Below are positions 1-64,000 of a stretch of 64,000 nt of DNA, piece after piece; positions within the stretch are counted from its first letter, which is position 1; the number at the start of each line of letters is the position of its first letter. A program made the translations under genes and the position numbers. The DNA is from Ignavibacteriota bacterium (GTDB lineage Bacteria; Bacteroidota; Ignavibacteria; UBA10030): positions 3,104,001-3,168,000 of the forward strand of contig OY969585.1 of the NCBI GenBank assembly GCA_963701295.1, written 5' to 3'. The notes under the pieces are model-generated. The model saw only the letters and a program-made list of their open reading frames with translations, ran no database searches and was not told where the DNA came from.

Positions 1-1301
1 CGGCATTTTTCCCAGCTTATTCCACTGGATGCTTCAGCAAATATAATATGAATGCTATCTCCAGGAGCAAGTGTATAGGGACCAAAACCTTGTTCCTGCC
101 CAGTTCCACCACCGGCATCCCGATCTACGTGACCAGTTCTCCAATCAGAGACATATTGATCTCCAACAGATTCTGCATGGGATTGTGGCAGATGCGGTTC
201 TGATATTCTATTATAACGTTGCAGCATAAACGTTTCATCATATTGACTTACAGCAGCCTCCATAATAGCATCATCTTGGCAACAATATGATGTTGACATA
301 GGCTGATTAGGATCATTTGTTCCAAAATCGCTCCCCGGTCCTTTCGAAACAAACAAAGTAACTGCACCATTAAATTTCGCGGAACCTATCATACCATCTA
401 AATTTACTCCGCCTCCTTGTTGATTGGGACAACCCCAATCTTGATCATAGGTCACAGTATTGCGATCCTTGTTGGGACCATAGAATGAATAAAAACCTCT
501 GATCGTATCATATCTCATAGAATCGGATGAGGGTGCATACGGACCAAAATCATTATATTCAGTACTCATGCCCCATTCCGAAGAGAACGCACCCCATGAA
601 GAACCGTAGCCAGTGGAAGTAATTCCGGAAAAAGCATAACGATAGAGGAAACCGACCCAGAAATTATTCAATGTCTGCGGATTAACATCACCGGCTTTAT
701 CATAAATACCGGTGTTCTTAAACACATAGTCATTGATGAAATAATTATTATGATTCTGCTGCACAAATGCGAGTACCTTCTTTGTTACTGAAACACCGAT
801 TGAAGTATTAAATCGTGTGATAATCATCCTATCACAAGGAAGATTATTCTCTTGATCGTCCAAGACATCGTACAGTGTATTATTTGTACCAATTTGACCA
901 TCCACAAACACCTTGGGTGGGTTGGATTTTCCAATCAACTTCATGCCGAGAGGAAAAACCATTGCCGGTTGGTTCGCTGGATCATAGCGAGGCCCCGAGC
1001 CGACAACCTTCACAGATTTCAATTTATTTTCAACTTTATCATAGAATTGTTTGGCACCTAACCATAGGCCATTCATCCGGCAGGTGTACTGGTTGTCGCC
1101 ATATTGTACTGGCCATTCCAGAAAATTATTACCAGTTCCTATAAGCTCACATTCGGATCCGTAGTCCATAAAAAAAGATTGTAATTGACCTACACGCATC
1201 CATCTGGAATCTTGAGATGCCAATCGCTGGAAACCGCCTGCAATGAAGATACAACCGATTACCATCAGCATCAGTCGAATTGTATATTTTTTATTATTCA
1301 T
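1..1301 (-). CDS. Partial (runs off left edge) secreted protein, paralog of 8498..11104
   Basis: Not in ORF track. Read manually from ATG at 1301: MNNKKYTIRLMLMVIG...RWMRVGQLQS...WPVQY...NGLWLGAK...KVVGSGPR, aligning with RWLRITPLQ...WPAQY...GLWIGCR...KVIDAGPR of the paralog; directly downstream of a TBDR. Confidence 0.8.
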   Translation of the reverse strand, partial: MNNKKYTIRLMLMVIGCIFIAGGFQRLASQDSRWMRVGQLQSFFMDYGSECELIGTGNNFLEWPVQYGDNQYTCRMNGLWLGAKQFYDKVENKLKSVKVVGSGPRYDPANQPAMVFPLGMKLIGKSNPPKVFVDGQIGTNNTLYDVLDDQENNLPCDRMIITRFNTSIGVSVTKKVLAFVQQNHNNYFINDYVFKNTGIYDKAGDVNPQTLNNFWVGFLYRYAFSGITSTGYGSSWGAFSSEWGMSTEYNDFGPYAPSSDSMRYDTIRGFYSFYGPNKDRNTVTYDQDWGCPNQQGGGVNLDGMIGSAKFNGAVTLFVSKGPGSDFGTNDPNQPMSTSYCCQDDAIMEAAVSQYDETFMLQRYNRISEPHLPQSHAESVGDQYVSDWRTGHVDRDAGGGTGQEQGFGPYTLAPGDSIHIIFAEASSGISWEKC

Positions 1302-1336
1302 CAGAAATTCCCATTTATATTAGTGGTTGTCGATTT

Positions 1337-4300
1337 TCAATCTATGTCAATATTAAGGCGAAGACCAAATGAAATATTGCGTGGATTGAGAAACCAATAC
1401 GTGGAAGGATTAGGCATATCAATATATGCTTTATCCTTATTGATCTGATCGATCCTTGCCTGATCAACTACCTTCCACCGCGGAGTCTGATCAGTTGTAC
1501 CAGCCGGGAGTGTAATGGTTGGATCATACTGCCAATATTTTCCAGTGCTGTTTTCATAATAAACTGCAACTGTACTCCCTGCGCCTTTCATTGTCTGAGC
1601 CATCGATGCTTGATATACTTCGGGTACCCAATCTACGCCAGGTGTACGATAATCCCCGAATTTATCATCACCGGGAATATTTAGGTAAGCGTTACTTTCG
1701 GGTAAATGGAGTGAAGCTTGGTAAGCTATATCACCAGTATTGTTCAAACGGAGTGTATTGAAGAGGTTGGAAATATCGACATACAGTTGAATGTTGAATC
1801 GTTTAAACACAAAAGACTTGCTTGCCCGCAATCTTGCATCAAAATAATCCACGTATTGCACATTATTCATTATACCAGGAGCATTTTGTGGATTATATGT
1901 AGTCCATCCGCCCGCACTCCAATTTAAGAGAATGCTGGCCATAAAATCACCAAGAATTTTGTTCCCGAGTAATGTTGGCCCAAAATCTTCAGGTGTCGAG
2001 AAATTAAGGTTTGCCCTTGCAAAAGGCGCAGGTATAGGGCGAGCCTGATAGATATTGGTAACGTTTGCTATGTTTTCTACATAGTTCGTTTGCTGAGCCG
2101 GATCTTCATACTGACGTGGCACCATGAAGTTACCAGACGATGTTGCTTGATATGTATAATTGATGAAACCATAAAACCAACGACCGACAGATTTACGTAG
2201 AGTAAACTCAAATCCTCGAATATCTGAATAACCCGTAGAGGTTGTTACCTGATAGGATGATCCTCCAATGGGATAGTATGTTATTTGATTATACGGGTCA
2301 CTCTGCTGATTACTGATATCTCGATAAAATGCTGTTAGTTGAACCAGCACCTCACCATCAAATAATTGATGATCATACCCTAATTCATATGAAATAGTTT
2401 TAGCAAGCGCAAGATTCGGATCACCGATACCCGCTAATGTGTTATCGTTTCGCCGATCGAATCGGAATAGAGATTCGTACTGAGGCATCTGTTTAAAGTG
2501 CCCGTAATTAAAATACAGTTTAGAATTCTCTGTAATAGGATGTGAAATGCCTAAACGAGGGCTGAGCTGCCATTGACCCTCTGATTTTGTCATTGCGAAA
2601 GTCATATCAGTGCTATATTTATATCCATAGAAATTCGAGTTGTACGGATCGAATACCCACCAAGAAGTATTAGAGTTACTATAATCGAGACGTAAACCGG
2701 CGTTGAGAGTAAACCCTTGGGTCTCCAGTTTATCCTGAGCATAGGCTCCAGCCCTCAGTGGATAATTTTCCATCTGAACACGGCTTGCATACGTTAAGCC
2801 TGCAGTTTGCATCTGTATAAATCCGTAATCCAAATTCAGATCATTATAAACGAATTCAGCGCCTGCTTTCACCTGGTTACTGAAATCGACCTGGCTTGTA
2901 ATATCAAATTTGGCTGTTGTCGAACTTGCCGTAGAATTATCGCGTGCTAATGATTGTTGTTCGCCTGCATAAACAATAATTCCATCTGAGGAACTTGCCG
3001 CCGGAAAATAACCATCTGGATTTGACGTTTCATAAAACCCTGGCACTATTTCAAATTTTTGTGAAGTATCCCGCGCTGCAGGTGGACGAGAGAAGTAACT
3101 GCGCCGAAAATATTCTATCGAAGCTTCATATAATGTTTTTGGACTGAGTGTTTGAGTGATTTTTGCCGATAAGGAGCGATTACCAATATCTGTTAAACTG
3201 TATGTCCAATCACTGAACATATTAAACAATACACTGCCACCTGTGCCGCCCGCGATATCACTCGGGGTTTGCGGATAAGATAATCTGTTCCAATTATCCT
3301 GCTCCGTAGCAATATTACCTATAAGGCCTGAAACACTAAGCTTCATCGATTTGCTGATATCCGAGGTAATGACTAACCGTCCATCATAATTTGAATAATC
3401 CGGTCTCGACATCGGAAAGAGCAGCATATCTCTCTCGCTGCGATAGGAGGCAAAGAACCGAAGATTTCCAAGTACGTCAGAAACGAACGGAACTGGGCCA
3501 CCAAAACCAGCATCAATATTGTAATCGGGTCGATTGTTGATTTGTGCTTTCCGGGTCTCATATTCAAAAGCTCTTTGAGCTCCTAGTGGTGTTAAATCAT
3601 TCGTTGGATCATTGTCTGACATCAATTGCTGGGAGATCTGGTTCCATCCAACAAAGGGGAGATAATGTTGTTGGGTATATATATCCCACCCACCAGCAGT
3701 TGTTCCAGTCCAACAGACTGCAGGGTCATAATACGATCGCAGCCAATAAGAATTCGGATCCTGAACATCTGGTATACCATTGCCTCGATAATATTTTGGC
3801 GCCGGAGGCGTCATATTTACCATAATACTTCCTGAGTATCCTTTTTGCTTTCCTTCATTTGTCACGACTTTCAAAATACCAGATTGCACTTGTCCATATT
3901 CTGCATTGAATCCTCCGCGCTCAACAGAAACATCTTTTACACTACTGAGCGCTACTCTCGTTACAGCTTGATTATTTCGGGGATCCCTCATAGTGACACC
4001 ATCAAGAAGGAAGAGCGATTGATCCATTGTGCTGCCACGAATCTTATCATTGTTAATACCGGCTTGCATATTAACAACATCCATTACATTAGATGCGGGG
4101 AGATCCTCAATCTCGCTTACAGAAACATCAACCACGCTGGTAGCAACATCCTTCTTAATAACATTTCTCTCGGCTGTGATGATTGTCTCGCCAACTTCGA
4201 TTGCTTGCGGTTCAAGCGCAATATCCACTCGTGCAGTTTGATCGATGTAAACCCTGACATCGTTGACAAGGATTTTTCTATATCCGATAAATGATATTTG

Positions 4301-4531
4301 AACCATATATGTTCCTGGCGGAACATAGAGAACGGTATACTGACCATCAACGTCAGTCACTACGCCTAACGACGTCCCAACCACAACGATATTGGCTCCA
4401 ATCATAGGTTCGCCTGTCGCTTTATCGGTTATTGTGCCGGCGATCTTTCCTGTCGTTCCAGACCATAATTGTGAGACTGTTACAACCACCAATATTAACA
4501 TTAAGAAAATTAATCTCATCAGTTGATTCAT
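1337..4531 (-). CDS. TonB-dependent receptor (CarboxypepD_reg-like N-terminus, plug, beta-barrel)
   Basis: GTTGKIAGTITDKATGEPMIGANI N-terminus, GGFNAEYG plug motif, C-terminal PRNISFGLRLNID; start moved to ATG 4531 (RBS GAAGGAG). Confidence 0.9.
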   Translation of the reverse strand: MNQLMRLIFLMLILVVVTVSQLWSGTTGKIAGTITDKATGEPMIGANIVVVGTSLGVVTDVDGQYTVLYVPPGTYMVQISFIGYRKILVNDVRVYIDQTARVDIALEPQAIEVGETIITAERNVIKKDVATSVVDVSVSEIEDLPASNVMDVVNMQAGINNDKIRGSTMDQSLFLLDGVTMRDPRNNQAVTRVALSSVKDVSVERGGFNAEYGQVQSGILKVVTNEGKQKGYSGSIMVNMTPPAPKYYRGNGIPDVQDPNSYWLRSYYDPAVCWTGTTAGGWDIYTQQHYLPFVGWNQISQQLMSDNDPTNDLTPLGAQRAFEYETRKAQINNRPDYNIDAGFGGPVPFVSDVLGNLRFFASYRSERDMLLFPMSRPDYSNYDGRLVITSDISKSMKLSVSGLIGNIATEQDNWNRLSYPQTPSDIAGGTGGSVLFNMFSDWTYSLTDIGNRSLSAKITQTLSPKTLYEASIEYFRRSYFSRPPAARDTSQKFEIVPGFYETSNPDGYFPAASSSDGIIVYAGEQQSLARDNSTASSTTAKFDITSQVDFSNQVKAGAEFVYNDLNLDYGFIQMQTAGLTYASRVQMENYPLRAGAYAQDKLETQGFTLNAGLRLDYSNSNTSWWVFDPYNSNFYGYKYSTDMTFAMTKSEGQWQLSPRLGISHPITENSKLYFNYGHFKQMPQYESLFRFDRRNDNTLAGIGDPNLALAKTISYELGYDHQLFDGEVLVQLTAFYRDISNQQSDPYNQITYYPIGGSSYQVTTSTGYSDIRGFEFTLRKSVGRWFYGFINYTYQATSSGNFMVPRQYEDPAQQTNYVENIANVTNIYQARPIPAPFARANLNFSTPEDFGPTLLGNKILGDFMASILLNWSAGGWTTYNPQNAPGIMNNVQYVDYFDARLRASKSFVFKRFNIQLYVDISNLFNTLRLNNTGDIAYQASLHLPESNAYLNIPGDDKFGDYRTPGVDWVPEVYQASMAQTMKGAGSTVAVYYENSTGKYWQYDPTITLPAGTTDQTPRWKVVDQARIDQINKDKAYIDMPNPSTYWFLNPRNISFGLRLNIDID

Positions 4532-4539
4532 AATTATTT

Positions 4540-5196
4540 CTCCTTCTAATTTGAATTGACTGCTACTGCTGGAAAGCGAGGATTTTTTCTCCAAATTTCA
4601 AAGCGAAGCAATACCATAACGATGCTCTAGAGCGAGTTACACTTCACGATGTTTTTTTAAAGACTGAGTAAAGAACAACAGATAAAGAAGAAGTATTAAA
4701 AATTTTTCGATAAAATGTCTCCACTACATTAATTGAGCAGCTAAAAATTTTAAACTTTATTTCGATTCCTTGACTTTAAAAAATATTTGAACTAAACTCA
4801 CTGATTGAAAATTGATTGAATTGTTTCAATGGAATATAAGTAGTATTCTTTAAAAGTCAAGTTTTTTTAATAAAATATCTATCCATCAGTTTTGGATACC
4901 GCTAGTGAAAAAAGTTACGATTGGCGATATAGCCAGACGAGTGGAAGTCTCAATAGGCACGGTGTCTGCCGTGATTAATGGAAAAAAACTGTTAAACCGG
5001 AAACAAGAAAAGCTGTTCTGAGCGCAATAAAAGGACTGAATTACTGGCCACGTGGAAGCGTTCGGAATTTTAAAAATGCGGATATATATTCTAACAGTAT
5101 CGGATTACTCATTCGCGAATTAGACAATCCGTTCTATATGAAGATTACAAAGGGGGTTCTAGAATCCTCCAAAAGCAAAGGATATTTAGTCAGCAT
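4540..5196. repeat. Duplicated TBDR-upstream/lacI promoter segment (copy of ~14385-14565 and ~14865-15315)
   Basis: Near-identical stretches such as CTTGACTTTAAAAAATATTTGAACTAAA, CTGATTGAAAATTGATTGAATTGTTTCAATGGAA and TTTTCTCCAAAT.T.AAAGCGAAGCAAT occur in both places. Confidence 0.85.
4905..5196 (+). pseudogene. Truncated, frameshifted LacI-family regulator copy
   Basis: GTGAAAAAAGTTACGATTGGCGATATAGCC... matches the 5' end of lacI at 15026; frameshift near 4985; interrupted by IS3 remnant. Confidence 0.85.
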
Positions 5197-5219
5197 GGTA
5201 CTGCACCCCATCAGCTTTT

Positions 5220-5776
5220 TGACAATCGACGTCTGCGGGTGTTGGTGATCTTGGAAAATTACACGAAGGAGTGTTTGACTCTTGAAGCTAATGCAAGGAT
5301 CCGGGGAATCGATGTGGTGACGACACTGGAACAAATTACGCGTGAACATGGATTTCCGAAACGGATTAAAGTAGATAATGGACCAGAATTCATCTCAAAG
5401 GATTTAGACCGATGGGCATATTGGAATCATGTGGAACTGGATTTCAGTCGTCCGGGTAGACCATCGGACAATGCACTGGTTGAAGCATTCAACTCTCGTT
5501 TTCGACAAGAGTGTTTGAATCAACATTGGTTTCTGTCGCTGGAAGATGCCAGAGGGAAACTTTCTCACTGGCAAAACGAACACAATACCGAGAGACCACA
5601 CAGTGCATTAGGTTACCGAGCACTATTGGAAGGTAAGTTCAAAACAACCAATGTGAAAGCTGTTGCGGCATAAAATCATAGAAATACTTACATTGAATTT
5701 GGACCCACGATGGGGGCAAGTACCCAATATACTTTTTACTAAGTTTAAATTGGATCGCTTTTTCGGGAGCAGGTCA
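5220..5776 (+). mobile_element. IS3-family remnant (C-terminal integrase core of OrfB plus right-end sequences)
   Basis: ORF 5239-5673 with VDNGPEF, PGRPSDNALVEAFNSRFRQECLN and RPHSALGY motifs; IS3-like end ...GGGAGCAGGTCA at 5776 and a second degenerate end near 5700-5724. Confidence 0.85.
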
Positions 5777-6000
5777 GTGTGATTCTAGTTTCACCTGTTC
5801 ATTTCGCTGTATGCATATCGGTCACCATCTCCATCAAAGTCCTTATGAATTGGAAACCGTTCGGTTGAACGATTCTTTTCACGTCCCAATTGGATACCTC
5901 AAGTTTTTCTGGCGTTGTAGTGAATTTGGTTGTTTTGGTTTCTTAATCTCTATTGGGCATGAAACCAGCGAAGCCAAGAAGAACAAAGAAATTAACTCAC

Positions 6001-6044
6001 TTAAAAAGAAATACGCCTGTAGCTTTCTCTTAGCTACAGGCGTA
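6001..6044 (-). terminator. Intrinsic terminator of the TBDR2 operon
   Basis: 13-bp stem TACGCCTGTAGCT/AGCTACAGGCGTA followed on the minus strand by TTTCTTTTT, 30 nt after the stop at 6075. Confidence 0.8.
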
Positions 6045-6074
6045 CTTGTGTCTCAAGTTGAAGATAAATTGTTC

Positions 6075-7433
6075 TCAATAATATGGCGCGCCGGTTGTTC
6101 CTACATCTACCTTATATACTAACCAGTTTACAGCTGGAGTTGTATTACCACTTATATAGTAAATATTATCTCCAAAACAAATTTGTCTGCAATAGGTTGG
6201 CAGAATACCTTTGTAAATGAAATCCACACTATTAGGTGATATTGGAAAACTCGTTGCATCTGCGATTAAGATTGGATACTGTGAATTAGTTCCAATGTAC
6301 ATCATTGTTCCATCTGCAGAAAAAGAAAATCCACTTATAGGAAGAGAGGCGAGTGCAGTATGAGTGCAGTCAAGCACGAGTTCCTGGGTGCCTATCTTGC
6401 TTGTATCACTAATCGAATGGCGCCAGAATGCTGTTCTCGTTGCAACATAAACGTAATTGTTGAATACGCGTATACTTAATATCGTGTCTTGTGGATAAAA
6501 CCCATCCATCCTTATAGAACGATTAGGGCGGATTACCACAATGCCGCTTTTTGACCCACCGGTATAAAAATAACCGTTTGCGTCAAAATCACCGTATGAA
6601 ATTTTAGGAGAAATTTGTTTTAATAATAAAGAATCATATAACGTCGGTGAATTCAAGTCAATCATGTGAACATCTTTAGAATTTGGAAATGCACCCTGCA
6701 GGTAATAGAGTTTACCGTCTGGGCTGATTTTCGCATCCGACAACGTTATCGGCTTTGTCAACTGAGTCTGCGGTGTCTCTCCAGCTAAATATCCAAGTAA
6801 TGTCTTCCCTCCACTTGGCGAAATTTTCCAGAGATTATATAGAAAATTCGAAACAGAAGAACTTACAACTGTTGTGACTGCTTCAATAACATAGAGATTT
6901 CCGTATTTGTCAAGAGTAAGCGTGCTCAATGGCACATTTGTTGTAAAACTACCATACGGTTCCTTTATTGCAGTAATTTTGTACGGACTAAATTTAGCCA
7001 AGGCAAGTGATTTATTCGAAGCTATTTTTATTATACATGAATCTGAAACTATGTCGGGTCTTAAAACTTTTATTGCTGATGAAGATGCTTCCACGACAGT
7101 TGCCTGCATACCATTAAAGTAAACACCGTTATGTACAAAAGTATTATTCGTTATTAGTACTGAATCTCTCACGTTTAAAGAATCAATATAATAATAATAC
7201 TTAGTTACACTGGTTGAATCCAAAGCACCTGCTAAATTCGTACCGAGAATTGTTATATAGTTCACTCCTGCTGTTGCTTGTACAGGAGTGATTCCGGTAA
7301 TAGTCACAATTACTGAATTTGGTGGAGGACTATACCATTGTGGTTCTGCGACATCATATTTACACCCGACGATTACCGTCATCAATGACGCGACTATAAA
7401 AAAGGCCATTGCGTAAATGCGATAGGATTTCAT
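6075..7433 (-). CDS. Lipoprotein with IPT/TIG domain and beta-propeller-like C-terminus
   Basis: Lipobox IVGC; ITGITP...ITILGTN IPT-like segment; repeated D..GNLYV / SPDGKLY blades. Confidence 0.7.
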   Translation of the reverse strand: MKSYRIYAMAFFIVASLMTVIVGCKYDVAEPQWYSPPPNSVIVTITGITPVQATAGVNYITILGTNLAGALDSTSVTKYYYYIDSLNVRDSVLITNNTFVHNGVYFNGMQATVVEASSSAIKVLRPDIVSDSCIIKIASNKSLALAKFSPYKITAIKEPYGSFTTNVPLSTLTLDKYGNLYVIEAVTTVVSSSVSNFLYNLWKISPSGGKTLLGYLAGETPQTQLTKPITLSDAKISPDGKLYYLQGAFPNSKDVHMIDLNSPTLYDSLLLKQISPKISYGDFDANGYFYTGGSKSGIVVIRPNRSIRMDGFYPQDTILSIRVFNNYVYVATRTAFWRHSISDTSKIGTQELVLDCTHTALASLPISGFSFSADGTMMYIGTNSQYPILIADATSFPISPNSVDFIYKGILPTYCRQICFGDNIYYISGNTTPAVNWLVYKVDVGTTGAPYY

Positions 7434-7448
7434 GATCTTCTTCCTTCA

Positions 7449-8486
7449 TCAATTAAATGAAAAACGAGCGGTCACTCGCTGAACCTTGTCAAACACCCCA
7501 AACGGCGTATAGGCATAATCAAAAGCAAAACCGAATCGAGAGATCCCAAGCCCATACGACATTCCGTTCCCACCATTGTCATTGGCATATCCTGCACGTA
7601 ATGATAGCGTGCTCATCACCCGGTATTCCAACCCAACTTTAATCTGTTCCGGATGATCAACGTAATGACTCGCATCGACACTTATATTCAGCGATTGATC
7701 CAGCGGAACTTCCCCAATAAAATCCATAAGGTTCATTGATAATCCCAGGGTAAACACCAAGGGCGTCTGAAACCCTTCCTGTGAATACTTGATATCCTTC
7801 GAAAAATTCCGCACCGACATCCCAAATACCAGACTCTTTACTCCCGTCTTGAACTGCGTTCCAAAATCAAATACATACGGCGTCAGTTTATTCGATACAT
7901 ATACCGTATCTGCAATTCGTCCCCCTTTAACCGTGTCAGTCCGAATATTGACCGCTGTCATCGATTGACCCAAATCCTGTCGTGCCCATCGTACCTGCCC
8001 TCCTACACTAAATCGATCCGTCAACTGTTTGGCATACCCAACTCCAATCGCTAATGCATTTAAATTAAATATGCCTGTATCATCATACCCCAGCGGAACG
8101 GTCGTGTTCACGCGCGTACCAAAAAAATCCCCGTAATCCACATACTGCACACTAAAGCCTAAAACTCCATATTCACCCTTGGCGGGGCGGATGGCCAAAC
8201 TAAATGTCTGGTGCTTGATATCCGCTATCCACTGGTTGATGCTCGCCGTTACGTCGATAAAATTTGCCATGTCCGCCATTCCCGCTGGATTAAAAAACAA
8301 TGCGCTGGAGCCGATCTGAAGACTGGTCATCGCCTCTGCCATTGCTGCTGCACGCGCGTCTGACACGACACTCAAAAATTGAAATCCTGTCTGCGCCAAT
8401 TTCTGGTTCTCTTGGGCATACCCTCTGCTGAACAATACGCCTCCCACCAGTATACCAACGATTACTATATATATCTTCTTTTCCAT
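7449..8486 (-). CDS. PorV/PorQ-family outer-membrane beta-barrel (T9SS shuttle-like)
   Basis: FLSVVSDARAAAMAEA...ALFFNPAGMA motif; C-terminal FDYAYTPFG...RFSF. Confidence 0.85.
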   Translation of the reverse strand: MEKKIYIVIVGILVGGVLFSRGYAQENQKLAQTGFQFLSVVSDARAAAMAEAMTSLQIGSSALFFNPAGMADMANFIDVTASINQWIADIKHQTFSLAIRPAKGEYGVLGFSVQYVDYGDFFGTRVNTTVPLGYDDTGIFNLNALAIGVGYAKQLTDRFSVGGQVRWARQDLGQSMTAVNIRTDTVKGGRIADTVYVSNKLTPYVFDFGTQFKTGVKSLVFGMSVRNFSKDIKYSQEGFQTPLVFTLGLSMNLMDFIGEVPLDQSLNISVDASHYVDHPEQIKVGLEYRVMSTLSLRAGYANDNGGNGMSYGLGISRFGFAFDYAYTPFGVFDKVQRVTARFSFN

Positions 8487-8497
8487 TGATCGTCTCC

Positions 8498-11104
8498 TTA
8501 CCTGATGACTACAAACTTACGAAATACCGATTGACCGTCGGGCGTCTCAACGTAGAGAATATAAATCCCGCTGGCTATGATCTGTCCCGAGGAAGTTGTC
8601 GAATTCCATAGCTCATCACCTGTGCCTTTTGTATGAGCTCTTTGCCAGATCAAATCACCTCGCTCTGTGAATATCTTCAGTTGACAAATTGGAGGCAATC
8701 CATAAAACGCTATCCGGTCATATTGAGATTGGTCACCAAACTGGAAGAACCTCCCCCGTATATCATACGGGTTGGGAACAACACGCACCATATCGAGTCC
8801 CTTCCCGCTGGCAATTGCATATAAAGTCACAAAATTTGAACCAAGATATGATACTTCATTACCCGCACTATAGTGTGATCCAGAGATCCAGTTCCCTTGT
8901 GATACCAGCAATTGCCAATGTGTCTTATCTATATCCGGTGCGATCGTGTCACGAGCAAACTCACTTCTGCAAATATAACTTGACCCATTATAGGTCACTA
9001 TATCATGCGTCGTATCTGCATAGCTTGACCTTGATATCCATGCCCCTTTATTAAATGCTAGAGAGTCTCCTTGTGTCGTCGCCATTTGCCAACTCGTATC
9101 AACATCTGGTTTTGTCGTATCAAATACAGCGAGCTTACAGATATAATTTATATGATTATAGGTTACAACATCATGACTACTATAATGGTTCGTGTCAGAC
9201 CACGTCCCTTTATATGGCACTATCAATTTCCAAAATGTATTAAGTACATCTGGTGGAAATGGTGTCTTTGGTTCTGCCGGCCGCTGGAGCGTTGCAGGAA
9301 CACTGGTTATAGTCCAGAATAAACTGCTGTAAAGAGCTGTTCCTGCCTGCGTTCCATCGTCTTTCGATTGAATATAATAATAATAGTCGAATCCCCTCTT
9401 CGCCGTGACATCATCAAATTCATTGACAATGTTAGATTTTGTACAATCGAAGATCTTTTCATATACCGTTCTTCTATCCAGGACATTTCCTTGGGAGCGA
9501 TAAATTACATATCCACCGAAGTGTGGGTCACTCTCGGCATTATTCGCCCACGTGAGGATAATTCTATCTCCGCCGGATGTAACCGTAAATTGATTAGGTG
9601 GAGGGGGAGGTTTTGGAATCGCGTAACCGGAGTTATAATTATTTAACGCATTATGATAGGTTTTCAGAATAGAATCTACTCCAGTTTGAACCCAAATACG
9701 TTTATATGCATCGAAGTCGGTTGTTGTTGTTCCGTCCGGCAGAGTCAAAGTAGGTTTGCCCGGTGAATTGTTCCACCATAGGAGCCATTTACTGCCAACT
9801 TCACAAGCTTTTTCCCATGAGATGCCCGCCACAGCTTCTGCCATAACGATGTGAATACTGTCGCCGGGTGCTAAATGATACGGACCATATGCCATCTCTG
9901 GCTGGATTCCACCGCCGAGATTCCTTACCGGATCTTTCCAATTTGCTGCATAATTATTTCCAACAAGAACGTCATGCTGATGTGCCGCATCCGGATGACC
10001 ATCTGTAATTGCAGCCCAGCGCACGGACATAATCTGTTCATCGTATTGACTTACATCTTTATTCATTATTGCACCATCGGCACTGATATAGTGGTTTGTT
10101 CTGGGTTGCCAAATATCATCCGATTTATCAGTCGCGCTTTTATCAGCATGGAGCGTCACACTTCCTGCATATTTCGCCGCTGCTAATTCGCCGGTTTCTA
10201 ACTGATCTGGATCTCCCCAGTCATCATCATAAGAAACTCTCGTTCGCTCTAAATCCGGGCCATACCAAGTATAAGCGGCTCGTAGTTGGTAAGTGGGTTT
10301 AGATGGATCGGTATACTCTGGTGCAGTTGGATCCCCGCCAACTGAATGATTTGTGTTACTCTCTCCCCACGTTGAATTCCATGATCCCCAACCCAAACCA
10401 TATCCTGTGCAGCTTACTCCAGCAAATGAATATCGATCAGTAAAATAAAAATAAACGGAATCTAATGTTTGTTGTATGACATCGCCAGCCGCATCATAGA
10501 TTCCTGTATTTGTGAAGACGAAATCTTTTATATGATAATTATCGTTGTTCGGTTGGTCAAACACCATTTGCTTTTTCGTGACCGAGATTCCCATGGATGT
10601 ATTAAACTTCACCAGTACTTCACGGTCACACTCCAGATTGAGATTCACCTCATCTAAAATGTCAAATGAATTGAGTACCGATGCAAGTTGATCATCCACA
10701 GTGACAATTGGATGAGTCCTCTTGCCTATAAGTTTGATTACTTGTGGAAAGATTTTAGTCGAATACGTTCCAACGCGCGGTCCGGCATCAATGACCTTGT
10801 AGCTTAGCACTTTACCAGCTACCGGATCATTGAAATTCCTACATCCGATCCATAATCCTCTCATCCGAAGTGTATTCTGATCAATACTATATTGCGCAGG
10901 CCACGAGAAGATGTTGCTATTACCAGCTGTAAATTCACCCTCAAATTCCCCTCCTATCTCATTGACGGGTGTCTGAAGTGGTGTAATACGGAGCCATCGA
11001 ATTTGCTGTGCGTAACTGGAATTAAAATTACCGCAGGTTATGATTAAAAAGCCCACCGCAAGTATCAGAAGTCGAAAAATAATTTTTATTTTTTCTGTTT
11101 TCAT
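8498..11104 (-). CDS. Large secreted protein with FnIII-like domain, three carbohydrate-binding-like repeats and T9SS C-terminal domain
   Basis: Signal peptide; PPPP-FnIII (LTW...GYVIYRS...YYYYIQS); GxW..Y..DVVTYN repeats; CTD VVPNPY...LKIFTERGDLI...ASGIYILYV...KFVVIR. Confidence 0.75.
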   Translation of the reverse strand: MKTEKIKIIFRLLILAVGFLIITCGNFNSSYAQQIRWLRITPLQTPVNEIGGEFEGEFTAGNSNIFSWPAQYSIDQNTLRMRGLWIGCRNFNDPVAGKVLSYKVIDAGPRVGTYSTKIFPQVIKLIGKRTHPIVTVDDQLASVLNSFDILDEVNLNLECDREVLVKFNTSMGISVTKKQMVFDQPNNDNYHIKDFVFTNTGIYDAAGDVIQQTLDSVYFYFTDRYSFAGVSCTGYGLGWGSWNSTWGESNTNHSVGGDPTAPEYTDPSKPTYQLRAAYTWYGPDLERTRVSYDDDWGDPDQLETGELAAAKYAGSVTLHADKSATDKSDDIWQPRTNHYISADGAIMNKDVSQYDEQIMSVRWAAITDGHPDAAHQHDVLVGNNYAANWKDPVRNLGGGIQPEMAYGPYHLAPGDSIHIVMAEAVAGISWEKACEVGSKWLLWWNNSPGKPTLTLPDGTTTTDFDAYKRIWVQTGVDSILKTYHNALNNYNSGYAIPKPPPPPNQFTVTSGGDRIILTWANNAESDPHFGGYVIYRSQGNVLDRRTVYEKIFDCTKSNIVNEFDDVTAKRGFDYYYYIQSKDDGTQAGTALYSSLFWTITSVPATLQRPAEPKTPFPPDVLNTFWKLIVPYKGTWSDTNHYSSHDVVTYNHINYICKLAVFDTTKPDVDTSWQMATTQGDSLAFNKGAWISRSSYADTTHDIVTYNGSSYICRSEFARDTIAPDIDKTHWQLLVSQGNWISGSHYSAGNEVSYLGSNFVTLYAIASGKGLDMVRVVPNPYDIRGRFFQFGDQSQYDRIAFYGLPPICQLKIFTERGDLIWQRAHTKGTGDELWNSTTSSGQIIASGIYILYVETPDGQSVFRKFVVIR

Positions 11105-11123
11105 GGCGATCTCTTTTTATTTG

Positions 11124-14100
11124 CTATTCAGTGAAATTGAATGTAAATTTTAAGCCAAAGAAAATTTGTCTTGGATTAAGGAACCAGAACGTGGAAGCAT
11201 TCGGCATGTTAATATATGCCTTGTCCTTATTAATCTGGTCTATCCTTGTCTGATCAACTTGCATCCAAGAATTAACTCCTCCTTGATTCACAACCACCTG
11301 CCAGTATTTGCCAGTCGAAGCCTCATAATATATTGCACGATAATCACTCGGAGGTGTCGTCCCTTGGACTTTGTTTTGATACATCTCTGGCTGCCAATCA
11401 ACACCCGGTGTACGATAGACTCCCACTTTATCACCTCCGGGGATGTTATCATACGCATCATTCTTTGGTAGGTGGAGCGATGACATATACCCTTGATCAT
11501 TTGTATTGTACAATTGTAATGTATTCAGAACATTATTGATATCCATAAATAATTGCAGTCTGAATTTTCCAATAACTACGGTTTTATCAAGCCGTAAGGC
11601 AGTGTTATAAAAATCAACTGCCTGAACGTTATACGCTATTGATGCAACATTTTTAGGATTCCATGTTGTCCAATAGCCATCCTGCCAGTCGAGCGTTGTA
11701 TTAAGGGTCCATCCACCGAGAATTTTATGCCCGAATACTAACGGTCCCCAGTCTTCCGGCGTCATTAAGCTGATGTTGACTCTGGCGTACGGCTGAGGAA
11801 TTGGACGATCCTGATAAAGGTTCACAGTTGCGTCATTAAATGCATTCTGTTCTGCAGGATCGTCGAAGATCTTCGAGCTGCCAAAATGCCCTGTGGTGTT
11901 TACCTGATAGGTGTAATTTGCAAACCCAACTAACCAGCGCCCAGCCGTTTTACGGAAAGTAAGTTCAAATCCGCGTGTATCCTGATAATTGTTGGAAGTA
12001 GATTTTGTATAATCAAATCCAGCAATAGTTGAAACATACTCCGTGAAATCCTGCTGGTCGGAAATATCATTATAGTACGCCGCTATTTGCAAGAGGTAGT
12101 CTCCGAATAAAATTTGATCAAAACCTAACTCATAGGAAATCGTTTTAGCCAAAAGAAGATCGGGATAACCAAAACTTGTCATCGCATGTTGATCATTCCG
12201 TTGAACACGGAAGAGACTTTCGTATTGAGGTGTTTCTCGGAAATGACCGTAATTGAAAAACAGCTTGGAATCTTCCGTAATTGGATGTGCGATACCCAGG
12301 CGCGGGCTCCATTGCCATTGCGGTTTAAATTTCTCCTTTGTAAAATCCTTCGTTGGATCGAAAGAAGAGGAGAAGAAGCTCGGATCAAATTCATTCATAT
12401 CCCACCAAGCAGTTCGCGGATCATAGTAATCGAGACGTAATCCAATGTTTGCGGTAAATTCTTTAGTCTCCAGTTTATCTTGAACGTATACAGCACCTGT
12501 TATCGGATAGACTTCCATCTGAACACGACTCGAATACAATTTGCCATCGGAGCCAGATGTTATTGTTCCGTAATCGAAGTTCAGGTCATTGTAGGTAAAC
12601 TCAACTCCTGATTTTATTAAATTCTGAAAATTAACTTGACTTGTTATATCGGCTTTAAATGTTGTCGAATTGACAACAGTCCAATCGCGGGCCTTAGCAA
12701 CATGCATACCATAGCCTATTAATACTGAGTTACCACTTTGAAATGGCCAGTAACCAAATGGATTCGAGTCCTCGTAGAAATCAGGAACTATTTCATATTT
12801 TTTTGATGTATCTCGATAAGCGCCGGGTTCGGTGTCATAGTTTCTTCTGAAACTCTCGATAGAAGCTTCATAGAAGGTACTCGGACTGATGATCTGTGTC
12901 AATTTTCCGGACAACGAACGCTCTCCAATGGTAGATGGGCTGAGGTTATAATCGGAAAATACCATGATGAGATCCGAGGGGGCATTGATTCCGTTAATTT
13001 CACTAGCGATGTCACTTGGATAACGCGGATAGAAATATGTTCCCGTTGCATCCCAATTATGTCTCATTGTATATTTTTTCCCAAACATACTTGACAGCCG
13101 TAATTTCATCGAGGGGGTTATATCAGAAATCATCTGAAGGGTCCAATCATAATCGTTGTAATCAGGTCGTGTCAAGGGGAATAATAATTCCTCATGGGTG
13201 CTTCGATACGAACCGAAGAATCGCAAATCTCCTAGCATCTTGCTTACAAAAGGAACCGGACCACCAAACCCAGCATCAATATCATAATCGGGCTGGTCAT
13301 TGGGTTGAACCTTTCTTGTCTCATATTCGAAAGCACGTTGAGCACCCAACGGTGTCAAATCATTGGTCGGGTCATTATCCGAGCAAAGTATTTGTGAAAC
13401 AGCGTTCCATCCCATAAAGGATGGATATTTTGTTTGTGTATAAGAGTCCCAAGCACCATTTTGCGTCCCCGTCCAGCAAACCGCTGGATCGAAAAAAGGA
13501 CGCAAGATATAAGAATTAGGATCTTGAAGGTCCAGAATTCCATCTCCACGCCAGTACTTCGGTGCTGGTGGACTATAACGGGTCTGGAAACTACCATAGT
13601 AACCATTCTTGGCACCTTCTCTTGTGGTAACGTTGATGACACCCGATCGAACCTGACCATATTCTGCGTTGAATCCGCCTCGCTCTACAGAGATGTCCTG
13701 CACGGCACTCAAAGCTACGCCAGTCGATGGGTCATTGTTTCTCGGATCACGCATAGTAACACCATCTACCAAGAAGAGGATATTATCACCTCCGCCACCG
13801 CGGATACTCAATCCGCTCAAAATACTAACAGATCCGCGGGTGTAGTTAGATTCAAATGCCGGTTGCGCTGCATATCCTAAACTGCCGGCCCAGCCCCCGC
13901 GAACACCGGCCTGCAAACCGATGGCAGTTTCAACATTACTCGCAGGTAGTGCTTCGATTTCTTTATCAGACATCGATGCAACGCTCGTGGCAACATCTGG
14001 CTTAATAGTTTTTCTTTCAGCTAAAACAACGACTTCTTGTGTATTTATTGTTTGCTGTCCTAATATAGCATCTACATGAGCAGTCTGATCTATATATACG

Positions 14101-14378
14101 CGGACATCATTAATTTTTACCGTTTCATATCCGACGAATGAGATTTGAATCTTATACGTACCTGGTGCGACATATAATATGGAATACTGGCCATTAACAT
14201 CTGCTGCTGCACCTAATGATGTCCCAACAACAATAATATTAGATCCGATCAGAGGCTCTCCCGTAGCTTTATCGGTTATCGTGCCGGCGATTTTTCCCGT
14301 CGTGCCCGACCAGAGCAGGGATACAGATACCATTGTCAGCAGGAGAATCAGTACTATCCCATTCTTCATTTGTTTCAT
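11124..14378 (-). CDS. TonB-dependent receptor (paralog of 1337..4531)
   Basis: Same N-terminus and GGFNAEYG motif; C-terminal PRQIFFGLKFTF. Confidence 0.9.
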   Translation of the reverse strand: MKQMKNGIVLILLLTMVSVSLLWSGTTGKIAGTITDKATGEPLIGSNIIVVGTSLGAAADVNGQYSILYVAPGTYKIQISFVGYETVKINDVRVYIDQTAHVDAILGQQTINTQEVVVLAERKTIKPDVATSVASMSDKEIEALPASNVETAIGLQAGVRGGWAGSLGYAAQPAFESNYTRGSVSILSGLSIRGGGGDNILFLVDGVTMRDPRNNDPSTGVALSAVQDISVERGGFNAEYGQVRSGVINVTTREGAKNGYYGSFQTRYSPPAPKYWRGDGILDLQDPNSYILRPFFDPAVCWTGTQNGAWDSYTQTKYPSFMGWNAVSQILCSDNDPTNDLTPLGAQRAFEYETRKVQPNDQPDYDIDAGFGGPVPFVSKMLGDLRFFGSYRSTHEELLFPLTRPDYNDYDWTLQMISDITPSMKLRLSSMFGKKYTMRHNWDATGTYFYPRYPSDIASEINGINAPSDLIMVFSDYNLSPSTIGERSLSGKLTQIISPSTFYEASIESFRRNYDTEPGAYRDTSKKYEIVPDFYEDSNPFGYWPFQSGNSVLIGYGMHVAKARDWTVVNSTTFKADITSQVNFQNLIKSGVEFTYNDLNFDYGTITSGSDGKLYSSRVQMEVYPITGAVYVQDKLETKEFTANIGLRLDYYDPRTAWWDMNEFDPSFFSSSFDPTKDFTKEKFKPQWQWSPRLGIAHPITEDSKLFFNYGHFRETPQYESLFRVQRNDQHAMTSFGYPDLLLAKTISYELGFDQILFGDYLLQIAAYYNDISDQQDFTEYVSTIAGFDYTKSTSNNYQDTRGFELTFRKTAGRWLVGFANYTYQVNTTGHFGSSKIFDDPAEQNAFNDATVNLYQDRPIPQPYARVNISLMTPEDWGPLVFGHKILGGWTLNTTLDWQDGYWTTWNPKNVASIAYNVQAVDFYNTALRLDKTVVIGKFRLQLFMDINNVLNTLQLYNTNDQGYMSSLHLPKNDAYDNIPGGDKVGVYRTPGVDWQPEMYQNKVQGTTPPSDYRAIYYEASTGKYWQVVVNQGGVNSWMQVDQTRIDQINKDKAYINMPNASTFWFLNPRQIFFGLKFTFNFTE

Positions 14379-14891
14379 ATTCTATTTCTCCTTCCAGTTT
14401 AGTAAACTACTATCGCCTGAAGGTGGAGCTTTTTCTCCAAATCTAAAAGCGAAGCAATTCTACAATGAGAGCGAATTATACTTGACGCCGATTCTTTAAA
14501 GACTGATTAAATAACAACAGATAATTAAGAAGAGGTATTAAAAATTTTCCGATAAAAAGTCTCCATTGATATTCATATTTTTCACGTTTATTTTTTGTTA
14601 CGGATACTCAAGTAAGAAATTTTTCTCATGAAAAAGCCACTCTTTGATTATTGCAAACGATCATCTTGTCTTATTTTGACGGCTACTTTATAATACTTTT
14701 TTTTTTAAAATGCAACAATAATCACAAGAACTTTTGCGCTAAAGACAAGAGAAATCCTCTGTTCTTGAACCACAAGTAGATTGGCATCTATCCATCATTT
14801 ATAATTTTCTCACAAACGTAAGCCATCGAGAAAATATCTAAACTGCGTGTCAACAGAGCGATTACAAATTTTAAAACTTTATTTCGATTTC

Positions 14892-14920
14892 TTGACTTTA
14901 AAAAATATTTGAACTAAATT
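14892..14920 (+). promoter_or_regulatory. Candidate sigma70 promoter for lacI
   Basis: TTGACT-17 nt-TAAATT about 105 nt upstream of the lacI start; largely conserved in the duplicate near 4770. Confidence 0.5.
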
Positions 14921-15025
14921 CACTGATTGAAAATTGATTGAATTGTTTCAATGGAAAATAAATAGTATTCTTTAAAAGTCAAGTTTTTTTTGAAGTGTCT
15001 ATCCATCAGTTTTAGAGGACCACTA

Positions 15026-16054
15026 GTGAAAAAAGTTACTATTAGTGATGTAGCCAAACGAGCCAAAGTCTCAATAGGTACAGTGTCCGCCGTGATTAAT
15101 GAAAAAAATACTGTCAAACCGGAGACAAGAAAAGCTGTTCTGAGCGCAATAAAAGGACTGAATTACCGACCACATGGAAGCGCTCGAAATTTGAAAAATA
15201 CGGATATTTCTTCTAACAGTATCGGATTACTCATTCGCGAATTAGACAATCCGTTCTATATGGCGATTGCAAAGGGGGTTTTAGAATACGCCAAAAGCAA
15301 AGGATATCTAGTCATCATCGCTAGTTCAGAAGGCGATCACTCGTTTGAGGAAAAAATTATTCAAGGGTTCTCAGGCAAAGATATAAAAGGTGCTATTATT
15401 GCACCGGTCTTAGAAGGAACAGCTGAAATTGAACACTTGTTCAGCTTAAAGATGCTTAATTTTCCATTTGTCCTTTTGGAAAATGTCAAAGGCATCCAAG
15501 CAAATGTAGTGAGTATAGACAACATCAAAGCAATGAAAGATGCGATGAAATATTTATTCAACAATGGTCATTCAAGAATCATTCATTTTTCCGGCCCGAA
15601 ACACGCTTCTCATACGTATGAAAGAATTGACGGCTTCCGTCAGGCATATAGTGAAAGTCATTTTGCCTTCAATAGCGATATGATTATTTCGACCGGAGCT
15701 CACCTCGAAGATGGCTATAAAACATGTCTTGAATATTTTCACAAGAGAAGTCGCGATGATTTCCCGACGGCCATTGTTTGTTACAATGATCTTGTTGCTC
15801 TTGGTGTTATATCGGCTCTGACTGAAATGAAAATCAAGATACCGGATGAAATTTCTATTGTGGGTAATGACGATATTCCATTTGCAAGACACGTTCCCGT
15901 GCAATTAACAACGATTCGTGCTCCGATGTTTGAGCTGGGCAGAAAGGCAACTGAGATCCTATTTAGAAATATCGAATCATCTAAGCCTTTACAAGTTGAA
16001 AATGTTGTGTTTGGAGCTGAGTTTATAGTGAGACAATCGACAAAAGCCTTATAA
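15026..16054 (+). CDS. LacI-family transcriptional regulator (probable xylose/xyloside locus regulator)
   Basis: TISDVAKRAKVSIGTVSAVIN HTH, YRPHGSARNL hinge, periplasmic-binding-protein fold; GTG start at 15026 after GAGGA. Confidence 0.92.
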   Translation: MKKVTISDVAKRAKVSIGTVSAVINEKNTVKPETRKAVLSAIKGLNYRPHGSARNLKNTDISSNSIGLLIRELDNPFYMAIAKGVLEYAKSKGYLVIIASSEGDHSFEEKIIQGFSGKDIKGAIIAPVLEGTAEIEHLFSLKMLNFPFVLLENVKGIQANVVSIDNIKAMKDAMKYLFNNGHSRIIHFSGPKHASHTYERIDGFRQAYSESHFAFNSDMIISTGAHLEDGYKTCLEYFHKRSRDDFPTAIVCYNDLVALGVISALTEMKIKIPDEISIVGNDDIPFARHVPVQLTTIRAPMFELGRKATEILFRNIESSKPLQVENVVFGAEFIVRQSTKAL

Positions 16055-16237
16055 TCAATCCGCTCTAACCAACGCAAAGATAATGAATAAACAGCGAGTT
16101 AGATGTAATGTAGTCTTCAAGAAATCATGAACCTGAGCGATCCAATAGAGTGTATGAGTCCTTGATTTAATTTATCACAAGCGAAACACACTAGTATAAT
16201 TATATTTATAAATCATCTCGAAAAGGATGTATCGTCG

Positions 16238-17740
16238 ATGGACATGTTCACTCTCGGTTTTGATATTGGTAGTTCATCGGTAAAAGCAGCTCTTCTCAAC
16301 CTTGAAACGGGTAAGAGTGAAGCCAGCGCCTTCTCTCCTAAGTACGAAATGCCGATTACGGCTCTTCGTGCCGGTTGGGCAGAGCAGGATCCGAATATAT
16401 GGTGGGAAAATTTAAAACTCGCGACATCGGAAATTCTTTCGGCATCTCATATCAAGCGTGATCAAATCATTGCCATCGGAATCTCTTACCAGATGCACGG
16501 ACTCGTGCTTGTTGATAAGAACAAGCAGCTACTTCGTTCCTCTATTATATGGTGCGATAGTAGAGCTGTAGAGATTGGACGAAAGGCTTTTATGGCAATT
16601 GGTGCTGAGAAATGCCTCAGTTCGCTTCTAAACTCTCCCGGAAATTTCACCGCCTCTAAATTGTACTGGGTAAAAGAAAATGAGCCTGACTTGTACAAGA
16701 GAATTGACAAGTTTATGCTGCCGGGTGATTATATTTCTATGCGGTTAACTGGTGAAGCTGTAACGACTCTTTCCGGTTTATCCGAGGGAATTCTCTGGGA
16801 TTTCAAATCGGACTCGATCGCATCTTTCTTGCTGAAAGAATATGGTATCGAAACTGATTTGATTCCTCCACTCACGCCAACGTTTGGAGAACAAGGCCGC
16901 CTCTGCCGGATCGCATCACAAGAACTGGGTTTGCAAGAAGGAATTCCTATTACTTACCGAGCCGGCGACCAACCCAATAATGCACTCTCATTGAACGTGA
17001 TGGAACCCGGTGAAATTGCAGCAACTGCGGGAACATCAGGTGTCGTGTACGGCATAAGTGAGACACCCAAGTATGATCCGTTATCACGTGTAAATTCATT
17101 TGCTCATGTGAACTACGCTTCCAACATACACCGCATTGGAGTGTTGCTTTGTATTAACGGAACCGGTATCGCGAATAGCTGGATTCGTCGCATTATGGGT
17201 CAACAATCAATGAAGTACTCTCAGCTGGATGAAATGGCATCACATGTTCCCATAGGATCCGATGGTCTCTTTTTTCTACCTTTTGGAAATGGTGCAGAAC
17301 GGATGTTGGAGAATCGTAACATTGGTGCTCATTTTATCAATTTGCAATTTAACATGCATTCACAAGCTCATCTTATTCGCGGGATACAGGAAGGAATTGC
17401 GTTTGCTTTCAACTATGGAATTGAGATCATGCACGGAATGGACGTACAATCATCAGTGATTCGCGCCGGTCTTGCCAATCTATTTCTCGGCCCGATCTTT
17501 TCTGAAACTCTAGCACAAACAGCCAACGTGACCATCGAACTGTACAATACAGATGGCGCTCAGGGTGCTGCACGAGGTGCTGCGTTAGGTGCGAAGTATT
17601 TCGCCTCTCGAAAGGAAGCATTCAAGGGACTTGAACGTCTGAAAATTATAGAACCGCAACAATCGCAGAAATCTAAATATCAAGAACTCTATCAACGCTG
17701 GTATTCCGCTTTAAATCGCATTCTTCAATCTAAAGGATAA
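16238..17740 (+). CDS. xylB: Xylulokinase (FGGY family)
   Basis: [43 protein letters not shown] motifs; adjacent to xylA. Confidence 0.92.
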
Positions 17741-17744
17741 ATCC

Positions 17745-19079
17745 ATGAGCACAAACGTAACACTTGGCAGCAAAGAATATTTTCCACAAATCAAAAAAAT
17801 TCCTTTTGAGGGGCCAGAATCAAAAAATCCCTTTGCATTCAAATATTATGACGAAACCAAAATAGTAGCAGGCAAAACAATGAAAGATCACTTCCGTTTT
17901 GCAATGGCATACTGGCACACACTCTGTGGAACTGGTGGAGATCCATTTGGTCCAGGCACAAAGAATTTTCCCTGGTTTGAAGGCAATGATATTTTAAGTC
18001 GTGGAAAAAACAAAATGGACGCAGCTTTTGAGTTTGTTACAAAAATTGGTATTCCGTACTATTGTTTCCATGATATAGATTTAATTGACGAGGGCGACAG
18101 TATTGCTGAATATGAAAAGAACCTAAACGCAATTGTCGACTATGCAAAAGAAAAGCAAAATGCATCAGGAGTAAAACTTCTTTGGGGAACAGCGAATGTT
18201 TTTTCAAATCCGCGTTATATGAACGGTGCTTCCACTAATCCTGATTTTCATGCGCTATGCTTTGCAGGCACACAGGTAAAAAACGCCATTGACGCTACCA
18301 TTAAATTAGGAGGCGAAGGTTATGTGTTCTGGGGCGGCCGCGAAGGTTACATGAGTCTTTTGAACACCAACATGAAACGTGAACTTGAACATCTCGGCAG
18401 GTTCCTGACTCTTGCCCGTGATTATGGACGTAAACAAGGCTTCAAGGGTTGTTTTTATATTGAACCCAAACCCATGGAACCAACCAAACATCAATATGAT
18501 TTTGACGCAGCGACAGTTATTTCTTTCTTAAAACAATATGGTTTGGAAAAAGATTTCAAGTTGAATATTGAAATCAACCATGCAACGCTTGCAGGACATA
18601 CCTTCCAGCATGATCTCCAGGTTGCAGCTGATGCTGGTATGCTTGGCAGTATCGATGCCAATCGTGGTGATTACCAAAACGGCTGGGATACTGACCAGTT
18701 TCCTATTAATATTTACGAATTGGTTGAAGCTATGCTTGTCATTGTTGAAGCAGGCGGATTTAAAACAGGTGGAATCAATTTTGATGCTAAAACACGCCGC
18801 AATTCTACTGATTTGGAAGATATTTTCATAGCTCACATTGCAGGTATGGATGCGTTTACACGTGCTTTTCTAGTAACAAATGATGTACTTACCAAATCTC
18901 CCTATAAGAAAATGCGCGCTGAACGCTATGCTTCTTTTGACAGTGGTAAGGGAGCCGAATATGAAAAAGGCAAACTTACACTTGAAGATCTGCGTGATTT
19001 GGCAATTAGAAATGGAGAACCGAAACAAATCAGCGGCAAACAGGAATTGTTTGAGACATTTATAAATGATTATATTTAA
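17745..19079 (+). CDS. xylA: Xylose isomerase (class II)
   Basis: [54 protein letters not shown]. Confidence 0.97.
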
Positions 19080-19162
19080 TCTGTTCGAAAGTCACAAAGT
19101 CCAAAATGCAGAAAATAAACTTCAGAACAATTCTATAACTCAGTACTAAGAAAGGATCTCGC

Positions 19163-20788
19163 ATGGAAATTCTTGGGTTTATCGATTGGGTTGTTGTAGG
19201 CCTCTATTTTCTTCTCATCGGCGGCATTTCAGTATGGTCGATCAGACGAAAGAAAGACTCCCCCACTGACTACTTCTTAGCTAATCGCAATCTTGGTTGG
19301 TTTGTCATTGGAGCTTCTATTCTTGCATCCAATGTCGGTTCGGAACATATTGTCGGCCTCGCCGGTACCGGCGCTAAATCTGGTTTGGTTATGGGACATT
19401 ACGAACTCCATTCATGGATTGTTCTTATGCTCGGATGGGTGTTCGTGCCATTCTATATGCGCAGTCAAGTATTTACTATGCCGGAATTCTTGGAACGTAG
19501 ATACAATGAAAAAACACGCTGGCTGCTCTCTATTGTACAAATGCTGAGTTATGTGATTGCGAAGGTTTCTGTGACAATCTTCGCGGGCGCCGTTGTATTC
19601 GAATCTTTTTTGGGAGTAGATTTTTGGACGGGTGCCATAGTTCTCATTGTCATTACTGGAATTTATACGATCTTTGGCGGACTTCATGCAGTAATGTACA
19701 CAGAAGCCCTGCAGGCAATTATTCTTTTGGGCGGTTCCATCATTCTGACCATATCCGGCCTTATTCAAGTTGGCGGATGGAACAGTCTTGTGCACTCAGT
19801 AACATCTGATCACCTAAATATGTTCCGCCCATTATCGGATCCGGATTTTCCATGGCTTGGAATTCTCTTTGCTTCTCCCATCGTTGGTATCTGGTATTGG
19901 TGTACAGACCAGCATATTGTGCAACGGTGCCTTGCCGGGCGCGATGAACAACAAGCACGGAGAGGAACAATTTTTGCTGCATATTTAAAACTCCTTCCTT
20001 TTTTTATATTTATGATTCCTGGATTGATAGCATATGCATTAGTAAACAGCGGCAAAATTCAGCTTGCAGATTCCAACCAGGCATTTCCTACGTTGGTAAA
20101 GGCTTTACTACCCGTAGGAGTGCGCGGCATTCTTGCAGGTGGTATTCTTGCAGCACTTATGAGCTCTCTCGCTTCAGTATATAATGCTTGCTCAACATTG
20201 TTCACATTGGATATTTATAAAAAAATTAAACCACAGACCACTGATAAAGAATTAGTCAAAGTAGGACGTATAACCACTGCTGTTGTCGTCGTTTTGGGAA
20301 TGGTATGGATTCCGATGATGAAAGGAATTTCCCCCGTTCTCTATCAATATCTGCAGAGTGTTCAATCATATCTTGCTCCGCCCATCGCATCCGTTTTTCT
20401 GCTCGGCGTGTTTTTCAAACGGATCAACGGTACGGGCGCTTTAACAACGATGATTGTCGGATTCATCATCGGCCTTCTTCGTATCTTTCTTGAACTCATC
20501 AAGAGTCACCTTAGTGGCTTCCTCTATGCATTTGCAACTATTAACTTTCTTTATTTCTGTATTCTCCTTTTCGTTTTTTCTGTGTGTCTCTTAATCGTCG
20601 TAAGTCTTCTCACCGCCAAACCGTCTGAGATACAATTGAACGGACTAACGTATGCAACAACAGTTGCAGCAGACAAGACAAAATCTCGCGCTAGCTGGAA
20701 TATGACGGATCTTGTTCTCTCATTGATTATTCTCGTCTTCATCGTGGCTGTGTTTATTTATTTCTCGCCTTTTGGCATAGTTGGGTAA
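19163..20788 (+). CDS. Sodium:solute symporter (SSS family), probable xylose/sugar transporter
   Basis: YFLANRNLGW, ASNVGSEH, WYWCTDQHIVQRCLA motifs; many TM helices. Confidence 0.9.
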   Translation: MEILGFIDWVVVGLYFLLIGGISVWSIRRKKDSPTDYFLANRNLGWFVIGASILASNVGSEHIVGLAGTGAKSGLVMGHYELHSWIVLMLGWVFVPFYMRSQVFTMPEFLERRYNEKTRWLLSIVQMLSYVIAKVSVTIFAGAVVFESFLGVDFWTGAIVLIVITGIYTIFGGLHAVMYTEALQAIILLGGSIILTISGLIQVGGWNSLVHSVTSDHLNMFRPLSDPDFPWLGILFASPIVGIWYWCTDQHIVQRCLAGRDEQQARRGTIFAAYLKLLPFFIFMIPGLIAYALVNSGKIQLADSNQAFPTLVKALLPVGVRGILAGGILAALMSSLASVYNACSTLFTLDIYKKIKPQTTDKELVKVGRITTAVVVVLGMVWIPMMKGISPVLYQYLQSVQSYLAPPIASVFLLGVFFKRINGTGALTTMIVGFIIGLLRIFLELIKSHLSGFLYAFATINFLYFCILLFVFSVCLLIVVSLLTAKPSEIQLNGLTYATTVAADKTKSRASWNMTDLVLSLIILVFIVAVFIYFSPFGIVG

Positions 20789-20812
20789 TTGTGGATTGTT
20801 TTTTTCTATGTA

Positions 20813-20854
20813 ATATCTGACCGAAGTTGGTTCAACTTCGGTCAGATATATTTT
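20813..20854 (+). terminator. Strong hairpin / terminator after the SSS gene
   Basis: 17-bp perfect stem ATATCTGACCGAAGTTG / CAACTTCGGTCAGATAT followed by ATTTT. Confidence 0.75.
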
Positions 20855-20875
20855 ATTCATTAACTTCATGATATC

Positions 20876-23692
20876 ATGAAAAATAAAATCGTTTTATTTA
20901 CTTGTAGCTTTTTATTCCTTGTTAGCGTCCAAACCTCTTTCAGTTCTTTCACTATGAAGCGTATTCCTAACGGTATTCAGATAGAATTCGGTGATCAACA
21001 TGTGAAAGCACAGTTTTACGCTAGCACTATCGTTCGAATTACTAAATGGCTTCCTGAGACGACACCTGATTCATCAAGTTTGATAGTCATTCTAAAAACA
21101 TTGCCAGATATTCATCTTCAGACCAAAGAGAATGATACTACTATCAGCATAGGTTCAGAGAAATTACACATTATCATTTCAAAGACAGATGGTACCATCG
21201 TATTCCAGTCTCAAGATGATAAGACAATTCTCAAGGAGAACAGAAAGGCAATCATTACTCCCGCCATCATAAAGAATGAACGGGCATACAGTATCAAACA
21301 ACAATTTGAATTGACACCTGATGAAGGCATCTATGGTTTAGGTCAGCATCAATATGGTTATATGAACTACCGCGGACGCACAGTCAAACTTGTACAATCC
21401 AACACCGATGCGGTGAGTCCATTTCTTGTGTCTACCATGAATTATGGAATTTTGTGGGACAATTATTCAAAAACAATTTTCACTGATAACAAACAAGAAA
21501 CTTCACTTTGGTCTGATGTCGCCAGCAGCCTAGATTATTATTTCATTTATGATAATACCATGGATAGCGTCATTGCCGGCTACAGAAATCTTACCGGCCA
21601 AGCTCCGATGTACGGCAAATGGGCATATGGATATTGGCAAAGCAAAGAGCATTATGATAACCGGGATGAATTGTTAAGCGTTATCTATGATTATCGCAAA
21701 CGACAAATTCCCATCGATAATATCATTCAAGATTGGGATTACTGGGATGGTGCAGCAAATTGGGGACAATTATTTTTCGATGAAAAGAGATACCCCAATC
21801 CGAAAGAGATGATTGATATAATTCATAAACAAAATTTTCACATTATGATTTCTGTCTGGCCCGGGTTAGGTCCAAACACACAGGTGTATAAAGACATGCA
21901 GCAAAGGGGTTTTCTTTATCGTCCTGTCGGTTGGGCGGGTTTTAGATATTACGATGCATACAATCCTGCAGCAAATGATTTATATTGGCAGTCCGCAGAA
22001 AAAGGATTATTCTCGAAAGGGATTGATGCATGGTGGTTTGATTCAACCGAACCAGACGTCATCAATGCTTTGACCAAAGAATCTACTGAGTACGAATTGA
22101 AACGAATGGATAATAATTATTTGGGATCTTTTGCCCGGTATCTTAACCCATATTCCCTTCGCATCACAGAAGACACATATAAAAATCAACGCAAAGTTAC
22201 CGATCAAAAACGGGTCTATATTCTCACGCGCTCAACTTTTGCCGGTCAACAACGAGCTGCCGCAACTACATGGTCAGGCGATATTGGAGCAAATTGGAAT
22301 GTATATAAGAATCAAATATCAGCAGGTTTGAATCATTGCATGTCAGGTATTCCCTACTGGACATTTGACATCGGTGCATTTGTTATCGGCAGTTATGAAG
22401 GTGTTTTCTCCAATGGCGGAAAAGATCCGGCTTATCAGGAATTGTATACTCGGATGTTCCAGTTCGGCACCTTTTGCCCAATATTCCGATCTCACGGTTC
22501 TGAGACACCTCGTGAGATATGGCAATTCGGAGATTTTACTCCAACGCTGATAAAATTCGACAATCTTCGATACCGCTTGCTGCCCTATATTTATTCGCTG
22601 GCACATCAAGTAACAGAGAACGGATATACCATCATGCGCGGCCTGCCGATGGACTTTGGCAAAGATAAAAAAACATTTTCTATAGACGATCAATTCATGT
22701 TTGGCCCGGCGATGATGGTGTGCCCTGTTACCGAATACATGCTTCATCGCCCCCCCGAGCAGAGTATTCCGATAACAGCTGAACATTTTCGAACGAAGGA
22801 GGGAAAAATTGGTTTGAATGCAAAATATTACAAGGACACACAGTACAAGAATCTGACGCTCGAAAAAGTTGACTCCACTATCAACATTTTCTGGTATAGC
22901 GGACGTCCTGACTATGTTACCGATTCGACTTTATCCATTCGGTGGGAAGGAAAATTAGTACCGACTCAAACAGGAAAGCATCAATTCCATATCAAATGCT
23001 TCGGACCCAAACGAATCTTCCTCGATGGAAAACAACTCCCCTTCATTTATCAAAGTGTTGAAGTGTATACTGACTTTGTAGAGTTAGAAGCCGGAAAAGA
23101 ATATAGTTTTGCATTGGAGACTGAGAATTATTCCAGCGGCGCATTGCGAGTTTTACTCTACTGGAAAACTCCGGAGATTTTCGCAAAAGAAAAGACTATC
23201 GAGGAAAGACAACAAACACGAAATGTCTATTTACCTTCCGATCATCGATGGTACGATTTCTGGACAGGGGATACTTTGATGGGTGGTCAAACTATTACTT
23301 CTGCCGCACCGATAGATAAAATACCTCTGTTTGTAAAAGCAGGTTCGATCATTCCGATGGGACCGTTCGTTCAGTATGCCTCTGAAAAACCGGCCGATCC
23401 AATTGAGCTGCGTGTTTACCCCGGTGCAGACGGCAACTTCACTCTGTACGAAGACGAAAACGATAATTACAATTATGAAAAGGGCGCATATTCCATTATT
23501 CTCTTTTCATGGAACGAAAAAACAAAAACTCTCACGATCGGCGCGCAGAAAGGTAAATATCCCGGAATGATCGCGAAGAGAAAATTTACGATTGTGTTCG
23601 TTGAGGAAAATCACGGTGCAGGACTGGAAATAGAGAAACAGTCACTCAAAGAAGTTATATATACTGGTCATCCAGTTCGGATAAAGGAATAA
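20876..23692 (+). CDS. GH31 alpha-xylosidase-like glycosidase with PA14 domain inserted C-terminal to the catalytic barrel
   Basis: WWFDSTEP nucleophile, TWSGDI, PYWTFDIG, FRSHG; PA14-like GLNAKYY...SIRWEGKL; C-terminal LYEDENDNYNYEKG. Confidence 0.9.
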   Translation: MKNKIVLFTCSFLFLVSVQTSFSSFTMKRIPNGIQIEFGDQHVKAQFYASTIVRITKWLPETTPDSSSLIVILKTLPDIHLQTKENDTTISIGSEKLHIIISKTDGTIVFQSQDDKTILKENRKAIITPAIIKNERAYSIKQQFELTPDEGIYGLGQHQYGYMNYRGRTVKLVQSNTDAVSPFLVSTMNYGILWDNYSKTIFTDNKQETSLWSDVASSLDYYFIYDNTMDSVIAGYRNLTGQAPMYGKWAYGYWQSKEHYDNRDELLSVIYDYRKRQIPIDNIIQDWDYWDGAANWGQLFFDEKRYPNPKEMIDIIHKQNFHIMISVWPGLGPNTQVYKDMQQRGFLYRPVGWAGFRYYDAYNPAANDLYWQSAEKGLFSKGIDAWWFDSTEPDVINALTKESTEYELKRMDNNYLGSFARYLNPYSLRITEDTYKNQRKVTDQKRVYILTRSTFAGQQRAAATTWSGDIGANWNVYKNQISAGLNHCMSGIPYWTFDIGAFVIGSYEGVFSNGGKDPAYQELYTRMFQFGTFCPIFRSHGSETPREIWQFGDFTPTLIKFDNLRYRLLPYIYSLAHQVTENGYTIMRGLPMDFGKDKKTFSIDDQFMFGPAMMVCPVTEYMLHRPPEQSIPITAEHFRTKEGKIGLNAKYYKDTQYKNLTLEKVDSTINIFWYSGRPDYVTDSTLSIRWEGKLVPTQTGKHQFHIKCFGPKRIFLDGKQLPFIYQSVEVYTDFVELEAGKEYSFALETENYSSGALRVLLYWKTPEIFAKEKTIEERQQTRNVYLPSDHRWYDFWTGDTLMGGQTITSAAPIDKIPLFVKAGSIIPMGPFVQYASEKPADPIELRVYPGADGNFTLYEDENDNYNYEKGAYSIILFSWNEKTKTLTIGAQKGKYPGMIAKRKFTIVFVEENHGAGLEIEKQSLKEVIYTGHPVRIKE

Positions 23693-23910
23693 AATATTTT
23701 GTAGTAAATTGCAGTGTATTGATTTATATTTTCTTATTCTTGTTTGTTATACTGCGGTACTATAGGAAACCATAAATCAATGCAAAAGTAGATAAATTTC
23801 TGGAAGCGATTAAAAAATATTCAAGTTGTAACATTTCAAAGTCATTTTGTCGAAGTGAAGAGACACTAAATGCAATGGCATCCCGCGAACAGTGAGAACT
23901 CAAACTTAAA

Positions 23911-26900
23911 ATGAAAAAAATAGCTTTAATTGTGGCATGCACCGTCTTTGTCGGGTTACAGATGCAAGCACAAATAAGGAATTATTCGAAAGCAAAAGAT
24001 GGTGTTGTTTTTGAAACCCACGAAGGAAAACTGAAGCTGAGGGTGGTTTCGAACGCCATCGTGCAGGTGATTGCATTACCGACAAAAGAACTTCCGCAGA
24101 GAAAAAGTTTATCGGAAGTGGACAACCTCAAACCGACAGGCAAATATTCCCTCAAGGAATCGGCAAACGAATATACGATGAAGACTTCGAAAATGATCAT
24201 AAAGATCGACAAAGCCGATGGAAGGATAAAATTTTTCGATTTGAACGGCAATCTTCTCCTGGGCGAACAGCAAAAAGGAAGGACATTCGTGAAATCGGAC
24301 TCTCCTGGCGATACAGCGTGGATTGTGGAACAAAAGTTCTCATCACCGGAGGATGAAGCGATCTTTGGCCTCGGTCAATATCAGTTCGATGTGATGAACT
24401 GGAAGAACGGACACATGAGAATGAAACAGCAGAACACAGCCATCGCGAGTCCGGTTATCGTCTCCAACAAAGGATACGGTTTATTCTGGGATAACTATTC
24501 TTACACAGAGTTCAATCCCGAGACCGAGAAAATCCAATTGCAGAGTATCGACGATAATAATCTCGGTGCTGAATTTGTTCCAAAAACTTCCGGAATGTAT
24601 ACATTTGTTCTCGACCGCCCTGGTTCCTCGCCAATTGAGATGACGTTAGATGGGAAAAAAGTTTTTAGTCTTGTTGCCGGCGTCGGCTACTCTCCCTCTA
24701 TTATAAAAGCAGACCTTCAAGCCGGAAAATCATATACCTTTAATATAAAAAATCTTGCAAAAAAAATTAATCCTGTAATCTCTTTTCATTTTTTAATTCC
24801 AGCCGGAGGAAAACCCGGAGAGCTTGGATTGAAGGGGGAATATTTTCCGAACATGAAACTAGAAGGCAAACCATCGTTCGTGAGAGTCGATTCAGTCATC
24901 GATTTTGATTGGGGGAACGGCTCGCCGAAAAAAGATTTCAAGACAGTCGAGTACTCCGTCCGATGGACCGGCAAACTAATAGCTCCCGCAACGATCAAAG
25001 GTGTTTCGATCGATGTGACGACCGATGATGGCGCACGGCTTTTCATCGATGAGAAAAAAGTTATCGATGACTGGAGAGACCGTTCGCCTGAAACTGACAG
25101 CTACACCATGGATCTCGATTCGGGAAAAGTGTATGCCATTAAAATCGAGTATTATCAAAACGCCGGCGGTGCTTCAGCGCGATTTTCATGGACTGGCGAG
25201 TCATCGAAAACAGATAATCATTTTTTGAATCAAATTGCTCTCTCCTGCCGAACGCCAGAGATGGCCGGACAGATGTCGTTCAAATCGCAAATTGCAGATG
25301 CAATCGATTATTATTTTATCTATGGTCCCGAAGCGGATCAGATCGTTTCCGGAATTAGAAAGATTACTGGGACAGCTCCTCTCTATCCGAAATGGGCGTA
25401 TGGATTGTTCATGAGTCAATATGGCTGGAAAACTCAAGAAAAAATTGAGAGTATCATCGATGGTTATCGTCAGAGAAGAATTCCACTCAATGTTGTGGTG
25501 CAGGATGCCGAGTATTGGCCTCTCTATCCTGACAATTTATGGGGCTCACATTTTTTCGATTCAACCCGTTACGCAAATCCAAAGGCGATGGTGGATCATA
25601 TCCATCAGATGAATGCGCATACAATCGTCTCCGTCTGGCCGCGGATCAACCGTGGAGTCGATGTCTACGATATCATGAACGCGAAAGGCTTTCTCCTCGG
25701 CCTCCAGGAGACAAAAGACAAATCGAACGAGGGTGTCGCCCTTCAGAATGAAGCCTCGAACTCAGCATACGATCCATTCAATCCGTCAGCCAGAAAACTC
25801 TTCTGGAGCTTCATGAACGAACGACTCTTCAAACTCGGATTCGATGGCTGGTGGATGGACGCCTCTGAGCCTGAGTGGGGATATGATTTCTCAAGAGCAC
25901 ATACTGCAATGGGAACCGGCAACCGATATCTGAATGCTTACCCGTTTATGTCGAAGAAAGGTGTTTACGAGGGACAACTCTCGACCGGAAGCGCAAAGCG
26001 TCCGTATATTTTGACTCGCTCTTCCTTTGTCGGTCAGCAGCGCTACGCAGCGACAACATGGAACGGTGATGTGAGTCCAGATTGGGACACCTACCGCAAA
26101 GAAATTCCAGCCGGATTAAATTATTGCATAACAGGTTTGCCATACTGGACGGTTGACATTGGCGGTTTCGTCCCTTATAAATTTGCCGATTCACCCGAGT
26201 ATCCCGAATTACTTGTACGATGGTATCAGTACGGAACGTTTCTACCCATCCTTCGGGTCCATGGTTGCAGGAAAACCGAATTCTGGAATTATGACAGTAA
26301 CACTGTAGAACTCCTGACGAAATACACAAACCTGCGTTACCGATTGATGCCGTATATTTATACTCTGGGTGCAAAAGTGACGTTCAACGATTTTACAATC
26401 TACCGCCCTCTGATAATGGATTTTAGGAATGATGCGAATGTGTACGACATCAAGGATCAGTTTATGTTTGCAAATGAATTTTTAGTCTCGCCCGTTGTCG
26501 AACAAAACGCGCACTCTAGAAAAGTGTATCTGCCGAAAACTACAGGTAGCTGGATAGACTTTTGGACCGGTAAGAGATATCAAGCGGGCCAGACAATCGA
26601 GGCCGCCGCACCTCTCGAAACAATTCCTTTATTTGTGAAAGCCGGATCAATCGTTCCGATGGGACCATTCATTCAATACGCCGAAGAAAAAACTAACGGT
26701 GATATTGAATTACGGGTTTACACCGGGTCCGATGGTTCATTTTCCTTATACGAAGATGAAAATGATAATTTCAATTATGAAAAAGGCGTCTTCTCCACTA
26801 TCTCTTTTTCCTGGAACGATGCAAAACGACAGCTGACTATTGGCAAGCGGCAAGGATCATTTCCGGGGATGTTGGAAAAACGCAATTTTCAGATTGTCCT

Positions 26901-26994
26901 TGTAGGAAAAGATAAAGGCAACGGGATAGAATTGACTGAGAAACCTAACAAGGTCATTCCATATTATGGTGAAGAACAAATTGTACAATTTTAA
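23911..26994 (+). CDS. GH31 alpha-xylosidase-like glycosidase with N-terminal PA14 domain
   Basis: WWMDASEP, TWNGDV, PYWTVDIGG, LRVHG; PA14 GLKGEYF...IDFDWG...SVRWTGKL...DDGARLFID. Confidence 0.9.
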   Translation: MKKIALIVACTVFVGLQMQAQIRNYSKAKDGVVFETHEGKLKLRVVSNAIVQVIALPTKELPQRKSLSEVDNLKPTGKYSLKESANEYTMKTSKMIIKIDKADGRIKFFDLNGNLLLGEQQKGRTFVKSDSPGDTAWIVEQKFSSPEDEAIFGLGQYQFDVMNWKNGHMRMKQQNTAIASPVIVSNKGYGLFWDNYSYTEFNPETEKIQLQSIDDNNLGAEFVPKTSGMYTFVLDRPGSSPIEMTLDGKKVFSLVAGVGYSPSIIKADLQAGKSYTFNIKNLAKKINPVISFHFLIPAGGKPGELGLKGEYFPNMKLEGKPSFVRVDSVIDFDWGNGSPKKDFKTVEYSVRWTGKLIAPATIKGVSIDVTTDDGARLFIDEKKVIDDWRDRSPETDSYTMDLDSGKVYAIKIEYYQNAGGASARFSWTGESSKTDNHFLNQIALSCRTPEMAGQMSFKSQIADAIDYYFIYGPEADQIVSGIRKITGTAPLYPKWAYGLFMSQYGWKTQEKIESIIDGYRQRRIPLNVVVQDAEYWPLYPDNLWGSHFFDSTRYANPKAMVDHIHQMNAHTIVSVWPRINRGVDVYDIMNAKGFLLGLQETKDKSNEGVALQNEASNSAYDPFNPSARKLFWSFMNERLFKLGFDGWWMDASEPEWGYDFSRAHTAMGTGNRYLNAYPFMSKKGVYEGQLSTGSAKRPYILTRSSFVGQQRYAATTWNGDVSPDWDTYRKEIPAGLNYCITGLPYWTVDIGGFVPYKFADSPEYPELLVRWYQYGTFLPILRVHGCRKTEFWNYDSNTVELLTKYTNLRYRLMPYIYTLGAKVTFNDFTIYRPLIMDFRNDANVYDIKDQFMFANEFLVSPVVEQNAHSRKVYLPKTTGSWIDFWTGKRYQAGQTIEAAAPLETIPLFVKAGSIVPMGPFIQYAEEKTNGDIELRVYTGSDGSFSLYEDENDNFNYEKGVFSTISFSWNDAKRQLTIGKRQGSFPGMLEKRNFQIVLVGKDKGNGIELTEKPNKVIPYYGEEQIVQF

Positions 26995-27021
26995 GAATTG
27001 TATTCAATTTTTGATAATTCT

Positions 27022-27056
27022 AAGACGATCCGGGGCTTTCCCCGTTTCGTCTTTTT
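27022..27056 (+). terminator. Intrinsic terminator after GH31
   Basis: AAGACGA..CGGGG-CTTT-CCCCG..TCGTCTT followed by T run. Confidence 0.6.
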
Positions 27057-27121
27057 AGTTTTTAGCATCGACCATCATAAAAATGAAATTGAATAGTCCA
27101 ATAACCAAAAGGAAAGAACAT

Positions 27122-28828
27122 ATGATCAAGAAACTATTTTCTATCAGCATTTGTGTGATCATCGCTTTATCGATTGTGAACGGACAAAGCCCGGAAATTA
27201 CCGGCAAGTATGTTATTCCCGACGGCCCAGAATGGGCACAGCATGCAGTATTTTATCAGATTTATCCACAAACCTTTTACGATTCCAACGGCGACGGCAT
27301 TGGCGATTTGAACGGCATCATTCAAAAGTTGGACTACGTCAAAAGCCTTGGTATTGATGCAATATGGCTCAATCCATTTTTTGATTCGCCATTTAATGAT
27401 GCCGGGTACGACATTCGAGATTACTATAAAGTAGCGCCTCGATATGGAACCAATGAAGATGCAAAACGGCTATTTCAGGAAGCGCACAAGCGCGGTTTAA
27501 AAGTGATCTTCGATTATGTCATCACATACACAGCCATCGATCATCCATGGTTTATTGAATCGTGCAAACAGACACCCAATAAATATTCCAACTGGTATAT
27601 TTGGACAGATAATGTCTGGAAAATGGAAGAAGGTGAATTTGCCAATCGGTTTATTCAAGGCTATGGGCAGCGCAACGGTAATTTTATGCGGAATTTCTAC
27701 TGGTCGCAGCCTGCCCTGAATTTCGGTTTCGGAGTGCCTGATACGAATAAAAAATGGCAGCTACCAACAAACCATCCCGACGTTCTTGCTATGCGGGAGG
27801 AGTTGAAAAAGATCTTTTGCTACTGGATGGATATGGGAGCCGACGGCATACGCGCAGACATGGCCGGTGCATTGGTTAAAGGTAACGATGTAAATGGCGA
27901 TACGAAGAAATTCTGGGCAGAAATTCGTCAAATCGTTAAAGAAAAATATCCGCAAGCGTTTATGGTATCCGAATGGTCTTATCCGAAAGACGCGCTTGAT
28001 AATCGCTTCCACGCCGATTTCTTCCATTGGTTTGATGGCTACAACGATCTTATGCAAAAGGAAAGCTGGCGCATTCTGAACGGATACTCTGAAGGGCATA
28101 GTTTTTTTGATAAGGAAGGCAAAGGGAATATTGCTTATTTCCTATCGAAATATATGGAGCAATACAACGAAACAAAAGCCAAAGGATATATTCTCCTGCC
28201 GCTGGGGAACCATGATAATGCACGATTGAATGTACATCGGACTATTGATGAGCTTGAAATGATTATGGCTTTTGGAATAACCATGCCTGGTGTACCGTTC
28301 ATTTATTATGGAAACGAAATCGGCATGCGTGAACTGGCTGACATGCCGCAAATTGAAGGTGCCTATAAACCTCGTGCAGGCGCACGAACGCCCATGCAAT
28401 GGACGTTAGGTAAGAACCGAGGATTTTCCACTGCTGATTTCTCCAAACTCTATCTGCCTGTAGATACCAGCAACGATGCACCGAATGTTGAGACCGAACA
28501 AAAAGATCCTACTTCATTACTGAACCGCGTGAAGAAGCTGATACAATTAAAACACGATGAACCGGCACTAGCTGCATATGCCGAATTCATTCCACTCTAT
28601 GCAAAAGAGAATACATATCCATTTGTTTATTCCAGAGCAAACGGGAAAGATGTGATTTTAGTTATCCTTAATCCAGCTGAAAGGACGGTATCTGCTGAGT
28701 TCCAGATGAATATATCTTTTAAAAAGCTACAATTACTGGCTGGAAAAGAAATTAGAATTACTATGAAACATAGAACGCTTGTTTTAGATGTACCAGGGAC
28801 AACATATGCAGTGTACAGAGTAAAGTAA
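27122..28828 (+). CDS. GH13 alpha-amylase-family glycosidase (secreted)
   Basis: FYQIYPQTFYDSNGDGIGDLNG, GIRADMAG, VSEW, NHD catalytic motifs; likely start MIKKLFS at 27122. Confidence 0.9.
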   Translation: MIKKLFSISICVIIALSIVNGQSPEITGKYVIPDGPEWAQHAVFYQIYPQTFYDSNGDGIGDLNGIIQKLDYVKSLGIDAIWLNPFFDSPFNDAGYDIRDYYKVAPRYGTNEDAKRLFQEAHKRGLKVIFDYVITYTAIDHPWFIESCKQTPNKYSNWYIWTDNVWKMEEGEFANRFIQGYGQRNGNFMRNFYWSQPALNFGFGVPDTNKKWQLPTNHPDVLAMREELKKIFCYWMDMGADGIRADMAGALVKGNDVNGDTKKFWAEIRQIVKEKYPQAFMVSEWSYPKDALDNRFHADFFHWFDGYNDLMQKESWRILNGYSEGHSFFDKEGKGNIAYFLSKYMEQYNETKAKGYILLPLGNHDNARLNVHRTIDELEMIMAFGITMPGVPFIYYGNEIGMRELADMPQIEGAYKPRAGARTPMQWTLGKNRGFSTADFSKLYLPVDTSNDAPNVETEQKDPTSLLNRVKKLIQLKHDEPALAAYAEFIPLYAKENTYPFVYSRANGKDVILVILNPAERTVSAEFQMNISFKKLQLLAGKEIRITMKHRTLVLDVPGTTYAVYRVK

Positions 28829-29099
28829 GTTAACGAGGGCGATACAGTTTTGTGGATGTGTCGCTTCCTTCTGTGTTCTTGCTGTTATAAATCTTGAATG
28901 CAGAATCAACTATCTACATCGAATGATCTTAGCGTACTGTTAGCAGAAGAATCACGAAAGCAAATACATTTCCAATTCTAATTACAGGAAGATCGATGTC
29001 AAAGGAAAAGAGTACTAATCTTAAAAGGAATTTTTATGAAAGTGAACTATACATGATTCTAGTTAGAAGCCCCTCCAACATATTTCCCCATAGAACGAT

Positions 29100-29140
29100 A
29101 TAACCCAAAGGTTGCAGGTTCAAGTCCTGCCTCCGCTACT
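29100..29140 (+). tRNA. 3' fragment of tRNA-Met (initiator-like); probable att site of an integrated island
   Basis: ATAACCCAAAGGTTGCAGGTTCAAGTCCTGCCTCCGCTACT = anticodon-loop 3' side, T-arm (GCAGG-TTCAAGT-CCTGC) and acceptor 3' strand; 5' half absent. Confidence 0.75.
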
Positions 29141-29150
29141 AAGTCTAAAG

Positions 29151-29187
29151 AAGAATTCTCACTGATGGAAATTGGTGAGGATTTCTT
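29151..29187 (+). terminator. Hairpin immediately after the tRNA fragment
   Basis: AAGAATTCTCACTGAT-GGAA-ATTGGTGAGGATTTCTT imperfect stem with G-U pairs. Confidence 0.45.
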
Positions 29188-29408
29188 AATTTATGGGTGA
29201 AACTTTGATGTGCTGATCTATTTTTCTTGTCTTTTAACAGATGGTGCATAGTGTACCAATTGACACTTCCGATCATTTTTTTAATGCTCTTATATTCATA
29301 TTCGGCATTCACCTTCTATGATGGCTTTCAACAATCGAATAAATGTCATTTCTGGTTTTGAAAAATCATTCTTGAGTTGCGTAATAATTTGCATGCGAAA
29401 GTATCCTC

Positions 29409-29996
29409 TTATATCCGTTGTGCTTTATAAAAACCGAATCCAAAAAATGATGATATCTTGATGACTCTAAAGCAAGTGTTCGTTAGGCTTTTTGTCAGTT
29501 CCTGAAGCGAGAAGCGTCCATCCTTGGGATGATACCAATGTGGCCATAGACCATCAAACAATTCCAGCATCTTCCCAGCAGGCTCCTCCAAGTACATTTC
29601 TCCACCAGATCGAAGAACCCGATGGCACTCCGATAGAACAACACGCCATTCTGGCATATGATGCAATGCTCCAAAGATCACAATTAAATCCTTACTCGCA
29701 TCTTCGATGGATTGCATGTTTTCTGCATCTTCAATTCGAAATTCTGCATTTCGGATCCCTCTCTTTCGCGCTAATGCTATTTGTTCTTCCATCACATCGA
29801 TTCCGATATAACTTCGCGGTTTATCCCTCAGTATTAATATAGCCCCGTATCCTGAACCACATCCGATTTCTAAAACATCTTTTCCATTGAAACGAACACC
29901 CATGCGTTCTAAGCGTGGAAGCTCATAATGTTTTTGTAATAGCCTTCTGGGAAGACTATTCATCGCCTGAAATTCTTCTCTTGATAGTCGAGACAT
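29409..29996 (-). CDS. Class I SAM-dependent methyltransferase
   Basis: VLEIGCGSG motif I, LHH..W...L.E..RVLRSGG; likely start MSRLSREE at 29996. Confidence 0.85.
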   Translation of the reverse strand: MSRLSREEFQAMNSLPRRLLQKHYELPRLERMGVRFNGKDVLEIGCGSGYGAILILRDKPRSYIGIDVMEEQIALARKRGIRNAEFRIEDAENMQSIEDASKDLIVIFGALHHMPEWRVVLSECHRVLRSGGEMYLEEPAGKMLELFDGLWPHWYHPKDGRFSLQELTKSLTNTCFRVIKISSFFGFGFYKAQRI

Positions 29997-30270
29997 TGTT
30001 CTGTTCCCTTTATATAATATTATACATAGCTGCTTAACTGATCCTAAGATCACCATGGCTAAGATAAAGGAGAAGGGAAAAGCAAACAATCCCCATTAGT
30101 AGGGATTTTATAAATACTCTAGAAAATATCAGGGTAAGATGTCAGTTGCTGCCTAAACTGCTGACTGCGGATGCCATCAAGAATAATGAGCTTAAAAAAA
30201 ATTATTAAGAGACAGAGCATTTTCATTTCGGATTTACTCTCCCTTGTCCAAAGTTGAAATGGCAATTGCC

Positions 30271-30459
30271 GCCTAACGGATGGGCGTTAAGCTGTAGCAC
30301 TGATAACTTTCAATATATTCTAAACGAAATGAGTTCATGCTGAAAAATTTATTATTAAGAACCGAAACTTATGCAAGCCATGCTTAACGTACCCATTTAC
30401 CCGCCATGCTTTATCTTTGAGCGGGCGCTCATTCTATCAGCTTGAGCGCCTGGTTAGAT
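30271..30459 (-). repeat. attC site (189 bp, with 30-bp palindromic insert)
   Basis: Plus strand GCCTAACGGATGGGCGTTAAGCTG...TCAGCTTGAGCGCCTGGTTAGAT. Confidence 0.9.
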
Positions 30460-30897
30460 GGGCGATTTTATTTTCTTAGAATATTGTCTTTGACTAAAAA
30501 AGCCACCAACGAATCCCAACCCAACAATAATTAAAAAGAAAATATATGCGCGATAATTGAGCTGACCTCCAAAACTTATTTTCATTATGGTACCTAGAAA
30601 TCCTGCAAGTATGCCTATTAGAAGACCATGAATAGAAATATTGTTCCCAGTTTTCTTGGTGCTGATTAACGCAATAACAAAAGTGAAGAACATTTCAAGC
30701 AACGACATCATCCACCGGCTAATTGTAGCGGCAAAATGACTGATTGCAGCTTGGTCAGGCTTGCCATGAGCTTCAAATGCTAGTACAAAGGCATAGCCAG
30801 CAGTTATTATTGTTACTACGAGGAAGCTGAAAACAATTATTAAGAATGAAGAGACAACAACGCGAATCCATCGAATATTTGTTAAATGTAATTTCAT
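30454..30897 (-). CDS. Hypothetical 4-TM membrane protein (cassette)
   Basis: Hydrophobic ORF; stop inside R''; ends TCGCCCACCTAAC / GTTAGATGGGCGA complementary. Confidence 0.75.
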   Translation of the reverse strand: MKLHLTNIRWIRVVVSSFLIIVFSFLVVTIITAGYAFVLAFEAHGKPDQAAISHFAATISRWMMSLLEMFFTFVIALISTKKTGNNISIHGLLIGILAGFLGTIMKISFGGQLNYRAYIFFLIIVGLGFVGGFFSQRQYSKKIKSPI

Positions 30898-30922
30898 TTA
30901 TCTATGACCTTTCTGTTCGCCC

Positions 30923-31147
30923 ACCTAACGGATGGACGTTAATCCCGATTCGACAAATTTGATGTATTCCAATCAAATTGTAGTCGAATCGAGGATTTCA
31001 TAAAGCGGGAGCTCCAGCGCTGATAATTTTCAAAATGTACCAAATGAAACATGTTCATTGTACTATACTTTCAAATTAAAACAAAACCTCTATGCGCCTG
31101 CTTAACGTAACAATGCTCATCCGGTTAGCTTGAGCTGATGGTTAGGC
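30923..31147 (-). repeat. attC site interrupted in L' by a 68-bp palindromic insert
   Basis: ACCTAACGGATGGACGTTAA[TCCCG...CGGGA]GCT...AGCTTGAGCTGATGGTTAGGC. Confidence 0.8.
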
Positions 31148-31181
31148 GGCATCGTCTGTGTAAAGGCACACATATTTCACT

Positions 31182-31640
31182 CTAAGCTTGAAGACTACGT
31201 TTCCTCCATAGCGATAGTGCTAGGCCAACGATCATCAAAGTGAAGAGTATGAAGTTCACCATTGGTCCTGGTGGTGTTCCCGTGCGAACAAGTGGAACGA
31301 AATGGAGAAGCAGTTGTCTAGCCAAATAATCAAGCACTAGCAGTGCCAACATGAATGTGACCACGCTACGATATCGCACCAATACAATTATGCAAAGAAT
31401 ATTGATGACTAGGAGAGAAATCCCTGCGAGCGAAAATAGTGCTACGACTGTCTGTACGCCGGCGGGCGTGAATGTTTCAAGGGGAAATCCGTCGGCGTAC
31501 CTCGCGGTAGATTCACCGTTGAAGATAAGCATTAGACTCTGAAATGACTTAACGGACACAACCAATGCGAAGAGCCAGAGCGTAAATTTATGACCGCGAT
31601 ATGTATTATCGATTTGTTGAGGAAGAAGCCGATTGATCAT
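31182..31640 (-). CDS. Hypothetical membrane protein (cassette)
   Basis: 152 aa, four hydrophobic segments, RBS GAAAGGAA. Confidence 0.75.
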   Translation of the reverse strand: MINRLLPQQIDNTYRGHKFTLWLFALVVSVKSFQSLMLIFNGESTARYADGFPLETFTPAGVQTVVALFSLAGISLLVINILCIIVLVRYRSVVTFMLALLVLDYLARQLLLHFVPLVRTGTPPGPMVNFILFTLMIVGLALSLWRKRSLQA

Positions 31641-31740
31641 GACAGTTCCTTTCTTAACTGTGAGCAGCTAATTAACTTCCAAGTTGTACTAAACGAAACA
31701 AGCTCAATCACTTCCCTTTCTAACCAGCACCTTATCAATT

Positions 31741-32665
31741 TTACAAAAATCCTCTTGCTTTTAACCATTTTTTGCATGCTTCAGTCCACGATGACTCTGT
31801 GTCAGACGATCGACCTAGACCGTATCCATGTCCACCTGTTTCATACAGATGCAGTTCGCATGGGATACTGAACTTCTTTAAAGCTAAGGTATAGTTGATA
31901 CTGTTTTGAATAGGAACCACATTATCGTTGATTGAATGGACAAGAAATGCAGGTGGTGTTTGTTTGCTTACCTGCAATTCGTTTGAAAATCGGTTCACCA
32001 TTTCCGAAGAAGGATTTTTGCCAAGTAAATTTTCCCTCGAACCTAAATGGGTTATTGATGAATCCATCGAAATAACAGGATATATAAGTATTGAAAAATC
32101 TGGACGGGCATTTGTAGAATCTTTCGGCTCATATACTTTTTCTAGATAATGAGTTGAAATGGTAGATGCCAAATGCCCTCCCGCTGAAAATCCCATGATC
32201 CCAATCTTGTTGGGATCTATGTTCCATTCTTTGGCATGGCGGCGTACAATTCGGATCGATTCTTGTCCGTCCTGCATCGGGCCAATAGTTTTGTTGATCA
32301 TGATGGAAGTATCGGGCAGACGATATTTCAAGACAAAAGCAGTTATCCCAATACTGTTCAACCACATCGCTATTTGAGTGCCCTCGTGTGCAATTGCCAA
32401 TCCCCAATAAGCACCCCCCGGGCAAATAATTACAGCTGTCTTATTCGATTTTTCAACCGGTACTGAGGTACATATCAAGCATCGGAGTCGTCACATTTCG
32501 CATCTTCACCCAATTATCTTCCGAATCAATTGACTGTTTGTAGCTGGAATTGGTAAGAGCTCCAGGAACCTTGCCCTGCCAAATATCGATAACATTGGTT
32601 TGACCGGACAAATGATTTGTATACACCATAAGGAATAATATTGCTGGCACAATTGTTTGTTTCAT
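31741..32665 (-). pseudogene. Secreted alpha/beta-hydrolase carbohydrate esterase, frameshifted
   Basis: Signal-peptide ORF 32453-32665 continues in another frame near 32465 into CPGGAY, GFSAGGHLA, DNVVP, GGHGYG. Confidence 0.8.
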
Positions 32666-32675
32666 ACTCGTGACT

Positions 32676-33314
32676 CTATTTTTTTAATTCTCGTGCAATT
32701 ATTTCTGCCATGACCTTTACAGCTTTTTCGTTGGGATGAATATTGTCGGGAAAATTGCTTCCTTGGTTTTGCATTTGATGGTATAAATCGATGACCTTCA
32801 AGTTATTTGCGTTTGCAAGTCTTTCAATAATTGGAATAACTCCATGCACTACCGTCGAATCATTGATACCCCAGGTCGTTTCAAAGACCGGCACAGGCAG
32901 ACACAGGAAGATTGCCGGATGTGAGGGGATTGTTTTAAATGTATCGATCAGTGCCTGATAATCCTTCTCATATAAATCTGCATGCCAATTTTGAGGCTTT
33001 GTATCATTTGTTCCAAGTTTGATAATGATAATATCGGGTTCGAAAACAAAGACATTTGAAAATTCTTTATAGATCCAGTATGGGAAATCCCCTTTCTTTT
33101 GCAGCGTCGTAGCACTGCGCCCTGAGTTCAGTACAGAATAGTTCGCTCCGAGGATATTGTCAAGCACCACAGGGTATCCGGTTTTACTTTGGCATGCTAA
33201 TCCGTATCCCTCGGTAATGCTATCGCCAACGCAGGCTACCTTTATTTTCTTAGTAGTGAACGCTGATACAACCAGCGCAAAAATAATGAAACTGATCCAT
33301 CCGGGTTTTTTCAT
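32676..33314 (-). CDS. SGNH/GDSL esterase (acetylxylan/sialate O-acetylesterase-like)
   Basis: VACVGDSIT, LGTND, DNIHPN motifs; likely start MKKPGW at 33314. Confidence 0.85.
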   Translation of the reverse strand: MKKPGWISFIIFALVVSAFTTKKIKVACVGDSITEGYGLACQSKTGYPVVLDNILGANYSVLNSGRSATTLQKKGDFPYWIYKEFSNVFVFEPDIIIIKLGTNDTKPQNWHADLYEKDYQALIDTFKTIPSHPAIFLCLPVPVFETTWGINDSTVVHGVIPIIERLANANNLKVIDLYHQMQNQGSNFPDNIHPNEKAVKVMAEIIARELKK

Positions 33315-33399
33315 GGTATTTACTTTCAATAAATGAATTTCATTTGAAGTTTGGGGATATCTGTTCATTGTTTTAATTTCTATTTTGGTTGCCAATTGC

Positions 33400-33531
33400 G
33401 CATAACGGTCGAGGCTATGCACTGTGCGGGATTACGAAGCTGCGTACCTATCACCCGTGACGAAAATTTGCTACAAAAACTGAACTTGCAAAACCACTGA
33501 AACCCGCATTGCGTATGAGCCTTTGTTAGCA
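33400..33531 (-). repeat. Divergent attC of a different family (132 bp)
   Basis: GCATAACGGTCGAGGCTATGCACTGTGCGGG...CCCGCATTGCGTATGAGCCTTTGTTAGCA; box architecture present, sequence unlike the host family. Confidence 0.75.
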
Positions 33532-33542
33532 TACGTTTCGTT

Positions 33543-35054
33543 TTATTTCATAGATTTATATTTGAAGTTCTTAAATTTGACTTTCCCTTCACCAATGGAG
33601 CAAAGGCCGAGTCGTAAACTTAGAAATCCGCCCAATGCATTATGATTATAAGAAGAAACTTCAAGTGAATTTTCTATTTTATTCCATTTGACCCCATCGT
33701 TGCTGTAATACATATTGACTGTGTTGTTCATATTTTCGAGGCGCAAAAATACATGATTTTTAATTGCTTTTCTTTCGGTTGGGAATTGCCAACCCCGCAA
33801 ATTAGCCAAAATGTTTTCCTTATCTGCGCCTATGCCTGAATACGCATTGTTGTTGTAGAAAAGCACCAATCCCCCAGTTGCATCTCCCTCAATAAATAAT
33901 TCTACCTGTGCCATATATGAATGGTCTGAGGGGACACAAATCAAGGGAGAACAATCACCAACAGAATGACCTTTCGCATTAATAACTAAACTGTTGTCGA
34001 TCAAATGAAACCTACTAGTGTCGTATTCGTTATAGAATTTCCATTGTGACTTTAGCTCATTGCCCGCAAAATTATCATCTAAGGTAAATCCGATATCTGG
34101 AACTACACCGACGGGTCTTTTGATGGGTTCGTCTGCTTTAATGTTACCCGGTGTTTTATACCAACCGTCATTTGTCCATTCTATTGGTTGAAGCAAGGTC
34201 TGACGCCCCATATTATAATGTTCATTTTCATATCCATGAAAAACCATCCACCACTTTCCGTTTGCGTCTTCAAATAAAGTACCATGTCCTTTAGACCACC
34301 ATTTTTCAGAATTTTCTTTTGTTCTAATGATAGGGTTGAACGGAGAATTCTCCCAAGGACCCAAAGGCGATTTTGAACGTGCAGAAATTACCATGTGACT
34401 TGTCGCAGGACCTGCTGTACCACCTTCCGCAACTGTCAGGTAATAATATTCACCTCGTTTGACAAGCTTAGGCCCTTCCATACAAAAACATTCAATAGAC
34501 CATTCGCGAGGTATAGGCCAGCCATTGTAAGTGTGTTTGAATTCGCCTGTAACAGAAAGTCCATCCTCAGACAAAGGAACATAACCTCCACTACTAAAAT
34601 ACAAATATCGTTTACCTTCAGCGTCTGTAATATGGCCAGGATCGATATTACCTATTTTCAAATCTACAGGATCACTCCATGGACCTTTAATTGAATCGGC
34701 AGTGACAACATAATTTGTATTATTGGCAGGAAAATAAATGTAGTATTTTTTCTTGTATTTCACTAGGTCGGGAGCCCAAACTGAACCTATATATTTATGC
34801 AATGCATTTATTACTGGTGTCCAATTAATTAAATCTTTTGAATGCCAAATCAATAACCCCGGATAATAATCGAAAGATGAATGAACAATATAGTAATCGC
34901 TGCCATCGCGCAATATACTTGGGTCAGGGTAATCTCCTGCAAAAATTGGATTTAAATAATAACCGTCTCCTTTTTCAGAGGTATTAATTTGATGCTGTGC
35001 ATTCGCTAAGAAACCCAATTGAAGGAGCATTGCTATAATAATAGTTTTCTTCAT
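33543..35054 (-). CDS. GH43 beta-xylosidase/arabinofuranosidase (cassette)
   Basis: NPIFAGDYPDPSI, WAPDL, IDPGH, MEGPKL, GHGTL; C-terminal beta-sandwich; signal peptide. Confidence 0.9.
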   Translation of the reverse strand: MKKTIIIAMLLQLGFLANAQHQINTSEKGDGYYLNPIFAGDYPDPSILRDGSDYYIVHSSFDYYPGLLIWHSKDLINWTPVINALHKYIGSVWAPDLVKYKKKYYIYFPANNTNYVVTADSIKGPWSDPVDLKIGNIDPGHITDAEGKRYLYFSSGGYVPLSEDGLSVTGEFKHTYNGWPIPREWSIECFCMEGPKLVKRGEYYYLTVAEGGTAGPATSHMVISARSKSPLGPWENSPFNPIIRTKENSEKWWSKGHGTLFEDANGKWWMVFHGYENEHYNMGRQTLLQPIEWTNDGWYKTPGNIKADEPIKRPVGVVPDIGFTLDDNFAGNELKSQWKFYNEYDTSRFHLIDNSLVINAKGHSVGDCSPLICVPSDHSYMAQVELFIEGDATGGLVLFYNNNAYSGIGADKENILANLRGWQFPTERKAIKNHVFLRLENMNNTVNMYYSNDGVKWNKIENSLEVSSYNHNALGGFLSLRLGLCSIGEGKVKFKNFKYKSMK

Positions 35055-35212
35055 AATTTGTTTCCTATAGTTTCTAAATAAAAATGTGAATGTATCAATA
35101 ATTTATATTTAACGATCCTGTTTTTTTGATCTTTCTGCAATCGGTTAAATATTATAAGCATATCCTTAAAAATGTGTGCTAACTCGTGTAAAAACGAGAT
35201 GTTATTTTTGCG

Positions 35213-35408
35213 TTCTAACGGATGGCGGCTAAGCTGCCACACTGCAAATTCGCAACATGCACCCAACGAAACAAGTTTATACTAATAACCAAATTAAATA
35301 TTCCCCAACCAACGAGGTAATGAAAAGTTAATTATAAAAACTTAAACTCACCATCAGCCATGTAATTTGCAGTGAGCTCTTACCGTCAGCTTGAGCGCCT
35401 GGTTAGGC
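35213..35408 (-). repeat. attC site (196 bp, long class)
   Basis: TTCTAACGGATGGCGGCTAAGCTG...CCGTCAGCTTGAGCGCCTGGTTAGGC. Confidence 0.9.
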
Positions 35409-35469
35409 CGCTGGTTAAAGTTGCCTGAAATCCTCGTCCCTTATAATGTATGAGCTGCTTTTATTTACA

Positions 35470-37062
35470 CTAGTGCTTAATCATATTCAACAAGAAGACA
35501 TCATTCTCTCGGAGGTTCAGTTCTTTTATAAATGCCACGTTATCTTTTATCTTTACTATTTCATGAGATACAGGAGAACCATCATTCAATTTCTTTATTT
35601 GCTCAACTTGCTGTTTGGTAAGTTGCTTTGGCTCGTTCAACGTAAGATACGTTGAATATGGATCGTTCACTTGATAGCCTACTTTATAGATTTCAAGTGT
35701 ATAGCTACCTTCCGGGATTCCTGAAATACGTACTTTTACTTTTCCTTTTGATTTTGCAGGGAGATCGCGAATATAATACACCTGATTATTTACAGAATCA
35801 CCCGGATGGGTGTTGGTGAAATCCCAGAGAAGCACCTGTACGTTGCTCTTTGCATTTTTGCATGCCCACGAGGATGAATCAGTATTAACCAACTCTGTGT
35901 TACCAAGCATATTCATGAACTTGAAGGAATAGAAGACAGGTTTGTTGATTGCCTGATAATTCAGCAATCCGAATCCACCGTGAAAAGGTGTAAAACGTGG
36001 TCCCGCTTCTTCAAAAATATCTGTGAAGACCCAGTAAGACATCGAATTTGCTGCATTGCCAACTTGCTTAATTTTTTCCAGTACATAGGCAGCCTGATGA
36101 TAGCTATCATGGATAGGATCGGTGGGTGTATATGATGAACTCCATTCGGTATAATGCAATTCCAAATTTGGCATAGCGGAGCTTACAATTTCTTTACGGG
36201 ATTGAAGGATATCGCCGCTGACGCTCATGGAATTTTTATCAAGGACTGTTCCTGAATTTCCAAATTCATCGAGATATCCTTGTTTAACTCCGTATGAATG
36301 GGTACTGATAAAATCGAGAGGAATTGCATTTTTACTGCAGAAATCAATCATCTCAGGTTCCCAGGCAGCTCCGGCAGTAGCAGGTCCCCCAACACGATAT
36401 TCTTTATTCACACTCTTTATGGCCTGCACGCTATATTTATATAATTTGAAGTACTCCTCCTGCGTTCCCGACCAGAATCCGTGAAGGTTCGGCTCGTTCC
36501 AGACTTCAAAATACCAGGTCTTCACTTCCTCTGTACCATAGCGTTCAGTGAAATGAAGAGTAAGATTGCGGATCAAGTATTTCCACTTTTTATAATCCTT
36601 TGGCGGTGTAACATTTCCCCTCCACCAGAAAATAACCTGCTTGCCGCTGGCTAATGCTTCCGGCATGAATCCTAATTCAACAAAAGGTTTCATTCCGATA
36701 CTCAGAAGGTAATCATATAGAACATCGATGTACTGAAAATTATATTCCGGTTTTCCATTTTTATCTTCCCTGTAAACGCCCATATCGTCTGTTAACAGTC
36801 CGTGCATACGAATATATTTGAAATCGCATTCCTTTTTTACATAAGCCAGTTGTTGTTGCCAATCCGCCCTTAATCCCTCATTGGCGCGGCCTGCACCAAT
36901 GCATTCTTTGAACATGGCATTGAAGTTCCCTTTGATTTTATTAAAGTCAAGATTGATAATCCGTTCCTGCAAAACGGATGTGTTATCGGAATTGTCTTGA
37001 GCAAATGTAGGGACTACGAACAAGCTTGTAAGAATGATTAATAATAGATAACAAGTTTTCAT
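35470..37062 (-). CDS. GH39 beta-xylosidase (cassette)
   Basis: YIRMHGLL, PFVELGFMP, FEVWNEPNL acid/base, HYTEW nucleophile, PFHGGFGL; ends AGCGGCCTAAT / GTTAGGCCGCT. Confidence 0.92.
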   Translation of the reverse strand: MKTCYLLLIILTSLFVVPTFAQDNSDNTSVLQERIINLDFNKIKGNFNAMFKECIGAGRANEGLRADWQQQLAYVKKECDFKYIRMHGLLTDDMGVYREDKNGKPEYNFQYIDVLYDYLLSIGMKPFVELGFMPEALASGKQVIFWWRGNVTPPKDYKKWKYLIRNLTLHFTERYGTEEVKTWYFEVWNEPNLHGFWSGTQEEYFKLYKYSVQAIKSVNKEYRVGGPATAGAAWEPEMIDFCSKNAIPLDFISTHSYGVKQGYLDEFGNSGTVLDKNSMSVSGDILQSRKEIVSSAMPNLELHYTEWSSSYTPTDPIHDSYHQAAYVLEKIKQVGNAANSMSYWVFTDIFEEAGPRFTPFHGGFGLLNYQAINKPVFYSFKFMNMLGNTELVNTDSSSWACKNAKSNVQVLLWDFTNTHPGDSVNNQVYYIRDLPAKSKGKVKVRISGIPEGSYTLEIYKVGYQVNDPYSTYLTLNEPKQLTKQQVEQIKKLNDGSPVSHEIVKIKDNVAFIKELNLRENDVFLLNMIKH

Positions 37063-37128
37063 TTTTTGCTCGCCTTTTAGTGTTAACATATTTCATATTT
37101 TACATCGAAACAAATTTCAGCGTAAGCG

Positions 37129-37354
37129 GCCTAATGGATGGCAACTAAGCTGCGGCACTGATAATTTGCAACATGCACCCAACGAAACAAGTTCATGCTG
37201 AAAGCCTAATTAATAAATACTAAACTTATAGGTACTAGAAACTGAATAATAAAAACGAAAACCCACTGCCAGTCCTGCTTAACGTACCCATTTACCCGCC
37301 ATGCTTTATCTTTGGGCGGGCGCTATTTCCGTCAGCTTGAGCGCCTGGTTAGGC
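37129..37354 (-). repeat. attC site (226 bp; R' mutated to ATTAGGC; 30-bp palindromic insert)
   Basis: GCCTAATGGATGGCAACTAAGCTGCGG...CCGTCAGCTTGAGCGCCTGGTTAGGC. Confidence 0.85.
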
Positions 37355-37374
37355 AGCGCAATTATTTCTTGTTT

Positions 37375-38010
37375 CTATGATACCTTTTCTGCTACTGCGG
37401 TAATCCAATTTTTTTCAAGAATACAATCTATTTTAGCGAGATGGTACCCCGCTTGATTGAGAAATTCTTTATACTCTTCTGGAGTATGAATTTGCATATC
37501 AATTAATGTTGTCCACTTAGTATTCCGTTTTTCAAATCGAATATCTTGATACACTTCATTGACTATCAAAAGTGTTCCCTTGGGTTTTAAAACACGTTTA
37601 ATTTCTTTTAAGTCATCAATCAAATGGGGCCAGAAATAATATGTTTCAAATGCTGTAATAAGATCGAATGTATTATCCTTAAATGGCAAAGATGAAACCG
37701 TTCCAAACATTATTTCAACTTGACCTTGTCTAATTGGAGTCTCATTTATTTTTTTTGATAGCTTAACCATGTCTTCAGAATAATCAATTCCAAAAACCTT
37801 TCCTCTAGGTGTAGAGAGTGATAATTCTTGAATTGCTTTGCCGCCACCGCAACCAATATCGAGTATATATGCATCTGGTTTAATAGAAACATGATCAAGC
37901 CCCCAGCGTCTAACTTTTGCATGGCCAGAATTCATGCTTCTTCCGATAAATTTTCCCAATTTACCTGACGGTTTTCTACATTGCTTTAATAATTTTTCAA
38001 TCAATCCCAT
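37375..38010 (-). CDS. Class I SAM-dependent methyltransferase (cassette)
   Basis: ILDIGCGGG, LPF.DNTFD, RVLKPKG. Confidence 0.88.
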   Translation of the reverse strand: MGLIEKLLKQCRKPSGKLGKFIGRSMNSGHAKVRRWGLDHVSIKPDAYILDIGCGGGKAIQELSLSTPRGKVFGIDYSEDMVKLSKKINETPIRQGQVEIMFGTVSSLPFKDNTFDLITAFETYYFWPHLIDDLKEIKRVLKPKGTLLIVNEVYQDIRFEKRNTKWTTLIDMQIHTPEEYKEFLNQAGYHLAKIDCILEKNWITAVAEKVS

Positions 38011-38040
38011 TCGATATTATCTCTCATATTTTATAGTGCT

Positions 38041-38080
38041 GCCTAACGGATTGGCGCTAAGCTGCGACGATGAAACTTTC
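38041..38080 (-). repeat. attC half-site (L'/R' only)
   Basis: GCCTAACGGATTGGCGCTAAGCTGCGACG then directly the stop of the next ORF. Confidence 0.75.
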
Positions 38081-38083
38081 TAT

Positions 38084-38491
38084 TTATTCATTAAAACTTG
38101 CCCCACAATGAGGACATAATTTACTATCCTTTGGCAAAGGCTTTTTACATTCGGAACATTGATATTCAGATGAATTTGAAACCATATTATTGGCGGCATA
38201 TTCCTTCTTTAACGCCGCTTTAATCATCTTTTGTGTAATACCTAGTTCCTTTGATAACCTGTTAAATTTTTTGGTAATGAAAGAAAGAATAAAGAGAAGT
38301 AATATTCCTCCCCACAATATAGCACCTAGTGATATAAACAAAATAAGATTAATAATAAAAAAAGAAAACCAAAACAATTTTAAATTACTATTCATCGTTT
38401 CCCTGACTTCTTTCCATTCTTCAAATTTTGATGGATCTACTTTTATTTCTGGAAAATCCTCTAAAGTTAGATCTTCAAAATTCTTTTTCAT
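38084..38491 (-). CDS. Hypothetical membrane protein with C-terminal zinc ribbon
   Basis: 2 TM segments; CSEC...CPHCG. Confidence 0.75.
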   Translation of the reverse strand: MKKNFEDLTLEDFPEIKVDPSKFEEWKEVRETMNSNLKLFWFSFFIINLILFISLGAILWGGILLLFILSFITKKFNRLSKELGITQKMIKAALKKEYAANNMVSNSSEYQCSECKKPLPKDSKLCPHCGASFNE

Positions 38492-38519
38492 GTCTTTATC
38501 TCCTTAAATTATTAATGCC

Positions 38520-38715
38520 GCCTAACGGATGGCAACTAAGCTGCGGCAACGTGAAGCCGCAAGTTGCTGAAAACGAAACAAGTTCATGCTGAGAACCAAA
38601 TTTATAAGTATCAAAGTTATAGGTACTAGAAACTGAATAACAAAAACGAAAACCCACCACCAGCAATGCTTAACGGCCATACGCTCCAACCGTCAGCTTG
38701 AGCGCCTGGTTAGGT
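38520..38715 (-). repeat. attC site (196 bp)
   Basis: GCCTAACGGATGGCAACTAAGCTGCGG...CCGTCAGCTTGAGCGCCTGGTTAGGT. Confidence 0.9.
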
Positions 38716-38733
38716 TGCGCCTTGGTTTATAGT

Positions 38734-39399
38734 CTATTTACCAATTCGTCGTTCAATTTTTAGATTTGCGATAACACCAAATCCATTACACCAAAGACCA
38801 ACTGAACCATCTTTTCTATTGGACAGTTCGTTTACTACAAGACTTGGATCGCTTGCACCGTTTACATAAACTTTTACCTCAGGCTTTTGTATTACAATCT
38901 TAGCATGGAACCACTCATCACCATTGGGAGCAGGATCAATGCCTTTTTCATATTCTCCAGTGTGCTCGTCGCGTAAACGTTTCCAAGTCCAATCTGGATG
39001 AGACGTGTATTGAACGACATGAGATTTATTAATGGGATTCGGAGAACGGAAATTAAACGGTCTAAAATAGATCGCATCATAAGTATTTTGATTAACGACA
39101 CGGAAAGCGATACCAACAAAACTGCTTTGTGGCGGACCACTTTTACCCTTTGCGTCAAACTCGATGGTACCGTTTGTGAATGTAAAGTTATCAAGCCAGA
39201 CGATTTGGTCACCATCGGTTTTTGTTATCATAATTGCTTCTGAAGAATCTTTTTTTGCAAGCTCTGCCGAAATGAACTTACCTTTCCAGTTTGTTCCATT
39301 TAGTACAGTTTTCAGAACCGGTTTAAAAAAACTCTGAGCATTCAATGAAGATATAAATAGAAATACTAAACACACGACCGATAATATTTTGAATTTCAT
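38734..39399 (-). CDS. Secreted DUF1080-like (3-keto-disaccharide hydrolase fold) protein (cassette)
   Basis: Signal peptide; F.NGTIEFD, FVGIAFR, WFHAKIV...VYVNG...GSVGLW. Confidence 0.65.
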   Translation of the reverse strand: MKFKILSVVCLVFLFISSLNAQSFFKPVLKTVLNGTNWKGKFISAELAKKDSSEAIMITKTDGDQIVWLDNFTFTNGTIEFDAKGKSGPPQSSFVGIAFRVVNQNTYDAIYFRPFNFRSPNPINKSHVVQYTSHPDWTWKRLRDEHTGEYEKGIDPAPNGDEWFHAKIVIQKPEVKVYVNGASDPSLVVNELSNRKDGSVGLWCNGFGVIANLKIERRIGK

Positions 39400-39455
39400 T
39401 GCTTATCATTCCTTTCAATTAACTATTTGAGTATCCATAAAATATTGATGGCGCA

Positions 39456-39612
39456 ATCTAACGGACCGGCGCTAAGCTGCGGCGCTGATAATTTTCAATA
39501 TTTTGAAAACGAAACGAGTTCACGCTAATAACTTTCAATTCTGTAATCAACCTATGCCCGCCTTGAATTTCACACCCAGCTGGCAACCGTCAGCTTGAGC
39601 GCCTGGTTAGCT
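39456..39612 (-). repeat. attC site (157 bp)
   Basis: ATCTAACGGACCGGCGCTAAGCTGCGG...CCGTCAGCTTGAGCGCCTGGTTAGCT. Confidence 0.9.
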
Positions 39613-40242
39613 GGCGTTATTAATTTTCTTAATAACTTTATCAACCCGGTTAACTTGTGAAGTATTTTCTAACTCAGAATATCTTTCCTTCAACAAATCA
39701 AGAAATTGCTTTTTATTTGATGATGTTATTGCAATTAATGATTTCTCAGCATACATCGGCAACTGTTTCCCTGCACATCGGTTTAATTGTTTCATTAGCA
39801 AAGGAAATGCAACTTTTGTGTATTTAGATATACTTGACAACCTCGCCAGAATAGAAACACCATGATCTACTGTGATAACCGATCCTTCATCCAATGCTTC
39901 AACAATTTCTGGGAGAAGTTGCGAAACATGTTCCGGATTGATAGCGGTGATTGTGTCTAAGGCTGTCATAGCACCCCATGCCAACCTATTATTTCGGCTT
40001 TTAAGAATTTCCCCAAATTCCTTATAATATGGCGCAATCAATTCAGCAGCGCCACGTTCTCCAATTTCGTAAAGCACTTTGATACAATCACTTTGAATGT
40101 TTTTATCGTCGTTCTCCAAATTATCTACTAATTCTTTTATCCAATCGGTCTTCTTAGTCTTGATAATTTTGATAGCCAATTCTTGATTTGGATTATCATC
40201 TCGCCGATTGAGAGATGAAGCAAGCAATTTTAACACACTCAT
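39607..40242 (-). CDS. Hypothetical HEAT-repeat-like protein (cassette)
   Basis: Helical ORF (IQSDCIKVLYEIG, NNRLAWGAM); stop inside R''. Confidence 0.7.
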   Translation of the reverse strand: MSVLKLLASSLNRRDDNPNQELAIKIIKTKKTDWIKELVDNLENDDKNIQSDCIKVLYEIGERGAAELIAPYYKEFGEILKSRNNRLAWGAMTALDTITAINPEHVSQLLPEIVEALDEGSVITVDHGVSILARLSSISKYTKVAFPLLMKQLNRCAGKQLPMYAEKSLIAITSSNKKQFLDLLKERYSELENTSQVNRVDKVIKKINNAS

Positions 40243-40265
40243 TTTCTTTTCCTTTAGATAACGCC

Positions 40266-40422
40266 ACCTAACGGATCGGCGCTAAGCTGCGGCACTGATA
40301 ACTTCCATAATGTACTAAACGAACCAAGTTCATTCACTTCACTTTCAATTCTGCACTTGACCTCTACGCGCAATGCAAAATGCACTCGCGCCTTTACCGT
40401 TAGCTTGAGCCGCAGGTTAGGC
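40266..40422 (-). repeat. attC site (157 bp)
   Basis: ACCTAACGGATCGGCGCTAAGCTGCGG...CCGTTAGCTTGAGCCGCAGGTTAGGC. Confidence 0.88.
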
Positions 40423-40436
40423 CGCCATATTTTGAT

Positions 40437-41387
40437 TTACCAACTACTCAGCGGGCCACCATAGGCTCCCTGATCATTTCGAGTTCCATCAACATCGTTA
40501 TATTTAGAATCCGGGTTGCCAGCATTAATGCAAGGTGATGATGTTAACAAATGGAAGTCAGTTGCGGAAACAAAGTATGGATTATTAGCTGCCTCAAGAA
40601 AATTATACTTAGCCATATAATGACTCGAATCGGTCTGATAAAAAGATATTCTTGGATCGCCCGATGCGTTTGTATTTGCATAGAATATGTTATTCTGAAC
40701 GCTATCAATAACTGAACTTACGAGGAGAAGACCGCCTGCGTAATTATTGGAACTATTATTATAGAAAGTATTATTGACGATTTTATTCGAAGATGAGGAA
40801 GAAAGCAAAGCACCCCCGAACCCAACAGCATAATTATTGATAAAAATATTATTGGTTATGGTTGAGTTTGACTGATCAAGATACAGACCGCCTCCATTGT
40901 TCGATTTATTATTTCTGAAGATCGAATTATGAATCACGACATTAGAATTTGCAACCTCTACAGCTCCATTTCTGATAGTATCATACTTGATAGTAAGATC
41001 GACATTTTCAATGATGGCAAATTGAATAATAGATTGGATCGATGTTCCTGTAATTTGAATCCCTTCCCATGACACATTCTTTGAAGTGAACAGTATTTGA
41101 CTTGTAGAAGTACCAATACAAGAAAGTTTGCCTCGAACAATTAATTGAGTTGAATCCTCGAAATATATCCGAACGCCAGCTTCAATGGTTAGCATACTGG
41201 AAGAATCTATAATAAGAGTATTTGTGACTCTATAGGGAGAACCACTTGCAGTTAGAATAGTATTAAGATGACCGCTGATGACAGTGTATTGCTCGGGAGT
41301 AGGTTCAATTGGAGATTCGTTTTTTGAACAACCAGATAGAATTATCCCAAATGCAATAAAGACAAGTAAGACAATCTGTTTTTGCAT
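40437..41387 (-). CDS. Lipoprotein with right-handed parallel beta-helix (cassette)
   Basis: Lipobox LSGC; N-rich FxNN/GGGL repeats; DFHL..SSPCINAG...DGTRNDQGAYGGP. Confidence 0.8.
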   Translation of the reverse strand: MQKQIVLLVFIAFGIILSGCSKNESPIEPTPEQYTVISGHLNTILTASGSPYRVTNTLIIDSSSMLTIEAGVRIYFEDSTQLIVRGKLSCIGTSTSQILFTSKNVSWEGIQITGTSIQSIIQFAIIENVDLTIKYDTIRNGAVEVANSNVVIHNSIFRNNKSNNGGGLYLDQSNSTITNNIFINNYAVGFGGALLSSSSSNKIVNNTFYNNSSNNYAGGLLLVSSVIDSVQNNIFYANTNASGDPRISFYQTDSSHYMAKYNFLEAANNPYFVSATDFHLLTSSPCINAGNPDSKYNDVDGTRNDQGAYGGPLSSW

Positions 41388-41406
41388 ATTATTCCTTTTA
41401 TATGGC

Positions 41407-41450
41407 GCCTAACGGTCGGCGCTAAGCTGCGGCATCAATAATTTTCAAGT
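41407..41450 (-). repeat. attC half-site (L'/R' only)
   Basis: GCCTAACGGTCGGCGCTAAGCTGCGGCATCAATAATTTTCAA; no matching R''/L''. Confidence 0.75.
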
Positions 41451-41457
41451 TTTTCTT

Positions 41458-42760
41458 TCATCTCAGTAAAACTAATTTCTTTGTTTCTGTAAACGATCCA
41501 GCCTGTAAACGATAAAAGTATATACCGCTTGATACATTGGCCGCATTCCATGGTTGATTATGATTACCAGCTTGCATTTCTCCATTTATTAATGTCTCAA
41601 CCTCTCTCCCTAAAATGTCATAGAGTTTTAAAATTACAAATGATCTTTTAGCGAGGGTGAAGGAAATAGTTGTACTGGGATTAAACGGATTTGGAAAGTT
41701 CTGCTTCAAAGAAAATGAAAAGGGTTCTGAGTTTCCTTTTTCTATCTTTATTTCAGTGGGAGAAGTTGTAACCCAGACACCGGAACTTGTCCCGGCAAAG
41801 ATACCGTCGCTGTTTACAGCCAGGGACCAAATACGGGTGTTGGCAGGTATCCCCGAGCTGAATGAAGCCCAGGTTACGCCGCCGTCGGCCGAGCGGTGGA
41901 CTCCGTTGTCATCTGTGCCGGCAAAAAGCTGATCATTCACAACGACGAAGCAATTTACGTTCTCCAGGCCGGAATTGTCTGCCGCCCAGTTCGTGCCGTA
42001 ATTGTCGGATATAAAAACACCGGTCAAGGTTACTGCGAACAATCTAGTACCCAACACCGCGAGCTGGGAGATGTGCATATCAGTAAGGCCAGAATTGATT
42101 GCAGTCCAGCTTGTTCCGCCGTTTGTTGTTTTGAAAACACCGTTGCTGGCACTTCCTGCAAAAATGGTGTTCCCACTTGCAACAATAGAGGCAATACGGG
42201 CATCCACTGGTATTCCCGAACTTACTCCGGTCCAGGGTACTGCCATCGTCCAAGGATTTATAGATACCACCTGTTATGCCCGCAAAAAGAGTGGAATTAA
42301 TCATCACAATGGACCATATGGTAGTATCTGCAGCTATTCCAGTGGGTACGACAGCATTCCAGGTTCTGCCGTCATCGGTGGATTGAAAAAACCCATTCCA
42401 TGTACCGACAAGAATTTTGGAGTTCAACATTACAATGGATAGAATGTCAATGCTGCTGTCTGCAGAACCGATCTGAGTCCAGTTCGTGCCGTCATCGGCG
42501 GTAAGAAACATACGGCCGCCATTAAGACTGTCCCATATCCGTGCAAAAACCTTGTCCTGGCTCGTGTATAGACTAAAAAAACTGTTGCTTGCCGGCCAAT
42601 TTGTCTGTATCCATCCGCTGTCGAGCGTGGTTGTGTAGACCGAAGCGCCGGCATTGCCATGCACATTGGCTGCGGCAACCGGCGTAAAACCAACCACTGC
42701 ATTTCCGAATGACAATACAACGGCCATCCAGGCCGTAGAGAACCGCAAAACTTGTTTCAT
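41458..42760 (-). pseudogene. BNR/Asp-box beta-propeller protein with T9SS CTD, frameshifted
   Basis: S.D.G.TW repeats in both ORFs; extra C at GGCAGTACCCTGG (~42236); CTD LKQNFPNPFNPST...SGIYFYRL...KKLVLLR. Confidence 0.8.
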
Positions 42761-42810
42761 TTTTATTTCATGCTTCCTTTTCTACAATTAATACCATCAC
42801 AGATTTTCTC

Positions 42811-44190
42811 CTATATCACCTGTGTCCATGAGAGACCATACGAACTTGCCGTCGCGTTCGGCGTTATGCCCAGTCCGGGTCCATTTGGTACATATGAATG
42901 TCCGTCGCTTTGAATAAACGGCCTTATAAAACCGTCAACCACGCTGTCAAACCAGGAGTTGCACGAATCGTCTACATGGTGGTATTCCAAGGCGAGAAAA
43001 TCGGGGATGCCCGCGGCAATTTGAAGGTTGGCTGCAAACGAGAACGGCCCCCCAGCGAAGTGTAACGCAGTAAGAATGCCTTTCGAATGCGCATACAAGG
43101 CGGCACGGCTGGTCTCGTGTATCCCTCCGAAAGAGGCTTGATCCGGGTGAATATAATCCAACCTCCCCGCATCGATCCATGGCTTGATCTCGCTAAAGCT
43201 ATAAATGTCCTCACCGGTAAGAATCGGCATATCTGTACCGGCGGTTACCTGTGCGAATTGATCGGGATACCACCATTGGATGATGTCTTCCATCCATCCC
43301 CCGTTCATACCCTGATTGTTCGACTCCGACATAAGATTGGCAAGATTAACAGCCGAAGGAACATCGAGATTAATTTTACTGGCCCACCCTTGATAGTGAT
43401 CGGATGAGAGAGGATAATCAGGGCCGATCAAGCTTCGATATTGCCCGGCGTAGTTCGCAAACTTTTGAAGCCCCGAATCTTTAATAGTATAGCATGTGTA
43501 AGGATAGCCGCTTTCGGATTGTGAGGTGTAATCGGTATTCATAGTGCACAGGGAAGTAAGAGTCATATCCGCTTTAAACCATGTAAACCCCATGTCTAAC
43601 CGGGCCTGGACGTATTGCGGCAATGTGTCCGCGGTCCTCTCAGTAGTGTCGCAATATAATCGCACTTTATCTCTGAGTTTAGGGCCGATGAGTTTCCATA
43701 TCGGCATGTTATACACTTTGCCGATAATGTCCCAGCAGGCCACCTCGATGCCGCAAAATGCTCCTGAGCGTGGCGGAATCAGGCTCATGGAGTAGGCGCT
43801 GCGCGGATCGTAATAAGCCAGGATGGCATTGTTCATTGCATTGAAAACTCTGTCAACCTGAGTAGGGTTCATTCCAATAACGGCCGGCTTGAGGTAGCTC
43901 AGGTCGGTTGCAACATAGCCGTCGTTTTCACGGCATTCGCCATATCCCGAAATCCCTTTATTCGTATCGAGACGAACAATAACACCGCCACATCCACTCA
44001 GTTGCCCTATGTACATATCGGTAATATAGATCCCCTTTTCGCCGGGGGTAATTGCAGCCCTGGCGAAGTTAAATGGGTCTATTATGCCTGCAATCCCCGT
44101 TGTCGCGGCAGCGGTGACACCAAGCATCTTTAGAAACTTGCGTCTCACCATAGATGAGGAGCTGATTTTAATTCCAGCGTTGTTGGCCAT
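42811..44190 (-). CDS. Mandelate racemase/muconate lactonising enzyme-family protein with Tat signal
   Basis: VRRKFLK twin-arginine motif; G.SGYGE, WDIIGK...PIWKLIG, KAD, WMED, TGED, P.GPGLGI. Confidence 0.85.
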   Translation of the reverse strand: MANNAGIKISSSSMVRRKFLKMLGVTAAATTGIAGIIDPFNFARAAITPGEKGIYITDMYIGQLSGCGGVIVRLDTNKGISGYGECRENDGYVATDLSYLKPAVIGMNPTQVDRVFNAMNNAILAYYDPRSAYSMSLIPPRSGAFCGIEVACWDIIGKVYNMPIWKLIGPKLRDKVRLYCDTTERTADTLPQYVQARLDMGFTWFKADMTLTSLCTMNTDYTSQSESGYPYTCYTIKDSGLQKFANYAGQYRSLIGPDYPLSSDHYQGWASKINLDVPSAVNLANLMSESNNQGMNGGWMEDIIQWWYPDQFAQVTAGTDMPILTGEDIYSFSEIKPWIDAGRLDYIHPDQASFGGIHETSRAALYAHSKGILTALHFAGGPFSFAANLQIAAGIPDFLALEYHHVDDSCNSWFDSVVDGFIRPFIQSDGHSYVPNGPGLGITPNATASSYGLSWTQVI

Positions 44191-44261
44191 AAATGGTACA
44201 CTTCTTCATAGATGAGGAATGATTTAGTGATTATTTTATATAAGCATAAGACTTTCAGCAA

Positions 44262-44412
44262 GCAGGATCTGCGCTAAGCTGCGGCGCTGATAAATTTCAA
44301 AATGCACCCAACGAAACAAGTTCATGTTGGCTCTTTCAATTTTGTACTGACCTATGCGCGCCATGCTTAACGTACTCACGCTTATTCCGTCAGCTTGAGC
44401 GCCTGGTTAGGC
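44262..44412 (-). repeat. attC site with degenerate R'
   Basis: GGATCTGCGCTAAGCTGCGG...CCGTCAGCTTGAGCGCCTGGTTAGGC; RYYYAAC end lost. Confidence 0.75.
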
Positions 44413-44420
44413 AACAAAAG

Positions 44421-45273
44421 TTATTTGATATTATATTGTTTCATTAATTCTAGAAGATCTGTTGATGTAACTGCATGTCCCAAGACAAGCTGCGTCTGAC
44501 TTCTAAGATAATTTAGGACTTCTGCTACAACCTGCCCCTCTGTAACAGTGTCTTTTTTCCCGCTGTCTGATATTTTATAGAATGAAAAACCATATTTTTG
44601 TTTAGATAATGCATCTAAAGCACTCTCAATATCCGAGGGAATGGGTGCAAGCTTGCTAGACACCACTCCAATAACTTCACCATCATCAATGTCTAGTACC
44701 TGGACCGCCAGAATTTCCACTGTTAAATGCTGCATTTACAACCCACCGTAAAGACAATTGTCCAGATGACGTTAGAACTTGATCAATACCAGATAAATAT
44801 CCTACAGTCAGTAAAGGTGAAACACCATTGTAACCAGAAGGAAAACCCCAAGTTGTGATAGTGGATCCAGTCATTATTTCTGTCTTTGTGCTAAGTCTTA
44901 GCAATGGAACTTTTAGAGACGATGAGGGTTTGAGAATTGCTAAATCTTTGTTTGCATCGCTTATTACTGAATCCACTTTTGATTTTTGACCATTAGAATA
45001 TATTAGAAGTATTTCTTGTTTTGGACAATTTGCGATCACATGTGCGGCTGTAGCAATCCAGTCATTGGTAACAAAAAAACCTGTTCCACCCATTCTCGTA
45101 TTCAAGCAGATAATCCGCAGGACTGCTTGGTTAGCGATTTTGCCCATTTTACCGGGAGATTCATTTGTTATTGGTGCTGAAATTAATATAGAGTTTCGAT
45201 CTGTTTGTCCAGTACAAATAGTGACGAAAATTAATTCTACAGCAAACAAAATAGCGAGCATAAATGTTTTCAT
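44421..45273 (-). pseudogene. Trypsin-like serine protease, frameshifted (cassette)
   Basis: GTGF, TAAHV, DLAIL, NSGNSGGP, then frameshift near 44700 into VLDIDDGEVIGVVSSK. Confidence 0.85.
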
Positions 45274-45291
45274 AAAATGACTCCTTTTGCT

Positions 45292-45388
45292 GCCTAACGA
45301 CCGGCGCTAAGCTGCGGCAACAATTCTTTTTCACTTGCTTATCCATCCCTCGATACCGGTCAGGTCAAGTTTGAGCGCCTGGTTAGGC
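45292..45388 (-). repeat. attC site (97 bp, short variant)
   Basis: GCCTAACGACCGGCGCTAAGCTGCGG...GTTTGAGCGCCTGGTTAGGC. Confidence 0.75.
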
Positions 45389-45893
45389 CGTGCCCGATTT
45401 GATCAAGTAACTCAACACGGTCATGATTTCGTCGAACGAACCAATCCGCCAGTAATGGACGATATTCTCGCTGCCACTCTTCGGGAAGAAGAAAGAAATC
45501 GCCTGCAACTTCCCTGCGACATCGCTTTGATCCACAATGGCATGGCCAAGATGTGCCGCCGGTAATATTAATGTTGTAATCAATTGTGATCTCTTCTCCT
45601 GTTGAGATTCCTCGGCGAGCAACAAGGTATGATATTTCTCCTTCAAATAATTGATAGGCATTTGGATCGCAACAGTGATTGACATGGCGATCTGGAAATC
45701 CTAACAGTAGCACTTTACCGTCGGGATAGTCACAATGGTCTATTCGCTCACCGAGTTCCTCTCGGATAGGGGAGTCGACTGTAATTTCTCGAATGACATT
45801 GACACGGCTAATACGCTCGCCAATTCGAAACGGTCGTACCGCAAATATTCCCAAGCCCTGAATGGAAGATGTTTTGACTTCAATGTTGTTCAT
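45360..45893 (-). CDS. SET-domain protein-lysine methyltransferase-like (cassette)
   Basis: S.IQGLGIFA, VNHCCDPN, GEEITIDY, post-SET CHCGSKRC. Confidence 0.88.
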   Translation of the reverse strand: MNNIEVKTSSIQGLGIFAVRPFRIGERISRVNVIREITVDSPIREELGERIDHCDYPDGKVLLLGFPDRHVNHCCDPNAYQLFEGEISYLVARRGISTGEEITIDYNINITGGTSWPCHCGSKRCRREVAGDFFLLPEEWQREYRPLLADWFVRRNHDRVELLDQIGHGLTRRSNLT

Positions 45894-45927
45894 AATGAAA
45901 TCGAATTAGCTAACTGCTTTTCACACG

Positions 45928-46079
45928 GCCTAACGGATCGACGCTAAGCTGCGACGATGAATACTTTCAAAGTGTACTATCACCGCGCAAGATTGATAAC
46001 TTAAATTCATAATCTAAACTTTCCACGCGCGGTAATTTGTACAATTGCTCCAACCGTCAGCTTGAGCGCCTGGTTAGGG
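45928..46079 (-). repeat. attC site (152 bp)
   Basis: GCCTAACGGATCGACGCTAAGCTGCG...CCGTCAGCTTGAGCGCCTGGTTAGGG. Confidence 0.9.
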
Positions 46080-46093
46080 CGCAAACCTTATTA

Positions 46094-46492
46094 TTAAATT
46101 CTGCGTTCTTCAACAATAGTTCCTTGGTGATACACAATCTTCCAATTATCATTTGAGCGGCGCCAAATGGTTGCTCTCCGCGTTATCCGATCTCTCTGAA
46201 TCAAAGTGTAGGTAACAAGTTAATGATCCGTGGCTATTTCAAGGCAATCAAAGTCCTTTGTTTTCCAAATATCTTCGGTTGGATTTTTAAACCGTTTTTC
46301 CAATTCTTCTAAGACATATTCACGATTGTAACGTCTACCTGAAGCTCCGACTTCCCAGAAAGTCGTTTCTGTCATATTCTCAAAATCCTTACGAGTAGTT
46401 CCATATTCTGGCCGATGAAAGATAGGTTCAAGCTTCATCAGTTCTTTCAATACATCCGTTGTCTTTTGTTCTGCGATTGAATGTGATACCAT
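46094..46492 (-). pseudogene. DUF4440/NTF2-like protein with in-frame nonsense codon
   Basis: FWEVGASGRRY...IATDH*LVTYTLIQRDRITRRATIWRR...WKIVYHQGT; TAA at 46220 in an otherwise intact frame. Confidence 0.85.
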
Positions 46493-46523
46493 ATGTTTTC
46501 TTTTATTGAGGAAATTGTTTGCG

Positions 46524-46685
46524 CCCTAACGGACCGGCGCTAAGCTGCGGCGCTGATAATTTTCGTAATGCAACCAACGAAACAAGTTCATGCTTATAAC
46601 CAAATTGATAAGTATCAAAGTTATAGGTACTAAAAACCGAATAATAAAAACGAAAGCCCACCACAAGCAATGCTTAACGTACTCA
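46524..46685 (-). repeat. attC partial (L'/R' plus long loop; R''/L'' missing)
   Basis: CCCTAACGGACCGGCGCTAAGCTGCGG...GCAATGCTTAACGTACTC then unrelated sequence. Confidence 0.8.
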
Positions 46686-46714
46686 ATAACTACCTTCATC
46701 GTGTGAGCACAATG

Positions 46715-47648
46715 CTACTTCGATTCTTTCCTACCTTGAATATTCAAAAGTGGTGTCAATTTTTGGTCGTACGGCAAAATAATTGTCGAGTTATTGGGAC
46801 TATTCACTACATCTTTGAGCTGGGAGATGTAATACCATTGCAGATAATTCTGCGTCAATCCATTGCCAATTATTTTTTGAGCATTCGAAATACCCTGAGC
46901 CTCAATTGCTTTTCGTTGCGCCTCCTTCTGAGCATACTGTATGGTATACTCCATTTGTTGCGCTTCCTGAGAAGCTTTAAGTTTTGCCGCAATGGCATCG
47001 CTGACAGTTGCCGGTGGTTCTACATTTCTAATAAGCACATTATCCAAAATTACGCCTTTACCGTTCAATTCCTGCAGCAATAATTCAGTAACCATCTTCG
47101 TATAGGCATCTCTTTGGAGAGACATAACATCGCTTGCGTCAAACTTCGTGGCAGCATTTACCAGGGCAGTTCTAATGGCTGGCCTTACAATCACTTCTTC
47201 ATAGTTAAGCCCAATATTGCTGTAAACATTATTTGCTTGCGATGGATCTAAATGATACCAAACAGCTGACATCAAATTTCAGAATAAGTTGATCGCGGGA
47301 TAATGTGGCAACAGCATCATCACCGACCTTATTCCCTTCGTTTTTGACTGAAGACATAGTGTAGTCTTTCGTTTGAATAGACATTTTATACACATCAGTT
47401 AAAAAAAAGATCGGATGAATACCGGCTGGGAGAGACTGTGAACCAACATTGCCAAACGTAACAGGAACTCCTACATATCCTGGTTCAATAATCGTAAAAG
47501 AAGCAGAAAGCAAGGATAATACTGCCAATCCAAGACTTGCAAATCCGAGTTTCTTAAAATTAAAGGGGTAAGAGACATTCCGTGGCTTAACGGTCAGCAG
47601 AGCAATTCCTACAGCAGCAAACAACACAATAAAGAATGAAGCGGTCAT
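46715..47648 (-). pseudogene. SPFH/prohibitin-family membrane protein, frameshifted
   Basis: IEPGYVGV..FG.V...L.AGIH and P.IRTAL...AIAAKLKASQEAQQ in two frames joined near 47265. Confidence 0.82.
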
Positions 47649-47787
47649 GATTTTCTCCTTTGTTTTTTGTTCTTATTACTAATTTTTGATATTACAATTT
47701 ACAAATTTCTAGAGCACTCCGCGAGCGTCTATATATTTCCTTCTGCTTATAAACTTGTTCGTGCGGGATATTGCATCCGCGTTCTGA

Positions 47788-47813
47788 CCGTTAGCATGAG
47801 CCGCCGATTAGGC
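47788..47813 (-). repeat. Degenerate attC half-site (R''/L'' only)
   Basis: CCGTTAGCATGAGCCGCCGATTAGGCGGTAC, complementary to cassette start GCACCGCCTAAC at 49124-49135. Confidence 0.6.
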
Positions 47814-47863
47814 GGTACCCAGAGATGCGTTCATAAAATGTGATAGAGTCTCACAATAATCAC

Positions 47864-49042
47864 TTAGTGTTTTATTGGGGAAAGTTTTTTCAACATATCT
47901 ACGGCATTAGTATTTTTTGGATCCAACTCAAGAGATTTCTTGTAGTTCACAATCGCAAGATCATTGTTTCCGTCATCCATGTACGCTTCACCCAGACTAT
48001 CGTACACATTTGATGACGCGGGGTAGGCCTCGACATTAAGCTGTAAAATCTGAATAGCTTCTTTTGTTTTTTTCATATTTAGGAGTGCATAACCAAGATC
48101 ATTCAATTCATTTTCACCAAGGTTATAGTTGTTTGGTTCATTTTGCTTTAGACGATGGTATTGAGCTAATGCGGAGCCAATACCTTTCTGTCTTATTGTC
48201 GAAAACAACGACTCAAGTATTGTCTTCTTACTGTAGGCCAATTTAATTCCCGTCGTCAATGCTTCTCCCGGGGTGGCGAAATGCTCGACATTATTGAGAT
48301 TTTCGAACTCCATTTCCAAGCCTGCGTAGTTCCTTTTCGCTATGACGTCTGAGAATTCTGCAATTCGCTTTGGAAGTCCTTCCGCAAGAATCAGTTTTAC
48401 AGGAAGATCGGTATGCCTTCGTGCGTAGTCAACTTCGACGTCAAAGAATCTATCATCAAACCCTTCGAGTACGATGTACCGCCTGAAAAGTGTCGGTTCT
48501 TGGAAAAGTGCGTAGAAACCAAAATATGCTCCTTGTGAACCTCCCAACAGAGTACGATCCGTCGAATCCGCTTTAAGATGGGTTTCTACATAGGGAATCA
48601 GTTCTTCTCGAAGAAATCGTAGATATTTTTCAGCTCCAAGTGTAAATGGGTCGAAATCCCTATTGCGCATGTTCTTTCCGCCCTCTTTGGGTAGTAGTTT
48701 ACTACCATACGCGGGGCTCACAATGATAAGCTTAGGCACAAAGTGTCCGTAGTATAGATATTGTACTATGTCTGTGACCATAGCAAACATATGATCTCCA
48801 TCTAAAAGATAGAGCACCGGATAGGATTTAATGGAATCATTGTATCCTTGTGGAAACCATATCTTGATGAAATAATCCGTGCCTGTGTTGATCGAATGAA
48901 TCTGCCTCAGTTCAGTGCCATCAATAGGAACTTTCGGATAGACTGTCCTGGCAGTTGAGTCATTTTGCGCACTGACATTGCTGCAAATACTCAACAATGC
49001 ATATAAAAGAGCACCTACTAGAAAAGTGAAATGTTTTTTCAT
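47864..49042 (-). CDS. Secreted IroE/Fes-like esterase with C-terminal TPR (cassette)
   Basis: YPVLYLLDGD, GGSQG nucleophile elbow, H; TPR LNDLGY...NVYDSLGEAY...SLELDPKN. Confidence 0.82.
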   Translation of the reverse strand: MKKHFTFLVGALLYALLSICSNVSAQNDSTARTVYPKVPIDGTELRQIHSINTGTDYFIKIWFPQGYNDSIKSYPVLYLLDGDHMFAMVTDIVQYLYYGHFVPKLIIVSPAYGSKLLPKEGGKNMRNRDFDPFTLGAEKYLRFLREELIPYVETHLKADSTDRTLLGGSQGAYFGFYALFQEPTLFRRYIVLEGFDDRFFDVEVDYARRHTDLPVKLILAEGLPKRIAEFSDVIAKRNYAGLEMEFENLNNVEHFATPGEALTTGIKLAYSKKTILESLFSTIRQKGIGSALAQYHRLKQNEPNNYNLGENELNDLGYALLNMKKTKEAIQILQLNVEAYPASSNVYDSLGEAYMDDGNNDLAIVNYKKSLELDPKNTNAVDMLKKLSPIKH

Positions 49043-49128
49043 GACTATTCCCTCCTATGTTTGATTTGTTGTTCGCGCATCAGCCTAGCAACGATAACCT
49101 ATTGCACAGTTGATAAACGTACAGCACC

Positions 49129-49170
49129 GCCTAACGGATCGGCGCTAAGCTGCCGCACTGATTACTTTCG
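49129..49170 (-). repeat. attC half-site (L'/R' only)
   Basis: GCCTAACGGATCGGCGCTAAGCTGCCGCACTGATTACTTTC. Confidence 0.75.
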
Positions 49171-49271
49171 ATATCGTTCTTTATTATCTTCAACCCATGA
49201 GTACATTTGCTTCCCTCTACTATCGAAGAATGCATTTTGCTCAAACATTCAGGGAAAAACGAGCAACTTTC

Positions 49272-51953
49272 TCACTTTAATAGAATAAGTGCCTTCGTCT
49301 TAACAAAGTCACCTGTGTGTAATTGATAGAGATATACACCGCTGGAAAAGTTTTGGGCATCCCATTCCACCGAATAGGAACCAGGTTCTTTCCATTGATC
49401 AATGAGAACAGCAACTTCTCTACCAAGGAGATCATAAATCCTTAGTGAAACTTGACTCTTTTTTTGAATAGAAAATGAAATCTTGGTTGATGCATTGAAT
49501 GGATTGGGGTAATTCTGCTGCAAATTCAATTGACATGGAAGAGCATGACTCAGAGAAACAGATGTAATCCCTATCTCAGAACCATTGTAATGAATGACCG
49601 TATCGAATTTACTGGGACTAATTATACCAATACCCTTTCCAGTATCCACCCAAATGATATTGAAAATTTTATTTTGAGACATACCATTAAATGTTCCCTG
49701 TCTAGATCCGATGGTTAGCTGTTTTGAAGAATCATGATAAGTAATCGGGATAACTGAATATACTCCTCGTTCATAATTGTAGTTGTCATTTTCGTCTTCG
49801 TATAATGTGAATTGTCCATCCGCACCTCGATAAATTCGCAGTTCGAGCGTATCTGCAGGTTTTTCAGTGGCATATTGCATAAAAGGTCCTATCGGAATGA
49901 TGGAACCGGCTTTCACGAATAAAGGGATAGTTTCAATTGGTGCTTGAGCATCAATCGTTTGACCACCATTAAGAGATTCACCTGTCCAGAAATTATACCA
50001 TATGGTTGATTTCGGCAAATAAACTTTTCGCGTTTTAGATGTGTTGGTGCTAGTACTATATGATTGAGTGGTTACCGGATTTACAAGAAATGCCGGACCA
50101 AACATATATTGATCCTGAATATTAGTAATTGCTACGTCCGTTCGAAAATCAAAAGCAAGCGCTCGCATGATTGTATAGGATTCGTTGGTAACCTTCCAGG
50201 CGAGGGAATAGATATACGGTAGGAGTCGGTACCGCAGGTTATCGTAATTCAATAAAATTGATTTTGTATTTGCATCCCAGTTATTTGAAAACAACGCGCG
50301 TTCGCCTTTTCCATGAATTCTAAATATCGGACAGAAAGTGCCAAATTGGAACCAACGAGTAAACAATTCTCTGTTTGCAGCGGTTGTCCAATCGGGAGAT
50401 GTCCAGTTTAAATGATACCCTCCAATATCTGACGTCCAATATGGAATCCCGGAGACACAGGCGTTAATTGCCTGAGGCACTTGAATTGTATAAGAACTGA
50501 AGGTACACGTAATATCGGACGACCAAAGGGTTGTTGCATTTCGCTGCTGTCCGGCAAATGCCTGACGCACAAGGAAGAATGCTCGCTTTCCTGATATATC
50601 AGTTCTCCAGTTCTTATAAAGACCAATAGTATGTGTTAAGGAATAGGTATTGAAATAATCGATCCCTTTGCCAAGTGCAAAAATACTTTTTCTGCGTGCA
50701 TCTAGAAGTCCCCCATTGTCCGGTTCGCATTGGTCTACCCACCATGCATCCCATCCATAAGGAGTAATAAGACTATTATTCGCCTGTCTCCAATATATAT
50801 CTCGCGCATTGGAATTATGAGCATCATAGTATGTGTCATAATTATGTGTCATCACATCCTGCCAGGTAATATCAGTCAATCCTCCTGCGTTCTTCAACTC
50901 ATTAAAATTATTTGTTCCGCTTGCGAAAACCGGCCAAATCGAAATCATCGCATGAATGTTTGCTTTGTGTAACGAATCCACCATCGCTTTGGGATTAGGA
51001 TATCTGGTAGGGTTCATCACGTGCGAACCGATTACATCTGGTTCCCAGTAATACCAATCCTGAACGATGCAATCAACAGGGATGTGATTGTTTCGGTAAT
51101 TGTCTTTGACGGATAACACTTCAGCCTGGCTCTGATACCTATCCTGCGATTGAAACAATCCAAAACTCCACTTGGGAAACATTGGAGTCTGGCCAGTGGC
51201 TTCGCGGTAAAGTGAGATGATATGATCAAAGTCCGGACCGTAGAAAAAATAATAATCTACCATCGTACCGCTCTCCGATACATATTTGTATTTTGTATTG
51301 CCTGCCTCAGCACCATAAAAATTCGATGCCGAGTAGTTATCCCACATAAGTCCATACCCTTTGTTGGATAGTAAAACCGGAATTGCGCCAGTCATATATT
51401 GGATAGCCATATCCTGATTTCGGCCTTTGTAATTCATGGATCCGGCATCTGTCGGATGACAGCCCAATCCAAACAAAGCTTCATCCGCAGGAGATTGAAA
51501 GAGTGTTTCACTATTGTATGTATTGATGCCGGCAATGGTCGCCGCCGTCATATTCTTTCCTACAGAATCATCTTCGGCAAGTATAAGCGCACCATTAAGT
51601 TCGGTATACTGGATTGAATTGGTCAACTTTGTCAATTTGATTTTTATTTTACCGGTTGAAATAATTATCTCGGTTGAGCTTTCAGCAACTTGAAACTGAG
51701 GCTGAGTTATCCACGAGTTTGTTACTACCAAGGACGTTTTTGAAGAGAGTGCCGTCAACGATGTATATTTTACTTCAACGACATCCTCTTTACAAATTTT
51801 AATCTTCATGAAACCATTATCCAATGTGCATGTGATTCCATCGGCATCAGTTGTATACGATACTATGGAAGCCAGCGCAGTGTGACTGACTACGAAGAAA
51901 ATTAGGACAATTGTTATCGAGACAATGATACATTTATATTTAGACTTGTTCAT
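49272..51953 (-). CDS. GH31 alpha-xylosidase-like glycosidase with T9SS CTD
   Basis: WWVDQCEP, LWSSDI, PYWTSDIGG, FRIHG; CTD LQQNYPNPFN...SSGVYLYQL...KALILLK. Confidence 0.9.
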   Translation of the reverse strand: MNKSKYKCIIVSITIVLIFFVVSHTALASIVSYTTDADGITCTLDNGFMKIKICKEDVVEVKYTSLTALSSKTSLVVTNSWITQPQFQVAESSTEIIISTGKIKIKLTKLTNSIQYTELNGALILAEDDSVGKNMTAATIAGINTYNSETLFQSPADEALFGLGCHPTDAGSMNYKGRNQDMAIQYMTGAIPVLLSNKGYGLMWDNYSASNFYGAEAGNTKYKYVSESGTMVDYYFFYGPDFDHIISLYREATGQTPMFPKWSFGLFQSQDRYQSQAEVLSVKDNYRNNHIPVDCIVQDWYYWEPDVIGSHVMNPTRYPNPKAMVDSLHKANIHAMISIWPVFASGTNNFNELKNAGGLTDITWQDVMTHNYDTYYDAHNSNARDIYWRQANNSLITPYGWDAWWVDQCEPDNGGLLDARRKSIFALGKGIDYFNTYSLTHTIGLYKNWRTDISGKRAFFLVRQAFAGQQRNATTLWSSDITCTFSSYTIQVPQAINACVSGIPYWTSDIGGYHLNWTSPDWTTAANRELFTRWFQFGTFCPIFRIHGKGERALFSNNWDANTKSILLNYDNLRYRLLPYIYSLAWKVTNESYTIMRALAFDFRTDVAITNIQDQYMFGPAFLVNPVTTQSYSTSTNTSKTRKVYLPKSTIWYNFWTGESLNGGQTIDAQAPIETIPLFVKAGSIIPIGPFMQYATEKPADTLELRIYRGADGQFTLYEDENDNYNYERGVYSVIPITYHDSSKQLTIGSRQGTFNGMSQNKIFNIIWVDTGKGIGIISPSKFDTVIHYNGSEIGITSVSLSHALPCQLNLQQNYPNPFNASTKISFSIQKKSQVSLRIYDLLGREVAVLIDQWKEPGSYSVEWDAQNFSSGVYLYQLHTGDFVKTKALILLK

Positions 51954-52079
51954 AATAAATCAATCCTTTATTGGAGACCTATACTCTATCATTCGTACAT
52001 AAGATAGTCTAATATATGCATAAATTATTAACGCACATAGAGACGAGGAAATTGTGAAGAAATAATGTTATTGCAGGGA

Positions 52080-52112
52080 GCCCATTCCGTCAGCTTGAGC
52101 GCCTGGTTAGGC
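52080..52112 (-). repeat. attC half-site (R''/L'' only)
   Basis: GCCCATTCCGTCAGCTTGAGCGCCTGGTTAGGC with no adjacent L'/R'. Confidence 0.78.
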
Positions 52113-52122
52113 TGCCTTCTTA

Positions 52123-52497
52123 TTACTTACTCTTAAGCCAAGTTCTCGCGGCATCTATATCTGTAAACCATTTTAACGACAGGCCAGCATTCTTGGCCGA
52201 AATCTCCTGAAACGATTGCAGACCTGCATTCTCTTCGAGATCTACGACAGCTATCTTTATCCTCGATCTGTCTGCAGGATAATCTCTGACACGAAAATAG
52301 GATTCTGCAAATGCAAAACGTCCCTTTGCCGAACGAACATCTATGAGTTGCGCATAAACATTCATTGAATTTCCAATGGCATTTACTTCACTCAGTAGTT
52401 TATCAACCGCGTTCGATAGTACTTCACCTGTGATAATGATTTCACAGATTCCTTCATTCAAAGATGTCGCAAGTTGATACTCCTTATTATCTTTCAT
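52123..52497 (-). CDS. Hypothetical SpoIIAA/STAS-like protein (cassette)
   Basis: LIDVR, KIAVV, FTDIDAARTWL pattern. Confidence 0.6.
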   Translation of the reverse strand: MKDNKEYQLATSLNEGICEIIITGEVLSNAVDKLLSEVNAIGNSMNVYAQLIDVRSAKGRFAFAESYFRVRDYPADRSRIKIAVVDLEENAGLQSFQEISAKNAGLSLKWFTDIDAARTWLKSK

Positions 52498-52516
52498 TGC
52501 TGATCCCCTTGAGACC

Positions 52517-52674
52517 GCCTAACGGACCGGCGCTAAGCTGCGGCGTTGATAACTTTCGTAATGCACTAAACTAACGAGTTCATGCTGATGAATAAATTAT
52601 TAAGCATCTAAAACTTTAAGTGCAATGTAAATTGCTCCCAAGCTCACTCCGTCAGCTTGAGCGTCTGGTTAGGC
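52517..52674 (-). repeat. attC site (158 bp)
   Basis: GCCTAACGGACCGGCGCTAAGCTGCGG...CCGTCAGCTTGAGCGTCTGGTTAGGC. Confidence 0.9.
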
Positions 52675-53358
52675 AGCGGGTTTGCTCCCTCCATATACGG
52701 CAAAGTTATAGTACTTCCAAAGGACATCAATTTGAACAAAGCCGATTTCCTGTAACCAAGTCAATTGGTTGATTAAGTTTGCCGGATGATCCTCGACGTA
52801 ATGCTTAGGTATCCACTTTTGTTCAATTTCCTCTATAGGAACTTGTAGACACATATACTCTCTCCATTTCACTATATAAAGCCCTTGCAGATGAGAACCA
52901 GAACCAAGAACATTATCAGCGTTATAAAAAACACCACCGGGATTTAAACAGGAATAAATCTTTTTATAAAACTTAATTTTGTTGTCATCACTAAGTAAAT
53001 GATGCAATGAAAGTGATGATATTGCTACGTCATAGACTGAATCAAACTCATAATGTTCAAAGTTTGCAATTTGATAACGCACATTTTCTCCGACACCGAG
53101 TTTCGTCTGTGCTACTTGTAGCATCTTTTCAGCGATATCAACACAGGTAATAGTAGCTTGAGGAAAAACATCCTTAATCCGTTTTGCAATTGTGCCTGTT
53201 CCACATCCAAGATCAATTACGCGAATTGCCTGATTCTTATTAAATGGCAAAGCTGCAATGAGTGCATCAAGCATTTGTTCATAGTAAGGAATGAGCCGAC
53301 GAATAATCGCGTCAAACTCTTGGGCCTCTTCTTCAAAGTGCTGTTTAACATTTTCCAT
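52669..53358 (-). CDS. Class I SAM-dependent methyltransferase (cassette)
   Basis: IDLGCGTG, SSLSLHHL, LNPGGVFYNAD; stop inside R''. Confidence 0.88.
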   Translation of the reverse strand: MENVKQHFEEEAQEFDAIIRRLIPYYEQMLDALIAALPFNKNQAIRVIDLGCGTGTIAKRIKDVFPQATITCVDIAEKMLQVAQTKLGVGENVRYQIANFEHYEFDSVYDVAISSLSLHHLLSDDNKIKFYKKIYSCLNPGGVFYNADNVLGSGSHLQGLYIVKWREYMCLQVPIEEIEQKWIPKHYVEDHPANLINQLTWLQEIGFVQIDVLWKYYNFAVYGGSKPAA

Positions 53359-53372
53359 TTTCTTTTCTCACC

Positions 53373-53486
53373 GCCTAACGGATCGGCTCCCGATAAATCG
53401 GGACGCATCGGGAGTATAGTATTTACTTGTTGAGCTTGCGAAATCCCGCCTTGGCGGGGACTCTTTCCTTTTTAAAATGGTTAGGT
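53373..53486 (-). mobile_element. attC whose interior is replaced by a right-end remnant of the IS1111-type element
   Basis: GCCTAACGGATCGGC...ACGCATCGGGAGTATAGTATTTACTTG[insert]ACTCTTTCCTTTTTAAAATGGTTAGGT matches 60934-60987. Confidence 0.8.
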
Positions 53487-53496
53487 TGCAATTATT

Positions 53497-54720
53497 TCAC
53501 TTGAGCAAAACCAATTTTTTCGTCTGAGTGAATGAGCCAGCCTGCAAACGATAAAAATATACTCCACTTGGAAGATTGGCAGCATTAAATCTGATAGAAC
53601 ATGTGCCTGCCTGCTGACGTTCGTTGACCAACGTCTTTAATTCCTTTCCAAGTACATCGTAAACTTTCAACGTGATAAAATTAATTATTGGTAATTGATA
53701 ACGTATCACAGTCGTTGGATTAAAAGGATTCGGAAAATTTTGCTCGAGCGTGTACACTTGTGGTAATAATGATTTGTTATTATTAACGCCTGTAATCATA
53801 TCCGACAGTGGCCGTCGCCACGCGCCGGTGGCAGTGCCTGCGACAATAGTGTTGTTGCTTATGGCAAGTGCATATAGGTTTTTATCAGTCAAGCCGGAAT
53901 TGACGGCAACCCAATTACTCCCGCTGTTAGTCGAAAGAAAAACGCCGCCGCCATTAGTGCCTGCAAAAATATTACCGTCGATAACGGCGAAACCATAAAC
54001 ATAGTTGTTCAAGACGGCAGTCCAATTACTCCCGCTGTTAGTCGAACGATAAGCGTTGCCGTTCTGTGTACCTGCAAAAATAGTACTGTCGCTGATGGCA
54101 AGAGCATAAACATCATTGTTGATCAAGGCGGTGGCAGTCCAGCTCGTGCCGCTGTTAGTCGAAAGATAAACCCCGCCATATGTACCTGCAAAAATACTAC
54201 TTCCGTTGATGGCAAAAGCACCAACATCTTTGCTGGTCAGGCCGGAATCGATGGAAGTCCAGCTCGTACCACTGGTAGTCGAAAGAAAAACGCCACCGCC
54301 CCAAGTGCCTGCAAAAATATTACTGCCACTGACGGCAAGAGCATAAACATCGGTGTTGGTCAAACCTTTATTAACGGCAGTCCAGCTAGTACCACTGTTA
54401 GTCGAAATATAAACGCCGTCAGAAGTGCCTGCAAAAATATTACTGTCGATGACGGCAAGAGCACTAATATCAGTGTTGGCCAAGGTGGAATCGACGAGAG
54501 TCCAGCTCGTACCACTGTTAGTCGAAAGATAAACGCCGCCGGCATAAGTGCCTGCAAAAATATCACCGTTGATGACGGCAAAACTTCTAACACCGCCAGC
54601 ACTGCCGCTTATGCCACTGCATTGAACCCATTGGGCGTAGAGTGAATTCGCACTATTGAATAGGTAAAATGCCATAAATAGGAATCCGCCTCTGTGGATA
54701 TATCGTAAAATATCTTTCAT
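53497..54720 (-). CDS. BNR-repeat beta-propeller protein with T9SS CTD (cassette)
   Basis: Six IFAGT.GGV.LSTNSG.SW repeats; CTD LEQNFPNPFNPTT...KKLVLLK; likely start MKDILRY at 54720 (RBS AAGGAG). Confidence 0.85.
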   Translation of the reverse strand: MKDILRYIHRGGFLFMAFYLFNSANSLYAQWVQCSGISGSAGGVRSFAVINGDIFAGTYAGGVYLSTNSGTSWTLVDSTLANTDISALAVIDSNIFAGTSDGVYISTNSGTSWTAVNKGLTNTDVYALAVSGSNIFAGTWGGGVFLSTTSGTSWTSIDSGLTSKDVGAFAINGSSIFAGTYGGVYLSTNSGTSWTATALINNDVYALAISDSTIFAGTQNGNAYRSTNSGSNWTAVLNNYVYGFAVIDGNIFAGTNGGGVFLSTNSGSNWVAVNSGLTDKNLYALAISNNTIVAGTATGAWRRPLSDMITGVNNNKSLLPQVYTLEQNFPNPFNPTTVIRYQLPIINFITLKVYDVLGKELKTLVNERQQAGTCSIRFNAANLPSGVYFYRLQAGSFTQTKKLVLLK

Positions 54721-54758
54721 GGGTCTCTCCTTTTGTGATATAGCCATGTGCAATTGCA

Positions 54759-54914
54759 ACCTAACGGACCGGCGCTAAGCTGCGGCGTTGAAAAGTTTCG
54801 TAATGCAACCAACGAAACAAGTTCATTCAATTAACTTTCAATTAAACACTAAACCTATGCGCGCCATGAATTTTGCAGTGAGCTCATTCCGTCAGCTTGA
54901 GCGCCTGGTTAGGG
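54759..54914 (-). repeat. attC site (156 bp)
   Basis: ACCTAACGGACCGGCGCTAAGCTGCGG...CCGTCAGCTTGAGCGCCTGGTTAGGG. Confidence 0.9.
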
Positions 54915-54925
54915 CGCTGGCATTA

Positions 54926-54954
54926 TTGACTTTATGCCAGATATGACATATATT
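54926..54954 (+). promoter_or_regulatory. Promoter with palindromic operator for the TA cassette
   Basis: TTGACT-17 nt-TATATT; spacer holds TATGCCA-GATA-TGACATA near-palindrome. Confidence 0.75.
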
Positions 54955-54962
54955 GTAAACGT

Positions 54963-55295
54963 ATGAATTATGAAGACAAACCTCTTGTTTGGTTACACGG
55001 TGAAGTAAAAACTCCACCGTTCTCAAAAAATGCTCGCCTTGAAGCTGGCTTTTTATTGAGACAGCTACAAGCGGGAGAAAAGCTAAGTCTCCCCTTCTCA
55101 AGACCGATGCCAGCAATTGGAGCAAGATGCCATGAACTCCGAATTAACGATGAAAATAAAATATGGCGTATCATTTATCGAATTGATTCCGATGCAATAA
55201 TTATTTTAGAAATCTTTCAAAAACAGACACAACAAACACCAAAGAATATTATTGATATCTGTAAACGTCGCTTACGAATATACGACGAATTATAA
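54963..55295 (+). CDS. RelE/ParE-family (HigB/Gp49-like) toxin
   Basis: KTPPFS..AR.EAG.LLR.LQ.G, SRPMP.IG.RCHELRI...WRIIYRID...F.K.TQ.TP. Confidence 0.88.
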   Translation: MNYEDKPLVWLHGEVKTPPFSKNARLEAGFLLRQLQAGEKLSLPFSRPMPAIGARCHELRINDENKIWRIIYRIDSDAIIILEIFQKQTQQTPKNIIDICKRRLRIYDEL

Positions 55296-55306
55296 GGACA
55301 ACAAAA

Positions 55307-55618
55307 ATGGATAAAGCAAAACAAAAACGTCTTGAATCCGCAGGATGGAAAGTTGGAACAGCAAGCAATTTCCTTAACCTTTCTTCTGAGGAATCTGCAT
55401 ATATCGAACTCAAACTTCAATTAGCAAAGAACCTGCAGAAACGACGTATTGAGAAAAAACTTACACAAATGGCAGTAGCCCGAATGCTTAAATCAAGCCA
55501 ATCGCGTGTAGCAAAAATGGAATCAGGTGATCCGACCGTTTCTATCGACCTACTCATCCGTTCTCTGTTAGCTCTCGGTGCTAAACCAAGAGCGTTATTA
55601 CGAACTATTGCTCAATAA
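55307..55618 (+). CDS. XRE/HTH antitoxin (HigA-like)
   Basis: LTQ..VA..LKSSQSRVAKMESGD HTH; 11 nt after toxin. Confidence 0.88.
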   Translation: MDKAKQKRLESAGWKVGTASNFLNLSSEESAYIELKLQLAKNLQKRRIEKKLTQMAVARMLKSSQSRVAKMESGDPTVSIDLLIRSLLALGAKPRALLRTIAQ

Positions 55619-55634
55619 TTTTTTTCTGCCAGCG

Positions 55635-55847
55635 CCCTAACGGATGGCAACTAAGCTGCGGCGCTGATAATTTTCAATATACACAAAACGAAGTGAGTTC
55701 ATGCTAAAAGTTTATTATTAAACATCTAAACCTCTACGCGCTATGCTTAACGTACCCATTTACCCGCCATGCTTTATCTTTGGGCGGGCGCTCATTCCGT
55801 CAGCTTGCTTGCCCGCCGTCTTGTTGGGCGGGAGCGCCTCGTTACCT
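55635..55847 (-). repeat. attC site with two palindromic inserts and degenerate R''
   Basis: CCCTAACGGATGGCAACTAAGCTGCGG...CCGTCAGCTTG[25 bp]AGCGCCTCGTTACCT. Confidence 0.8.
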
Positions 55848-55860
55848 GGCGCAAATAATA

Positions 55861-56643
55861 TTATTTCCAGACAGGACAAGCTTTGATCAATTCCTTCCTG
55901 ATTTCGTCATCTTTTATATAGCGTTTAACAAGTTTAGAATAAATGCTAATATCTTTGTAAAAGTAAGATATTCGTGATAAAATCTTCTTGTTCTGGATAT
56001 CATTATCACTAGAAGATAGTTTAAATAAGTCCTTTTGGATTTCATAATCTACAAGGTATACATCCGAATCATACAATGTAGATTCTTCATATTGTGGAAA
56101 TTCATGTTTCCACTTATTAATAAATATTTCCACTTTGCCCCAGATATTGCGATAATCATATTCGAATTTGCTGCTCGAACATAACTCAGGGATATCAGTA
56201 ATATTGACTGACAAAGAAGCATCTTCAAATGGATTAATGTCAAGTTTAATATTATCAGACTTGTTGTCACGAATAAAATATTTTGTTTCTCTTGCGACAA
56301 TTCGAACATTGCATCCAACAGGATATCTTGCATGCAATAATGTTTCCGGAAAACAAGTAAACTGACAATCTGAACGAAGGGCGTATATAATTATTTCAAA
56401 ATGTTTTAATGGTGTTCTGGGAAGAAATGTTTTATCTACTACGTCCACCATCAAACCCAAAAATATTTCGTTTAACGAATCCGATCGAATTGGACCAACA
56501 TATCCAACAACTTTGCCAATAAAAACATATGTGGTCGAATCAAATCTGACAGGCCTTTGTTTTACAATTGAACAGGGAAACACATTAGTCATGTAAATGA
56601 TGGATAATAAGAGAATAAATATCACGATTTTATAAATATTCAT
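55861..56643 (-). CDS. Hypothetical secreted protein (cassette)
   Basis: Likely start MNIYKIV at 56643; signal peptide then CS...VFIGKV. Confidence 0.7.
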   Translation of the reverse strand: MNIYKIVIFILLLSIIYMTNVFPCSIVKQRPVRFDSTTYVFIGKVVGYVGPIRSDSLNEIFLGLMVDVVDKTFLPRTPLKHFEIIIYALRSDCQFTCFPETLLHARYPVGCNVRIVARETKYFIRDNKSDNIKLDINPFEDASLSVNITDIPELCSSSKFEYDYRNIWGKVEIFINKWKHEFPQYEESTLYDSDVYLVDYEIQKDLFKLSSSDNDIQNKKILSRISYFYKDISIYSKLVKRYIKDDEIRKELIKACPVWK

Positions 56644-56679
56644 CTTATGTGATCCTTCTAATATTAATTGTTTTGCGCC

Positions 56680-56839
56680 ACCTAACGGATGGCGCATAAG
56701 CTGCGGCGTTGATAACTTTCAATATACTGAAAACGAACAAAGTTTATTCACATCACTATTGCGGAACATATCGGAAGAATATTATTTACTTGTCCGAAGG
56801 ACTCCTTCAGAGACTCTTTCCTTTTTAAAGTGGTTAGCC
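56680..56839 (-). mobile_element. attC fused to a second right-end remnant of the IS1111-type element
   Basis: ACCTAACGGATGGCGCATAAGCTGCGG...TTGCGGAACATATCGGAAGAATATTATTTACTTG[insert]ACTCTTTCCTTTTTAAAGTGGTTAGCC. Confidence 0.8.
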
Positions 56840-56853
56840 AGCATTTTGAATGC

Positions 56854-57045
56854 TTAAAAAAGTTTCCTTATAAAAACCACAAATAGAATCAATGCGATAA
56901 GAAACAAATAAGAAGCGGGTCGTGCACAATTTATAGTCCACCATATTCCTACACTTTTAGGAACAAAATATCTGGAATCGTTCGGATTATAATAAAATAT
57001 TCCCCACTTCCAGTTGTTGGGTTCATTATGAATGTCGTCATTCAT
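56854..57045 (-). CDS. DUF5808-like small membrane protein
   Basis: WKWGIFYYNPND.RYFVPK..GIWWTIN.A.P motif. Confidence 0.75.
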   Translation of the reverse strand: MNDDIHNEPNNWKWGIFYYNPNDSRYFVPKSVGIWWTINCARPASYLFLIALILFVVFIRKLF

Positions 57046-57105
57046 GTTCTGATCCTTTTATTGGTGAGTTGTGTGGCCGTTTGTTATGCGCCGCGCAGCC
57101 GTTCA

Positions 57106-57624
57106 TCATTTTCCTTTCCCAGCCTGAGTTGAAGCCATTTCAGGGACGGACAGGATGTCTTCATTCCCAATGTCAATAATGATATTCCACTTCCCATCGA
57201 TTTTCTTGCAGACATCGATCCATCTGTATCCTTTTTCAAGAGACCCCTTCGGGGTGGGTTCGAGCCAGCGGTCTCTGCCTCGTGCGTACGCGAGGTCGCC
57301 CGATGCTGAGATTTCTACCGTATCCACAGTGGTAGTCATACTGTCAGAGCCTACGCTGTCTGCAGCAAACGCTTTCTCGAAGTATTTACGAATGGATTCA
57401 CGACCAACCACCAGTGGTCTATTCTGGTCGATAACAATCGCGTTGGGTGCGAAGAAGTGAACAGTCTTGTCGATGTCCTTCGCTCTCCCTGCGGCCATCA
57501 ACTGAGCTTCGAGGTCACGCACTGCGCTTGCCTCGGCCTGCTTGTCAACGTCCGAAGTCCGAGCGCATCCGACAAGGGGAAGACAAATAACGGAAAGAAG
57601 CGCAAAGACCTTTTGAGCTATCAT
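57106..57624 (-). CDS. DUF4440/SnoaL-like (NTF2 fold) lipoprotein (cassette)
   Basis: LVGC lipobox; GRESIR, SGDLAY, KKIDGKWNI; ends CGGCTGCGTGGCGCATAAC / GTTATGCGCCGCGCAGCCG complementary. Confidence 0.8.
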   Translation of the reverse strand: MIAQKVFALLSVICLPLVGCARTSDVDKQAEASAVRDLEAQLMAAGRAKDIDKTVHFFAPNAIVIDQNRPLVVGRESIRKYFEKAFAADSVGSDSMTTTVDTVEISASGDLAYARGRDRWLEPTPKGSLEKGYRWIDVCKKIDGKWNIIIDIGNEDILSVPEMASTQAGKGK

Positions 57625-57711
57625 AATGAGCTCCATTCTTGTTCGATGAATGCCACACAAAACGTCATCAGCGTCGGCTGCGTGGCGCATAACTCTATAA
57701 AAGCGCAAGCG

Positions 57712-57904
57712 GTATAACGGTTGGCAACTAAGCTGCAGCGCTGATAAGTTACAAGTTGCTGAAAACGAAATGAGTTCATACTGATATTTTTATTATTAAG
57801 AACAAAACCTCTGCAAGCCATGCTTAACGTACCGAGCCTGCCCGCCGGAGTTTGCTTTGTAACGTAGGCGGGCTCATTCCGTCAGCTTGAGTTGCTGGTT
57901 ATGT
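57712..57904 (-). repeat. attC site (193 bp with palindromic insert)
   Basis: GTATAACGGTTGGCAACTAAGCTGC...CCGTCAGCTTGAGTTGCTGGTTATGT. Confidence 0.88.
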
Positions 57905-57914
57905 TGCAATTGTC

Positions 57915-59372
57915 TCATTTGAGCAATATGAGTTTCTTCGTCTCGCTATATGAACCAGCTTGCAACCGATAAAAATAAATTCCACTCGACATATTTGCCG
58001 CAATCCATTGTTTCGTGTAACTTCCGGCTGACATTTCTTCTGAAACAATTGTCGCCACCTCTCTTCCTATCAAATCAAATACTCTTAGTGACACAAACGA
58101 TTTTGTTGGAATGCTAAATGAAATATTTGTAGAAGGATTAAAGGGATTCGGATAATTTTGCAGAAGGGAAAAAGTTTCCGGTGTAACAATGGCTACTCCC
58201 TCAACAGATGTTGGCATATTTGATTTAAGATATGGATAACCATTATTTATGCTTGAATCAATAGACCATACGGTTGTAAAATTCCAACCGTAACCGGTAA
58301 AAGTGGACTGTGATTTCATCTCAGTTGTGGTTTCACCAAATCCATCGACGCCGTTTGATTGGCCGGAGGATGTCACATCCCATAAACAGCTACCAGTGGT
58401 GGAAACGGTTTGATACCCAATCAAGCCGCCAACATGATTCGTACCCGTTGCAGAGCCACTGCTGTAGCAGTGTGTGGCGGTGGAAGAATATTTATTACCC
58501 AGAACATTATCATAATAGCCCCATTGCTCCCCAATCAAACCACCGACAAAAGAACCACCCGTTACAGAACCAATGCTGTAGCAATTCTCAATGGTGGCAG
58601 TACTTTGGTATCCAATCAAGCCACCGATATAAGAACCACCAGTTACAGAGCAACTGCTATAGCAGGTCTGGGCGTCGGCATCAATTTGATTCCCAATCAA
58701 GCCACCGATATAATAAACTCCACCAGTTACAGAACCAGTGCTGGAGCAGTTACTGACGGTGGATTCGAATTCCGACCCAATCAAGCCACCGATATAAGAA
58801 ACACCAGTTACAGAGCCACTGCTGGAGCAGTTACTGACGGTGGATTCGAATTCCGACCCAATCAAGCCACCGATATAAGAAACACCAGTTACAGAGCCAC
58901 TGCTGTGGCAGTTTATAAGAGTCCCACCCGACCCACCGTGATACCCAATTAAACCGCCGACAATATTGTTTCCAATTATCTTTACACTATCGAGCTTTAA
59001 ATTTTTGATTGTTGCCCACCATACCCTTCCAAAAAGACCAATGTAGTTCTTCGTGCTTCGGCTTATAAACAGACCGGTGATTTTATACCCCTGCCCATCG
59101 TATGAGCCATTGAAAAATTTCGTGCTATCTCCAATAGGAGAAAACCCTGCACCACCATCCCAAGAAGAACTTGTTGAGGCATCAATATCCGCTGTCTGAA
59201 TAAAATTCTTGTTCCATAAACTGCTGTCTTGTATAATCCAATAAAGGTTGTTTAATGTCGCAATTTGATAAGGATCGCCTGATGTACCGGATCCTGAAGG
59301 CTGGGTAGCCGTTTGGGAAAATAATGTGCTTGCAAAAAAAAGGAGAGCAAAAACTAATAATAAGTTTTTCAT
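57915..59372 (-). CDS. GLUG-repeat surface protein with T9SS CTD (cassette)
   Basis: GSGT..DPYQI, GSVTG..YIGGLIG repeats, CTD LLQNYPNPFNPST...KKLILLK. Confidence 0.87.
   Translation of the reverse strand: MKNLLLVFALLFFASTLFSQTATQPSGSGTSGDPYQIATLNNLYWIIQDSSLWNKNFIQTADIDASTSSSWDGGAGFSPIGDSTKFFNGSYDGQGYKITGLFISRSTKNYIGLFGRVWWATIKNLKLDSVKIIGNNIVGGLIGYHGGSGGTLINCHSSGSVTGVSYIGGLIGSEFESTVSNCSSSGSVTGVSYIGGLIGSEFESTVSNCSSTGSVTGGVYYIGGLIGNQIDADAQTCYSSCSVTGGSYIGGLIGYQSTATIENCYSIGSVTGGSFVGGLIGEQWGYYDNVLGNKYSSTATHCYSSGSATGTNHVGGLIGYQTVSTTGSCLWDVTSSGQSNGVDGFGETTTEMKSQSTFTGYGWNFTTVWSIDSSINNGYPYLKSNMPTSVEGVAIVTPETFSLLQNYPNPFNPSTNISFSIPTKSFVSLRVFDLIGREVATIVSEEMSAGSYTKQWIAANMSSGIYFYRLQAGSYSETKKLILLK
58741..58902. 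repeat. Perfect 81-bp tandem duplication within the GLUG gene
   Basis: CTGGAGCAGTTACTGACGG...CAGAGCCACTG present twice in tandem. Confidence 0.85.
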
Positions 59373-59410
59373 AAGTAATTTCCTTTCATTCTTTTGTTAA
59401 GAGCAATTGC

Positions 59411-59600
59411 ACCTAACGGGTGGGCACTAAGCTGCCGCACTGAATACTTTCAAGTTGCTGAAAACGAAACAAGTTTATGCTGATAACGAAATTAATTCCA
59501 CAAATGTTATGAAGTACAAAGAACTTAATAATAAAAACTGAAAACCACCATTCGCCATGCGTAAAGTACCAACGCTCATCCGGTCAGCTTGAGTGCCTGG
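59411..59600 (-). repeat. attC site (long class) split by IS; its R'' lies at 60981-60987
   Basis: ACCTAACGGGTGGGCACTAAGCTG...GTCAGCTTGAGTGCCTGG | IS | TTAGGC. Confidence 0.88.
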
Positions 59601-59681
59601 ATATTACCAAAAAGGAATCTCCCGATTATGTACATTGATAATTCTCTAGGTCACCAACATCCACAATCTAAGGAGATTCCC

Positions 59682-60683
59682 ATGTATTACTCAGGTATCG
59701 ATTTGCATTCTGATAATTGTTTTATCACCACTGTTGATGACACTGGTGCTGTCATCAAGCGACAACGTGTCGAGAATAACAATGAACGTGTTCTTGATTA
59801 CTTCCACTCTCTGCCCGGTCCTCATCACGCAGTCGTTGAGTCTACCACAGGATGGTACTGGCTCAACGATCTTCTCAGCGATCACGGCATCGAGCTTGTC
59901 CTTGCTCACGCCAAATATCTCAAAGCCATCAGTTATGCTAAAGTTAAAACAGATAAAGTCGATTCGCAAACTCTTGCTCTTCTCTTACGACAGGGACTCA
60001 TTCCACGGGCTCACAAAATCAGCCGAGAACTACGCGGCCTGCGCGATACCATGCGTATTCGTCTACGGCTCGTTCAGCAACGAACTGCCAGTCTTCTGCG
60101 TCTCTACAGTATTCAGACCAAATTTAACGGCTCTGTTCCGGATCCGTATCGTTTTCAACTTGCTGTCTTGCAACATACCAGAGACACTTTTACTGCTCAG
60201 ATCCTCTCGCTGGAAAAATCTCTCCATCCTGTGCTGATTCCCAACGACGATATTCAACGGCTCTTGCACATTCCAGGTATCGGCAAGCTCACCGCATTCA
60301 CGGTGTATCTTGAAATCGACGGCATTGAACGATTCGACTCCGATAAAAAGTTTGTCTCTTACTGCCGACTCGTCCCTGCTGCCGATAACTCCAATCGCTC
60401 TGTGCACCATCGCTCCAGCAAAGACGGCAATAAGTATCTCAAAATCGCCTTCTCCGATGCCGCTGTTCATGCTATTCAGTACTATCCGGAATACAAACGC
60501 TTATTCCAGAAATTAGCTCGTCGCTCCAATGAGGCGACTGCGCGAACCGTCGTTGCCAAAGAACTTGCGAAGATTGTTTACTATGTCTTAAAAAACAAAA
60601 CAATATATAAAGGTCTCAAAGGTCAGCCGATCAGCCGGCATAAATCTCAGCAGTGGCCGCGCCTCTCAAGCCCGCTTTCCTAA
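59682..60683 (+). CDS. IS110-family DEDD transposase/recombinase
   Basis: YSGIDLH, VVEST, KTDKVDS, IPGIGKLTA, SYCRLVP...S, KDGNKYLK; ATG 59682 after AAGGAG. Confidence 0.93.
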   Translation: MYYSGIDLHSDNCFITTVDDTGAVIKRQRVENNNERVLDYFHSLPGPHHAVVESTTGWYWLNDLLSDHGIELVLAHAKYLKAISYAKVKTDKVDSQTLALLLRQGLIPRAHKISRELRGLRDTMRIRLRLVQQRTASLLRLYSIQTKFNGSVPDPYRFQLAVLQHTRDTFTAQILSLEKSLHPVLIPNDDIQRLLHIPGIGKLTAFTVYLEIDGIERFDSDKKFVSYCRLVPAADNSNRSVHHRSSKDGNKYLKIAFSDAAVHAIQYYPEYKRLFQKLARRSNEATARTVVAKELAKIVYYVLKNKTIYKGLKGQPISRHKSQQWPRLSSPLS

Positions 60684-60900
60684 CTGATCCCGACTGCGTC
60701 GGGATCGTTCGCTGGATTGGGAAGAGAGTGCGCTGTGCCGTGGTAATATCTGGAACATCTCGCTCGACGAGATACGCTTTCACCATCGTTTCTTCAATGA
60801 GTGAATGTAAATCCGTAAACTGGTTTGGACGGCATTGCTCTGGTAATCGCCTGTCTATTCGATAGAGAACGCGGCATCGGCACGGATTCGGTCGTCCTTA
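60675..60900 (+). ncRNA. Candidate seek/bridge RNA of the IS1111-type element
   Basis: Structured region (GATCCCGAC/GTCGGGATC; GTGCCG/CGGCAC) with segments matching the IS junction (TGGTAATATC, TAAACTGG) and target (CCTAAC); boundaries uncertain. Confidence 0.55.
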
Positions 60901-60981
60901 ATGTTAAAGAACTCTGCATTCCGATTGCGCGGAACGCATCGGGAGTATATTATTTACTTGACTCTTTCCTTTTTAAACTGG

Positions 60982-61401
60982 TTAGGCGGCATTAATACAT
61001 AAAGATTTTTTACGAATCATAATGATAACCAATTTCTGTCGCTGAATAATGCTACCAAATAAGTACGCGATAGAAGGAAGCAACAACAACTGAGAACTAT
61101 ACTGTATAAAAACGTTATCGATAAATTGCGCTCGGACTATCAAGAAACAAAATGTAAATGTGATAATCCCATGCCAAGCAATATTCTTTCGTGAACGTTC
61201 TATGACATTTTGAATTGTACCTTTTTGAGCCCACTTTTCTGTGCCCCTTTTTGTGACCCAATGCCGTAACATTCTAATATTTAATTTCTGCCAAAACTTC
61301 TGTTCAATTTCTGTAACCGGTAAACAGATTAAAGGAATAGATATAATTGACAATACTAGGCAAACAATTGATGGAATAAAAAGTATAAACTGAATCTTCA
61401 T
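60982..61401 (-). CDS. Hypothetical membrane protein (cassette)
   Basis: Stop inside R''; ends TTAATGCCGCCTAAC / GTTAGGCGGCATTAA perfectly complementary. Confidence 0.65.
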   Translation of the reverse strand: MKIQFILFIPSIVCLVLSIISIPLICLPVTEIEQKFWQKLNIRMLRHWVTKRGTEKWAQKGTIQNVIERSRKNIAWHGIITFTFCFLIVRAQFIDNVFIQYSSQLLLLPSIAYLFGSIIQRQKLVIIMIRKKSLCINAA

Positions 61402-61428
61402 TTACTTGTCTAGATGTTTTTTAATGCC

Positions 61429-61623
61429 GCCTAACGGACCGGCGCTAAGCTGCGGCATGACAAAACCTCAACCTGCACCCAACGAAACAAGTTTAACCAC
61501 AAAACCAAATTAATAAAAACTAAACCAGCGAGAAACTTAAAACAAACTTAACAAACGTAAACCCACCACGCGCAATGTAAATTGCACTACGCTCACTCCG
61601 TCAGCTTGAGCGCCTGGTTAGGT
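61429..61623 (-). repeat. attC site (195 bp)
   Basis: GCCTAACGGACCGGCGCTAAGCTGCGG...CCGTCAGCTTGAGCGCCTGGTTAGGT. Confidence 0.9.
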
Positions 61624-61636
61624 TGCGTTTTGCCGA

Positions 61637-62116
61637 TTACTTTAAAATAAAGATTACAGTTAGCGCTAAAAGAACAAGTGTGATCAAAGTTATTGAAAAA
61701 AAGATATTCATAATGCGACTATGGCTAGATGAATCCTTGGTCATCCTAAGAAGCTCATAAAATACACCACAGTTTTTTATAGATTCTTCAGCAGGTGCAA
61801 TGCCCATTTTAATTTCTAAATTTCGAGCAATATTTTGACAGCCCCTATAAAGTTGGCGAGTCCTGATTTCTAGCAACCAAAATATTATTGTTAGAAAAAC
61901 ACCAATAACAATAACTATCACTAACCATAATCTAGAATTATAGTCTAACGGATTTTTATAAGCCCAATTAAAAGCAATTGCAAGGGCTGCGAGTACTGCT
62001 AAATAACCAGCAAAAAGTTGATGACGCCAGCTTAAGAAATAGCGATGTAATTGACATGCATTTTCATAGGCAACTTTATTAGTTTCAAAAAGGATTTCTT
62101 CCTTGGTTTTGCCCAT
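61637..62116 (-). CDS. Hypothetical 3-TM membrane protein (cassette)
   Basis: 159 aa; RBS GAGGAT; flanked by attC sites. Confidence 0.72.
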   Translation of the reverse strand: MGKTKEEILFETNKVAYENACQLHRYFLSWRHQLFAGYLAVLAALAIAFNWAYKNPLDYNSRLWLVIVIVIGVFLTIIFWLLEIRTRQLYRGCQNIARNLEIKMGIAPAEESIKNCGVFYELLRMTKDSSSHSRIMNIFFSITLITLVLLALTVIFILK

Positions 62117-62188
62117 TTGTTTATCCTCGATAAAGTTAAGACTCTTCAGTTTATTAAAATCGATTTTGAATAACTATTTCAAAACGCA

Positions 62189-62348
62189 ACATAACGGACG
62201 GGCACTAAGCTGCGGCGTTGATAACTTTCGTCATGCAACCAACGAAACAAGTCCCACAACGAAAGTTTTATCATTTGCACCAGACCCTATGCTTAGCCAT
62301 GTTAATTGCACCCAGCTGGCAACCGTCAGCTTGAGTGCCTGGTTAGGC
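62189..62348 (-). repeat. attC site (160 bp)
   Basis: ACATAACGGACGGGCACTAAGCTGCGG...CCGTCAGCTTGAGTGCCTGGTTAGGC. Confidence 0.9.
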
Positions 62349-62648
62349 TATTGTTACTTTGTTGTACAAACTTTCTTCATAGACAAAATATTCCGACTCT
62401 TTCATAACTCGAATTTTTCTGAGCACAGGCAGCGCATCACCGAGATGCTTTTTGGAACTTAACTTGCACTGCTTTTTTATTCTCGTTCAAATCAAAACTT
62501 GTTGACAACGTAACCGTATAGAAAGCAACCAACATTTTAGTCTGCACTTCGCCCTTAGAAACTTTTGCCAGTAGAAAGAAATATAAAACCCAAATAGGTA
62601 ACCACAATACTTTAAAACACAACTCACACAAAGCGCGCTGCCTGTGCA
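62349..62648 (-). other. ORF-less cassette A with 13-bp inverted repeat
   Basis: GCACAGGCAGCGC (62423-62435) / GCGCTGCCTGTGC (62635-62647); no ORF with a start inside the cassette. Confidence 0.75.
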
Positions 62649-62805
62649 GCCTAACGATTGGCAACTAAGCTGCGGCGTTGATAATTACGAGTCATGCAAT
62701 CAACGAAACGAGCCACACGTCTTTCGCGCCATAAAAATAACGTGTGTTTAGCGCCATGAATTTACCACCAACGCTCCAACCGTCAGCTTGAGTTGCTGGT
62801 TATGT
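62649..62805 (-). repeat. attC site (157 bp)
   Basis: GCCTAACGATTGGCAACTAAGCTGCGG...CCGTCAGCTTGAGTTGCTGGTTATGT. Confidence 0.88.
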
Positions 62806-63079
62806 TATAGTTTATTTAATGTACAAACTTTCCGAAAAACAATATTCGCTAACATCATCATAACTTGAATGTTTCTGAGCACAGGCAGCGCATCGCCGAG
62901 ATTCTTTTCGGTGCTTAACATGCACTGCTTTTTTCTCGTACAAAACAAAACTTGTTGACAGCATAACTTATAGAAAGCAACCAATCGCGAATTTTGTACA
63001 ATGTGAATGAAACTTAAAGCCAGTAGAACGCGATTACCAAACCCCGCAAGTAACACATACAGAGCGCGCTGCCTGTGCA
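62806..63079 (-). other. ORF-less cassette B, homolog of cassette A
   Basis: Same 13-bp IR (62879-62891 / 63066-63078) and shared blocks TGCACTGCTTTTTT, AAAACTTGTTGACA, TATAGAAAGCAACCAA, GCCAGTAGAA. Confidence 0.75.
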
Positions 63080-63232
63080 ACATAACGGACGGCAACTAAG
63101 CTGCAGCGCTGAAATGCCGTAAGTTGCTGAATACAAAATAAGTTTATTATAAGATCTTTTAAACAATAATTTCTAAGCGCCATGCTTAACGTACCAACGC
63201 TCATTCTGTCAGCTTGAGTTGCTTGGTTAGGC
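63080..63232 (-). repeat. attC site (153 bp)
   Basis: ACATAACGGACGGCAACTAAGCTGCAG...CTGTCAGCTTGAGTTGCTTGGTTAGGC. Confidence 0.88.
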
Positions 63233-63431
63233 CAACAGATTTTAATTTTATCACCATTGGTCGAAAGACAACGACCGATACTTTCAAAATGTACTCAACG
63301 AAATAGATACTTGCGCGTGCGGTGCAAACGAATATTCAATTTAAACGGCACGACGTAGATAGCATTCAAACACTCGTAACAACAAAACATTTTTAAAAAC
63401 ATAATTACTAAACTTTCGCACCGCACGCGCG
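63233..63431 (-). other. ORF-less cassette C with a different 13-bp inverted repeat
   Basis: GCGCGTGCGGTGC (63313-63325) / GCACCGCACGCGC (63418-63430). Confidence 0.72.
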
Positions 63432-63583
63432 GCCTAACGGACGGCAACTAAGCTGCAGCGCTGATATGCCGCAAGTTGCTATCAACAAACCAAGTTTATT
63501 ACAAAATCTTTTAAACAATAATCTCTAAGTGTCATGCTTAACGTACCAATGCTCATTCTGTCAGCTTGAGTTGCTGGTTAGAA
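63432..63583 (-). repeat. attC site (152 bp)
   Basis: GCCTAACGGACGGCAACTAAGCTGCAG...CTGTCAGCTTGAGTTGCTGGTTAGAA. Confidence 0.9.
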
Positions 63584-63664
63584 CGCACGCGGTAGAATGC
63601 TCTATATAACATATGCAAGCATAAAGAGAACTATTGTCAGGGAGTAAAACAAAACGACCGTCAT

Positions 63665-64000
63665 TTAGTCGTTTGTTAACTGCCGTGCCTGCTTGATTTC
63701 TTCAGCAATTTCTTGAATCACTTTCCAGTTACGGGAGAGCCGTAAATATTTCGGATGATATGTACGGTAACATAGCTTTGGCAAACCTGGATGCTTGATT
63801 CGAAGCAGCAAGCCTACTTCAGGAGTACACTTCAATCCGGGGAATGTCTCTTTGAGACGTTCGTCATATTTTGAGCCTGTAAAGAATACCACAGCGTCTG
63901 GCTGCGTAATATCAATTTCCTTCTGTAAAAGGCCGAGATGACATATCTCATTTTCTGCATCAGCATCAGGTCTTCCATTCGACTGATCAAGCTTCACAAG
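63665..64000 (-). CDS. Partial (5' end outside window) uracil-DNA glycosylase superfamily-like protein (cassette)
   Basis: EIDITQPDAVVFFTG and RTYHPKYL resemble UDG-superfamily motifs. Confidence 0.5.
   Translation of the reverse strand, partial: LVKLDQSNGRPDADAENEICHLGLLQKEIDITQPDAVVFFTGSKYDERLKETFPGLKCTPEVGLLLRIKHPGLPKLCYRTYHPKYLRLSRNWKVIQEIAEEIKQARQLTND

Follow-up and report, generated by a model that had tools for sequence, protein, structure and literature searches.

The window analysed here comprises 64,000 nucleotides of contig OY969585.1 (3,104,001-3,168,000), which belongs to a genome labelled G000, a closed chromosome in a single contig (C1) that is 99.3% complete. Relatives, labelled G001, G002, G004 and so on, are draft assemblies, in which repeats can be mis-joined. 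Positions refer to the window unless marked genome or C1. Public sequencing runs with G000 comprise four DNA runs at shares of 0.15 or less, with no RNA run listed, and the reads over joints in these runs align with attC repeats belonging to different organisms.

The cassette array and its attC sites

The right-hand part of the window is occupied by array G, a cassette array in which the genes and the attC top strands both lie on the minus strand (Table 1). The array measures ~38 kb and contains 32 attC sites, since it proceeds 4 kb past the right edge of the window via four further attC to an attI. Within the window there are 28 sites, of which 22 are whole or interrupted and six are half-sites, a small correction to the ~23 and ~8 of the sequence-only reading. 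HMMs paired 19 sites, and the 22 comprise these 19 together with one that has an insert in L' and two scarred by IS ends. A repeat search gave families of 15-20 copies spanning 30.2-63.6 kb of the window, and the arm HMMs (E<=1) returned 164 left-arm and 156 right-arm matches genome-wide, compared with one of each in the reversed genome. The repeat family is confirmed at the place first reported, far above chance. The distal half of the array is decayed, with half-sites, IS scars and multi-gene inserts.

Table 1. Array G and the features that it contains, listed from the attI end; positions are those of the window except where C1 is given
Feature	Position	Strand	Remarks
Array G, part in window	30271-64000	-	genes and attC top strands both on minus strand
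Satellite attI of array G	C1:3172041-3172126		crossover 3172046; no intI adjoining
attC, 152 bp	63432-63583	-	
attC, 153 bp	63080-63232	-	R''-L'' spacer 6 nt
attC, 157 bp	62649-62805	-
Cassette G08, 460 bp	62195-62654	-	identical (460/460) to E14, genome 2,478,235-2,478,694
attC, 160 bp	62189-62348	-
attC, 195 bp	61429-61623	-
attC, split	59411-60987	-	IS110/IS1111-type element in R''-L'' spacer
IS110/IS1111-type element, 1381 bp	59600-60980	+	DEDD transposase ORF 59589-60683; 3' non-coding region 297 bp
attC, 193 bp	57712-57904	-
attC, damaged	56680-56842	-	right arm intact, IS end remnant in place of left arm; far end approximate
attC, 213 bp	55635-55847	-	small hairpin insert in left arm
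Two-gene cassette	54963-55618	+	opposes array direction; Gp49/DUF891-family protein and HTH protein
attC, 156 bp	54759-54914	-
attC, damaged	53373-53486	-	R'' and R' kept, IS end remnant replaces interior; approximate
attC, 158 bp	52517-52674	-
attC half-site	52079-52112	-	left arm alone
attC half-site	49129-49160	-	right arm alone
attC left arm, degenerate	47770-47813	-	inner end approximate
attC right arm and loop	46524-46700	-	left arm lost; far end approximate
attC, 152 bp	45928-46079	-
attC, 97 bp	45292-45388	-	internally deleted
attC, 155 bp	44258-44412	-	R' box destroyed
attC half-site	41407-41435	-	right arm alone
attC, 157 bp	40266-40422	-
attC, 157 bp	39456-39612	-
attC, 196 bp	38520-38715	-
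attC half-site	38041-38072	-	right arm alone
attC, 226 bp	37129-37354	-	both loop modules
attC, 196 bp	35213-35408	-
attC, interrupted	30923-31147	-	insert breaking L'
attC, 189 bp	30271-30459	-	distal-most (last) site

The R''/R' boxes, with AAC/GTT, and the L''/L' boxes form a bottom-strand hairpin in which core pairs are found in 90-95 of 95 sites, whilst the variable stem columns, paired in 72/95, 68/95, 75/95 and 79/95 against shuffle maxima of 61, 51, 69 and 63, covary above every shuffle. The one extrahelical G and one T already seen in the plus-strand fold are present in the bottom (+) strand folds, where they lie on the same arm 6 bp apart, as required by the attC rule in the available text of PMC5027507. 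The consensus holds as originally written, and the in-window lengths of 152-160, 188-196 and 213-226 bp, plus one of 97 bp, bear out the length clusters. The sites share a mean pairwise identity of 66% (22 sites) and have near-invariant arms, which agrees with the initial description of an integron array whose attC form one homogeneous family of unusual length. The label host-specific has to be widened to the genus or family level, with 43-157 pattern copies in each of five sampled genus genomes. On the strength of these sequence features the repeats are real attC sites.

The usual attC, in the extracts available from PMC5371416 and PMC5027507, is 57-141 bp long, and each of its arms has a central spacer measuring 5-6 nt. 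Against these values, which are typical rather than strict, 124 of 129 paired sites in the genome exceed 141 bp and 11 exceed 200 bp; the L'-R' spacer, a feature overlooked in the first reading, is 8 nt in 124 of the 129, and the R''-L'' spacer is 5 nt in 103 (23 are not measurable), so that the middle of the hairpin carries a lopsided bulge as well. The default maximum attC size of IntegronFinder is 200 bp, a value passed by those 11 sites alone; the initial suggestion was that the long loops may let such sites slip through standard detection. The 8-nt spacer would lengthen the stem by three covarying pairs, bulging GGAnn opposite TG, a geometry that the IntI of this clade would have to accept. 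Co-adaptation of this spacer with the 4-bp spacer of attI was rejected, because G002, G005 and G008 share the attC pattern and have a 5-bp spacer in attI. The long loops, described earlier as poorly paired, are not predicted to hinder folding, since the recombinogenic fold has a median probability of 0.27 and reaches at least 0.1 in 64 of 86 canonical sites; a brake on folding is unsupported by these values except for the three scored sites above 200 bp, which fold poorly (median 0.004).

Cassette ends had been reported as complementary for 11-19 bp. This fits the best cases only, which reach 15 bp counted from the G, because many cassettes match for merely 4-8 bp. The two-gene cassette that opposes the array is likely to encode a toxin-antitoxin pair, and PADLOC, run on 21 cassette proteins, gave nothing but weak matches, on this Gp49/DUF891 and HTH pair.

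One integrase, nine arrays and several attI copies

An intI had been expected to the right of the array. The only intact integron integrase gene in the chromosome lies ~395 kb from array G (C1:3566706-3567665), and TIGR02249 has one match above cut-off in the genome (453 bits, cut-off 265). The protein is intact (319 aa) and aligns over its full length with VchIntIA (2a3v; E 4e-86), integron-specific insert included, with the R, K, HxxR, H and Y motifs, which we take to be the catalytic residues, unchanged. HMM, tblastn and blastn searches gave no intI or intI stub beside array G, which, with more than the two attC sites needed and intI this distant, is by definition a CALIN. Rather than the one super-integron first proposed, it is one of nine arrays of a single attC family with 129 paired sites, and the same family is also found next to intI. 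By the orientation rule as available from PMC5371416, eight of the nine are oriented like stable chromosomal integrons, array A being opposite; in array G the attC bottom strand is on the leading-strand template. A mobile element common to the satellites was ruled out, the flanks being unrelated chromosomal genes with functions judged by eye.

The attI, also expected to the right, was found at genome 3,172,046. It is made of two tandem palindromic units and the core GTCTAAT-CATA-G|TTAGG, and its core is identical to that on the intI side at 69 of 71 positions (97%). Away from intI, full copies are located at 224k, 1797k, 2465k, 2834k and 3172k and a half copy at 3446k, so that with the intI-side copy the chromosome has six full and one half attI of the cognate type. 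They head array G and five other intI-less arrays, and are absent from the heads of arrays B and D. The 12 kb downstream of each satellite attI contain 6-11 left arms of attC, compared with 0-2 for each of four non-cognate orphan attI. All five full satellite copies are 92-100% identical to the intI-side core, whereas the adjoining spacer has 73-77% identity, or 43% at a head with another upstream module; conservation is thus limited to the 71-bp core. Trees of the core have no well-supported inner branch, and homogenisation or concerted evolution is hence not shown by phylogeny. The ends of the first cassette match at 9-10 of 10 positions in four of six attI-headed arrays scored, as expected for a whole inserted cassette, and at five in arrays A and G. 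A conserved TTGCRT-17-TAGATT motif at the left edge of the attI module may represent Pc; a promoter scan at the head of array G gave no sigma-70 site. Among 13 records that match the attI pattern, 12 have titles that name Ignavibacteriae, Ignavibacteriota, Ignavibacteriaceae or Bacteroidota/Bacteroidetes, in keeping with the Ignavibacteria-like host that had been surmised, and the 13th is from Acidobacteria and has neither intI nor attC close by.

In integrons the cut made by IntI falls at AA|C in the bottom strand of a folded attC; cassettes are released by attC x attC recombination and are inserted at attI by attC x attI recombination. Three cassettes are identical between intI-less arrays, namely A11 and E10 (1968/1968 bp), A07 and E21 (436/436 bp) and E14 and G08, the last of these in the window. 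Their identity ends at the G|TT crossovers, continuing for 2-5 nt upstream, where random attC pairs have a median of 4 nt, and 5-9 nt downstream. This exactness lends indirect support to bottom-strand recombination by IntI. The attI of each array lies 7-21 places ahead of these cassettes, so that attC x attC may have been their way in, and they are no proof of attI use.

Similar heads recur in the genus. One orthologous intI-less head has four different first cassettes in G009, G008, G001 and G004, the F head differs in its first cassette between G000 and G009, and a head at the nad locus has an intI-less left boundary common to G009, G004 and G000 with differing cassettes. Twelve attI loci of relatives, chosen for lacking a whole intI, have no intact intI in the fetched flanks (0/12, one stub), with attC arms downstream in ten and the other two running to contig ends. 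G002 and G008 possess another IntI clade and attI type, and their satellites resemble the intI-side attI of the respective genome at 99% and 96%. In G009 two arrays of 4-8 sites lie behind the other attI type and the single intI found is non-cognate, which weakens the control that only cognate attI carry arrays. At the locus of array G itself no array was found in relatives by the orthologous right-flank gene (four) or left-flank gene (three), with at most one stray arm seen and two of the fetched stretches short.

A probable distributed integron and its alternatives

Taken together, array G is probably (roughly 0.75) a satellite dock with its own attI, loaded and reshuffled in trans by the distant IntI. 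A diffusible IntI would treat every cognate attI as a target, and the cell would thereby hold several independent first-cassette positions. Such docks could descend from additional integron platforms in which intI was lost and the promoter region and attI were retained, and in some cases from the insertion of attI units into a G|TT target not used before.

CALINs are customarily read, as in the available parts of PMC4889954 and PMC9024848, as frozen structures, in this case decaying remnants left by duplicated or fragmented integrons after the loss of intI. The intI 5' stubs at heads of G000 (array E), G006, G002 and G008, the whole intI in G008 at the locus where the head of G009 is intI-less, and the many damaged sites with 11 IS insertions would all suit such a history, but it is difficult to reconcile with cassettes of up to 1968 bp that are 100% identical and crossover-exact between intI-less arrays, with an attI core whose conservation far exceeds that of its flank, or with the shared nad-locus boundary followed by different cassettes. 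This reading is improbable, and for recent times it is largely refuted. A somewhat more serious, though still unlikely, view is that the arrays are alive and their attI copies unused, with IntI inserting cassettes at internal attC in trans and the attI kept alike by gene conversion or regulator binding. The depth of the shared cassettes and the lack of attI at arrays B and D would be accommodated, the palindromic units could bind a protein, and the identity of two G009 heads extends over the promoter region (117/117), an outcome expected of gene conversion. Nevertheless, orthologous intI-less heads differ in their first cassettes, most scored heads have the well-matched first-cassette ends, arrays A and G excepted, conservation stops at the 71-bp core, and non-cognate attI in G000 are nearly devoid of cassettes.

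It is scarcely credible that the repeats belong to some other family, whether of palindromic repeats or of RNA, or that the multiple arrays reflect an assembly artefact. Their length and 8-nt spacer do exceed the usual attC range, and G000 is present in public runs at small shares only, but the R boxes and L boxes, the spacing of the extrahelical bases, the covarying stem columns, the gene-attC periodicity and the same family adjoining intI all speak against this, as do the lack of any Rfam match in the window, an attC-targeting IS at a fixed position and an identical layout in independent relatives.

The satellite-dock reading might be extended to attI that spread by themselves, making the integron a self-seeding chromosome-wide network under one enzyme that works on attC hairpins of non-canonical geometry, a possibility offered tentatively and with some doubt. 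The type-A attI consists of tandem units, each opening with a GTT box; excision of the first cassette by IntI could start at the upstream one of these boxes, and the resulting circle would carry attI and could insert at any G|TT, seeding docks and converting old ones. This would fit two G000 heads, C and H, whose attI unit begins at G|TT behind unrelated DNA, and one orthologous locus at which G009 has a plain type-B attI and G004 and G013 have a decayed type-B attI with a type-A unit exactly at its crossover, an arrangement suggesting that attI may spread as a mini-cassette.

Relation to known systems

As with the CALINs of Cury 2016 (PMC4889954) and Neron 2022 (PMC9024848), array G is an attC array with intI absent for many kb, and IntI elsewhere may excise CALIN cassettes. 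In the portions of these papers available, CALINs average 5-6 sites, compared with 32 here, and are donors or remnants, not maintained insertion platforms; unlike them, array G has its own conserved attI and an identical cassette in a sister array. Integrons in Ignavibacteriae have been reported previously by IntegronFinder (PMC9024848, in part). Sedentary chromosomal or super-integrons, as far as the text of PMC5371416 is available, resemble the present system in their chromosomal location, homogeneous attC with the bottom strand on the leading-strand template, toxin-antitoxin cassettes (one likely here) and an intI locus that is kept, here in the three closest relatives. They differ in that the reservoir here is distributed over nine loci with one intI, whose locus differs in six other genus members, and in attC dimensions (149-199 bp and L'-R' spacer 8, against 57-141 bp and 5-6). 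Array G has the attI at its head expected of such integrons, without an adjacent intI or a locus conserved in relatives.

A literature search found nothing on several attI per chromosome, and the single precedent for an attI-headed CALIN, in what is accessible of PMC9892861, is in the Shewanella prophage M16-3, also with its own attI and on the same replicon as a complete integron. That is one case, in a 40-kb cryptic prophage and with no exchange evidence in the accessible text, whereas here six satellites are dispersed over the chromosome, and the arrangement recurs, with two attI types, in the genus. Delta-attI-type gene cassettes (PMC12901181, in extract) likewise have attI pieces travelling with cassettes, between integron classes too, and attG insertions (10.1101/2022.09.11.507474, in extract) indicate that IntI can insert cassettes at genomic non-att sites. 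In Delta-attI cassettes the attI piece replaces attC downstream of the gene, whereas here whole attI units head arrays, directly behind another site's crossover.

If many CALINs had a maintained attI at their head and were loaded in trans, the number of cassettes counted per integron would change, as would the one-first-position expression model and the meaning of integrase-less; a cell could try several new cassettes simultaneously at separate loci. Complete integrons and CALINs occur at about equal frequency, and the latter are interpreted as remnants or as passive donors. The chromosome supplies the pieces for a direct assay, with a single IntI, 129 attC and, among the attI, six full cognate copies and four non-cognate ones. 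The 150-200-bp attC with 8/5 spacers would broaden the known substrate range of IntI, and they provide a model, at family level, for detecting cassettes in Ignavibacteria.

The IS in the window is one of nine identical copies in the genome, each in attC at the same position, and all 11 IS insertions of the IS1111-attC type are in attC at one position. Tetu and Holmes (2008) reportedly dealt with IS1111-attC insertion sequences. The element shares with this group, as given in the available text of PMC11187229, its DEDD/IS110 transposase, its long 3' non-coding region, its short sub-terminal inverted repeats and a fixed target in attC. In its non-coding region a 7-mer match to the target is absent, and 8-10-mers match the donor.

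The attC family and its cassettes

The repeats that a sequence-only reading had taken for attC sites do form a genuine family: a repeat search finds families of 15-20 copies at window 30.2-63.6 kb, and profiles of the attC arms give 164 and 156 matches across the genome under study (G000), against one each in the reversed genome. The window holds 22 whole or interrupted sites and six half-sites, close to the earlier tally of about 23 and about eight, and an Rfam search of the window gave no match. On the cassette strand the layout is R'' (7), a spacer of 5 nt, L'' (8), the loop, L' (7), a spacer of 8 nt and R' (7), with the 8-nt L'-R' spacer present in 124 of the 129 paired sites of the genome. 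The usual attC, in contrast, has a central spacer of five to six nt per arm (PMC5027507), and spacer shape matters to recombination (PMC2727003). Three of the eight bases of the long spacer pair with the short one, so that on the bottom strand GGAnn faces TG, and in the folds the extrahelical G and T lie 6 bp apart. Covariation is seen for two of the three pairing spacer columns and the first L column, which pair in 72, 68 and 75 of the 95 unique combinations of arms (shuffle maxima 61, 51 and 69), and for a stem column beyond L, with 79 of 95 (maximum 63), although these combinations come from kin sites and are not independent.

The sites are also unusually long, as had been claimed, with 74 of the 129 at 149-160, 39 at 182-199, 11 above 200 and five below 141, against 57-141 in print (PMC5371416). 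The length classes arise from two loop modules of ~38 and ~31 nt, both carried by the 226-bp site. The loops had been described as poorly paired, but the sites are predicted to fold well (median probability 0.27; at least 0.1 in 64 of 86 canonical-box sites). Integrons are already known in Ignavibacteriae (PMC9024848), a group that the taxon-specific attC models do not cover in the available part of their source (PMC8352920). The arm pattern occurs at 43-157 copies per genome in all five sampled genomes of the genus, at 4-24 in six of the family or order, and at 0-1 in the remainder of 300 sampled across the phylum.

ORFs between the window's sites lie on the minus strand, and the cassettes of this array (array G) encode glycoside hydrolases, methyltransferases, esterases, unknowns and secreted proteins with a Por secretion tail. 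Two multi-gene, multi-kb stretches flanked by damaged attC exceed the usual cassette size, namely window 31182-35054 (GH43, GDSL lipase, esterase) and 47864-51953 (GH31, esterase). A secreted repeat protein gene (41458-42760) and an SPFH/Band 7 gene (46715-47648) are each split into two overlapping ORFs, likely by frameshifts. Window 62195-63437 comprises consecutive short cassettes that code for little or nothing and belong to a family also seen in arrays A, C and E.

An IS1111-type element, always within the R''-L'' spacer of attC, has eight identical and two diverged (81-83%) further copies in the genome, and remnants of its ends scar two more attC sites in the window. Its 3' non-coding region contains an 8-mer and a 10-mer (60816, 60741) that match the sequences on either side of the circle junction, as a bridge or seek RNA would; no 7-mer matching the target was found in that region.

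One integrase, nine arrays and their attI copies

The attC family forms nine arrays, A-I, in an assembly of one contig (C1) that is 99.3% complete. Only one ORF exceeds the integron-integrase cut-off (C1:3,566,706-3,567,665), and its product is intact, aligning over its full length to VchIntIA. When the replication origin and terminus are placed by GC skew, eight arrays have their bottom strand as leading-strand template; over array A, the sole exception, the skew is itself reversed. A 45-codon piece at 581,744-581,878, away from the arrays, has 98% protein identity to the IntI C-terminus and only 78% DNA identity, and in the relative G011 a similar piece adjoins intI.

Positions of the arrays and associated features (genome G000 unless stated)
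Feature	Position	Remark
Array A	225-261k	Opposed to replication
Array B	1156-1163k	Without attI
Array C	1797-1810k	Full attI copy at head
Array D	2373-2441k	Without attI
Array E	2465-2496k	Full attI copy at head
Array F	2820-2833k	Full attI copy at head
Array G (window's array)	3134-3172k	Full attI copy at head
Array H	3439-3457k	Half attI copy
Array I	3533-3565k	Beside intI
Orphan attI of other IntI clades	1,046.7k, 98.9k, 3,339.6k, 1,406.9k	0-2 cassettes each
tRNA-Arg(TCG) piece	~3,172,330-3,172,370	~6330-6370 of compared stretch L009
IS1111-type element	window 59600-60980	+ strand

The attI between intI and the first cassette consists of two tandem palindromic units and the core GTCTAAT-CAGA-G|TTAGG, in which 4 bp separate TAAT from GTT; published sequences of attI2 and a Shewanella attI have 5 (PMC12901181, PMC9892861). 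Five other arrays, A among them, are headed by full copies, here called satellite attI; a search of B and D found none. Compared with the intI-side copy, identity is 92-100% in the 71-bp core and 73-77% in the adjoining spacer; heads G and F are 92% identical over 221 bp. The seven cognate attI have 6-11 attC left arms within 12 kb, against 0-2 for four orphans of other types. The array G attI lies 4 kb beyond the window's right edge (crossover at genome 3,172,046). Just upstream of this head, 41 bp match the beginning (5' part) of tRNA-Arg(TCG) at 95% identity, the whole tRNA gene lying at 2,498,254 behind array E; in three relatives the gene neighbouring the head adjoins the tRNA-Arg(TCG) region.

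Judged by sequence, array G appears to work like a sedentary chromosomal integron, but no intI lies beside it, the sole copy being ~395 kb off, and it is therefore classed as a CALIN (an attC cluster lacking an integron integrase). Of the super-integron proposed earlier, the observation, the integron cassette array and the attI to its right are borne out; the adjacent intI is not, and the array is one of nine. It is probably (about three chances in four) one satellite of a distributed integron whose attC sites have a non-canonical geometry.

Proposed cassette loading in trans

Excision of CALIN cassettes in trans is allowed for in published accounts (PMC4889954, PMC9668308, PMC12444791). Arrays without intI share three complete cassettes, each with its attC, at full identity (1968/1968, 436/436 and 460/460 bp, the last at window 62195-62654). 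Identity ends 2-5 nt upstream of the crossover (median 4 for random attC pairs) and 5-9 nt downstream. Such boundaries are typical of site-specific insertion and not of a long tract of conversion; they fit attI and attC alike as the target.

Among 40 relatives attI matches occur in 12 (10 of 15 within the genus) and IntI in 19. The 12 attI loci examined, chosen for absence of a whole intI, have none in their flanks (0/12), with a stub in one and attC arms downstream in 10. One head, behind genes that we take to be nadC-nadA-nadB, is orthologous in G009, G008, G001 and G004 and is followed by four unrelated first cassettes; in G000 the attI at this locus is decayed and without an array. In G002 and G008 the integrase belongs to a different IntI clade (60-62% identical) and a second type of attI is present; the satellites there match, at 99% and 96%, the attI beside each genome's own intI. 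Against trans-loading of cognate attI, however, G009 has two arrays (4-8 sites) behind type-B attI, and only a type-A intI was found there.

Apart from the Shewanella prophage M16-3 (PMC9892861), no attI-headed CALIN was found in the accessible literature, nor any account of several attI per chromosome.

Origin of the satellite arrays

Loss of intI from an extra integron platform is indicated by 5' stubs of intI at heads in G000 (array E), G006, G002 and G008, and by a whole intI in G008 at a locus where the G009 head has none. A second, more tentative route would have attI units inserted at the crossover of another site; it is suggested by heads C and H, each of which begins at G|TT with unrelated DNA before it, and by one orthologous locus where G009 has type-B attI alone and G004 and G013 have a decayed type-B followed by type-A exactly at its crossover. 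Between integrons, attI x attI exchange is known for IntI1 (PMC4792948), as are attG insertions (10.1101/2022.09.11.507474) and Delta-attI cassettes (PMC12901181).

Array G looks lineage-specific, as no array was found beside the orthologues of its flanking genes at the relatives' loci examined. The arrays look like rearrangement breakpoints, perhaps through recombination between arrays. Neighbours of heads and tails differ between species (compared stretches L066, L094, L103 and L065 versus G000), and the DNA that flanks the tail of the G000 intI array lies, in G009, behind a head without intI.

What the first reader, a model, noticed from the sequence alone, without database searches (positions are those of the whole stretch)
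31741..51953. Xylan-debranching enzymes carried in the cassette array next to a xylose utilisation locus
Seen: GH43 and GH39 genes (1.5-1.6 kb) are bounded by attC sites, the GH39 with complementary ends. An SGNH esterase, an alpha/beta esterase, a DUF1080-like protein and a 2.7-kb GH31 also lie in the array. Four of these cluster at the distal end, 3-8 kb from the PUL-like locus, which encodes xylA/xylB but no beta-xylosidase in this window. Known: cassettes are mostly short (<1 kb) resistance, TA, defence or unknown genes. Inference: an integron acting as a shufflable CAZyme reservoir that complements the neighbouring locus.
Basis: partly seen in the sequence, partly recalled or inferred. 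Interest (0 to 1): 0.8.

Follow-up and report, generated by a model that had tools for sequence, protein, structure and literature searches.

The report
Plant-sugar enzymes as integron cassettes
Two large genes for predicted plant-sugar-cutting enzymes (GH39, GH43) are packaged as integron gene cassettes that recur in relatives' arrays and likely descend from ordinary sugar-operon genes, which could help show how cassettes are made; their place beside the xylose locus is likely coincidence.

Summary
The array is real. GH39 (1.6 kb) and GH43 (1.5 kb) are true cassettes. The same GH39 cassette, with the same ends, sits among other neighbours in four related genomes from two families. GH43 carries an attC of a second family.

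Other parts are weaker. The SGNH and alpha/beta esterase share one unit with a decayed attC, and the latter is frameshifted. GH31 lies between two half-attCs and is a xyloglucan-type alpha-xylosidase. The array has an attI but no integrase; the genome's only intI lies 395 kb away.

'Complements the neighbouring locus' is not supported. That locus is a xyloglucan/xylose locus. Five relatives have it with no attC beside it. The genome has fixed beta-xylosidase homologues elsewhere. This array holds 3 of 11 array-borne glycosidases, no enrichment (p=0.39).

The wider point holds: this Ignavibacteria-type lineage stores large glycosidases in arrays. Cassette GH39s form one clade nested among operon-borne orthologues 77-82% identical, a natural test case for cassette genesis. 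The scan noted a glycosidase cassette before in another genome (e1-9814116).

The parts
1337..28828 (.). Right half of a xyloglucan/xylose utilisation locus: two TonB-dependent receptors, LacI, xylB, xylA, sodium:solute symporter, two GH31 alpha-xylosidase homologues, GH13. GH74, GH95, GH51, GH2, GH3 and GH97 lie left of the window. Neighbour of the array, not part of it.
29062..29142 (+). Boundary block with a 3' fragment of tRNA-Met (29100-29142); the same block marks the distal end of two other arrays
30271..30458 (-). Most distal complete host-type attC
31673..31734 (-). Decayed attC (inner fragment only) behind the esterase pair
31741..32665 (-). BD-FAE alpha/beta esterase (PaeX/AxeA1-like), frameshifted near 32466
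32676..33314 (-). SGNH esterase matching the C-terminal half of the AxeA1 model, below its cut-off; 11 bp from the BD-FAE start
33398..33535 (-). attC of a second family ('type B') closing the GH43 cassette; bottom strand folds into an attC-like hairpin
33543..35054 (-). GH43 beta-xylosidase/arabinofuranosidase homologue, 503 aa, catalytic motifs intact; cassette
35174..35183 (-). Inner core site matching the GH43 cassette's own R'' (8 of 10)
35211..35410 (-). Complete host-type attC of the GH39 cassette
35470..37089 (-). GH39 beta-xylosidase homologue (only GH39 of the genome), catalytic motifs intact; cassette with complementary ends and a worn type-B attC relic after the stop
37127..37356 (-). 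attC upstream of GH39 with the crossover triplet changed to AAT
38734..39399 (-). DUF1080-like cassette (weak hit); 88% identical paralogue in another array
47864..49042 (-). Esterase-TPR cassette, complementary ends, own attC truncated
49128..49174 (-). R' half of an attC, downstream of GH31
49272..51953 (-). GH31 alpha-xylosidase homologue with a T9SS-type tail; keeps an upstream stretch also found before a non-cassette orthologue; not a complete cassette
52069..52112 (-). R'' half of an attC, upstream of GH31
30271..64000 (-). Whole cassette array within the window; its attI lies at genome 3172041-3172126, about 4 kb beyond the window, without intI

Best explanation
The GH39 and GH43 genes are old cassettes at the decaying distal end of an integrase-less satellite array of a sedentary chromosomal integron; they likely descend from sugar-operon genes, and their position beside the xylose locus is likely incidental. 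SHOWN: attC sites and complementary ends; the same GH39 cassette in arrays of four other genomes; one intI and at least six attI-headed arrays in the genome; glycosidases in four other attC clusters; non-cassette orthologues in operons. INFERRED: the single IntI works in trans at the attI copies; new cassettes enter at attI and push old ones outward, so the four distal enzyme genes are the oldest stratum; GH39 was captured once for this clade, probably first with a type-B attC and later re-framed with a host-type attC; GH31 entered by a non-integrase event into or between attCs. PREDICTED: the intact GH39 and GH43 proteins are exported exo-glycosidases that add oligosaccharide-trimming capacity if expressed from a local promoter, independent of the locus's LacI.
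For: Cassette anatomy. GH39 orthologues in G014, G004, G044 and G060 (85-91%) share leader and trailer and have other neighbours. They form one clade (98/91; 96/95 in a second tree), sister to non-cassette G002/G011/G015/L200 and nested among operon-borne genes. A type-B attC relic precedes the host R'' in G004, G044 and G060. One intI over cut-off, six attI copies plus a partial one. 100%-identical cassettes in separate arrays. Half-sites gather in distal parts of several arrays. Locus conserved without attC in 5 of 5 relatives. No enrichment: 3 of 36 vs 8 of 188 ORFs, p=0.39.
Against: Direction of transfer is not settled for GH43: the tree is unresolved, and operon-linked copies in L111 and perhaps G002 show an R''-like relic after the stop, which fits cassette-to-chromosome domestication as well. 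The branch joining cassette and non-cassette GH39 clades has moderate support (99/97 in one tree, 89/90 in the other). My two attC models can miss other families: G039's GH39, first scored as non-cassette, sits in a decayed array of a third type. GH39 and GH43 are adjacent here and also adjacent in operons of G011, L200 and L110, so their pairing may not be pure chance. In G014 the GH39 cassette also lies beside carbohydrate genes (two GH94). No expression or recombination data.
Confidence: 0.68

Rival explanations
1. One reading: the array is kept beside the xylose locus as a shufflable, co-regulated supply of xylan-debranching enzymes that the locus lacks.
For: Four enzyme genes in a row 3-8 kb from the locus; GH39 and BD-FAE have no paralogue elsewhere in the genome; GH43, GH39 and two esterases would act together on acetylated xylo-oligosaccharides; the GH31 orthologue lies inside the same locus in G001 and G019.
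Against: Locus is xyloglucan-type; the xylanase and glucuronidase are at 2.06 Mb and beta-xylosidase homologues at 1.73-1.75 Mb; no attC beside the locus in 5 of 5 relatives; candidate operator absent from the cassettes (best 4-6 mismatches of 14) but present twice before the fixed GH43; array and locus converge, so no read-through; damaged sites and a frameshift.
Confidence: 0.1
2. The enzyme genes are long-standing cassettes that circulate among Bacteroidota-type and Ignavibacteria-type integrons; some 'fixed' operon copies are domesticated former cassettes, so these genomes record cassette decay rather than cassette birth.
For: Type-B attC on GH43 here, behind a GH78 at 2.697 Mb, and as relic behind GH39, GH31 (G060) and GH43 (G019, L111); type-B sites are spaced like an array in G061; widespread attC decay; G015's GH39 sits among same-strand small genes without attC.
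Against: Most outgroup GH39 and GH43 loci show no match to either attC model (157 of 159 loci), and those read by eye lie in glycosidase operons (L195, L200, L202, L170, L110); the data reject one clade of all cassette-type GH39 (AU p=0.0009), which fits repeated capture better than one ancient cassette.
Confidence: 0.17
3. The repeats are not working recombination sites; the genes are a fixed island into which attC-like repeats spread.
For: Many half sites; host attCs often fold weakly (R-box pairing probability 0.10 for the GH39 site); GH31 is indeed not a cassette.
Against: An intact IntI with the same attC family beside it; cassette-specific complementary ends of 12-20 bp in most units; same cassette among different neighbours in other genomes.
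Confidence: 0.05

Closest known systems
Sedentary chromosomal integrons and CALINs (CALIN definition and origins: passage of PMC8618304; orientation and length: passages of PMC5371416; complete integrons already noted in Ignavibacteriae: passage of PMC9024848)
   Same: attC-delimited same-strand cassettes, toxin-antitoxin-like pair, IS110 in attC, many unknown genes, bottom strand on the leading-strand template (inferred from GC skew), no intI beside this array.
   Different: Each satellite keeps its own attI; cargo includes 1.5-3.4 kb glycosidases, whereas surveyed cassette genes have a median of 402 nt and carbohydrate metabolism is the most depleted category (odds ratio 0.158; passages of PMC7370490).
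Saccharophagus degradans 2-40 core integron plus five satellite arrays (passages of PMC2386152)
   Same: Polysaccharide degrader with one repeat family spread over a core array and satellites, with homologous cassettes shared between them.
   Different: There all but three of 40 core-array genes had no assigned function and the regions were low in GC; the passages read name no carbohydrase cassette. Here 11 glycosidases lie in arrays of near-host GC.
GH39 beta-xylosidases of the 6UQJ/4EKJ type; GH43 beta-xylosidases/arabinofuranosidases (6MS2, 5Z5D); GH31 alpha-xylosidases BoGH31A and Xyl31A (5JOU, 2XVG)
   Same: Full-length sequence matches (E 4e-130, 1e-52, 1e-158) with catalytic motifs present.
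   Different: Encoded as integron cargo; activity untested; the GH43 match is distant, so its substrate is open.
Plant-substrate-use cassettes of rhizosphere integrons (passage of PMC11089894); signal-peptide enrichment in cassettes (passage of PMC10661359)
   Same: Cassettes that encode exported proteins and plant-carbohydrate use.
   Different: Those are category-level counts; the passages read name no glycoside hydrolase and trace no cassette to an operon orthologue.

Membership tests
Integron gene cassette (GH39) | Complete attC just after the gene | tested here: met
   35211-35410, HMM E 2e-36, arms can pair
Integron gene cassette (GH39) | 5' core site complementary to own R'' | tested here: met
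   10 of 10
Integron gene cassette (GH39) | Same unit among different neighbours elsewhere | tested here: met
   G014, G004, G044, G060
Integron gene cassette (GH39) | Both flanking crossover triplets intact, so excisable alone | tested here: not met
   Upstream site reads AAT
Integron gene cassette (GH43) | attC after the gene and matching 5' core | tested here: met
   Type-B attC 33398-33535, hairpin; inner core 8 of 10
Integron gene cassette (GH31) | Complete attC after the gene | tested here: not met
   Only an R' half downstream and an R'' half upstream
Integron gene cassette (SGNH + BD-FAE) | Complete attC after the unit | tested here: not met
   Inner fragment only; the unit does occur at 97% with other upstream DNA in run X1
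Integron gene cassette (all) | IntI-mediated excision or integration | not testable with these tools
   Needs a recombination assay or circle PCR
Complete integron | intI adjacent to the array | tested here: not met
   Only intI at 3566721, 395 kb from this array's attI
Complete integron | attI at the head of the array | tested here: met
   86 bp at 96.5% to the site beside intI; named attI by position and repeat layout, not by assay
CALIN | attC cluster without neighbouring intI | tested here: met
Xylan utilisation locus (neighbour) | Xylanase or beta-xylosidase in the locus | tested here: not met
   GH10 only at 2.06 Mb; locus holds GH74, GH31, GH95, GH2, GH51, GH3, GH97; its GH3 was not typed
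GH39 beta-xylosidase | Family domain with acid/base and nucleophile motifs | tested here: met
   NEP and YTEW motifs aligned to 6UQJ
GH39 beta-xylosidase | Activity on beta-xylosides | not testable with these tools
   Needs an enzyme assay
Member of the locus's LacI regulon | Shared operator upstream | tested here: not met
   Candidate operator from phylogenetic footprint absent before GH39, GH43, SGNH, GH31; the operator itself is a prediction

The most novel reading that the evidence does not exclude
This lineage runs one integrase over six or more attI-headed satellite arrays and repeatedly turns large polysaccharide-locus genes into cassettes. GH39 was captured at least twice from operon ancestors that still exist in the same genus, one lineage was re-framed from a type-B to a host-type attC, and GH31 between two half-attCs is a gene caught mid-way. 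Together these give a dated natural series for how integron cassettes are born, a process the literature calls largely unknown.
Probability: 0.33. Interest if true: 0.78.

Novelty: new variant of a known kind. Interest (0 to 1): 0.52.

Why it matters
Carbohydrate genes are the most depleted class in cassette surveys and cassette genes are short (PMC7370490). A lineage whose arrays hold 1.5-3.4 kb glycosidases, some the only copy of their family in the genome, shows that integrons can spread feeding enzymes across bacterial families. [quoted passage not shown] Here cassette and operon forms of one gene coexist at 77-91% identity in one genus, so boundaries, promoters and relic sites can be compared directly. 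The local story (array serving its neighbour) is probably not real, which lowers the interest of this exact spot.

Tried and rejected
Rfam scan of the window: no match. A generic R''/R' plus folding heuristic over 159 homologue loci did not separate cassettes from controls and was dropped; part of its output was cut. Whole-site folding z-scores were weak (-2.8 to +1.2), so folding alone is not used as evidence. Idea that GH39 and GH43 cassettes came from one two-gene cassette because they share a leader in relatives: rejected, as at least five unrelated G000 cassettes carry a similar leader. The 215-bp repeat at 4982/15104 first looked like a shared promoter; it is a truncated lacI copy. The tRNA-Met fragment at 29100 was tested as an island end: the full tRNA is at 1.81 Mb and the fragment recurs at other array ends, so no single island could be drawn. 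Promoter and terminator scan of 31000-38200 gave chance-level counts (26 vs 22.7). Sequencing runs: no RNA holder listed; all 12 rows had small shares, so habitat and expression are not inferred. Joints run between attC repeats at 85% likeness and are not taken as excision events. Glycosidase share in arrays (11 of 224) against an evenly spaced sample outside (2 of 115): p=0.23, with unequal E-value limits (1e-8 vs 1e-25), so only 'no sign of depletion' is claimed. GH43 tree unresolved. No structure or complex prediction was run; families were clear from sequence. Paper searches that found no report of named glycoside hydrolase cassettes; on cassette origin and multiple attI. The library lacks most subscription papers, and supplements were not read (the cargo tables of bioRxiv 2025.02.12.637893, closed, may list integron-borne CAZymes).
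Full report
SETTING. The window is G000:C1:3104001-3168000 of a single-contig 3.64-Mb genome, 42% GC. Record titles of close GH43 homologues include Ignavibacteria, and an earlier scan note calls the genome Ignavibacteriota-type; I use that as a lineage label only.

THE ARRAY. A repeat family of 150-230 bp recurs between minus-strand genes from 30271 to the window's end. A profile built from 16 window copies gave 190 hits in the genome at E<=1; at E<=1e-3 there are 173 (127 full, 42 half, 4 middle) in 17 clusters, 29 of them in this array. One intact integron integrase exists (TIGR02249, 453 bits, cut-off 265) at 3566721, beside an array of the same repeat. The 86 bp next to that intI recur at 96.5% at genome 3172041, the head of this array, and at four more array heads plus one partial copy. 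No intI remnant lies at this head. Most cassette bodies end in 12-20 bp of complementary sequence. A 279-bp gene-less cassette near 62350-62650 is 100% identical to one in the 2.48-Mb array, which points to recent exchange between arrays. By GC skew the attC bottom strands lie on the leading-strand template, the orientation that PMC5371416 (passages) links to low excision. IntI is found in 12 of 15 other genomes of the genus and the attC motif in 12 of 15.

THE GENES NAMED. GH39: intact, closest to solved beta-xylosidases (E 4e-130), only GH39 in the genome, complete attC, ends complementary at 10 of 10. The attC in front of it has AAT for AAC, 1 of 4 such changes in 140 sites; from established attC chemistry (recalled) this would block its excision alone. 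GH43: intact, distant match to beta-xylosidases/arabinofuranosidases (E 1e-52). Its attC is of another family (type B); its own core lies 33 bp inside the unit. Type-B sites occur once more in G000, behind a GH78 at 2.697 Mb, in 6 of 60 relatives and in 3 of 33 genomes reached through GH43 loci, with array-like spacing in G061. SGNH and BD-FAE match the two halves of the AxeA1 model below cut-off, share one unit with a decayed attC, and BD-FAE is frameshifted; contigs from runs X1 and X2 lack the extra base. GH31 is closest to xyloglucan alpha-xylosidases and sits between an R'' half and an R' half. About 70 bp upstream are shared with a non-cassette orthologue in G011 and include a promoter-like spacing (read by eye). 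None of its 7 orthologous loci in 6 genomes has an attC, and in G001 and G019 it lies inside the xylose locus. DUF1080-like and esterase-TPR are cassettes with no shown link to carbohydrate.

THE NEIGHBOUR. With its part left of the window the locus holds GH74 xyloglucanase, GH31s, GH95, GH2, GH51, GH3 and GH97: a xyloglucan set feeding xylA/xylB. Xylan genes are elsewhere: GH10 with GH67 at 2.06 Mb; LacI paralogue, GH43 and glucuronoyl esterase at 1.734 Mb; a GH3 closest to beta-xylosidase 7ZB3 (E 2e-193) at 1.745 Mb. A candidate operator conserved before lacI in five genomes recurs before a receptor gene, GH31b and twice before the fixed GH43, but not before any array enzyme (55 genome matches, 20 intergenic, so the motif is loose). 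The locus is conserved in G001, G002, G004, G006 and G019 with no attC in the stretches fetched, 13-22 kb downstream in four and 2.6 kb in G001; G015's contig ends too soon. G004 has both cassettes, on other contigs.

GENOME-WIDE CARGO. Pfam scans of 224 ORFs in and around the other arrays found 8 more glycosidases: glucoamylase-like PF10091, GH116, GH5, GH3, GH43, GH29, GH42, GH16, plus CE4, BD-FAE and SGNH. Five have an R'' right after the stop (GH116, GH16, GH5, the glucoamylase-like gene, GH43-CBM6); GH42-GH29 and GH3 sit at half sites. This array's share is 3 of 36 ORFs against 8 of 188, p=0.39; with esterases 5 of 36 against 11 of 188, p=0.15. Proteins with a T9SS-type tail are 29 of 225 in arrays and 73 of 2708 outside (the profile was seeded from array proteins, which inflates this).

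RELATIVES. Near-full GH39 orthologues (66% or more) occur in 9 of 60 relatives. Four (G014, G004, G044, G060; 85-91%; two families) have host-type attC parts and the same leader and trailer, among different neighbours. G002 (receptor...GH39, GH42, GH43, GH29), G011 (LacI, GH5, GH43, GH39) and a second G004 copy are operon-borne. G039's lies in a decayed array of a third repeat type; G015's lies among same-strand small genes without attC; G059 and G016 show none. Of 79 metagenome loci one (L168) has an attC remnant and is nearly identical to G014, so not independent. In a 44-row tree the cassette copies form one clade (98/91), sister to G002/G011/G015/L200; a 20-row tree agrees and rejects adding G039 to that clade (AU p=0.0009). 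Rows were picked as the closest hits plus a few outgroups; the frameshifted G060 and second G004 copies were left out. In G004, G044 and G060 a 27-base stretch matching the type-B consensus precedes the host R'' (E about 0.05 alone, so suggestive), worn in G000 and G014. GH43 orthologues (8 of 60 relatives) are host-type cassettes in G004, G014 and G001 (5' side only seen), operon-borne in G052, G002 and G011; of 80 genome loci none is flanked by either model, but L111 shows a type-B-like relic by eye, and the tree is unresolved.

MECHANISM. Shown: anatomy, distribution, trees, synteny. Inferred: one IntI serves several attI copies; cassettes age outward, so the enzyme cluster marks the oldest, decaying stratum; GH39 was captured from an operon and re-framed. 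Untested: expression, activity, recombination.

LITERATURE. PMC7370490 (passages): median cassette gene 402 nt, carbohydrate category odds ratio 0.158. PMC5371416 (passages): de novo formation largely unknown; long cassettes may reflect strong selection. PMC2386152 (passages): core plus satellite arrays, functions unassigned. PMC9024848, PMC8618304, PMC8352920, PMC10661359, PMC11089894, bioRxiv 2025.02.12.637893 and 2026.03.17.712381: passages only; carbohydrate functions appear at category level. Searches returned no paper naming glycoside hydrolase cassettes traced to operon orthologues; coverage is limited to open papers.

VERDICT. A known kind of element with unusual cargo and a useful evolutionary series. 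Observation partly confirmed; reservoir idea holds for the lineage; complementation of the neighbour does not. Interest 0.52.

Noticed in passing
G000:C1: 224100, 1796905, 2464749, 2834100, 3172041, 3446560 (partial), 3566437: Six near-identical attI copies head separate arrays, but only one has intI; three keep part of the intI upstream region. A one-integrase, many-attI layout.
   Followed up: partly
window 29062-29200; G000:C1:2419791-2419926, 2819413-2819550, 2400834, 2440830, 1811368: A block with a tRNA-Met 3' fragment and terminator recurs at the distal ends of several arrays; a tRNA-Arg fragment lies just outside this array's attI. Arrays may have been split or copied via tRNA ends.
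   Followed up: partly
window 41405-44412: A second case of genes between attC halves: a mandelate-racemase-like gene and a frameshifted T9SS-tail gene, GC 47-50%.
   Followed up: no
window 57080-57713: SnoaL-like cassette (GC 51%) whose R'' matches a second core site 26 bp inside its leader, the same nested layout as GH43.
   Followed up: no
G000:C1:2694883-2696885 (L258): GH78 rhamnosidase followed directly by a lone type-B attC, outside any array.
   Followed up: partly
window 59589-60683 and at least seven other arrays sites: Identical IS110-family copies inserted at the R'' end of attC sites; recent spread.
   Followed up: partly
window 30945-31010, 55810-55835: Small hairpin inserts interrupt two attC sites; the first recurs in three other attCs of the genome.
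   Followed up: no
window 41458-42760, 44421-45273, 46715-47648, 31741-32665: Four apparently frameshifted genes in the distal two thirds of the array; decay or assembly error not separated except at 32466.
   Followed up: partly
all arrays of G000: Proteins with a T9SS-type C-terminal tail make up 13% of array ORFs against 3% outside; several share the same cassette end sequence, so the tail could be a recombination handle for loading secreted proteins.
   Followed up: partly
G000:C1:3546568-3550292 (L025/L026): GH42-GH29 pair in the intI array, translationally coupled like the operon order in G002 and G004: a possible captured locus fragment.
   Followed up: no
window 4982-5673: Truncated lacI copy plus an IS fragment before the first receptor gene: the receptor-LacI unit was duplicated.
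   Followed up: no
L086 (G060:C30), L085 (G001:C93): Relatives' arrays carry further enzymes: glucuronoyl esterase and GH31 with a type-B relic in G060, GH5 in G001.
   Followed up: no

Follow-up and report, generated by a model that had tools for sequence, protein, structure and literature searches.

RNA-guided recombination of this kind was described in 2024 (PMC11187229, PMC11208160). In the parts of these papers used here, seekRNAs are shown for the attC-targeting elements ISKpn4 and ISPst6 (PMC11187229), and bridge RNAs with donor-binding bases are predicted for 93% of IS1111 elements (PMC11208160), so that the principle is already known. In the seekRNA sections of PMC11187229, no donor loop is reported. 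In IS621, according to the sections consulted of PMC11208158, the top strand is cut 3′ of a 2-nt core, the cut in the bottom strand lies between 9* and 10*, and each right guide is followed by two handshake bases that pair with the other DNA. Exchange of the top strand is reported as dominant in excerpts of two preprints (bioRxiv 10.1101/2025.10.25.684509; 10.64898/2026.08.31.748434). Further literature for comparison, also used in part, is PMC3001079, PMC11616780, and PMC13626964. Targeting of attC by a downstream guide RNA is thus a published principle; the lineage and the cut point of the element described below differ from those of the published attC-targeting elements.

The window is a stretch of 64,000 nt from an Ignavibacteriota genome, and coordinates refer to it unless stated otherwise. 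It contains an insertion sequence within an attC site:

59411–59598, minus strand: part of the host attC left of the insertion (R′, L′, long spacer, and L″), from arm pairing and 113 empty sites of the same family
59599–60979, plus strand: insertion sequence of 1381 bp, from nine identical copies, with ends from junction inheritance and the crossover inferred between −3 and −2
59609–59617, plus strand: left subterminal inverted repeat AAAAAGGAA, 9 bp
59682–60683, plus strand: IS110-family DEDD recombinase, 333 aa, from PF01548 and PF02371 (Pfam), NF033542 (NCBIfam), and alignment to IS621
60966–60974, plus strand: right subterminal inverted repeat TTCCTTTTT, 9 bp
60981–60987, minus strand: R″ box of the interrupted attC, carrying the stop codon of the cassette ORF 60982–61401 (minus strand)

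Positions are numbered from the junctions, −1 being the last G before ATATT (left junction, 59600) or before TTAG (right junction, 60981). With the GG core included at both ends, the element spans 59599–60981. The 3.64-Mb genome contains nine identical copies (type A) and two related ones (type B, 89% protein identity). All 11 full copies occupy one identical attC position and, in 11/11 cases, the element is antisense to the integron cassette genes. In the window, the cassette ORF on the minus strand stops inside R″, which makes this strand the top strand of the attC. The attC repeat family is defined by its own arm pattern; by this pattern count, 124 sites occur in the genome (11 occupied and 113 empty), and the interrupted sites make up ~9% of them. 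The arms CCTAAC..GCACTAAGCTG / CAGCTTGAGTGCC pair and leave one extrahelical G. An integron integrase (IntI) scoring above the TIGR02249 cut-off adjoins one cassette array elsewhere in the genome. The placement between L″ and R″ given in a preliminary description, made from the letters of this stretch, is borne out, opposite to the cassette genes, and the 9-bp subterminal repeats it had reported are located at both ends; in relatives such as L019, the repeat reaches 14 bp, with matching changes on both ends. Since the insertion separates R″ from L″, it likely disables the attC and fuses two cassettes.

Several other features of the arrays can be mentioned here. The attC sites are long (~150–200 bp), with conserved internal segments (61428–61624 in the window and other array sites). 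Right-end remnants of related elements are joined to R″ at 53399–53484 and 56761–56837 of the window, and others lie near 162892, 1810042, 2382024, 2384977, and 2387518 in genome coordinates (contig C1). They end in AAAATGG or AAAGTGG, never in the AAACTGG of type A, and several directly follow an attC left arm, without L″; they are scars of older invasions. The two type-B copies (2397736–2396322 and 2410027–2408630, also in genome coordinates) have a common left flank and a common 5′ part of 1.2 kb with different 3′ ends, and one of them looks chimeric. Two small adjacent ORFs at 54963–55618 (plus strand) resemble a cassette with a RelE/HigB-type toxin and an HTH antitoxin, and the cassette ORFs 53497–54759 and 57915–59372 have signal-peptide-like starts and a C-terminal tail that we take to resemble type IX secretion sorting domains.

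The recombinase belongs to the IS110 superfamily, as had been proposed: the RuvC-like DEDD domain and PF02371 with the catalytic serine are present, the 333-aa protein matches PF01548 and the IS110-family RNA-guided transposase model NF033542, and the alignment to IS621, which scores only ~28 bits, places the catalytic residues at E53, D91, D94, and S237. Residue D7 lies in a GIDLH motif, beyond the span of that alignment. The closest homologs, among the matches listed, come from Ignavibacteriota and Bacteroidota assemblies. The nearest named lineage is the ISGsu4/ISGsu5/ISShfr7/ISShwo5 cluster (31% identity to an ISGsu4-family protein); ISGsu4 is listed as IS110 in the data of PMC11187229 used here. 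Plasmid relatives with the same RNA scaffold show 30–33% identity, and most of them target sequences other than attC.

The features that define IS1111 and are present here are the long noncoding region downstream of tnp (296 bp, vs. 83 bp upstream), the subterminal repeats, and a top-strand match 5′ of the bottom-strand match. The resemblance to the IS1111-attC group (ISKpn4, ISPst6, ISPa25, and ISPa21), as far as covered in the material taken from PMC11187229, PMC3001079, and PMC13604230, extends to the use of attC near the cassette-proximal end, antisense to the cassettes, to the subterminal repeats, and to an RNA downstream of the gene with the top-strand match before the bottom-strand match. 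The insertion point listed for that group, however, is AA*CG or AG*CG in ..TTGAG*CGACTTGTTAG (PMC13604230, Table 1), ~5 nt nearer to L″ than the cut found here, CT|GG-TTAG. The recombinase is only 20–24% identical to the core IS1111 members ISEc11, IS5075, and IS5708; a FastTree tree, which carries long-branch warnings, sets it apart from them by a branch of support 100. In the matrix published in PMC11187229, ISGsu4 shares 17% identity with ISPst6, ISKpn4, and ISPa21. The same paper, in its sections on the family, gives for IS1111, as defined by Partridge and Hall, the motif GL-P----S(t)G, where RLVPAADNSN is found here, and a spacing of the repeats in the circle of 10 bp (7 plus 3 for extensions), as against 15 bp here and in the relatives. 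The subterminal repeats of IS1111 are usually of 11–13 bp (7–17 bp in the relevant part of PMC11208160), compared with 9 bp here and 14 bp in relatives. None of ISKpn4, ISPa21, or ISPst6 occurs among the plasmid matches listed. The element would thus fall outside both the core IS1111 clade and the IS1111-attC group, the latter being compared through the ISGsu4 identities, the motif, and the listed cut rather than by direct alignment. Membership in the IS1111-attC subgroup, implied in the preliminary description, does not hold, since transposase lineage, repeat spacing, and cut point all differ. The targeting of attC has likely arisen by convergence, independently of the IS1111-attC group. Two plasmid elements of ~30% identity, L164 (Pseudoalteromonas) and L162 (Alteromonas), have a CTAAC guide and are located at G|TTAG; the L164 flank looks like an attC, so that this cut point may serve in Gammaproteobacteria too.

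The region downstream of the recombinase can be read as an RNA with two loops and four guides:

60659–60733, plus strand: predicted target-binding loop, with stems GCGC/GCGC, CTCTC/GAGAG, and CCC/GGG and an inner hairpin at 60686–60706, from covariation and fold
60679–60685, plus strand: 5′ target guide CCUAAC-U, pairing with the plus strand GGTTAGG right of the junction
60709–60715, plus strand: 3′ target guide UCGCUGG, pairing with the minus strand left of the junction
60716–60717, plus strand: predicted handshake dinucleotide AU of the target loop (= donor +1,+2)
60736–60834, plus strand: predicted donor-binding loop, with an outer CC/GG closure and an inner stem, GGA 60752–60754 with TCC 60812–60814
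60745–60751, plus strand: 5′ donor guide AAUAUC-U, pairing with GGATATT at the left end
60817–60823, plus strand: 3′ donor guide AAACUGG, matching the right end
60824–60825, plus strand: predicted handshake dinucleotide UU of the donor loop (= target +1,+2)

This anatomy was followed in 158 related loci (43–91% identity; the best 80 of 95 and the best 80 of 166 matches). With three own copies added, the four guides could be parsed in 119/161; the rows left out are 22 without the 3′ region, 13 with a parsing offset (the 61–67% clade), and seven with motif variants. The layout is constant: in the target part, a stem, CCUAAC-U, a hairpin, a 7-nt guide, AU-U, and a stem; in the donor part, CC, AAUAUC-U, a hairpin, a 7-nt guide, UU-U, and GG. 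The target loop overlaps the last codons of the recombinase, and the stop codon TAA sits within the first target guide. In its stems, 92% of the cells are paired, with 106 double-sided changes among 36 sequences (slid controls, at most 46%); in the same sequences, the inner helix is paired in 64% at fixed register only, because the hairpin length varies. The inner stem of the donor loop (for which RNAalifold was also run) is paired in 90, 90, and 87 of 90 RNAs for its three pairs, the third being A–T in 46, G–C in 39, and T–A in two. The closure that is conserved is CC 60738–60739 with GG 60827–60828, and the GTGCCG/CGGCAC stem suggested before has to be given up, since the CGGCAC at ~60888 differs in the type-B copies. 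The perfect hairpin is found as a 9-bp hairpin at 60686–60706, and the four strings singled out as candidate guides are all in place (CCTAACTG at 60679–60686, CGCTGG at 60710–60715, TGGTAATATCTGG at 60741–60753, and TAAACTGG at 60816–60823). In 20,000 dinucleotide shuffles of 60675–60900, the four guide words, which were picked after seeing the sequence, never occur together; singly, CCTAAC occurs 437 times, CGCTGG 1953, AATATC 1622, and TAAACTGG 65. The single-sequence fold gives z = −2.1, and no Rfam family is found in the window at gathering scores. In the distant plasmid relatives L159 (2590–2720) and, in the matching region, L161, L163, and L165–L169, a third guide-like loop appears to be present between the target and donor loops; it is possibly a second target loop with another specificity.

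The agreement between guides and DNA was counted with one row per distinct RNA (80–85 distinct RNAs), against shuffled pairings. The 3′ target guide matches the left flank (n = 80) at −7 in 39 cases (27 in shuffled pairings), at −6 in 57 (31), and at −5 in 66 (34), and the 5′ target guide matches the right flank (n = 85) at +4 in 69 (56) and at +6 in 52 (41). With the element ends, the 3′ donor guide matches the right end (n = 85) at −3 in 83 (33), at −4 in 72 (40; the 13 others are mismatches), and at −7 in 83 (64), and the 5′ donor guide matches the left end (n = 80) at +6 in 70 (38). The cross-controls are flat apart from −2, which is shared, and −3, where there is a slight excess. Shuffled pairings ignore relatedness. 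A count along the protein tree yields, among the pairs listed, 2–7 independent pairs per guide position, of which 2.0–3.5 change in the same way and 0–0.2 in the opposite way; almost none go the wrong way, and no single guide position reaches p < 0.05. The covariation across homologs asked for at the outset is present as a tracking of targets and ends by the guides over 80–85 RNAs, without reaching significance at any position once relatedness is considered.

Within the genome, the guide also separates occupied from empty sites. A G at −5, which matches the guide, is present in 10/11 occupied and 33/113 empty sites (p = 1e-4) and, with duplicated flanks removed, in 8/9 occupied sites (p = 7e-4). 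The one exception is the copy of the window, the site of which (TGC) mismatches the guide at −5 and −6. That copy, and the nature of attC as a structured repeat, would suit a recombinase that recognizes attC through protein contacts, as a folded hairpin or as a sequence, the RNA matches being leftovers. Such a reading is highly improbable, however: the guide predicts the occupied attC subfamily within the genome and across hosts, and relatives that share the scaffold but have other guides are inserted outside attC, in targets matching those guides. RNA-guided targeting of attC is very probable, and the proposal of a downstream guide region, with target and donor guides, programmed against the attC family of the host gains from both the matching among homologs and the −5 preference in the genome. 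A rewriting of the flank by the insertion (TTG or CCG instead of CGC) was considered separately and rejected; the flanks belong to native attC subfamilies, which have matching partner arms and also occur as empty sites.

For the donor loop, a seekRNA model can be envisaged, in which the target loop alone (~75–80 nt, 60659–60733) acts as the guide, the protein recognizes the ends by their subterminal repeats, and the donor loop can be dispensed with, being a relic or part of a precursor. In ISEc11, an 82-nt RNA alone supported movement and, in the part of PMC11187229 concerned, only target matches are reported. The subterminal repeats are conserved here with matching changes, and one clade has a short 5′ donor guide (it pairs over only ~3 nt in the 61–67% clade, 13 rows outside the matching test). 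Yet the donor guides track the ends across homologs (−3 in 83/85 and +6 in 70/80) and between types A and B, the 3′ donor guide following the right end in its own genome (CTGG in type A vs. ATGG in type B), and the donor-loop stem is kept where its hairpin shrinks to a few bases (L036 and L047). We consider this model unlikely and retain a donor loop predicted to read the joined ends. The 10-nt donor complement noticed initially is only partly retained: about six of its bases matter, while the outer three stay at the shuffled level (n = 80; 31 vs. 30 at +7, 19 vs. 19 at +8, and 39 vs. 39 at +9) and two are lost in type B.

The junctions delimit the core. CTGG occurs at both junctions in all nine type-A copies, in line with the geometry first put forward, a 4-nt CTGG core duplicated at both ends with the plus strand as the top strand. 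Among 86 distinct homologous insertions, however, only eight have four nucleotides common to both junctions, positions −3 and −4 of the right junction follow the element and not the target, and the type-B copies have TTAG at the left and ATGG or GTGG at the right. A core of that length is already largely refuted, and the geometry as a whole has next to no probability left. In the insertions that have different −3 bases in the donor guide and at the left junction (four mis-parsed rows dropped), the base at the right junction is that of the guide in 38/38. In one subclade, the −2 base is T at the left in 24/24, and at the right G in 13 and T in 11; in the empty attC-like matches (some of which may not be attC) of five hosts of that subclade, it is G in 24 and T in nine. 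The −2 at the left would thus travel with the element and that at the right come from the target, which places the crossover between −3 and −2, the element at 59599–60979, and the core at 2 nt. The evidence points, at the level of sequence comparison, to a core of ~2 nt (GG) with the crossover between T59598 and G59599. Type B agrees with this placement, with TTAG at the left in both copies (which have a common left flank and count as one event).

IS621 offers a template for the arrangement of guides, core, and strands. The likenesses with it, as far as described in the portions used of PMC11208160, PMC11208158, and PMC13626964, are an active site of DEDD plus serine, a pair of pseudo-symmetric loops, CU at the end of the 5′ guides, 3′ guides of 7 nt, a 2-nt core, a junction promoter, and handshake dinucleotides, that of the target loop being AU in both. 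By the same sources, the IS621 RNA is encoded in the left end and its target is REP, whereas here the RNA is encoded in the right end, downstream and overlapping the last codons, and the target is attC. The DNA orientation relative to the gene is also opposite to that of IS621, and there are subterminal repeats of 9–14 bp. If the minus strand is taken as the equivalent of the IS621 top strand, the loop order of IS621, the CU guide ends, the −3/−2 cut, and the handshake dinucleotides after the 3′ guides all follow. The inheritance of the junction bases speaks for the minus strand as well. The IS621-type traits would then be the separate target and donor loops with two guides each and, by the flipped orientation, the handshakes.

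The handshakes were examined in 13 plasmid relatives (30–35% identity; 10 readable and three unreadable), read by eye and in part confirmed by script (L162, L164, L165, and several right ends by eye only). Among the readable distant relatives, 8/9 have the same dinucleotide in the target loop as at donor +1,+2 (AT, AG, and AA), and 8/9 have the same in the donor loop as at target +1,+2 (TT, TC, and AC); in L163 and L159, only one base matches. In the close clade, the discriminating first handshake base is A in 91/92 target loops and U in 92/92 donor loops and, with letters invariant at that position, the covariation comes from the 10 distant loci, some of them near-identical (L161/L165 and L162/L164 are related pairs). 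ISEc11 appears, by eye, to fit the flipped layout, its 4-bp repeat corresponding to −2..+2. Against the flipped geometry counts the core: its fixed base is the second in IS621 but the first here, where the second varies. The trinucleotides UGG and UGA that follow the 5′ guides were also tried as handshakes, in the orientation first assumed, and rejected: they are part of hairpin stems that begin after one unpaired U, and their pairing with the other DNA does not exceed chance.

We regard the flipped IS621 geometry as reasonably likely. With good confidence, the explanation that best covers the whole locus would be a multi-copy, RNA-guided attC element with a two-loop bridge RNA used in that geometry. 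An element of the IS110 superfamily would move by RNA-guided recombination, and its 3′ noncoding region would yield a bridge RNA with one loop for the attC target and one for the joined element ends. Each loop would have the layout of IS621, with a 5′ guide ending in CU, a hairpin, a 7-nt 3′ guide, the handshake dinucleotide, a U, and a stem, but relative to the recombinase gene it would engage DNA the other way round. The first cut would fall on the minus strand (the attC top strand), between −3 and −2, around the 2-nt core. The handshakes, AU with donor +1,+2 and UU with target +1,+2, would give two pairs before exchange and four after. The products would mostly keep the sequence of the minus strand; keeping the sequence of one strand agrees with the reported dominance of top-strand exchange. 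The left junction of L047 begins with TT instead of AT and the right flank of L024 with AT instead of TT; this is the pattern expected if the sequence of the second strand is occasionally kept, although these are two single cases for which point mutation is an alternative.

Circularization would join the two halves of a promoter, from which the recombinase and the RNA would be transcribed:

60958–60963, plus strand: TTGACT, −35 hexamer of the promoter predicted for the circle junction, 17 nt upstream of the junction G
59600–59605, plus strand: GATATT, −10 hexamer of the same predicted promoter

The TTGACT-17-GATATT promoter foreseen in the preliminary description is plausible; its hexamers are conserved, and GATATT is present in 75/75 distinct elements having both ends. 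A scan for promoters in the linear form gives four hits, with 2.0 expected, which is uninformative. The joint of right to left end was looked for in four of 22 listed public runs, all contigs-only, and is found in none; the RNA runs are from relatives only, so that for circles and RNA ends this weak test is no evidence of absence.

We give slightly better than even chances to a broader view, in which elements whose guide RNA is encoded 3′ of the gene are complete bridge systems of the IS621 type, binding DNA in the opposite orientation, the “reversed guide order” of IS1111 is a matter of strand labeling with the bottom strand cut first, and attC was reached here independently of the IS1111-attC group, at another cut point and with a guide retuned to the attC subfamilies of the host. 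In the literature searched, no paper deals with the lineage or with a flipped-strand reading of 3′ RNAs; figures (notably Extended Data Fig. 10c of PMC11208160) and two scanned supplements lie outside that search and may show it.

If the broader view is true, these elements hold a natural record of guide–target coevolution with integrons, and the flipped-strand reading would reconcile the seekRNA and bridge-RNA descriptions. The locus provides precise design rules that can be put to the test, concerning the guide lengths, the 2-nt core, the handshake bases, and the strand cut first, for an uncharacterized lineage of compact RNA-guided recombinases. For the integrons, it represents a second, likely independent, route of such elements into cassette sites, where older invasions have left their right-end scars.

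Follow-up and report, generated by a model that had tools for sequence, protein, structure and literature searches.

Gene-less integron cassettes of an Ignavibacteriota bacterium carry a conserved stem whose inner arm is offset by a spacer of fixed length

Introduction

Cassettes without genes make up 6–49% of some chromosomal integron arrays, and the main text of the same study weighed 'selfish elements' against 'beneficial function' as explanations (Boucher et al., 2006; PMC1382264). Where explanations for the persistence of gene-less cassettes have been tested, promoter activity has been the main one. An integron array of an Ignavibacteriota bacterium raises the question of whether other answers exist. 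In the 64,000-nt stretch that we analysed (contig OY969585.1, positions 3,104,001 to 3,168,000; hereafter the window), three consecutive cassettes, A, B and C, carry no gene, and each contains a 13-bp inverted repeat in a peculiar position. A first-pass annotation made from the sequence had proposed that they belong to a family of mobile structured RNAs, retron-like templates for a reverse transcriptase, single-stranded DNA elements or modulators of attC folding. We compared the three cassettes with their relatives and weighed these and other readings against each other.

Results and Discussion

Host genome and integron arrays

The genome containing the window is a single contig, 99% complete, with one intact integron integrase gene (TIGR02249, 453 bits, no stops). 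An attI-like repeat lies beside intI and also at other array heads, but only one intI is present. By pattern scan, the genome has 118 attC sites, roughly 150–200 bp long and distributed over several arrays, and 99 cassettes could be delimited. The array in the window runs on the minus strand. The attC lengths cluster near 155 and 195 bp (for example, 62189–62348 and 61429–61623 in the window), longer than the quoted range of 57–141 bp (PMC5371416). A C-rich bottom strand characterises their terminal loops, a skew opposite to the purine-rich one reported for attC loops of mobile integrons (PMC5027507). Among 201 sampled genomes of the class, this type of attC is abundant only in the genus of this bacterium, with smaller arrays in two other genera.

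Several other features of the arrays were recorded. An attI copy without an integrase gene heads the array just past the window end (G000:C1, about 3172050–3172330) and adjoins the 5' half of a tRNA-like sequence. An IS110-family element at 59589–60975 of the window, comprising a 364-aa ORF (PF01548 and PF02371) and a non-coding right end of about 290 bp, sits in the R' box of an attC, and the same junction recurs at about nine attC sites of the genome; we take it to resemble an attC-targeting IS1111-type element. Large secreted proteins are encoded on cassettes at 57915–59372, 53497–54759 and 49272–51953, one of them with 27-aa internal repeats; they presumably share a C-terminal sorting-like domain. 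Two small plus-strand genes at 54963–55618, opposed to the array direction, look to us like a RelE/HigB-type toxin-antitoxin pair.

Three gene-less cassettes with an offset stem

The three cassettes, each taken from the leading G of its GTTRRRY to the final C of its RYYYAAC, and their parts, in window coordinates, are:
63432–63583, minus strand: attC of the cassette preceding C; its GTTRRRY (63432–63438) is the start of C
63226–63438, minus strand: gene-less cassette C, 213 bp; three genome copies, 91–94% identical
63418–63430, minus strand: 5' arm of the 13-bp stem of C, nucleotides 9–21
63313–63325, minus strand: partner arm of C
63233–63312, minus strand: fixed-length spacer of C, 80 nt
63274–63303, minus strand: 30-nt module in the C spacer, also found in the terminal loops (VTS) of attC sites of the genome; local score 31–45 vs 23 for shuffles
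63080–63232, minus strand: attC of C
62799–63086, minus strand: gene-less cassette B, 288 bp; four other genome copies of 290 bp, 86–87% identical
63066–63078, minus strand: 5' arm of B
62879–62891, minus strand: partner arm of B
62806–62878, minus strand: fixed-length spacer of B, 73 nt
62649–62805, minus strand: attC of B
62342–62655, minus strand: gene-less cassette A, 314 bp; the genome has one more copy, identical to it
62635–62647, minus strand: 5' arm of A
62423–62435, minus strand: partner arm of A
62349–62422, minus strand: fixed-length spacer of A, 74 nt
62189–62348, minus strand: attC of A

The first-pass annotation had described three ORF-less cassettes with attC sites, each with one arm of a 13-bp repeat starting one nucleotide after the GTTRRRY and its partner 90–200 nt further in, and this description held. 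Each cassette has a perfect 13-bp arm at nucleotide 9, followed by a loop of 199 (A), 174 (B) or 92 nt (C), the partner arm, and 74, 73 or 80 nt up to the cassette's own RYYYAAC. A 13-bp partner appeared in 0 of 2000 dinucleotide shuffles of each cassette, and a 10-bp partner in 4, 0 and 1 shuffles for A, B and C. Their own attC sites have the order R''-L''-loop-L'-R', and folding of these sites in the excised circle is predicted for all three, with L-box pairing of 0.96–0.97. The RNA folding z-scores of the whole cassettes are modest (−1.3, −1.8 and −2.6). A and B are diverged homologs, as had been proposed, with 71% global identity, and C shares 45–47% with either. The stem of C had been regarded as a different sequence with the same geometry. 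The geometry is indeed the same, but the stem is not independent, as 8 of its 13 positions match A/B and relatives carry intermediate stems.

The GC-rich cassette start, to which the annotation had drawn attention, is present but normal in this genome. The longer, mostly protein-coding cassettes carry a flush terminal inverted repeat with a median of 13 bp; thus, a GC-rich stretch after the GTTRRRY is ordinary here. The distinctive feature of A, B and C is the partner arm set inward by a fixed spacer. Other short gene-less cassettes, of 118–270 bp, end in a flush terminal repeat and lack the displaced stem (L130, L148, L159, L137, L006:1970–2220, L279 and L272), most of them with a T/G-rich top strand as in the offset-stem family.

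A lineage-restricted family with near-identical copies in different arrays

The genome holds 12 gene-less copies with the offset stem. All 11 delimited cassettes shorter than 330 bp have this geometry (nine perfect, two with one mismatch), and the twelfth gene-less element stands first behind an attI copy. Family members measure 180–415 bp. Of the 15 other genomes in the genus, 5 gave homologs by pattern and BLAST searches, and none was found in 70 other genomes of the taxonomic family (pattern) or 45 genomes outside the genus (BLAST). In a GTDB scan with one genome per species, 11 of 61 loci were truly flanked by attC, all from organisms labelled Ignavibacteriota or Bacteroidota bacterium; the other 50 were discarded as GC-rich chance matches outside an attC context. 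A metagenome scan gave at least 131 loci. Viral contigs gave one and three pattern matches, none flanked by attC, and none for the pattern of the gene-bearing branch described below. The A/B and C arms have no match in the genome outside cassettes.

Among the complete matches listed, 113 are distinct and 111 share one frame, with the arm at nucleotide 9 and the partner 79–87 nt before the cassette end. The spacer keeps a length of 72–80 nt in these 111 although their loops range from 64 to 297 nt. The two exceptions are L054, which has no spacer, and L109, a protein cassette matched by chance. A further 52 starts have no end within the locus; of the metagenomic ones, 48 are cut by the locus end and two are non-members. 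The 5' arm was the basis of these searches, so that frames in which the arm differs are under-sampled.

Elements of the family have close paralogs far more often than other cassettes of the genome: 9 of 12 have a paralog of at least 90% identity, compared with 2 of 81 (Fisher p = 1e-8). An element directly follows another element in 4 of 11 cases, against 7 of 85 after other cassettes, and near-identical copies stand in different arrays and in different order. From their sequences, the elements appear to move as units, bounded by att sites in every case. The family is dispensable, as genome G010 has 41 attC matches and no element match.

Conservation and strand preference of the stem

The cassette ends pair over 8 bp, and this pairing together with the 13-bp stem gives a conserved helix of 21 bp. 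Its cells are paired in 98.3% of cases among 45 A/B sequences and in 96.0% among 36 C/D/F sequences; none of 500 shuffles reached these fractions, and slid controls gave 18–44%. The annotation had named compensatory changes in the stem as a point to check, and we found five doubly changed pairs in each of the two alignments (A/B, n = 45; C/D/F, n = 36), a count that relatedness and template switching can inflate. In a near-perfect repeat, compensatory changes can come from template switching without selection on each pair. One-sided changes of the G-U type are absent from the 945 cells of the A/B alignment. RNAalifold found no other helix common to the subfamilies.

Mismatches in the stem are strongly biased to one strand. 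At stem positions 10–20 we counted 24 mismatch events at family level, with the G kept on the bottom strand in 21, on the top strand in one and on neither in two; the left-arm search pattern biases this count, and right-arm changes, which the pattern does not constrain, split 8 to 1 for the bottom strand. Imperfect stems are more stable as the bottom strand in 29 of 33 cases with DNA parameters and in 20 of 33 with RNA parameters. Integron integrases recombine the bottom strand. For attC sites, the same G:T asymmetry has been reported, again with the bottom strand carrying the G (PMC5027507). The asymmetry fits an antisense RNA equally well.

Spacer length is conserved while spacer sequence diverges

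The spacers fall into four types (A/B, F, C and D), mostly unalignable with each other, with z values from −0.9 to 3.1 between types. The typing left out 9 of 115 entries (wrong ends, the spacer-less variant and one stem with four mismatches), and window cassette B was added by hand. Loop and spacer modules swap between types. Within the A/B type, loop and spacer have a mean identity of about 75% and large indels are resisted within subfamilies, which is more than a pure tether requires.

In composition, loop and spacer match the local attC terminal loops. The top-strand GC skew of loop plus spacer is +0.15 to +0.42 and that of the attC terminal loop +0.25. We rejected a replication artefact as the source of this skew, as fourfold sites on the leading strand show just +0.05. 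We likewise rejected a derivation of whole cassette bodies from attC loops, as the C spacer alone scores clearly above shuffles.

One D-type cassette of 125 bp (L054:1397–1521; G005:C59) has lost exactly the spacer and forms a near-continuous hairpin between two intact attC sites. It is either a natural mutant or an assembly artefact. The exact loss of the spacer is what would be expected if the helix forms in vivo.

A proposed single-stranded extension of the recombination site

What is observed, then, is a set of non-coding, multi-copy cassettes bounded by att sites, in which the 21-bp helix and the spacer length are conserved and the loop is free. Our best reading, to which we give about an even chance of being right, is that the offset stem is a single-stranded-DNA extension of the recombination site, carried by self-amplifying gene-less cassettes. 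Among the first-pass proposals, the option of a single-stranded DNA element or a modulator of attC folding finds support.

On this model, the 13-bp stem would fold in the bottom single strand beside the R box of the integrase and favour recombination, and the family would spread by being excised and re-inserted more frequently than gene-bearing cassettes. The arm lies on the strand that is cut at R'; in its folded state it would therefore lengthen the duplex flanking the R box with any upstream cassette, and again in the excised circle. Ordinary cassettes would obtain such an extension from their flush terminal repeat, in the circle only. The 72–80-nt spacer would stop a long stem from zipping the two flanking attC sites together and may at the same time tether them for attC x attC excision. 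One-step excision from single-stranded DNA has been documented (PMC12614218). Speculatively, the spacer length may match one SSB tetramer; in its 65-nt mode, E. coli SSB is reported to wrap a strand of 70 nt, the ends of which then give high FRET (PMC5737091).

The folding calculations agree with this model in part. The stem forms with a predicted probability of 0.92–1.0. In the circle, the median R-box pairing is 0.97 compared with 0.90 when the arm is scrambled, a small gain, and pairing between the two inner R boxes has a median of 0.79 compared with 0.22. Removing the spacer in silico raised inner R-box pairing to 0.91–0.99 and brought canonical attC pairing to 0 in 11 of 11 contexts. For the three contexts of the window, inner R pairing is 0.99, 0.94 and 0.99 against 0.83, 0.94 and 0.91 with scrambled arms, and the fold barely changes. 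The equilibrium model disfavours canonical attC folding in most contexts even for the wild type; for long single strands, equilibrium calculations offer weak guidance, and the contexts computed are those of gene-less elements. Against a recombination advantage, cassette length is reported to have little effect on excision below 1.5 kb (PMC5371416). The high paralogy at 90% identity or more also fits positive selection for a benefit to the host.

Reading frames, promoters and RNA

Indels in multiples of three number 2 of 36 in A/B, 0 of 4 in C, 0 of 8 in D and 1 of 11 in F. The longest ORFs vary in start and length, and B alone contains a chance open frame of 92 aa. A conserved reading frame, which the annotation had suggested looking for, is not found among the homologs, and peptide coding is rejected because the indels are almost never triplet. 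Together with the compensatory changes in the stem, the non-triplet indels uphold the proposal of a family of mobile non-coding units selected on the stem.

A promoter model learned from 248 upstream regions of the host, of the TTG-17-TAnnTT type and representing the housekeeping type only, gave cassettes medians of 3.9–7.0 bits against 9.3 for real upstream regions. Top-strand scores lie below those of shuffles in all four types. Bottom-strand scores exceed shuffles in C (4.1 vs 2.0) and D (7.0 vs 4.6), with no shared position. A generic promoter scan found 4 sites where 2.9±2.0 are expected by chance. By the host-trained model and the generic scan, the cassettes have no conserved housekeeping −35/−10 promoter. 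Bacteroidia-type promoter motifs were set aside, as they are not enriched upstream of the host genes.

In Rfam, the best matches of the window region and seven loci remain far under the gathering score. An inner CGAGA/TCTCG helix of A/B is convincing by eye and is seen in the 243-bp subtype, but it was rejected because it is absent from the consensus fold of 40 sequences. Relatives occur in contigs of four metatranscriptome runs (of 10, with word shares of 0.05–0.07), which give no strand, ends or level and may include DNA carry-over; these contigs offer no internal control, because the flanking cassettes had zero cover. No match to the reverse transcriptase family PF00078 was found in the genome, while the control matched 3 of 14 genomes. 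In a one-contig genome that is 99% complete, this result argues against the retron-like template that had been proposed, and the co-occurring reverse transcriptase that the annotation had suggested looking for is likewise missing from the matches.

These data bear directly on the alternative of one small non-coding RNA per cassette, which would probably run antisense to the array, be closed by the 13-bp stem and have its promoter region in the spacer. The covarying stem agrees with such an RNA, the preference for the bottom strand suits an antisense transcript, a spacer of fixed length resembles a promoter region, the bottom-strand scores of C and D point in the same direction, and the metatranscriptome contigs contain relatives. 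But the end helix is the only conserved fold, no promoter recurs at a common position, no Rfam family comes near its gathering score, loop and spacer modules are exchanged between types, and contigs without strand or ends may contain DNA. Moreover, the same frame can enclose up to about 3.9 kb with genes on either strand, as described below. We regard a small RNA as unlikely, and the structured RNA of the first-pass annotation loses its support on the same grounds.

A gene-bearing branch of the family

A screen of 332 cassettes found one convincing gene-bearing frame in this genome, and the search of the genus gave more. Four other cassettes of the screen with 9–10 of 12 matches were rejected, as the matches lie inside ORFs. 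The resulting branch, G, comprises six complete cassettes of 860–4148 bp, with the arm at nucleotide 9, the partner 83–84 nt from the end and a cargo of 0.6–3.9 kb. In the five compared, the ends are 74–90% identical over the first 70 nt and 80–92% over the last 160 nt. The cargos have no mutual tblastx match at 1e-4, except for an 84-bp non-coding extension in two of them. They include methyltransferase and MvaI/BcnI-family genes (restriction-modification), genes on the opposite strand and a truncated attC. Because the frame surrounds 0.6–3.9 kb of different genes, it speaks against a small RNA. With enclosed lengths that run from 64 nt to 3.9 kb, the stem is a structure of the cassette ends and not what closes one small RNA. 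In one genome, the attC upstream of a G-branch cassette carries a palindromic insertion of about 50 bp in its L' region (L302:1–118; G005:C113).

The branch suggests a second alternative, in which the empty frames are acceptors that amplify as parasites of the integrase, and foreign DNA entering the single-stranded loop turns a frame into a new gene cassette, with G as the visible product. Shared ends around diverse cargo, with the tblastx result given above, speak for this scenario. Three of the six G cassettes stand first behind attI, and G spacers resemble C spacers (z = 3.1), which also speak for it. A short direct repeat at the edges of the cargo is suggestive of a fixed recombination site. 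On the other side, the A/B, C, D and F types hold no cargo among the 332 cassettes, nor do the metagenome starts that lack an end. Among 86 genomes, neither an empty G frame nor an unoccupied recombination site within G was found, and the edge repeat is absent in other genera. Two of the cargos have no close unframed donor (best identity 66%), and some cargo ORFs look distantly related by eye.

The G cassettes also have an inner inverted repeat that is absent in the empty types. It is a 15-bp motif about 30 nt inside cassette-like ends, present in 27 of 86 genomes of the taxonomic family; read outward, it has the ends TGT...ACA. In other genera (L303–L330), it often forms inverted pairs 0.6–2.7 kb apart, with different flanking attC-like sites. 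Since it ends cassettes elsewhere too, G may be a foreign type of cassette that was nested once in a C-like frame. Taken together, we consider repeated capture into the frame to be distinctly unlikely.

Promoter cassettes, protein-binding sites and descent

A third alternative is that the cassettes are kept because they drive transcription of their neighbours, as promoter cassettes do in Vibrionaceae and Treponema. There is published precedent (PMC11014356; PMC8876359), the bodies are AT-rich, and F-type spacers contain a TATAAT-like hexamer near their end. The promoter scores reported above speak against it, namely the top-strand scores under the shuffles in four of four types, from a host-trained model of the housekeeping type, and the generic scan close to chance; it would also leave the stem and its anchoring unexplained. 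We think that this explanation has little chance of being correct.

Next, the arms could be sites in double-stranded DNA for a host or phage protein, used for looping or as decoys, in which case their complementarity would reflect no more than symmetric sites that template switching keeps alike. Many positions of the arms do not vary between types with unalignable spacers, and primary sequence kept at many stem positions also fits a protein-binding site. Integron cassettes are often reported to serve in phage defence. Recurrent independent double changes and strand-biased mismatches are unexpected for such sites, though; in the genome, matches to the A/B and C arms are confined to cassettes, and none of the matches in viral contigs is flanked by attC. 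Double-stranded sites therefore seem to us quite improbable. A frozen accident, the geometry of one ancestral cassette passively copied by integrase, is very improbable, as the spacer length was kept while sequences diverged beyond alignment and loops were resized many times, and the stem was kept with compensations, even if the moderate rate variation among sites of the A/B type (gamma alpha 1.4 in loops, 1.2 in spacers) and the dispensability of the element in G010 would suit it.

Relation to known systems

The closest published counterparts are the paralogous non-coding cassettes of Vibrio (Boucher et al., 2006; PMC1382264), which, as described in that main text, likewise have no ORF, a normal attC and many paralogs per array, with homologs that stay within one lineage and are conserved from end to end. 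The term 'secondary structure' occurs 0 times in that main text. The offset-stem family differs from the Vibrio set by its covarying stem at nucleotide 9, fixed spacer, variable loops and gene-bearing sister branch. Promoter cassettes of Vibrionaceae (Blanco et al., 2024; PMC11014356) and Treponema (PMC6557892) are reported as gene-less, AT-rich members of sedentary arrays as well. Those of Vibrionaceae measure 491–666 bp and some are decayed genes, and 'hairpin' and 'inverted repeat' occur 0 times in the main text of that article. The offset-stem cassettes measure 180–415 bp, show no trace of an earlier gene and lack a conserved promoter of the housekeeping type.

The attC sites themselves, according to Nivina et al. 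(2016; PMC5027507) and Loot et al. (2017; PMC5371416), resemble the offset stem in combining a stem with an unstructured loop and in their bottom-strand G mismatches. An attC has its L box with extrahelical bases on the crossover side of the R box. The offset stem is found beyond the R box, towards the cassette, with no L box and no conserved extrahelical base or bulge. On the bottom strand its loop is rich in C, in contrast to the purine-rich attC loops reported for mobile integrons (PMC5027507).

Two further systems share the outline of the cassettes. The msr-msd RNA of retrons is bounded by the a1/a2 inverted repeats, and retrons resemble the cassettes in having a terminal inverted repeat of about 13 bp around 100–200 nt. 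The cassettes differ in having no reverse transcriptase in the genome, no conserved inner stems and no fixed gene neighbour. MITEs carry short inverted repeats around a non-coding, multi-copy interior, as the cassettes do, and occur as dispersed insertions with target-site duplication. The repeats of the offset stem, in contrast, keep a constant position in the cassette, occur nowhere else in the genome and have no visible target-site duplication.

A, B and C thus belong to the known class of gene-less, paralogous, lineage-restricted cassettes. The claim of an undescribed system stands in part, since families of gene-less cassettes are published and the offset-stem frame is the component for which we found no account. 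Our search of full-text literature, most of it outside subscription papers and supplements, gave no description of an anchored offset stem in cassettes; cassettes of a similar kind could be contained in the supplement of PMC11014356. We regard the offset-stem frame as a real variant of gene-less integron cassettes, with strong statistical backing and apparently not described before, which most likely acts as single-stranded DNA.

Implications

The offset-stem family offers a sharply defined alternative to promoter activity as a reason for the persistence of gene-less cassettes. It presents a structural element outside attC with two measurable rules, a stem at nucleotide 9 and a spacer of 72–80 nt. 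If the G branch arose by repeated capture into the frame, it would bear on the origin of cassettes and provide a concrete route for how integron cassettes arise. If the stem tunes recombination, cassette mobility would depend on more than the attC hairpin, and cassettes could be selected for their own spread.
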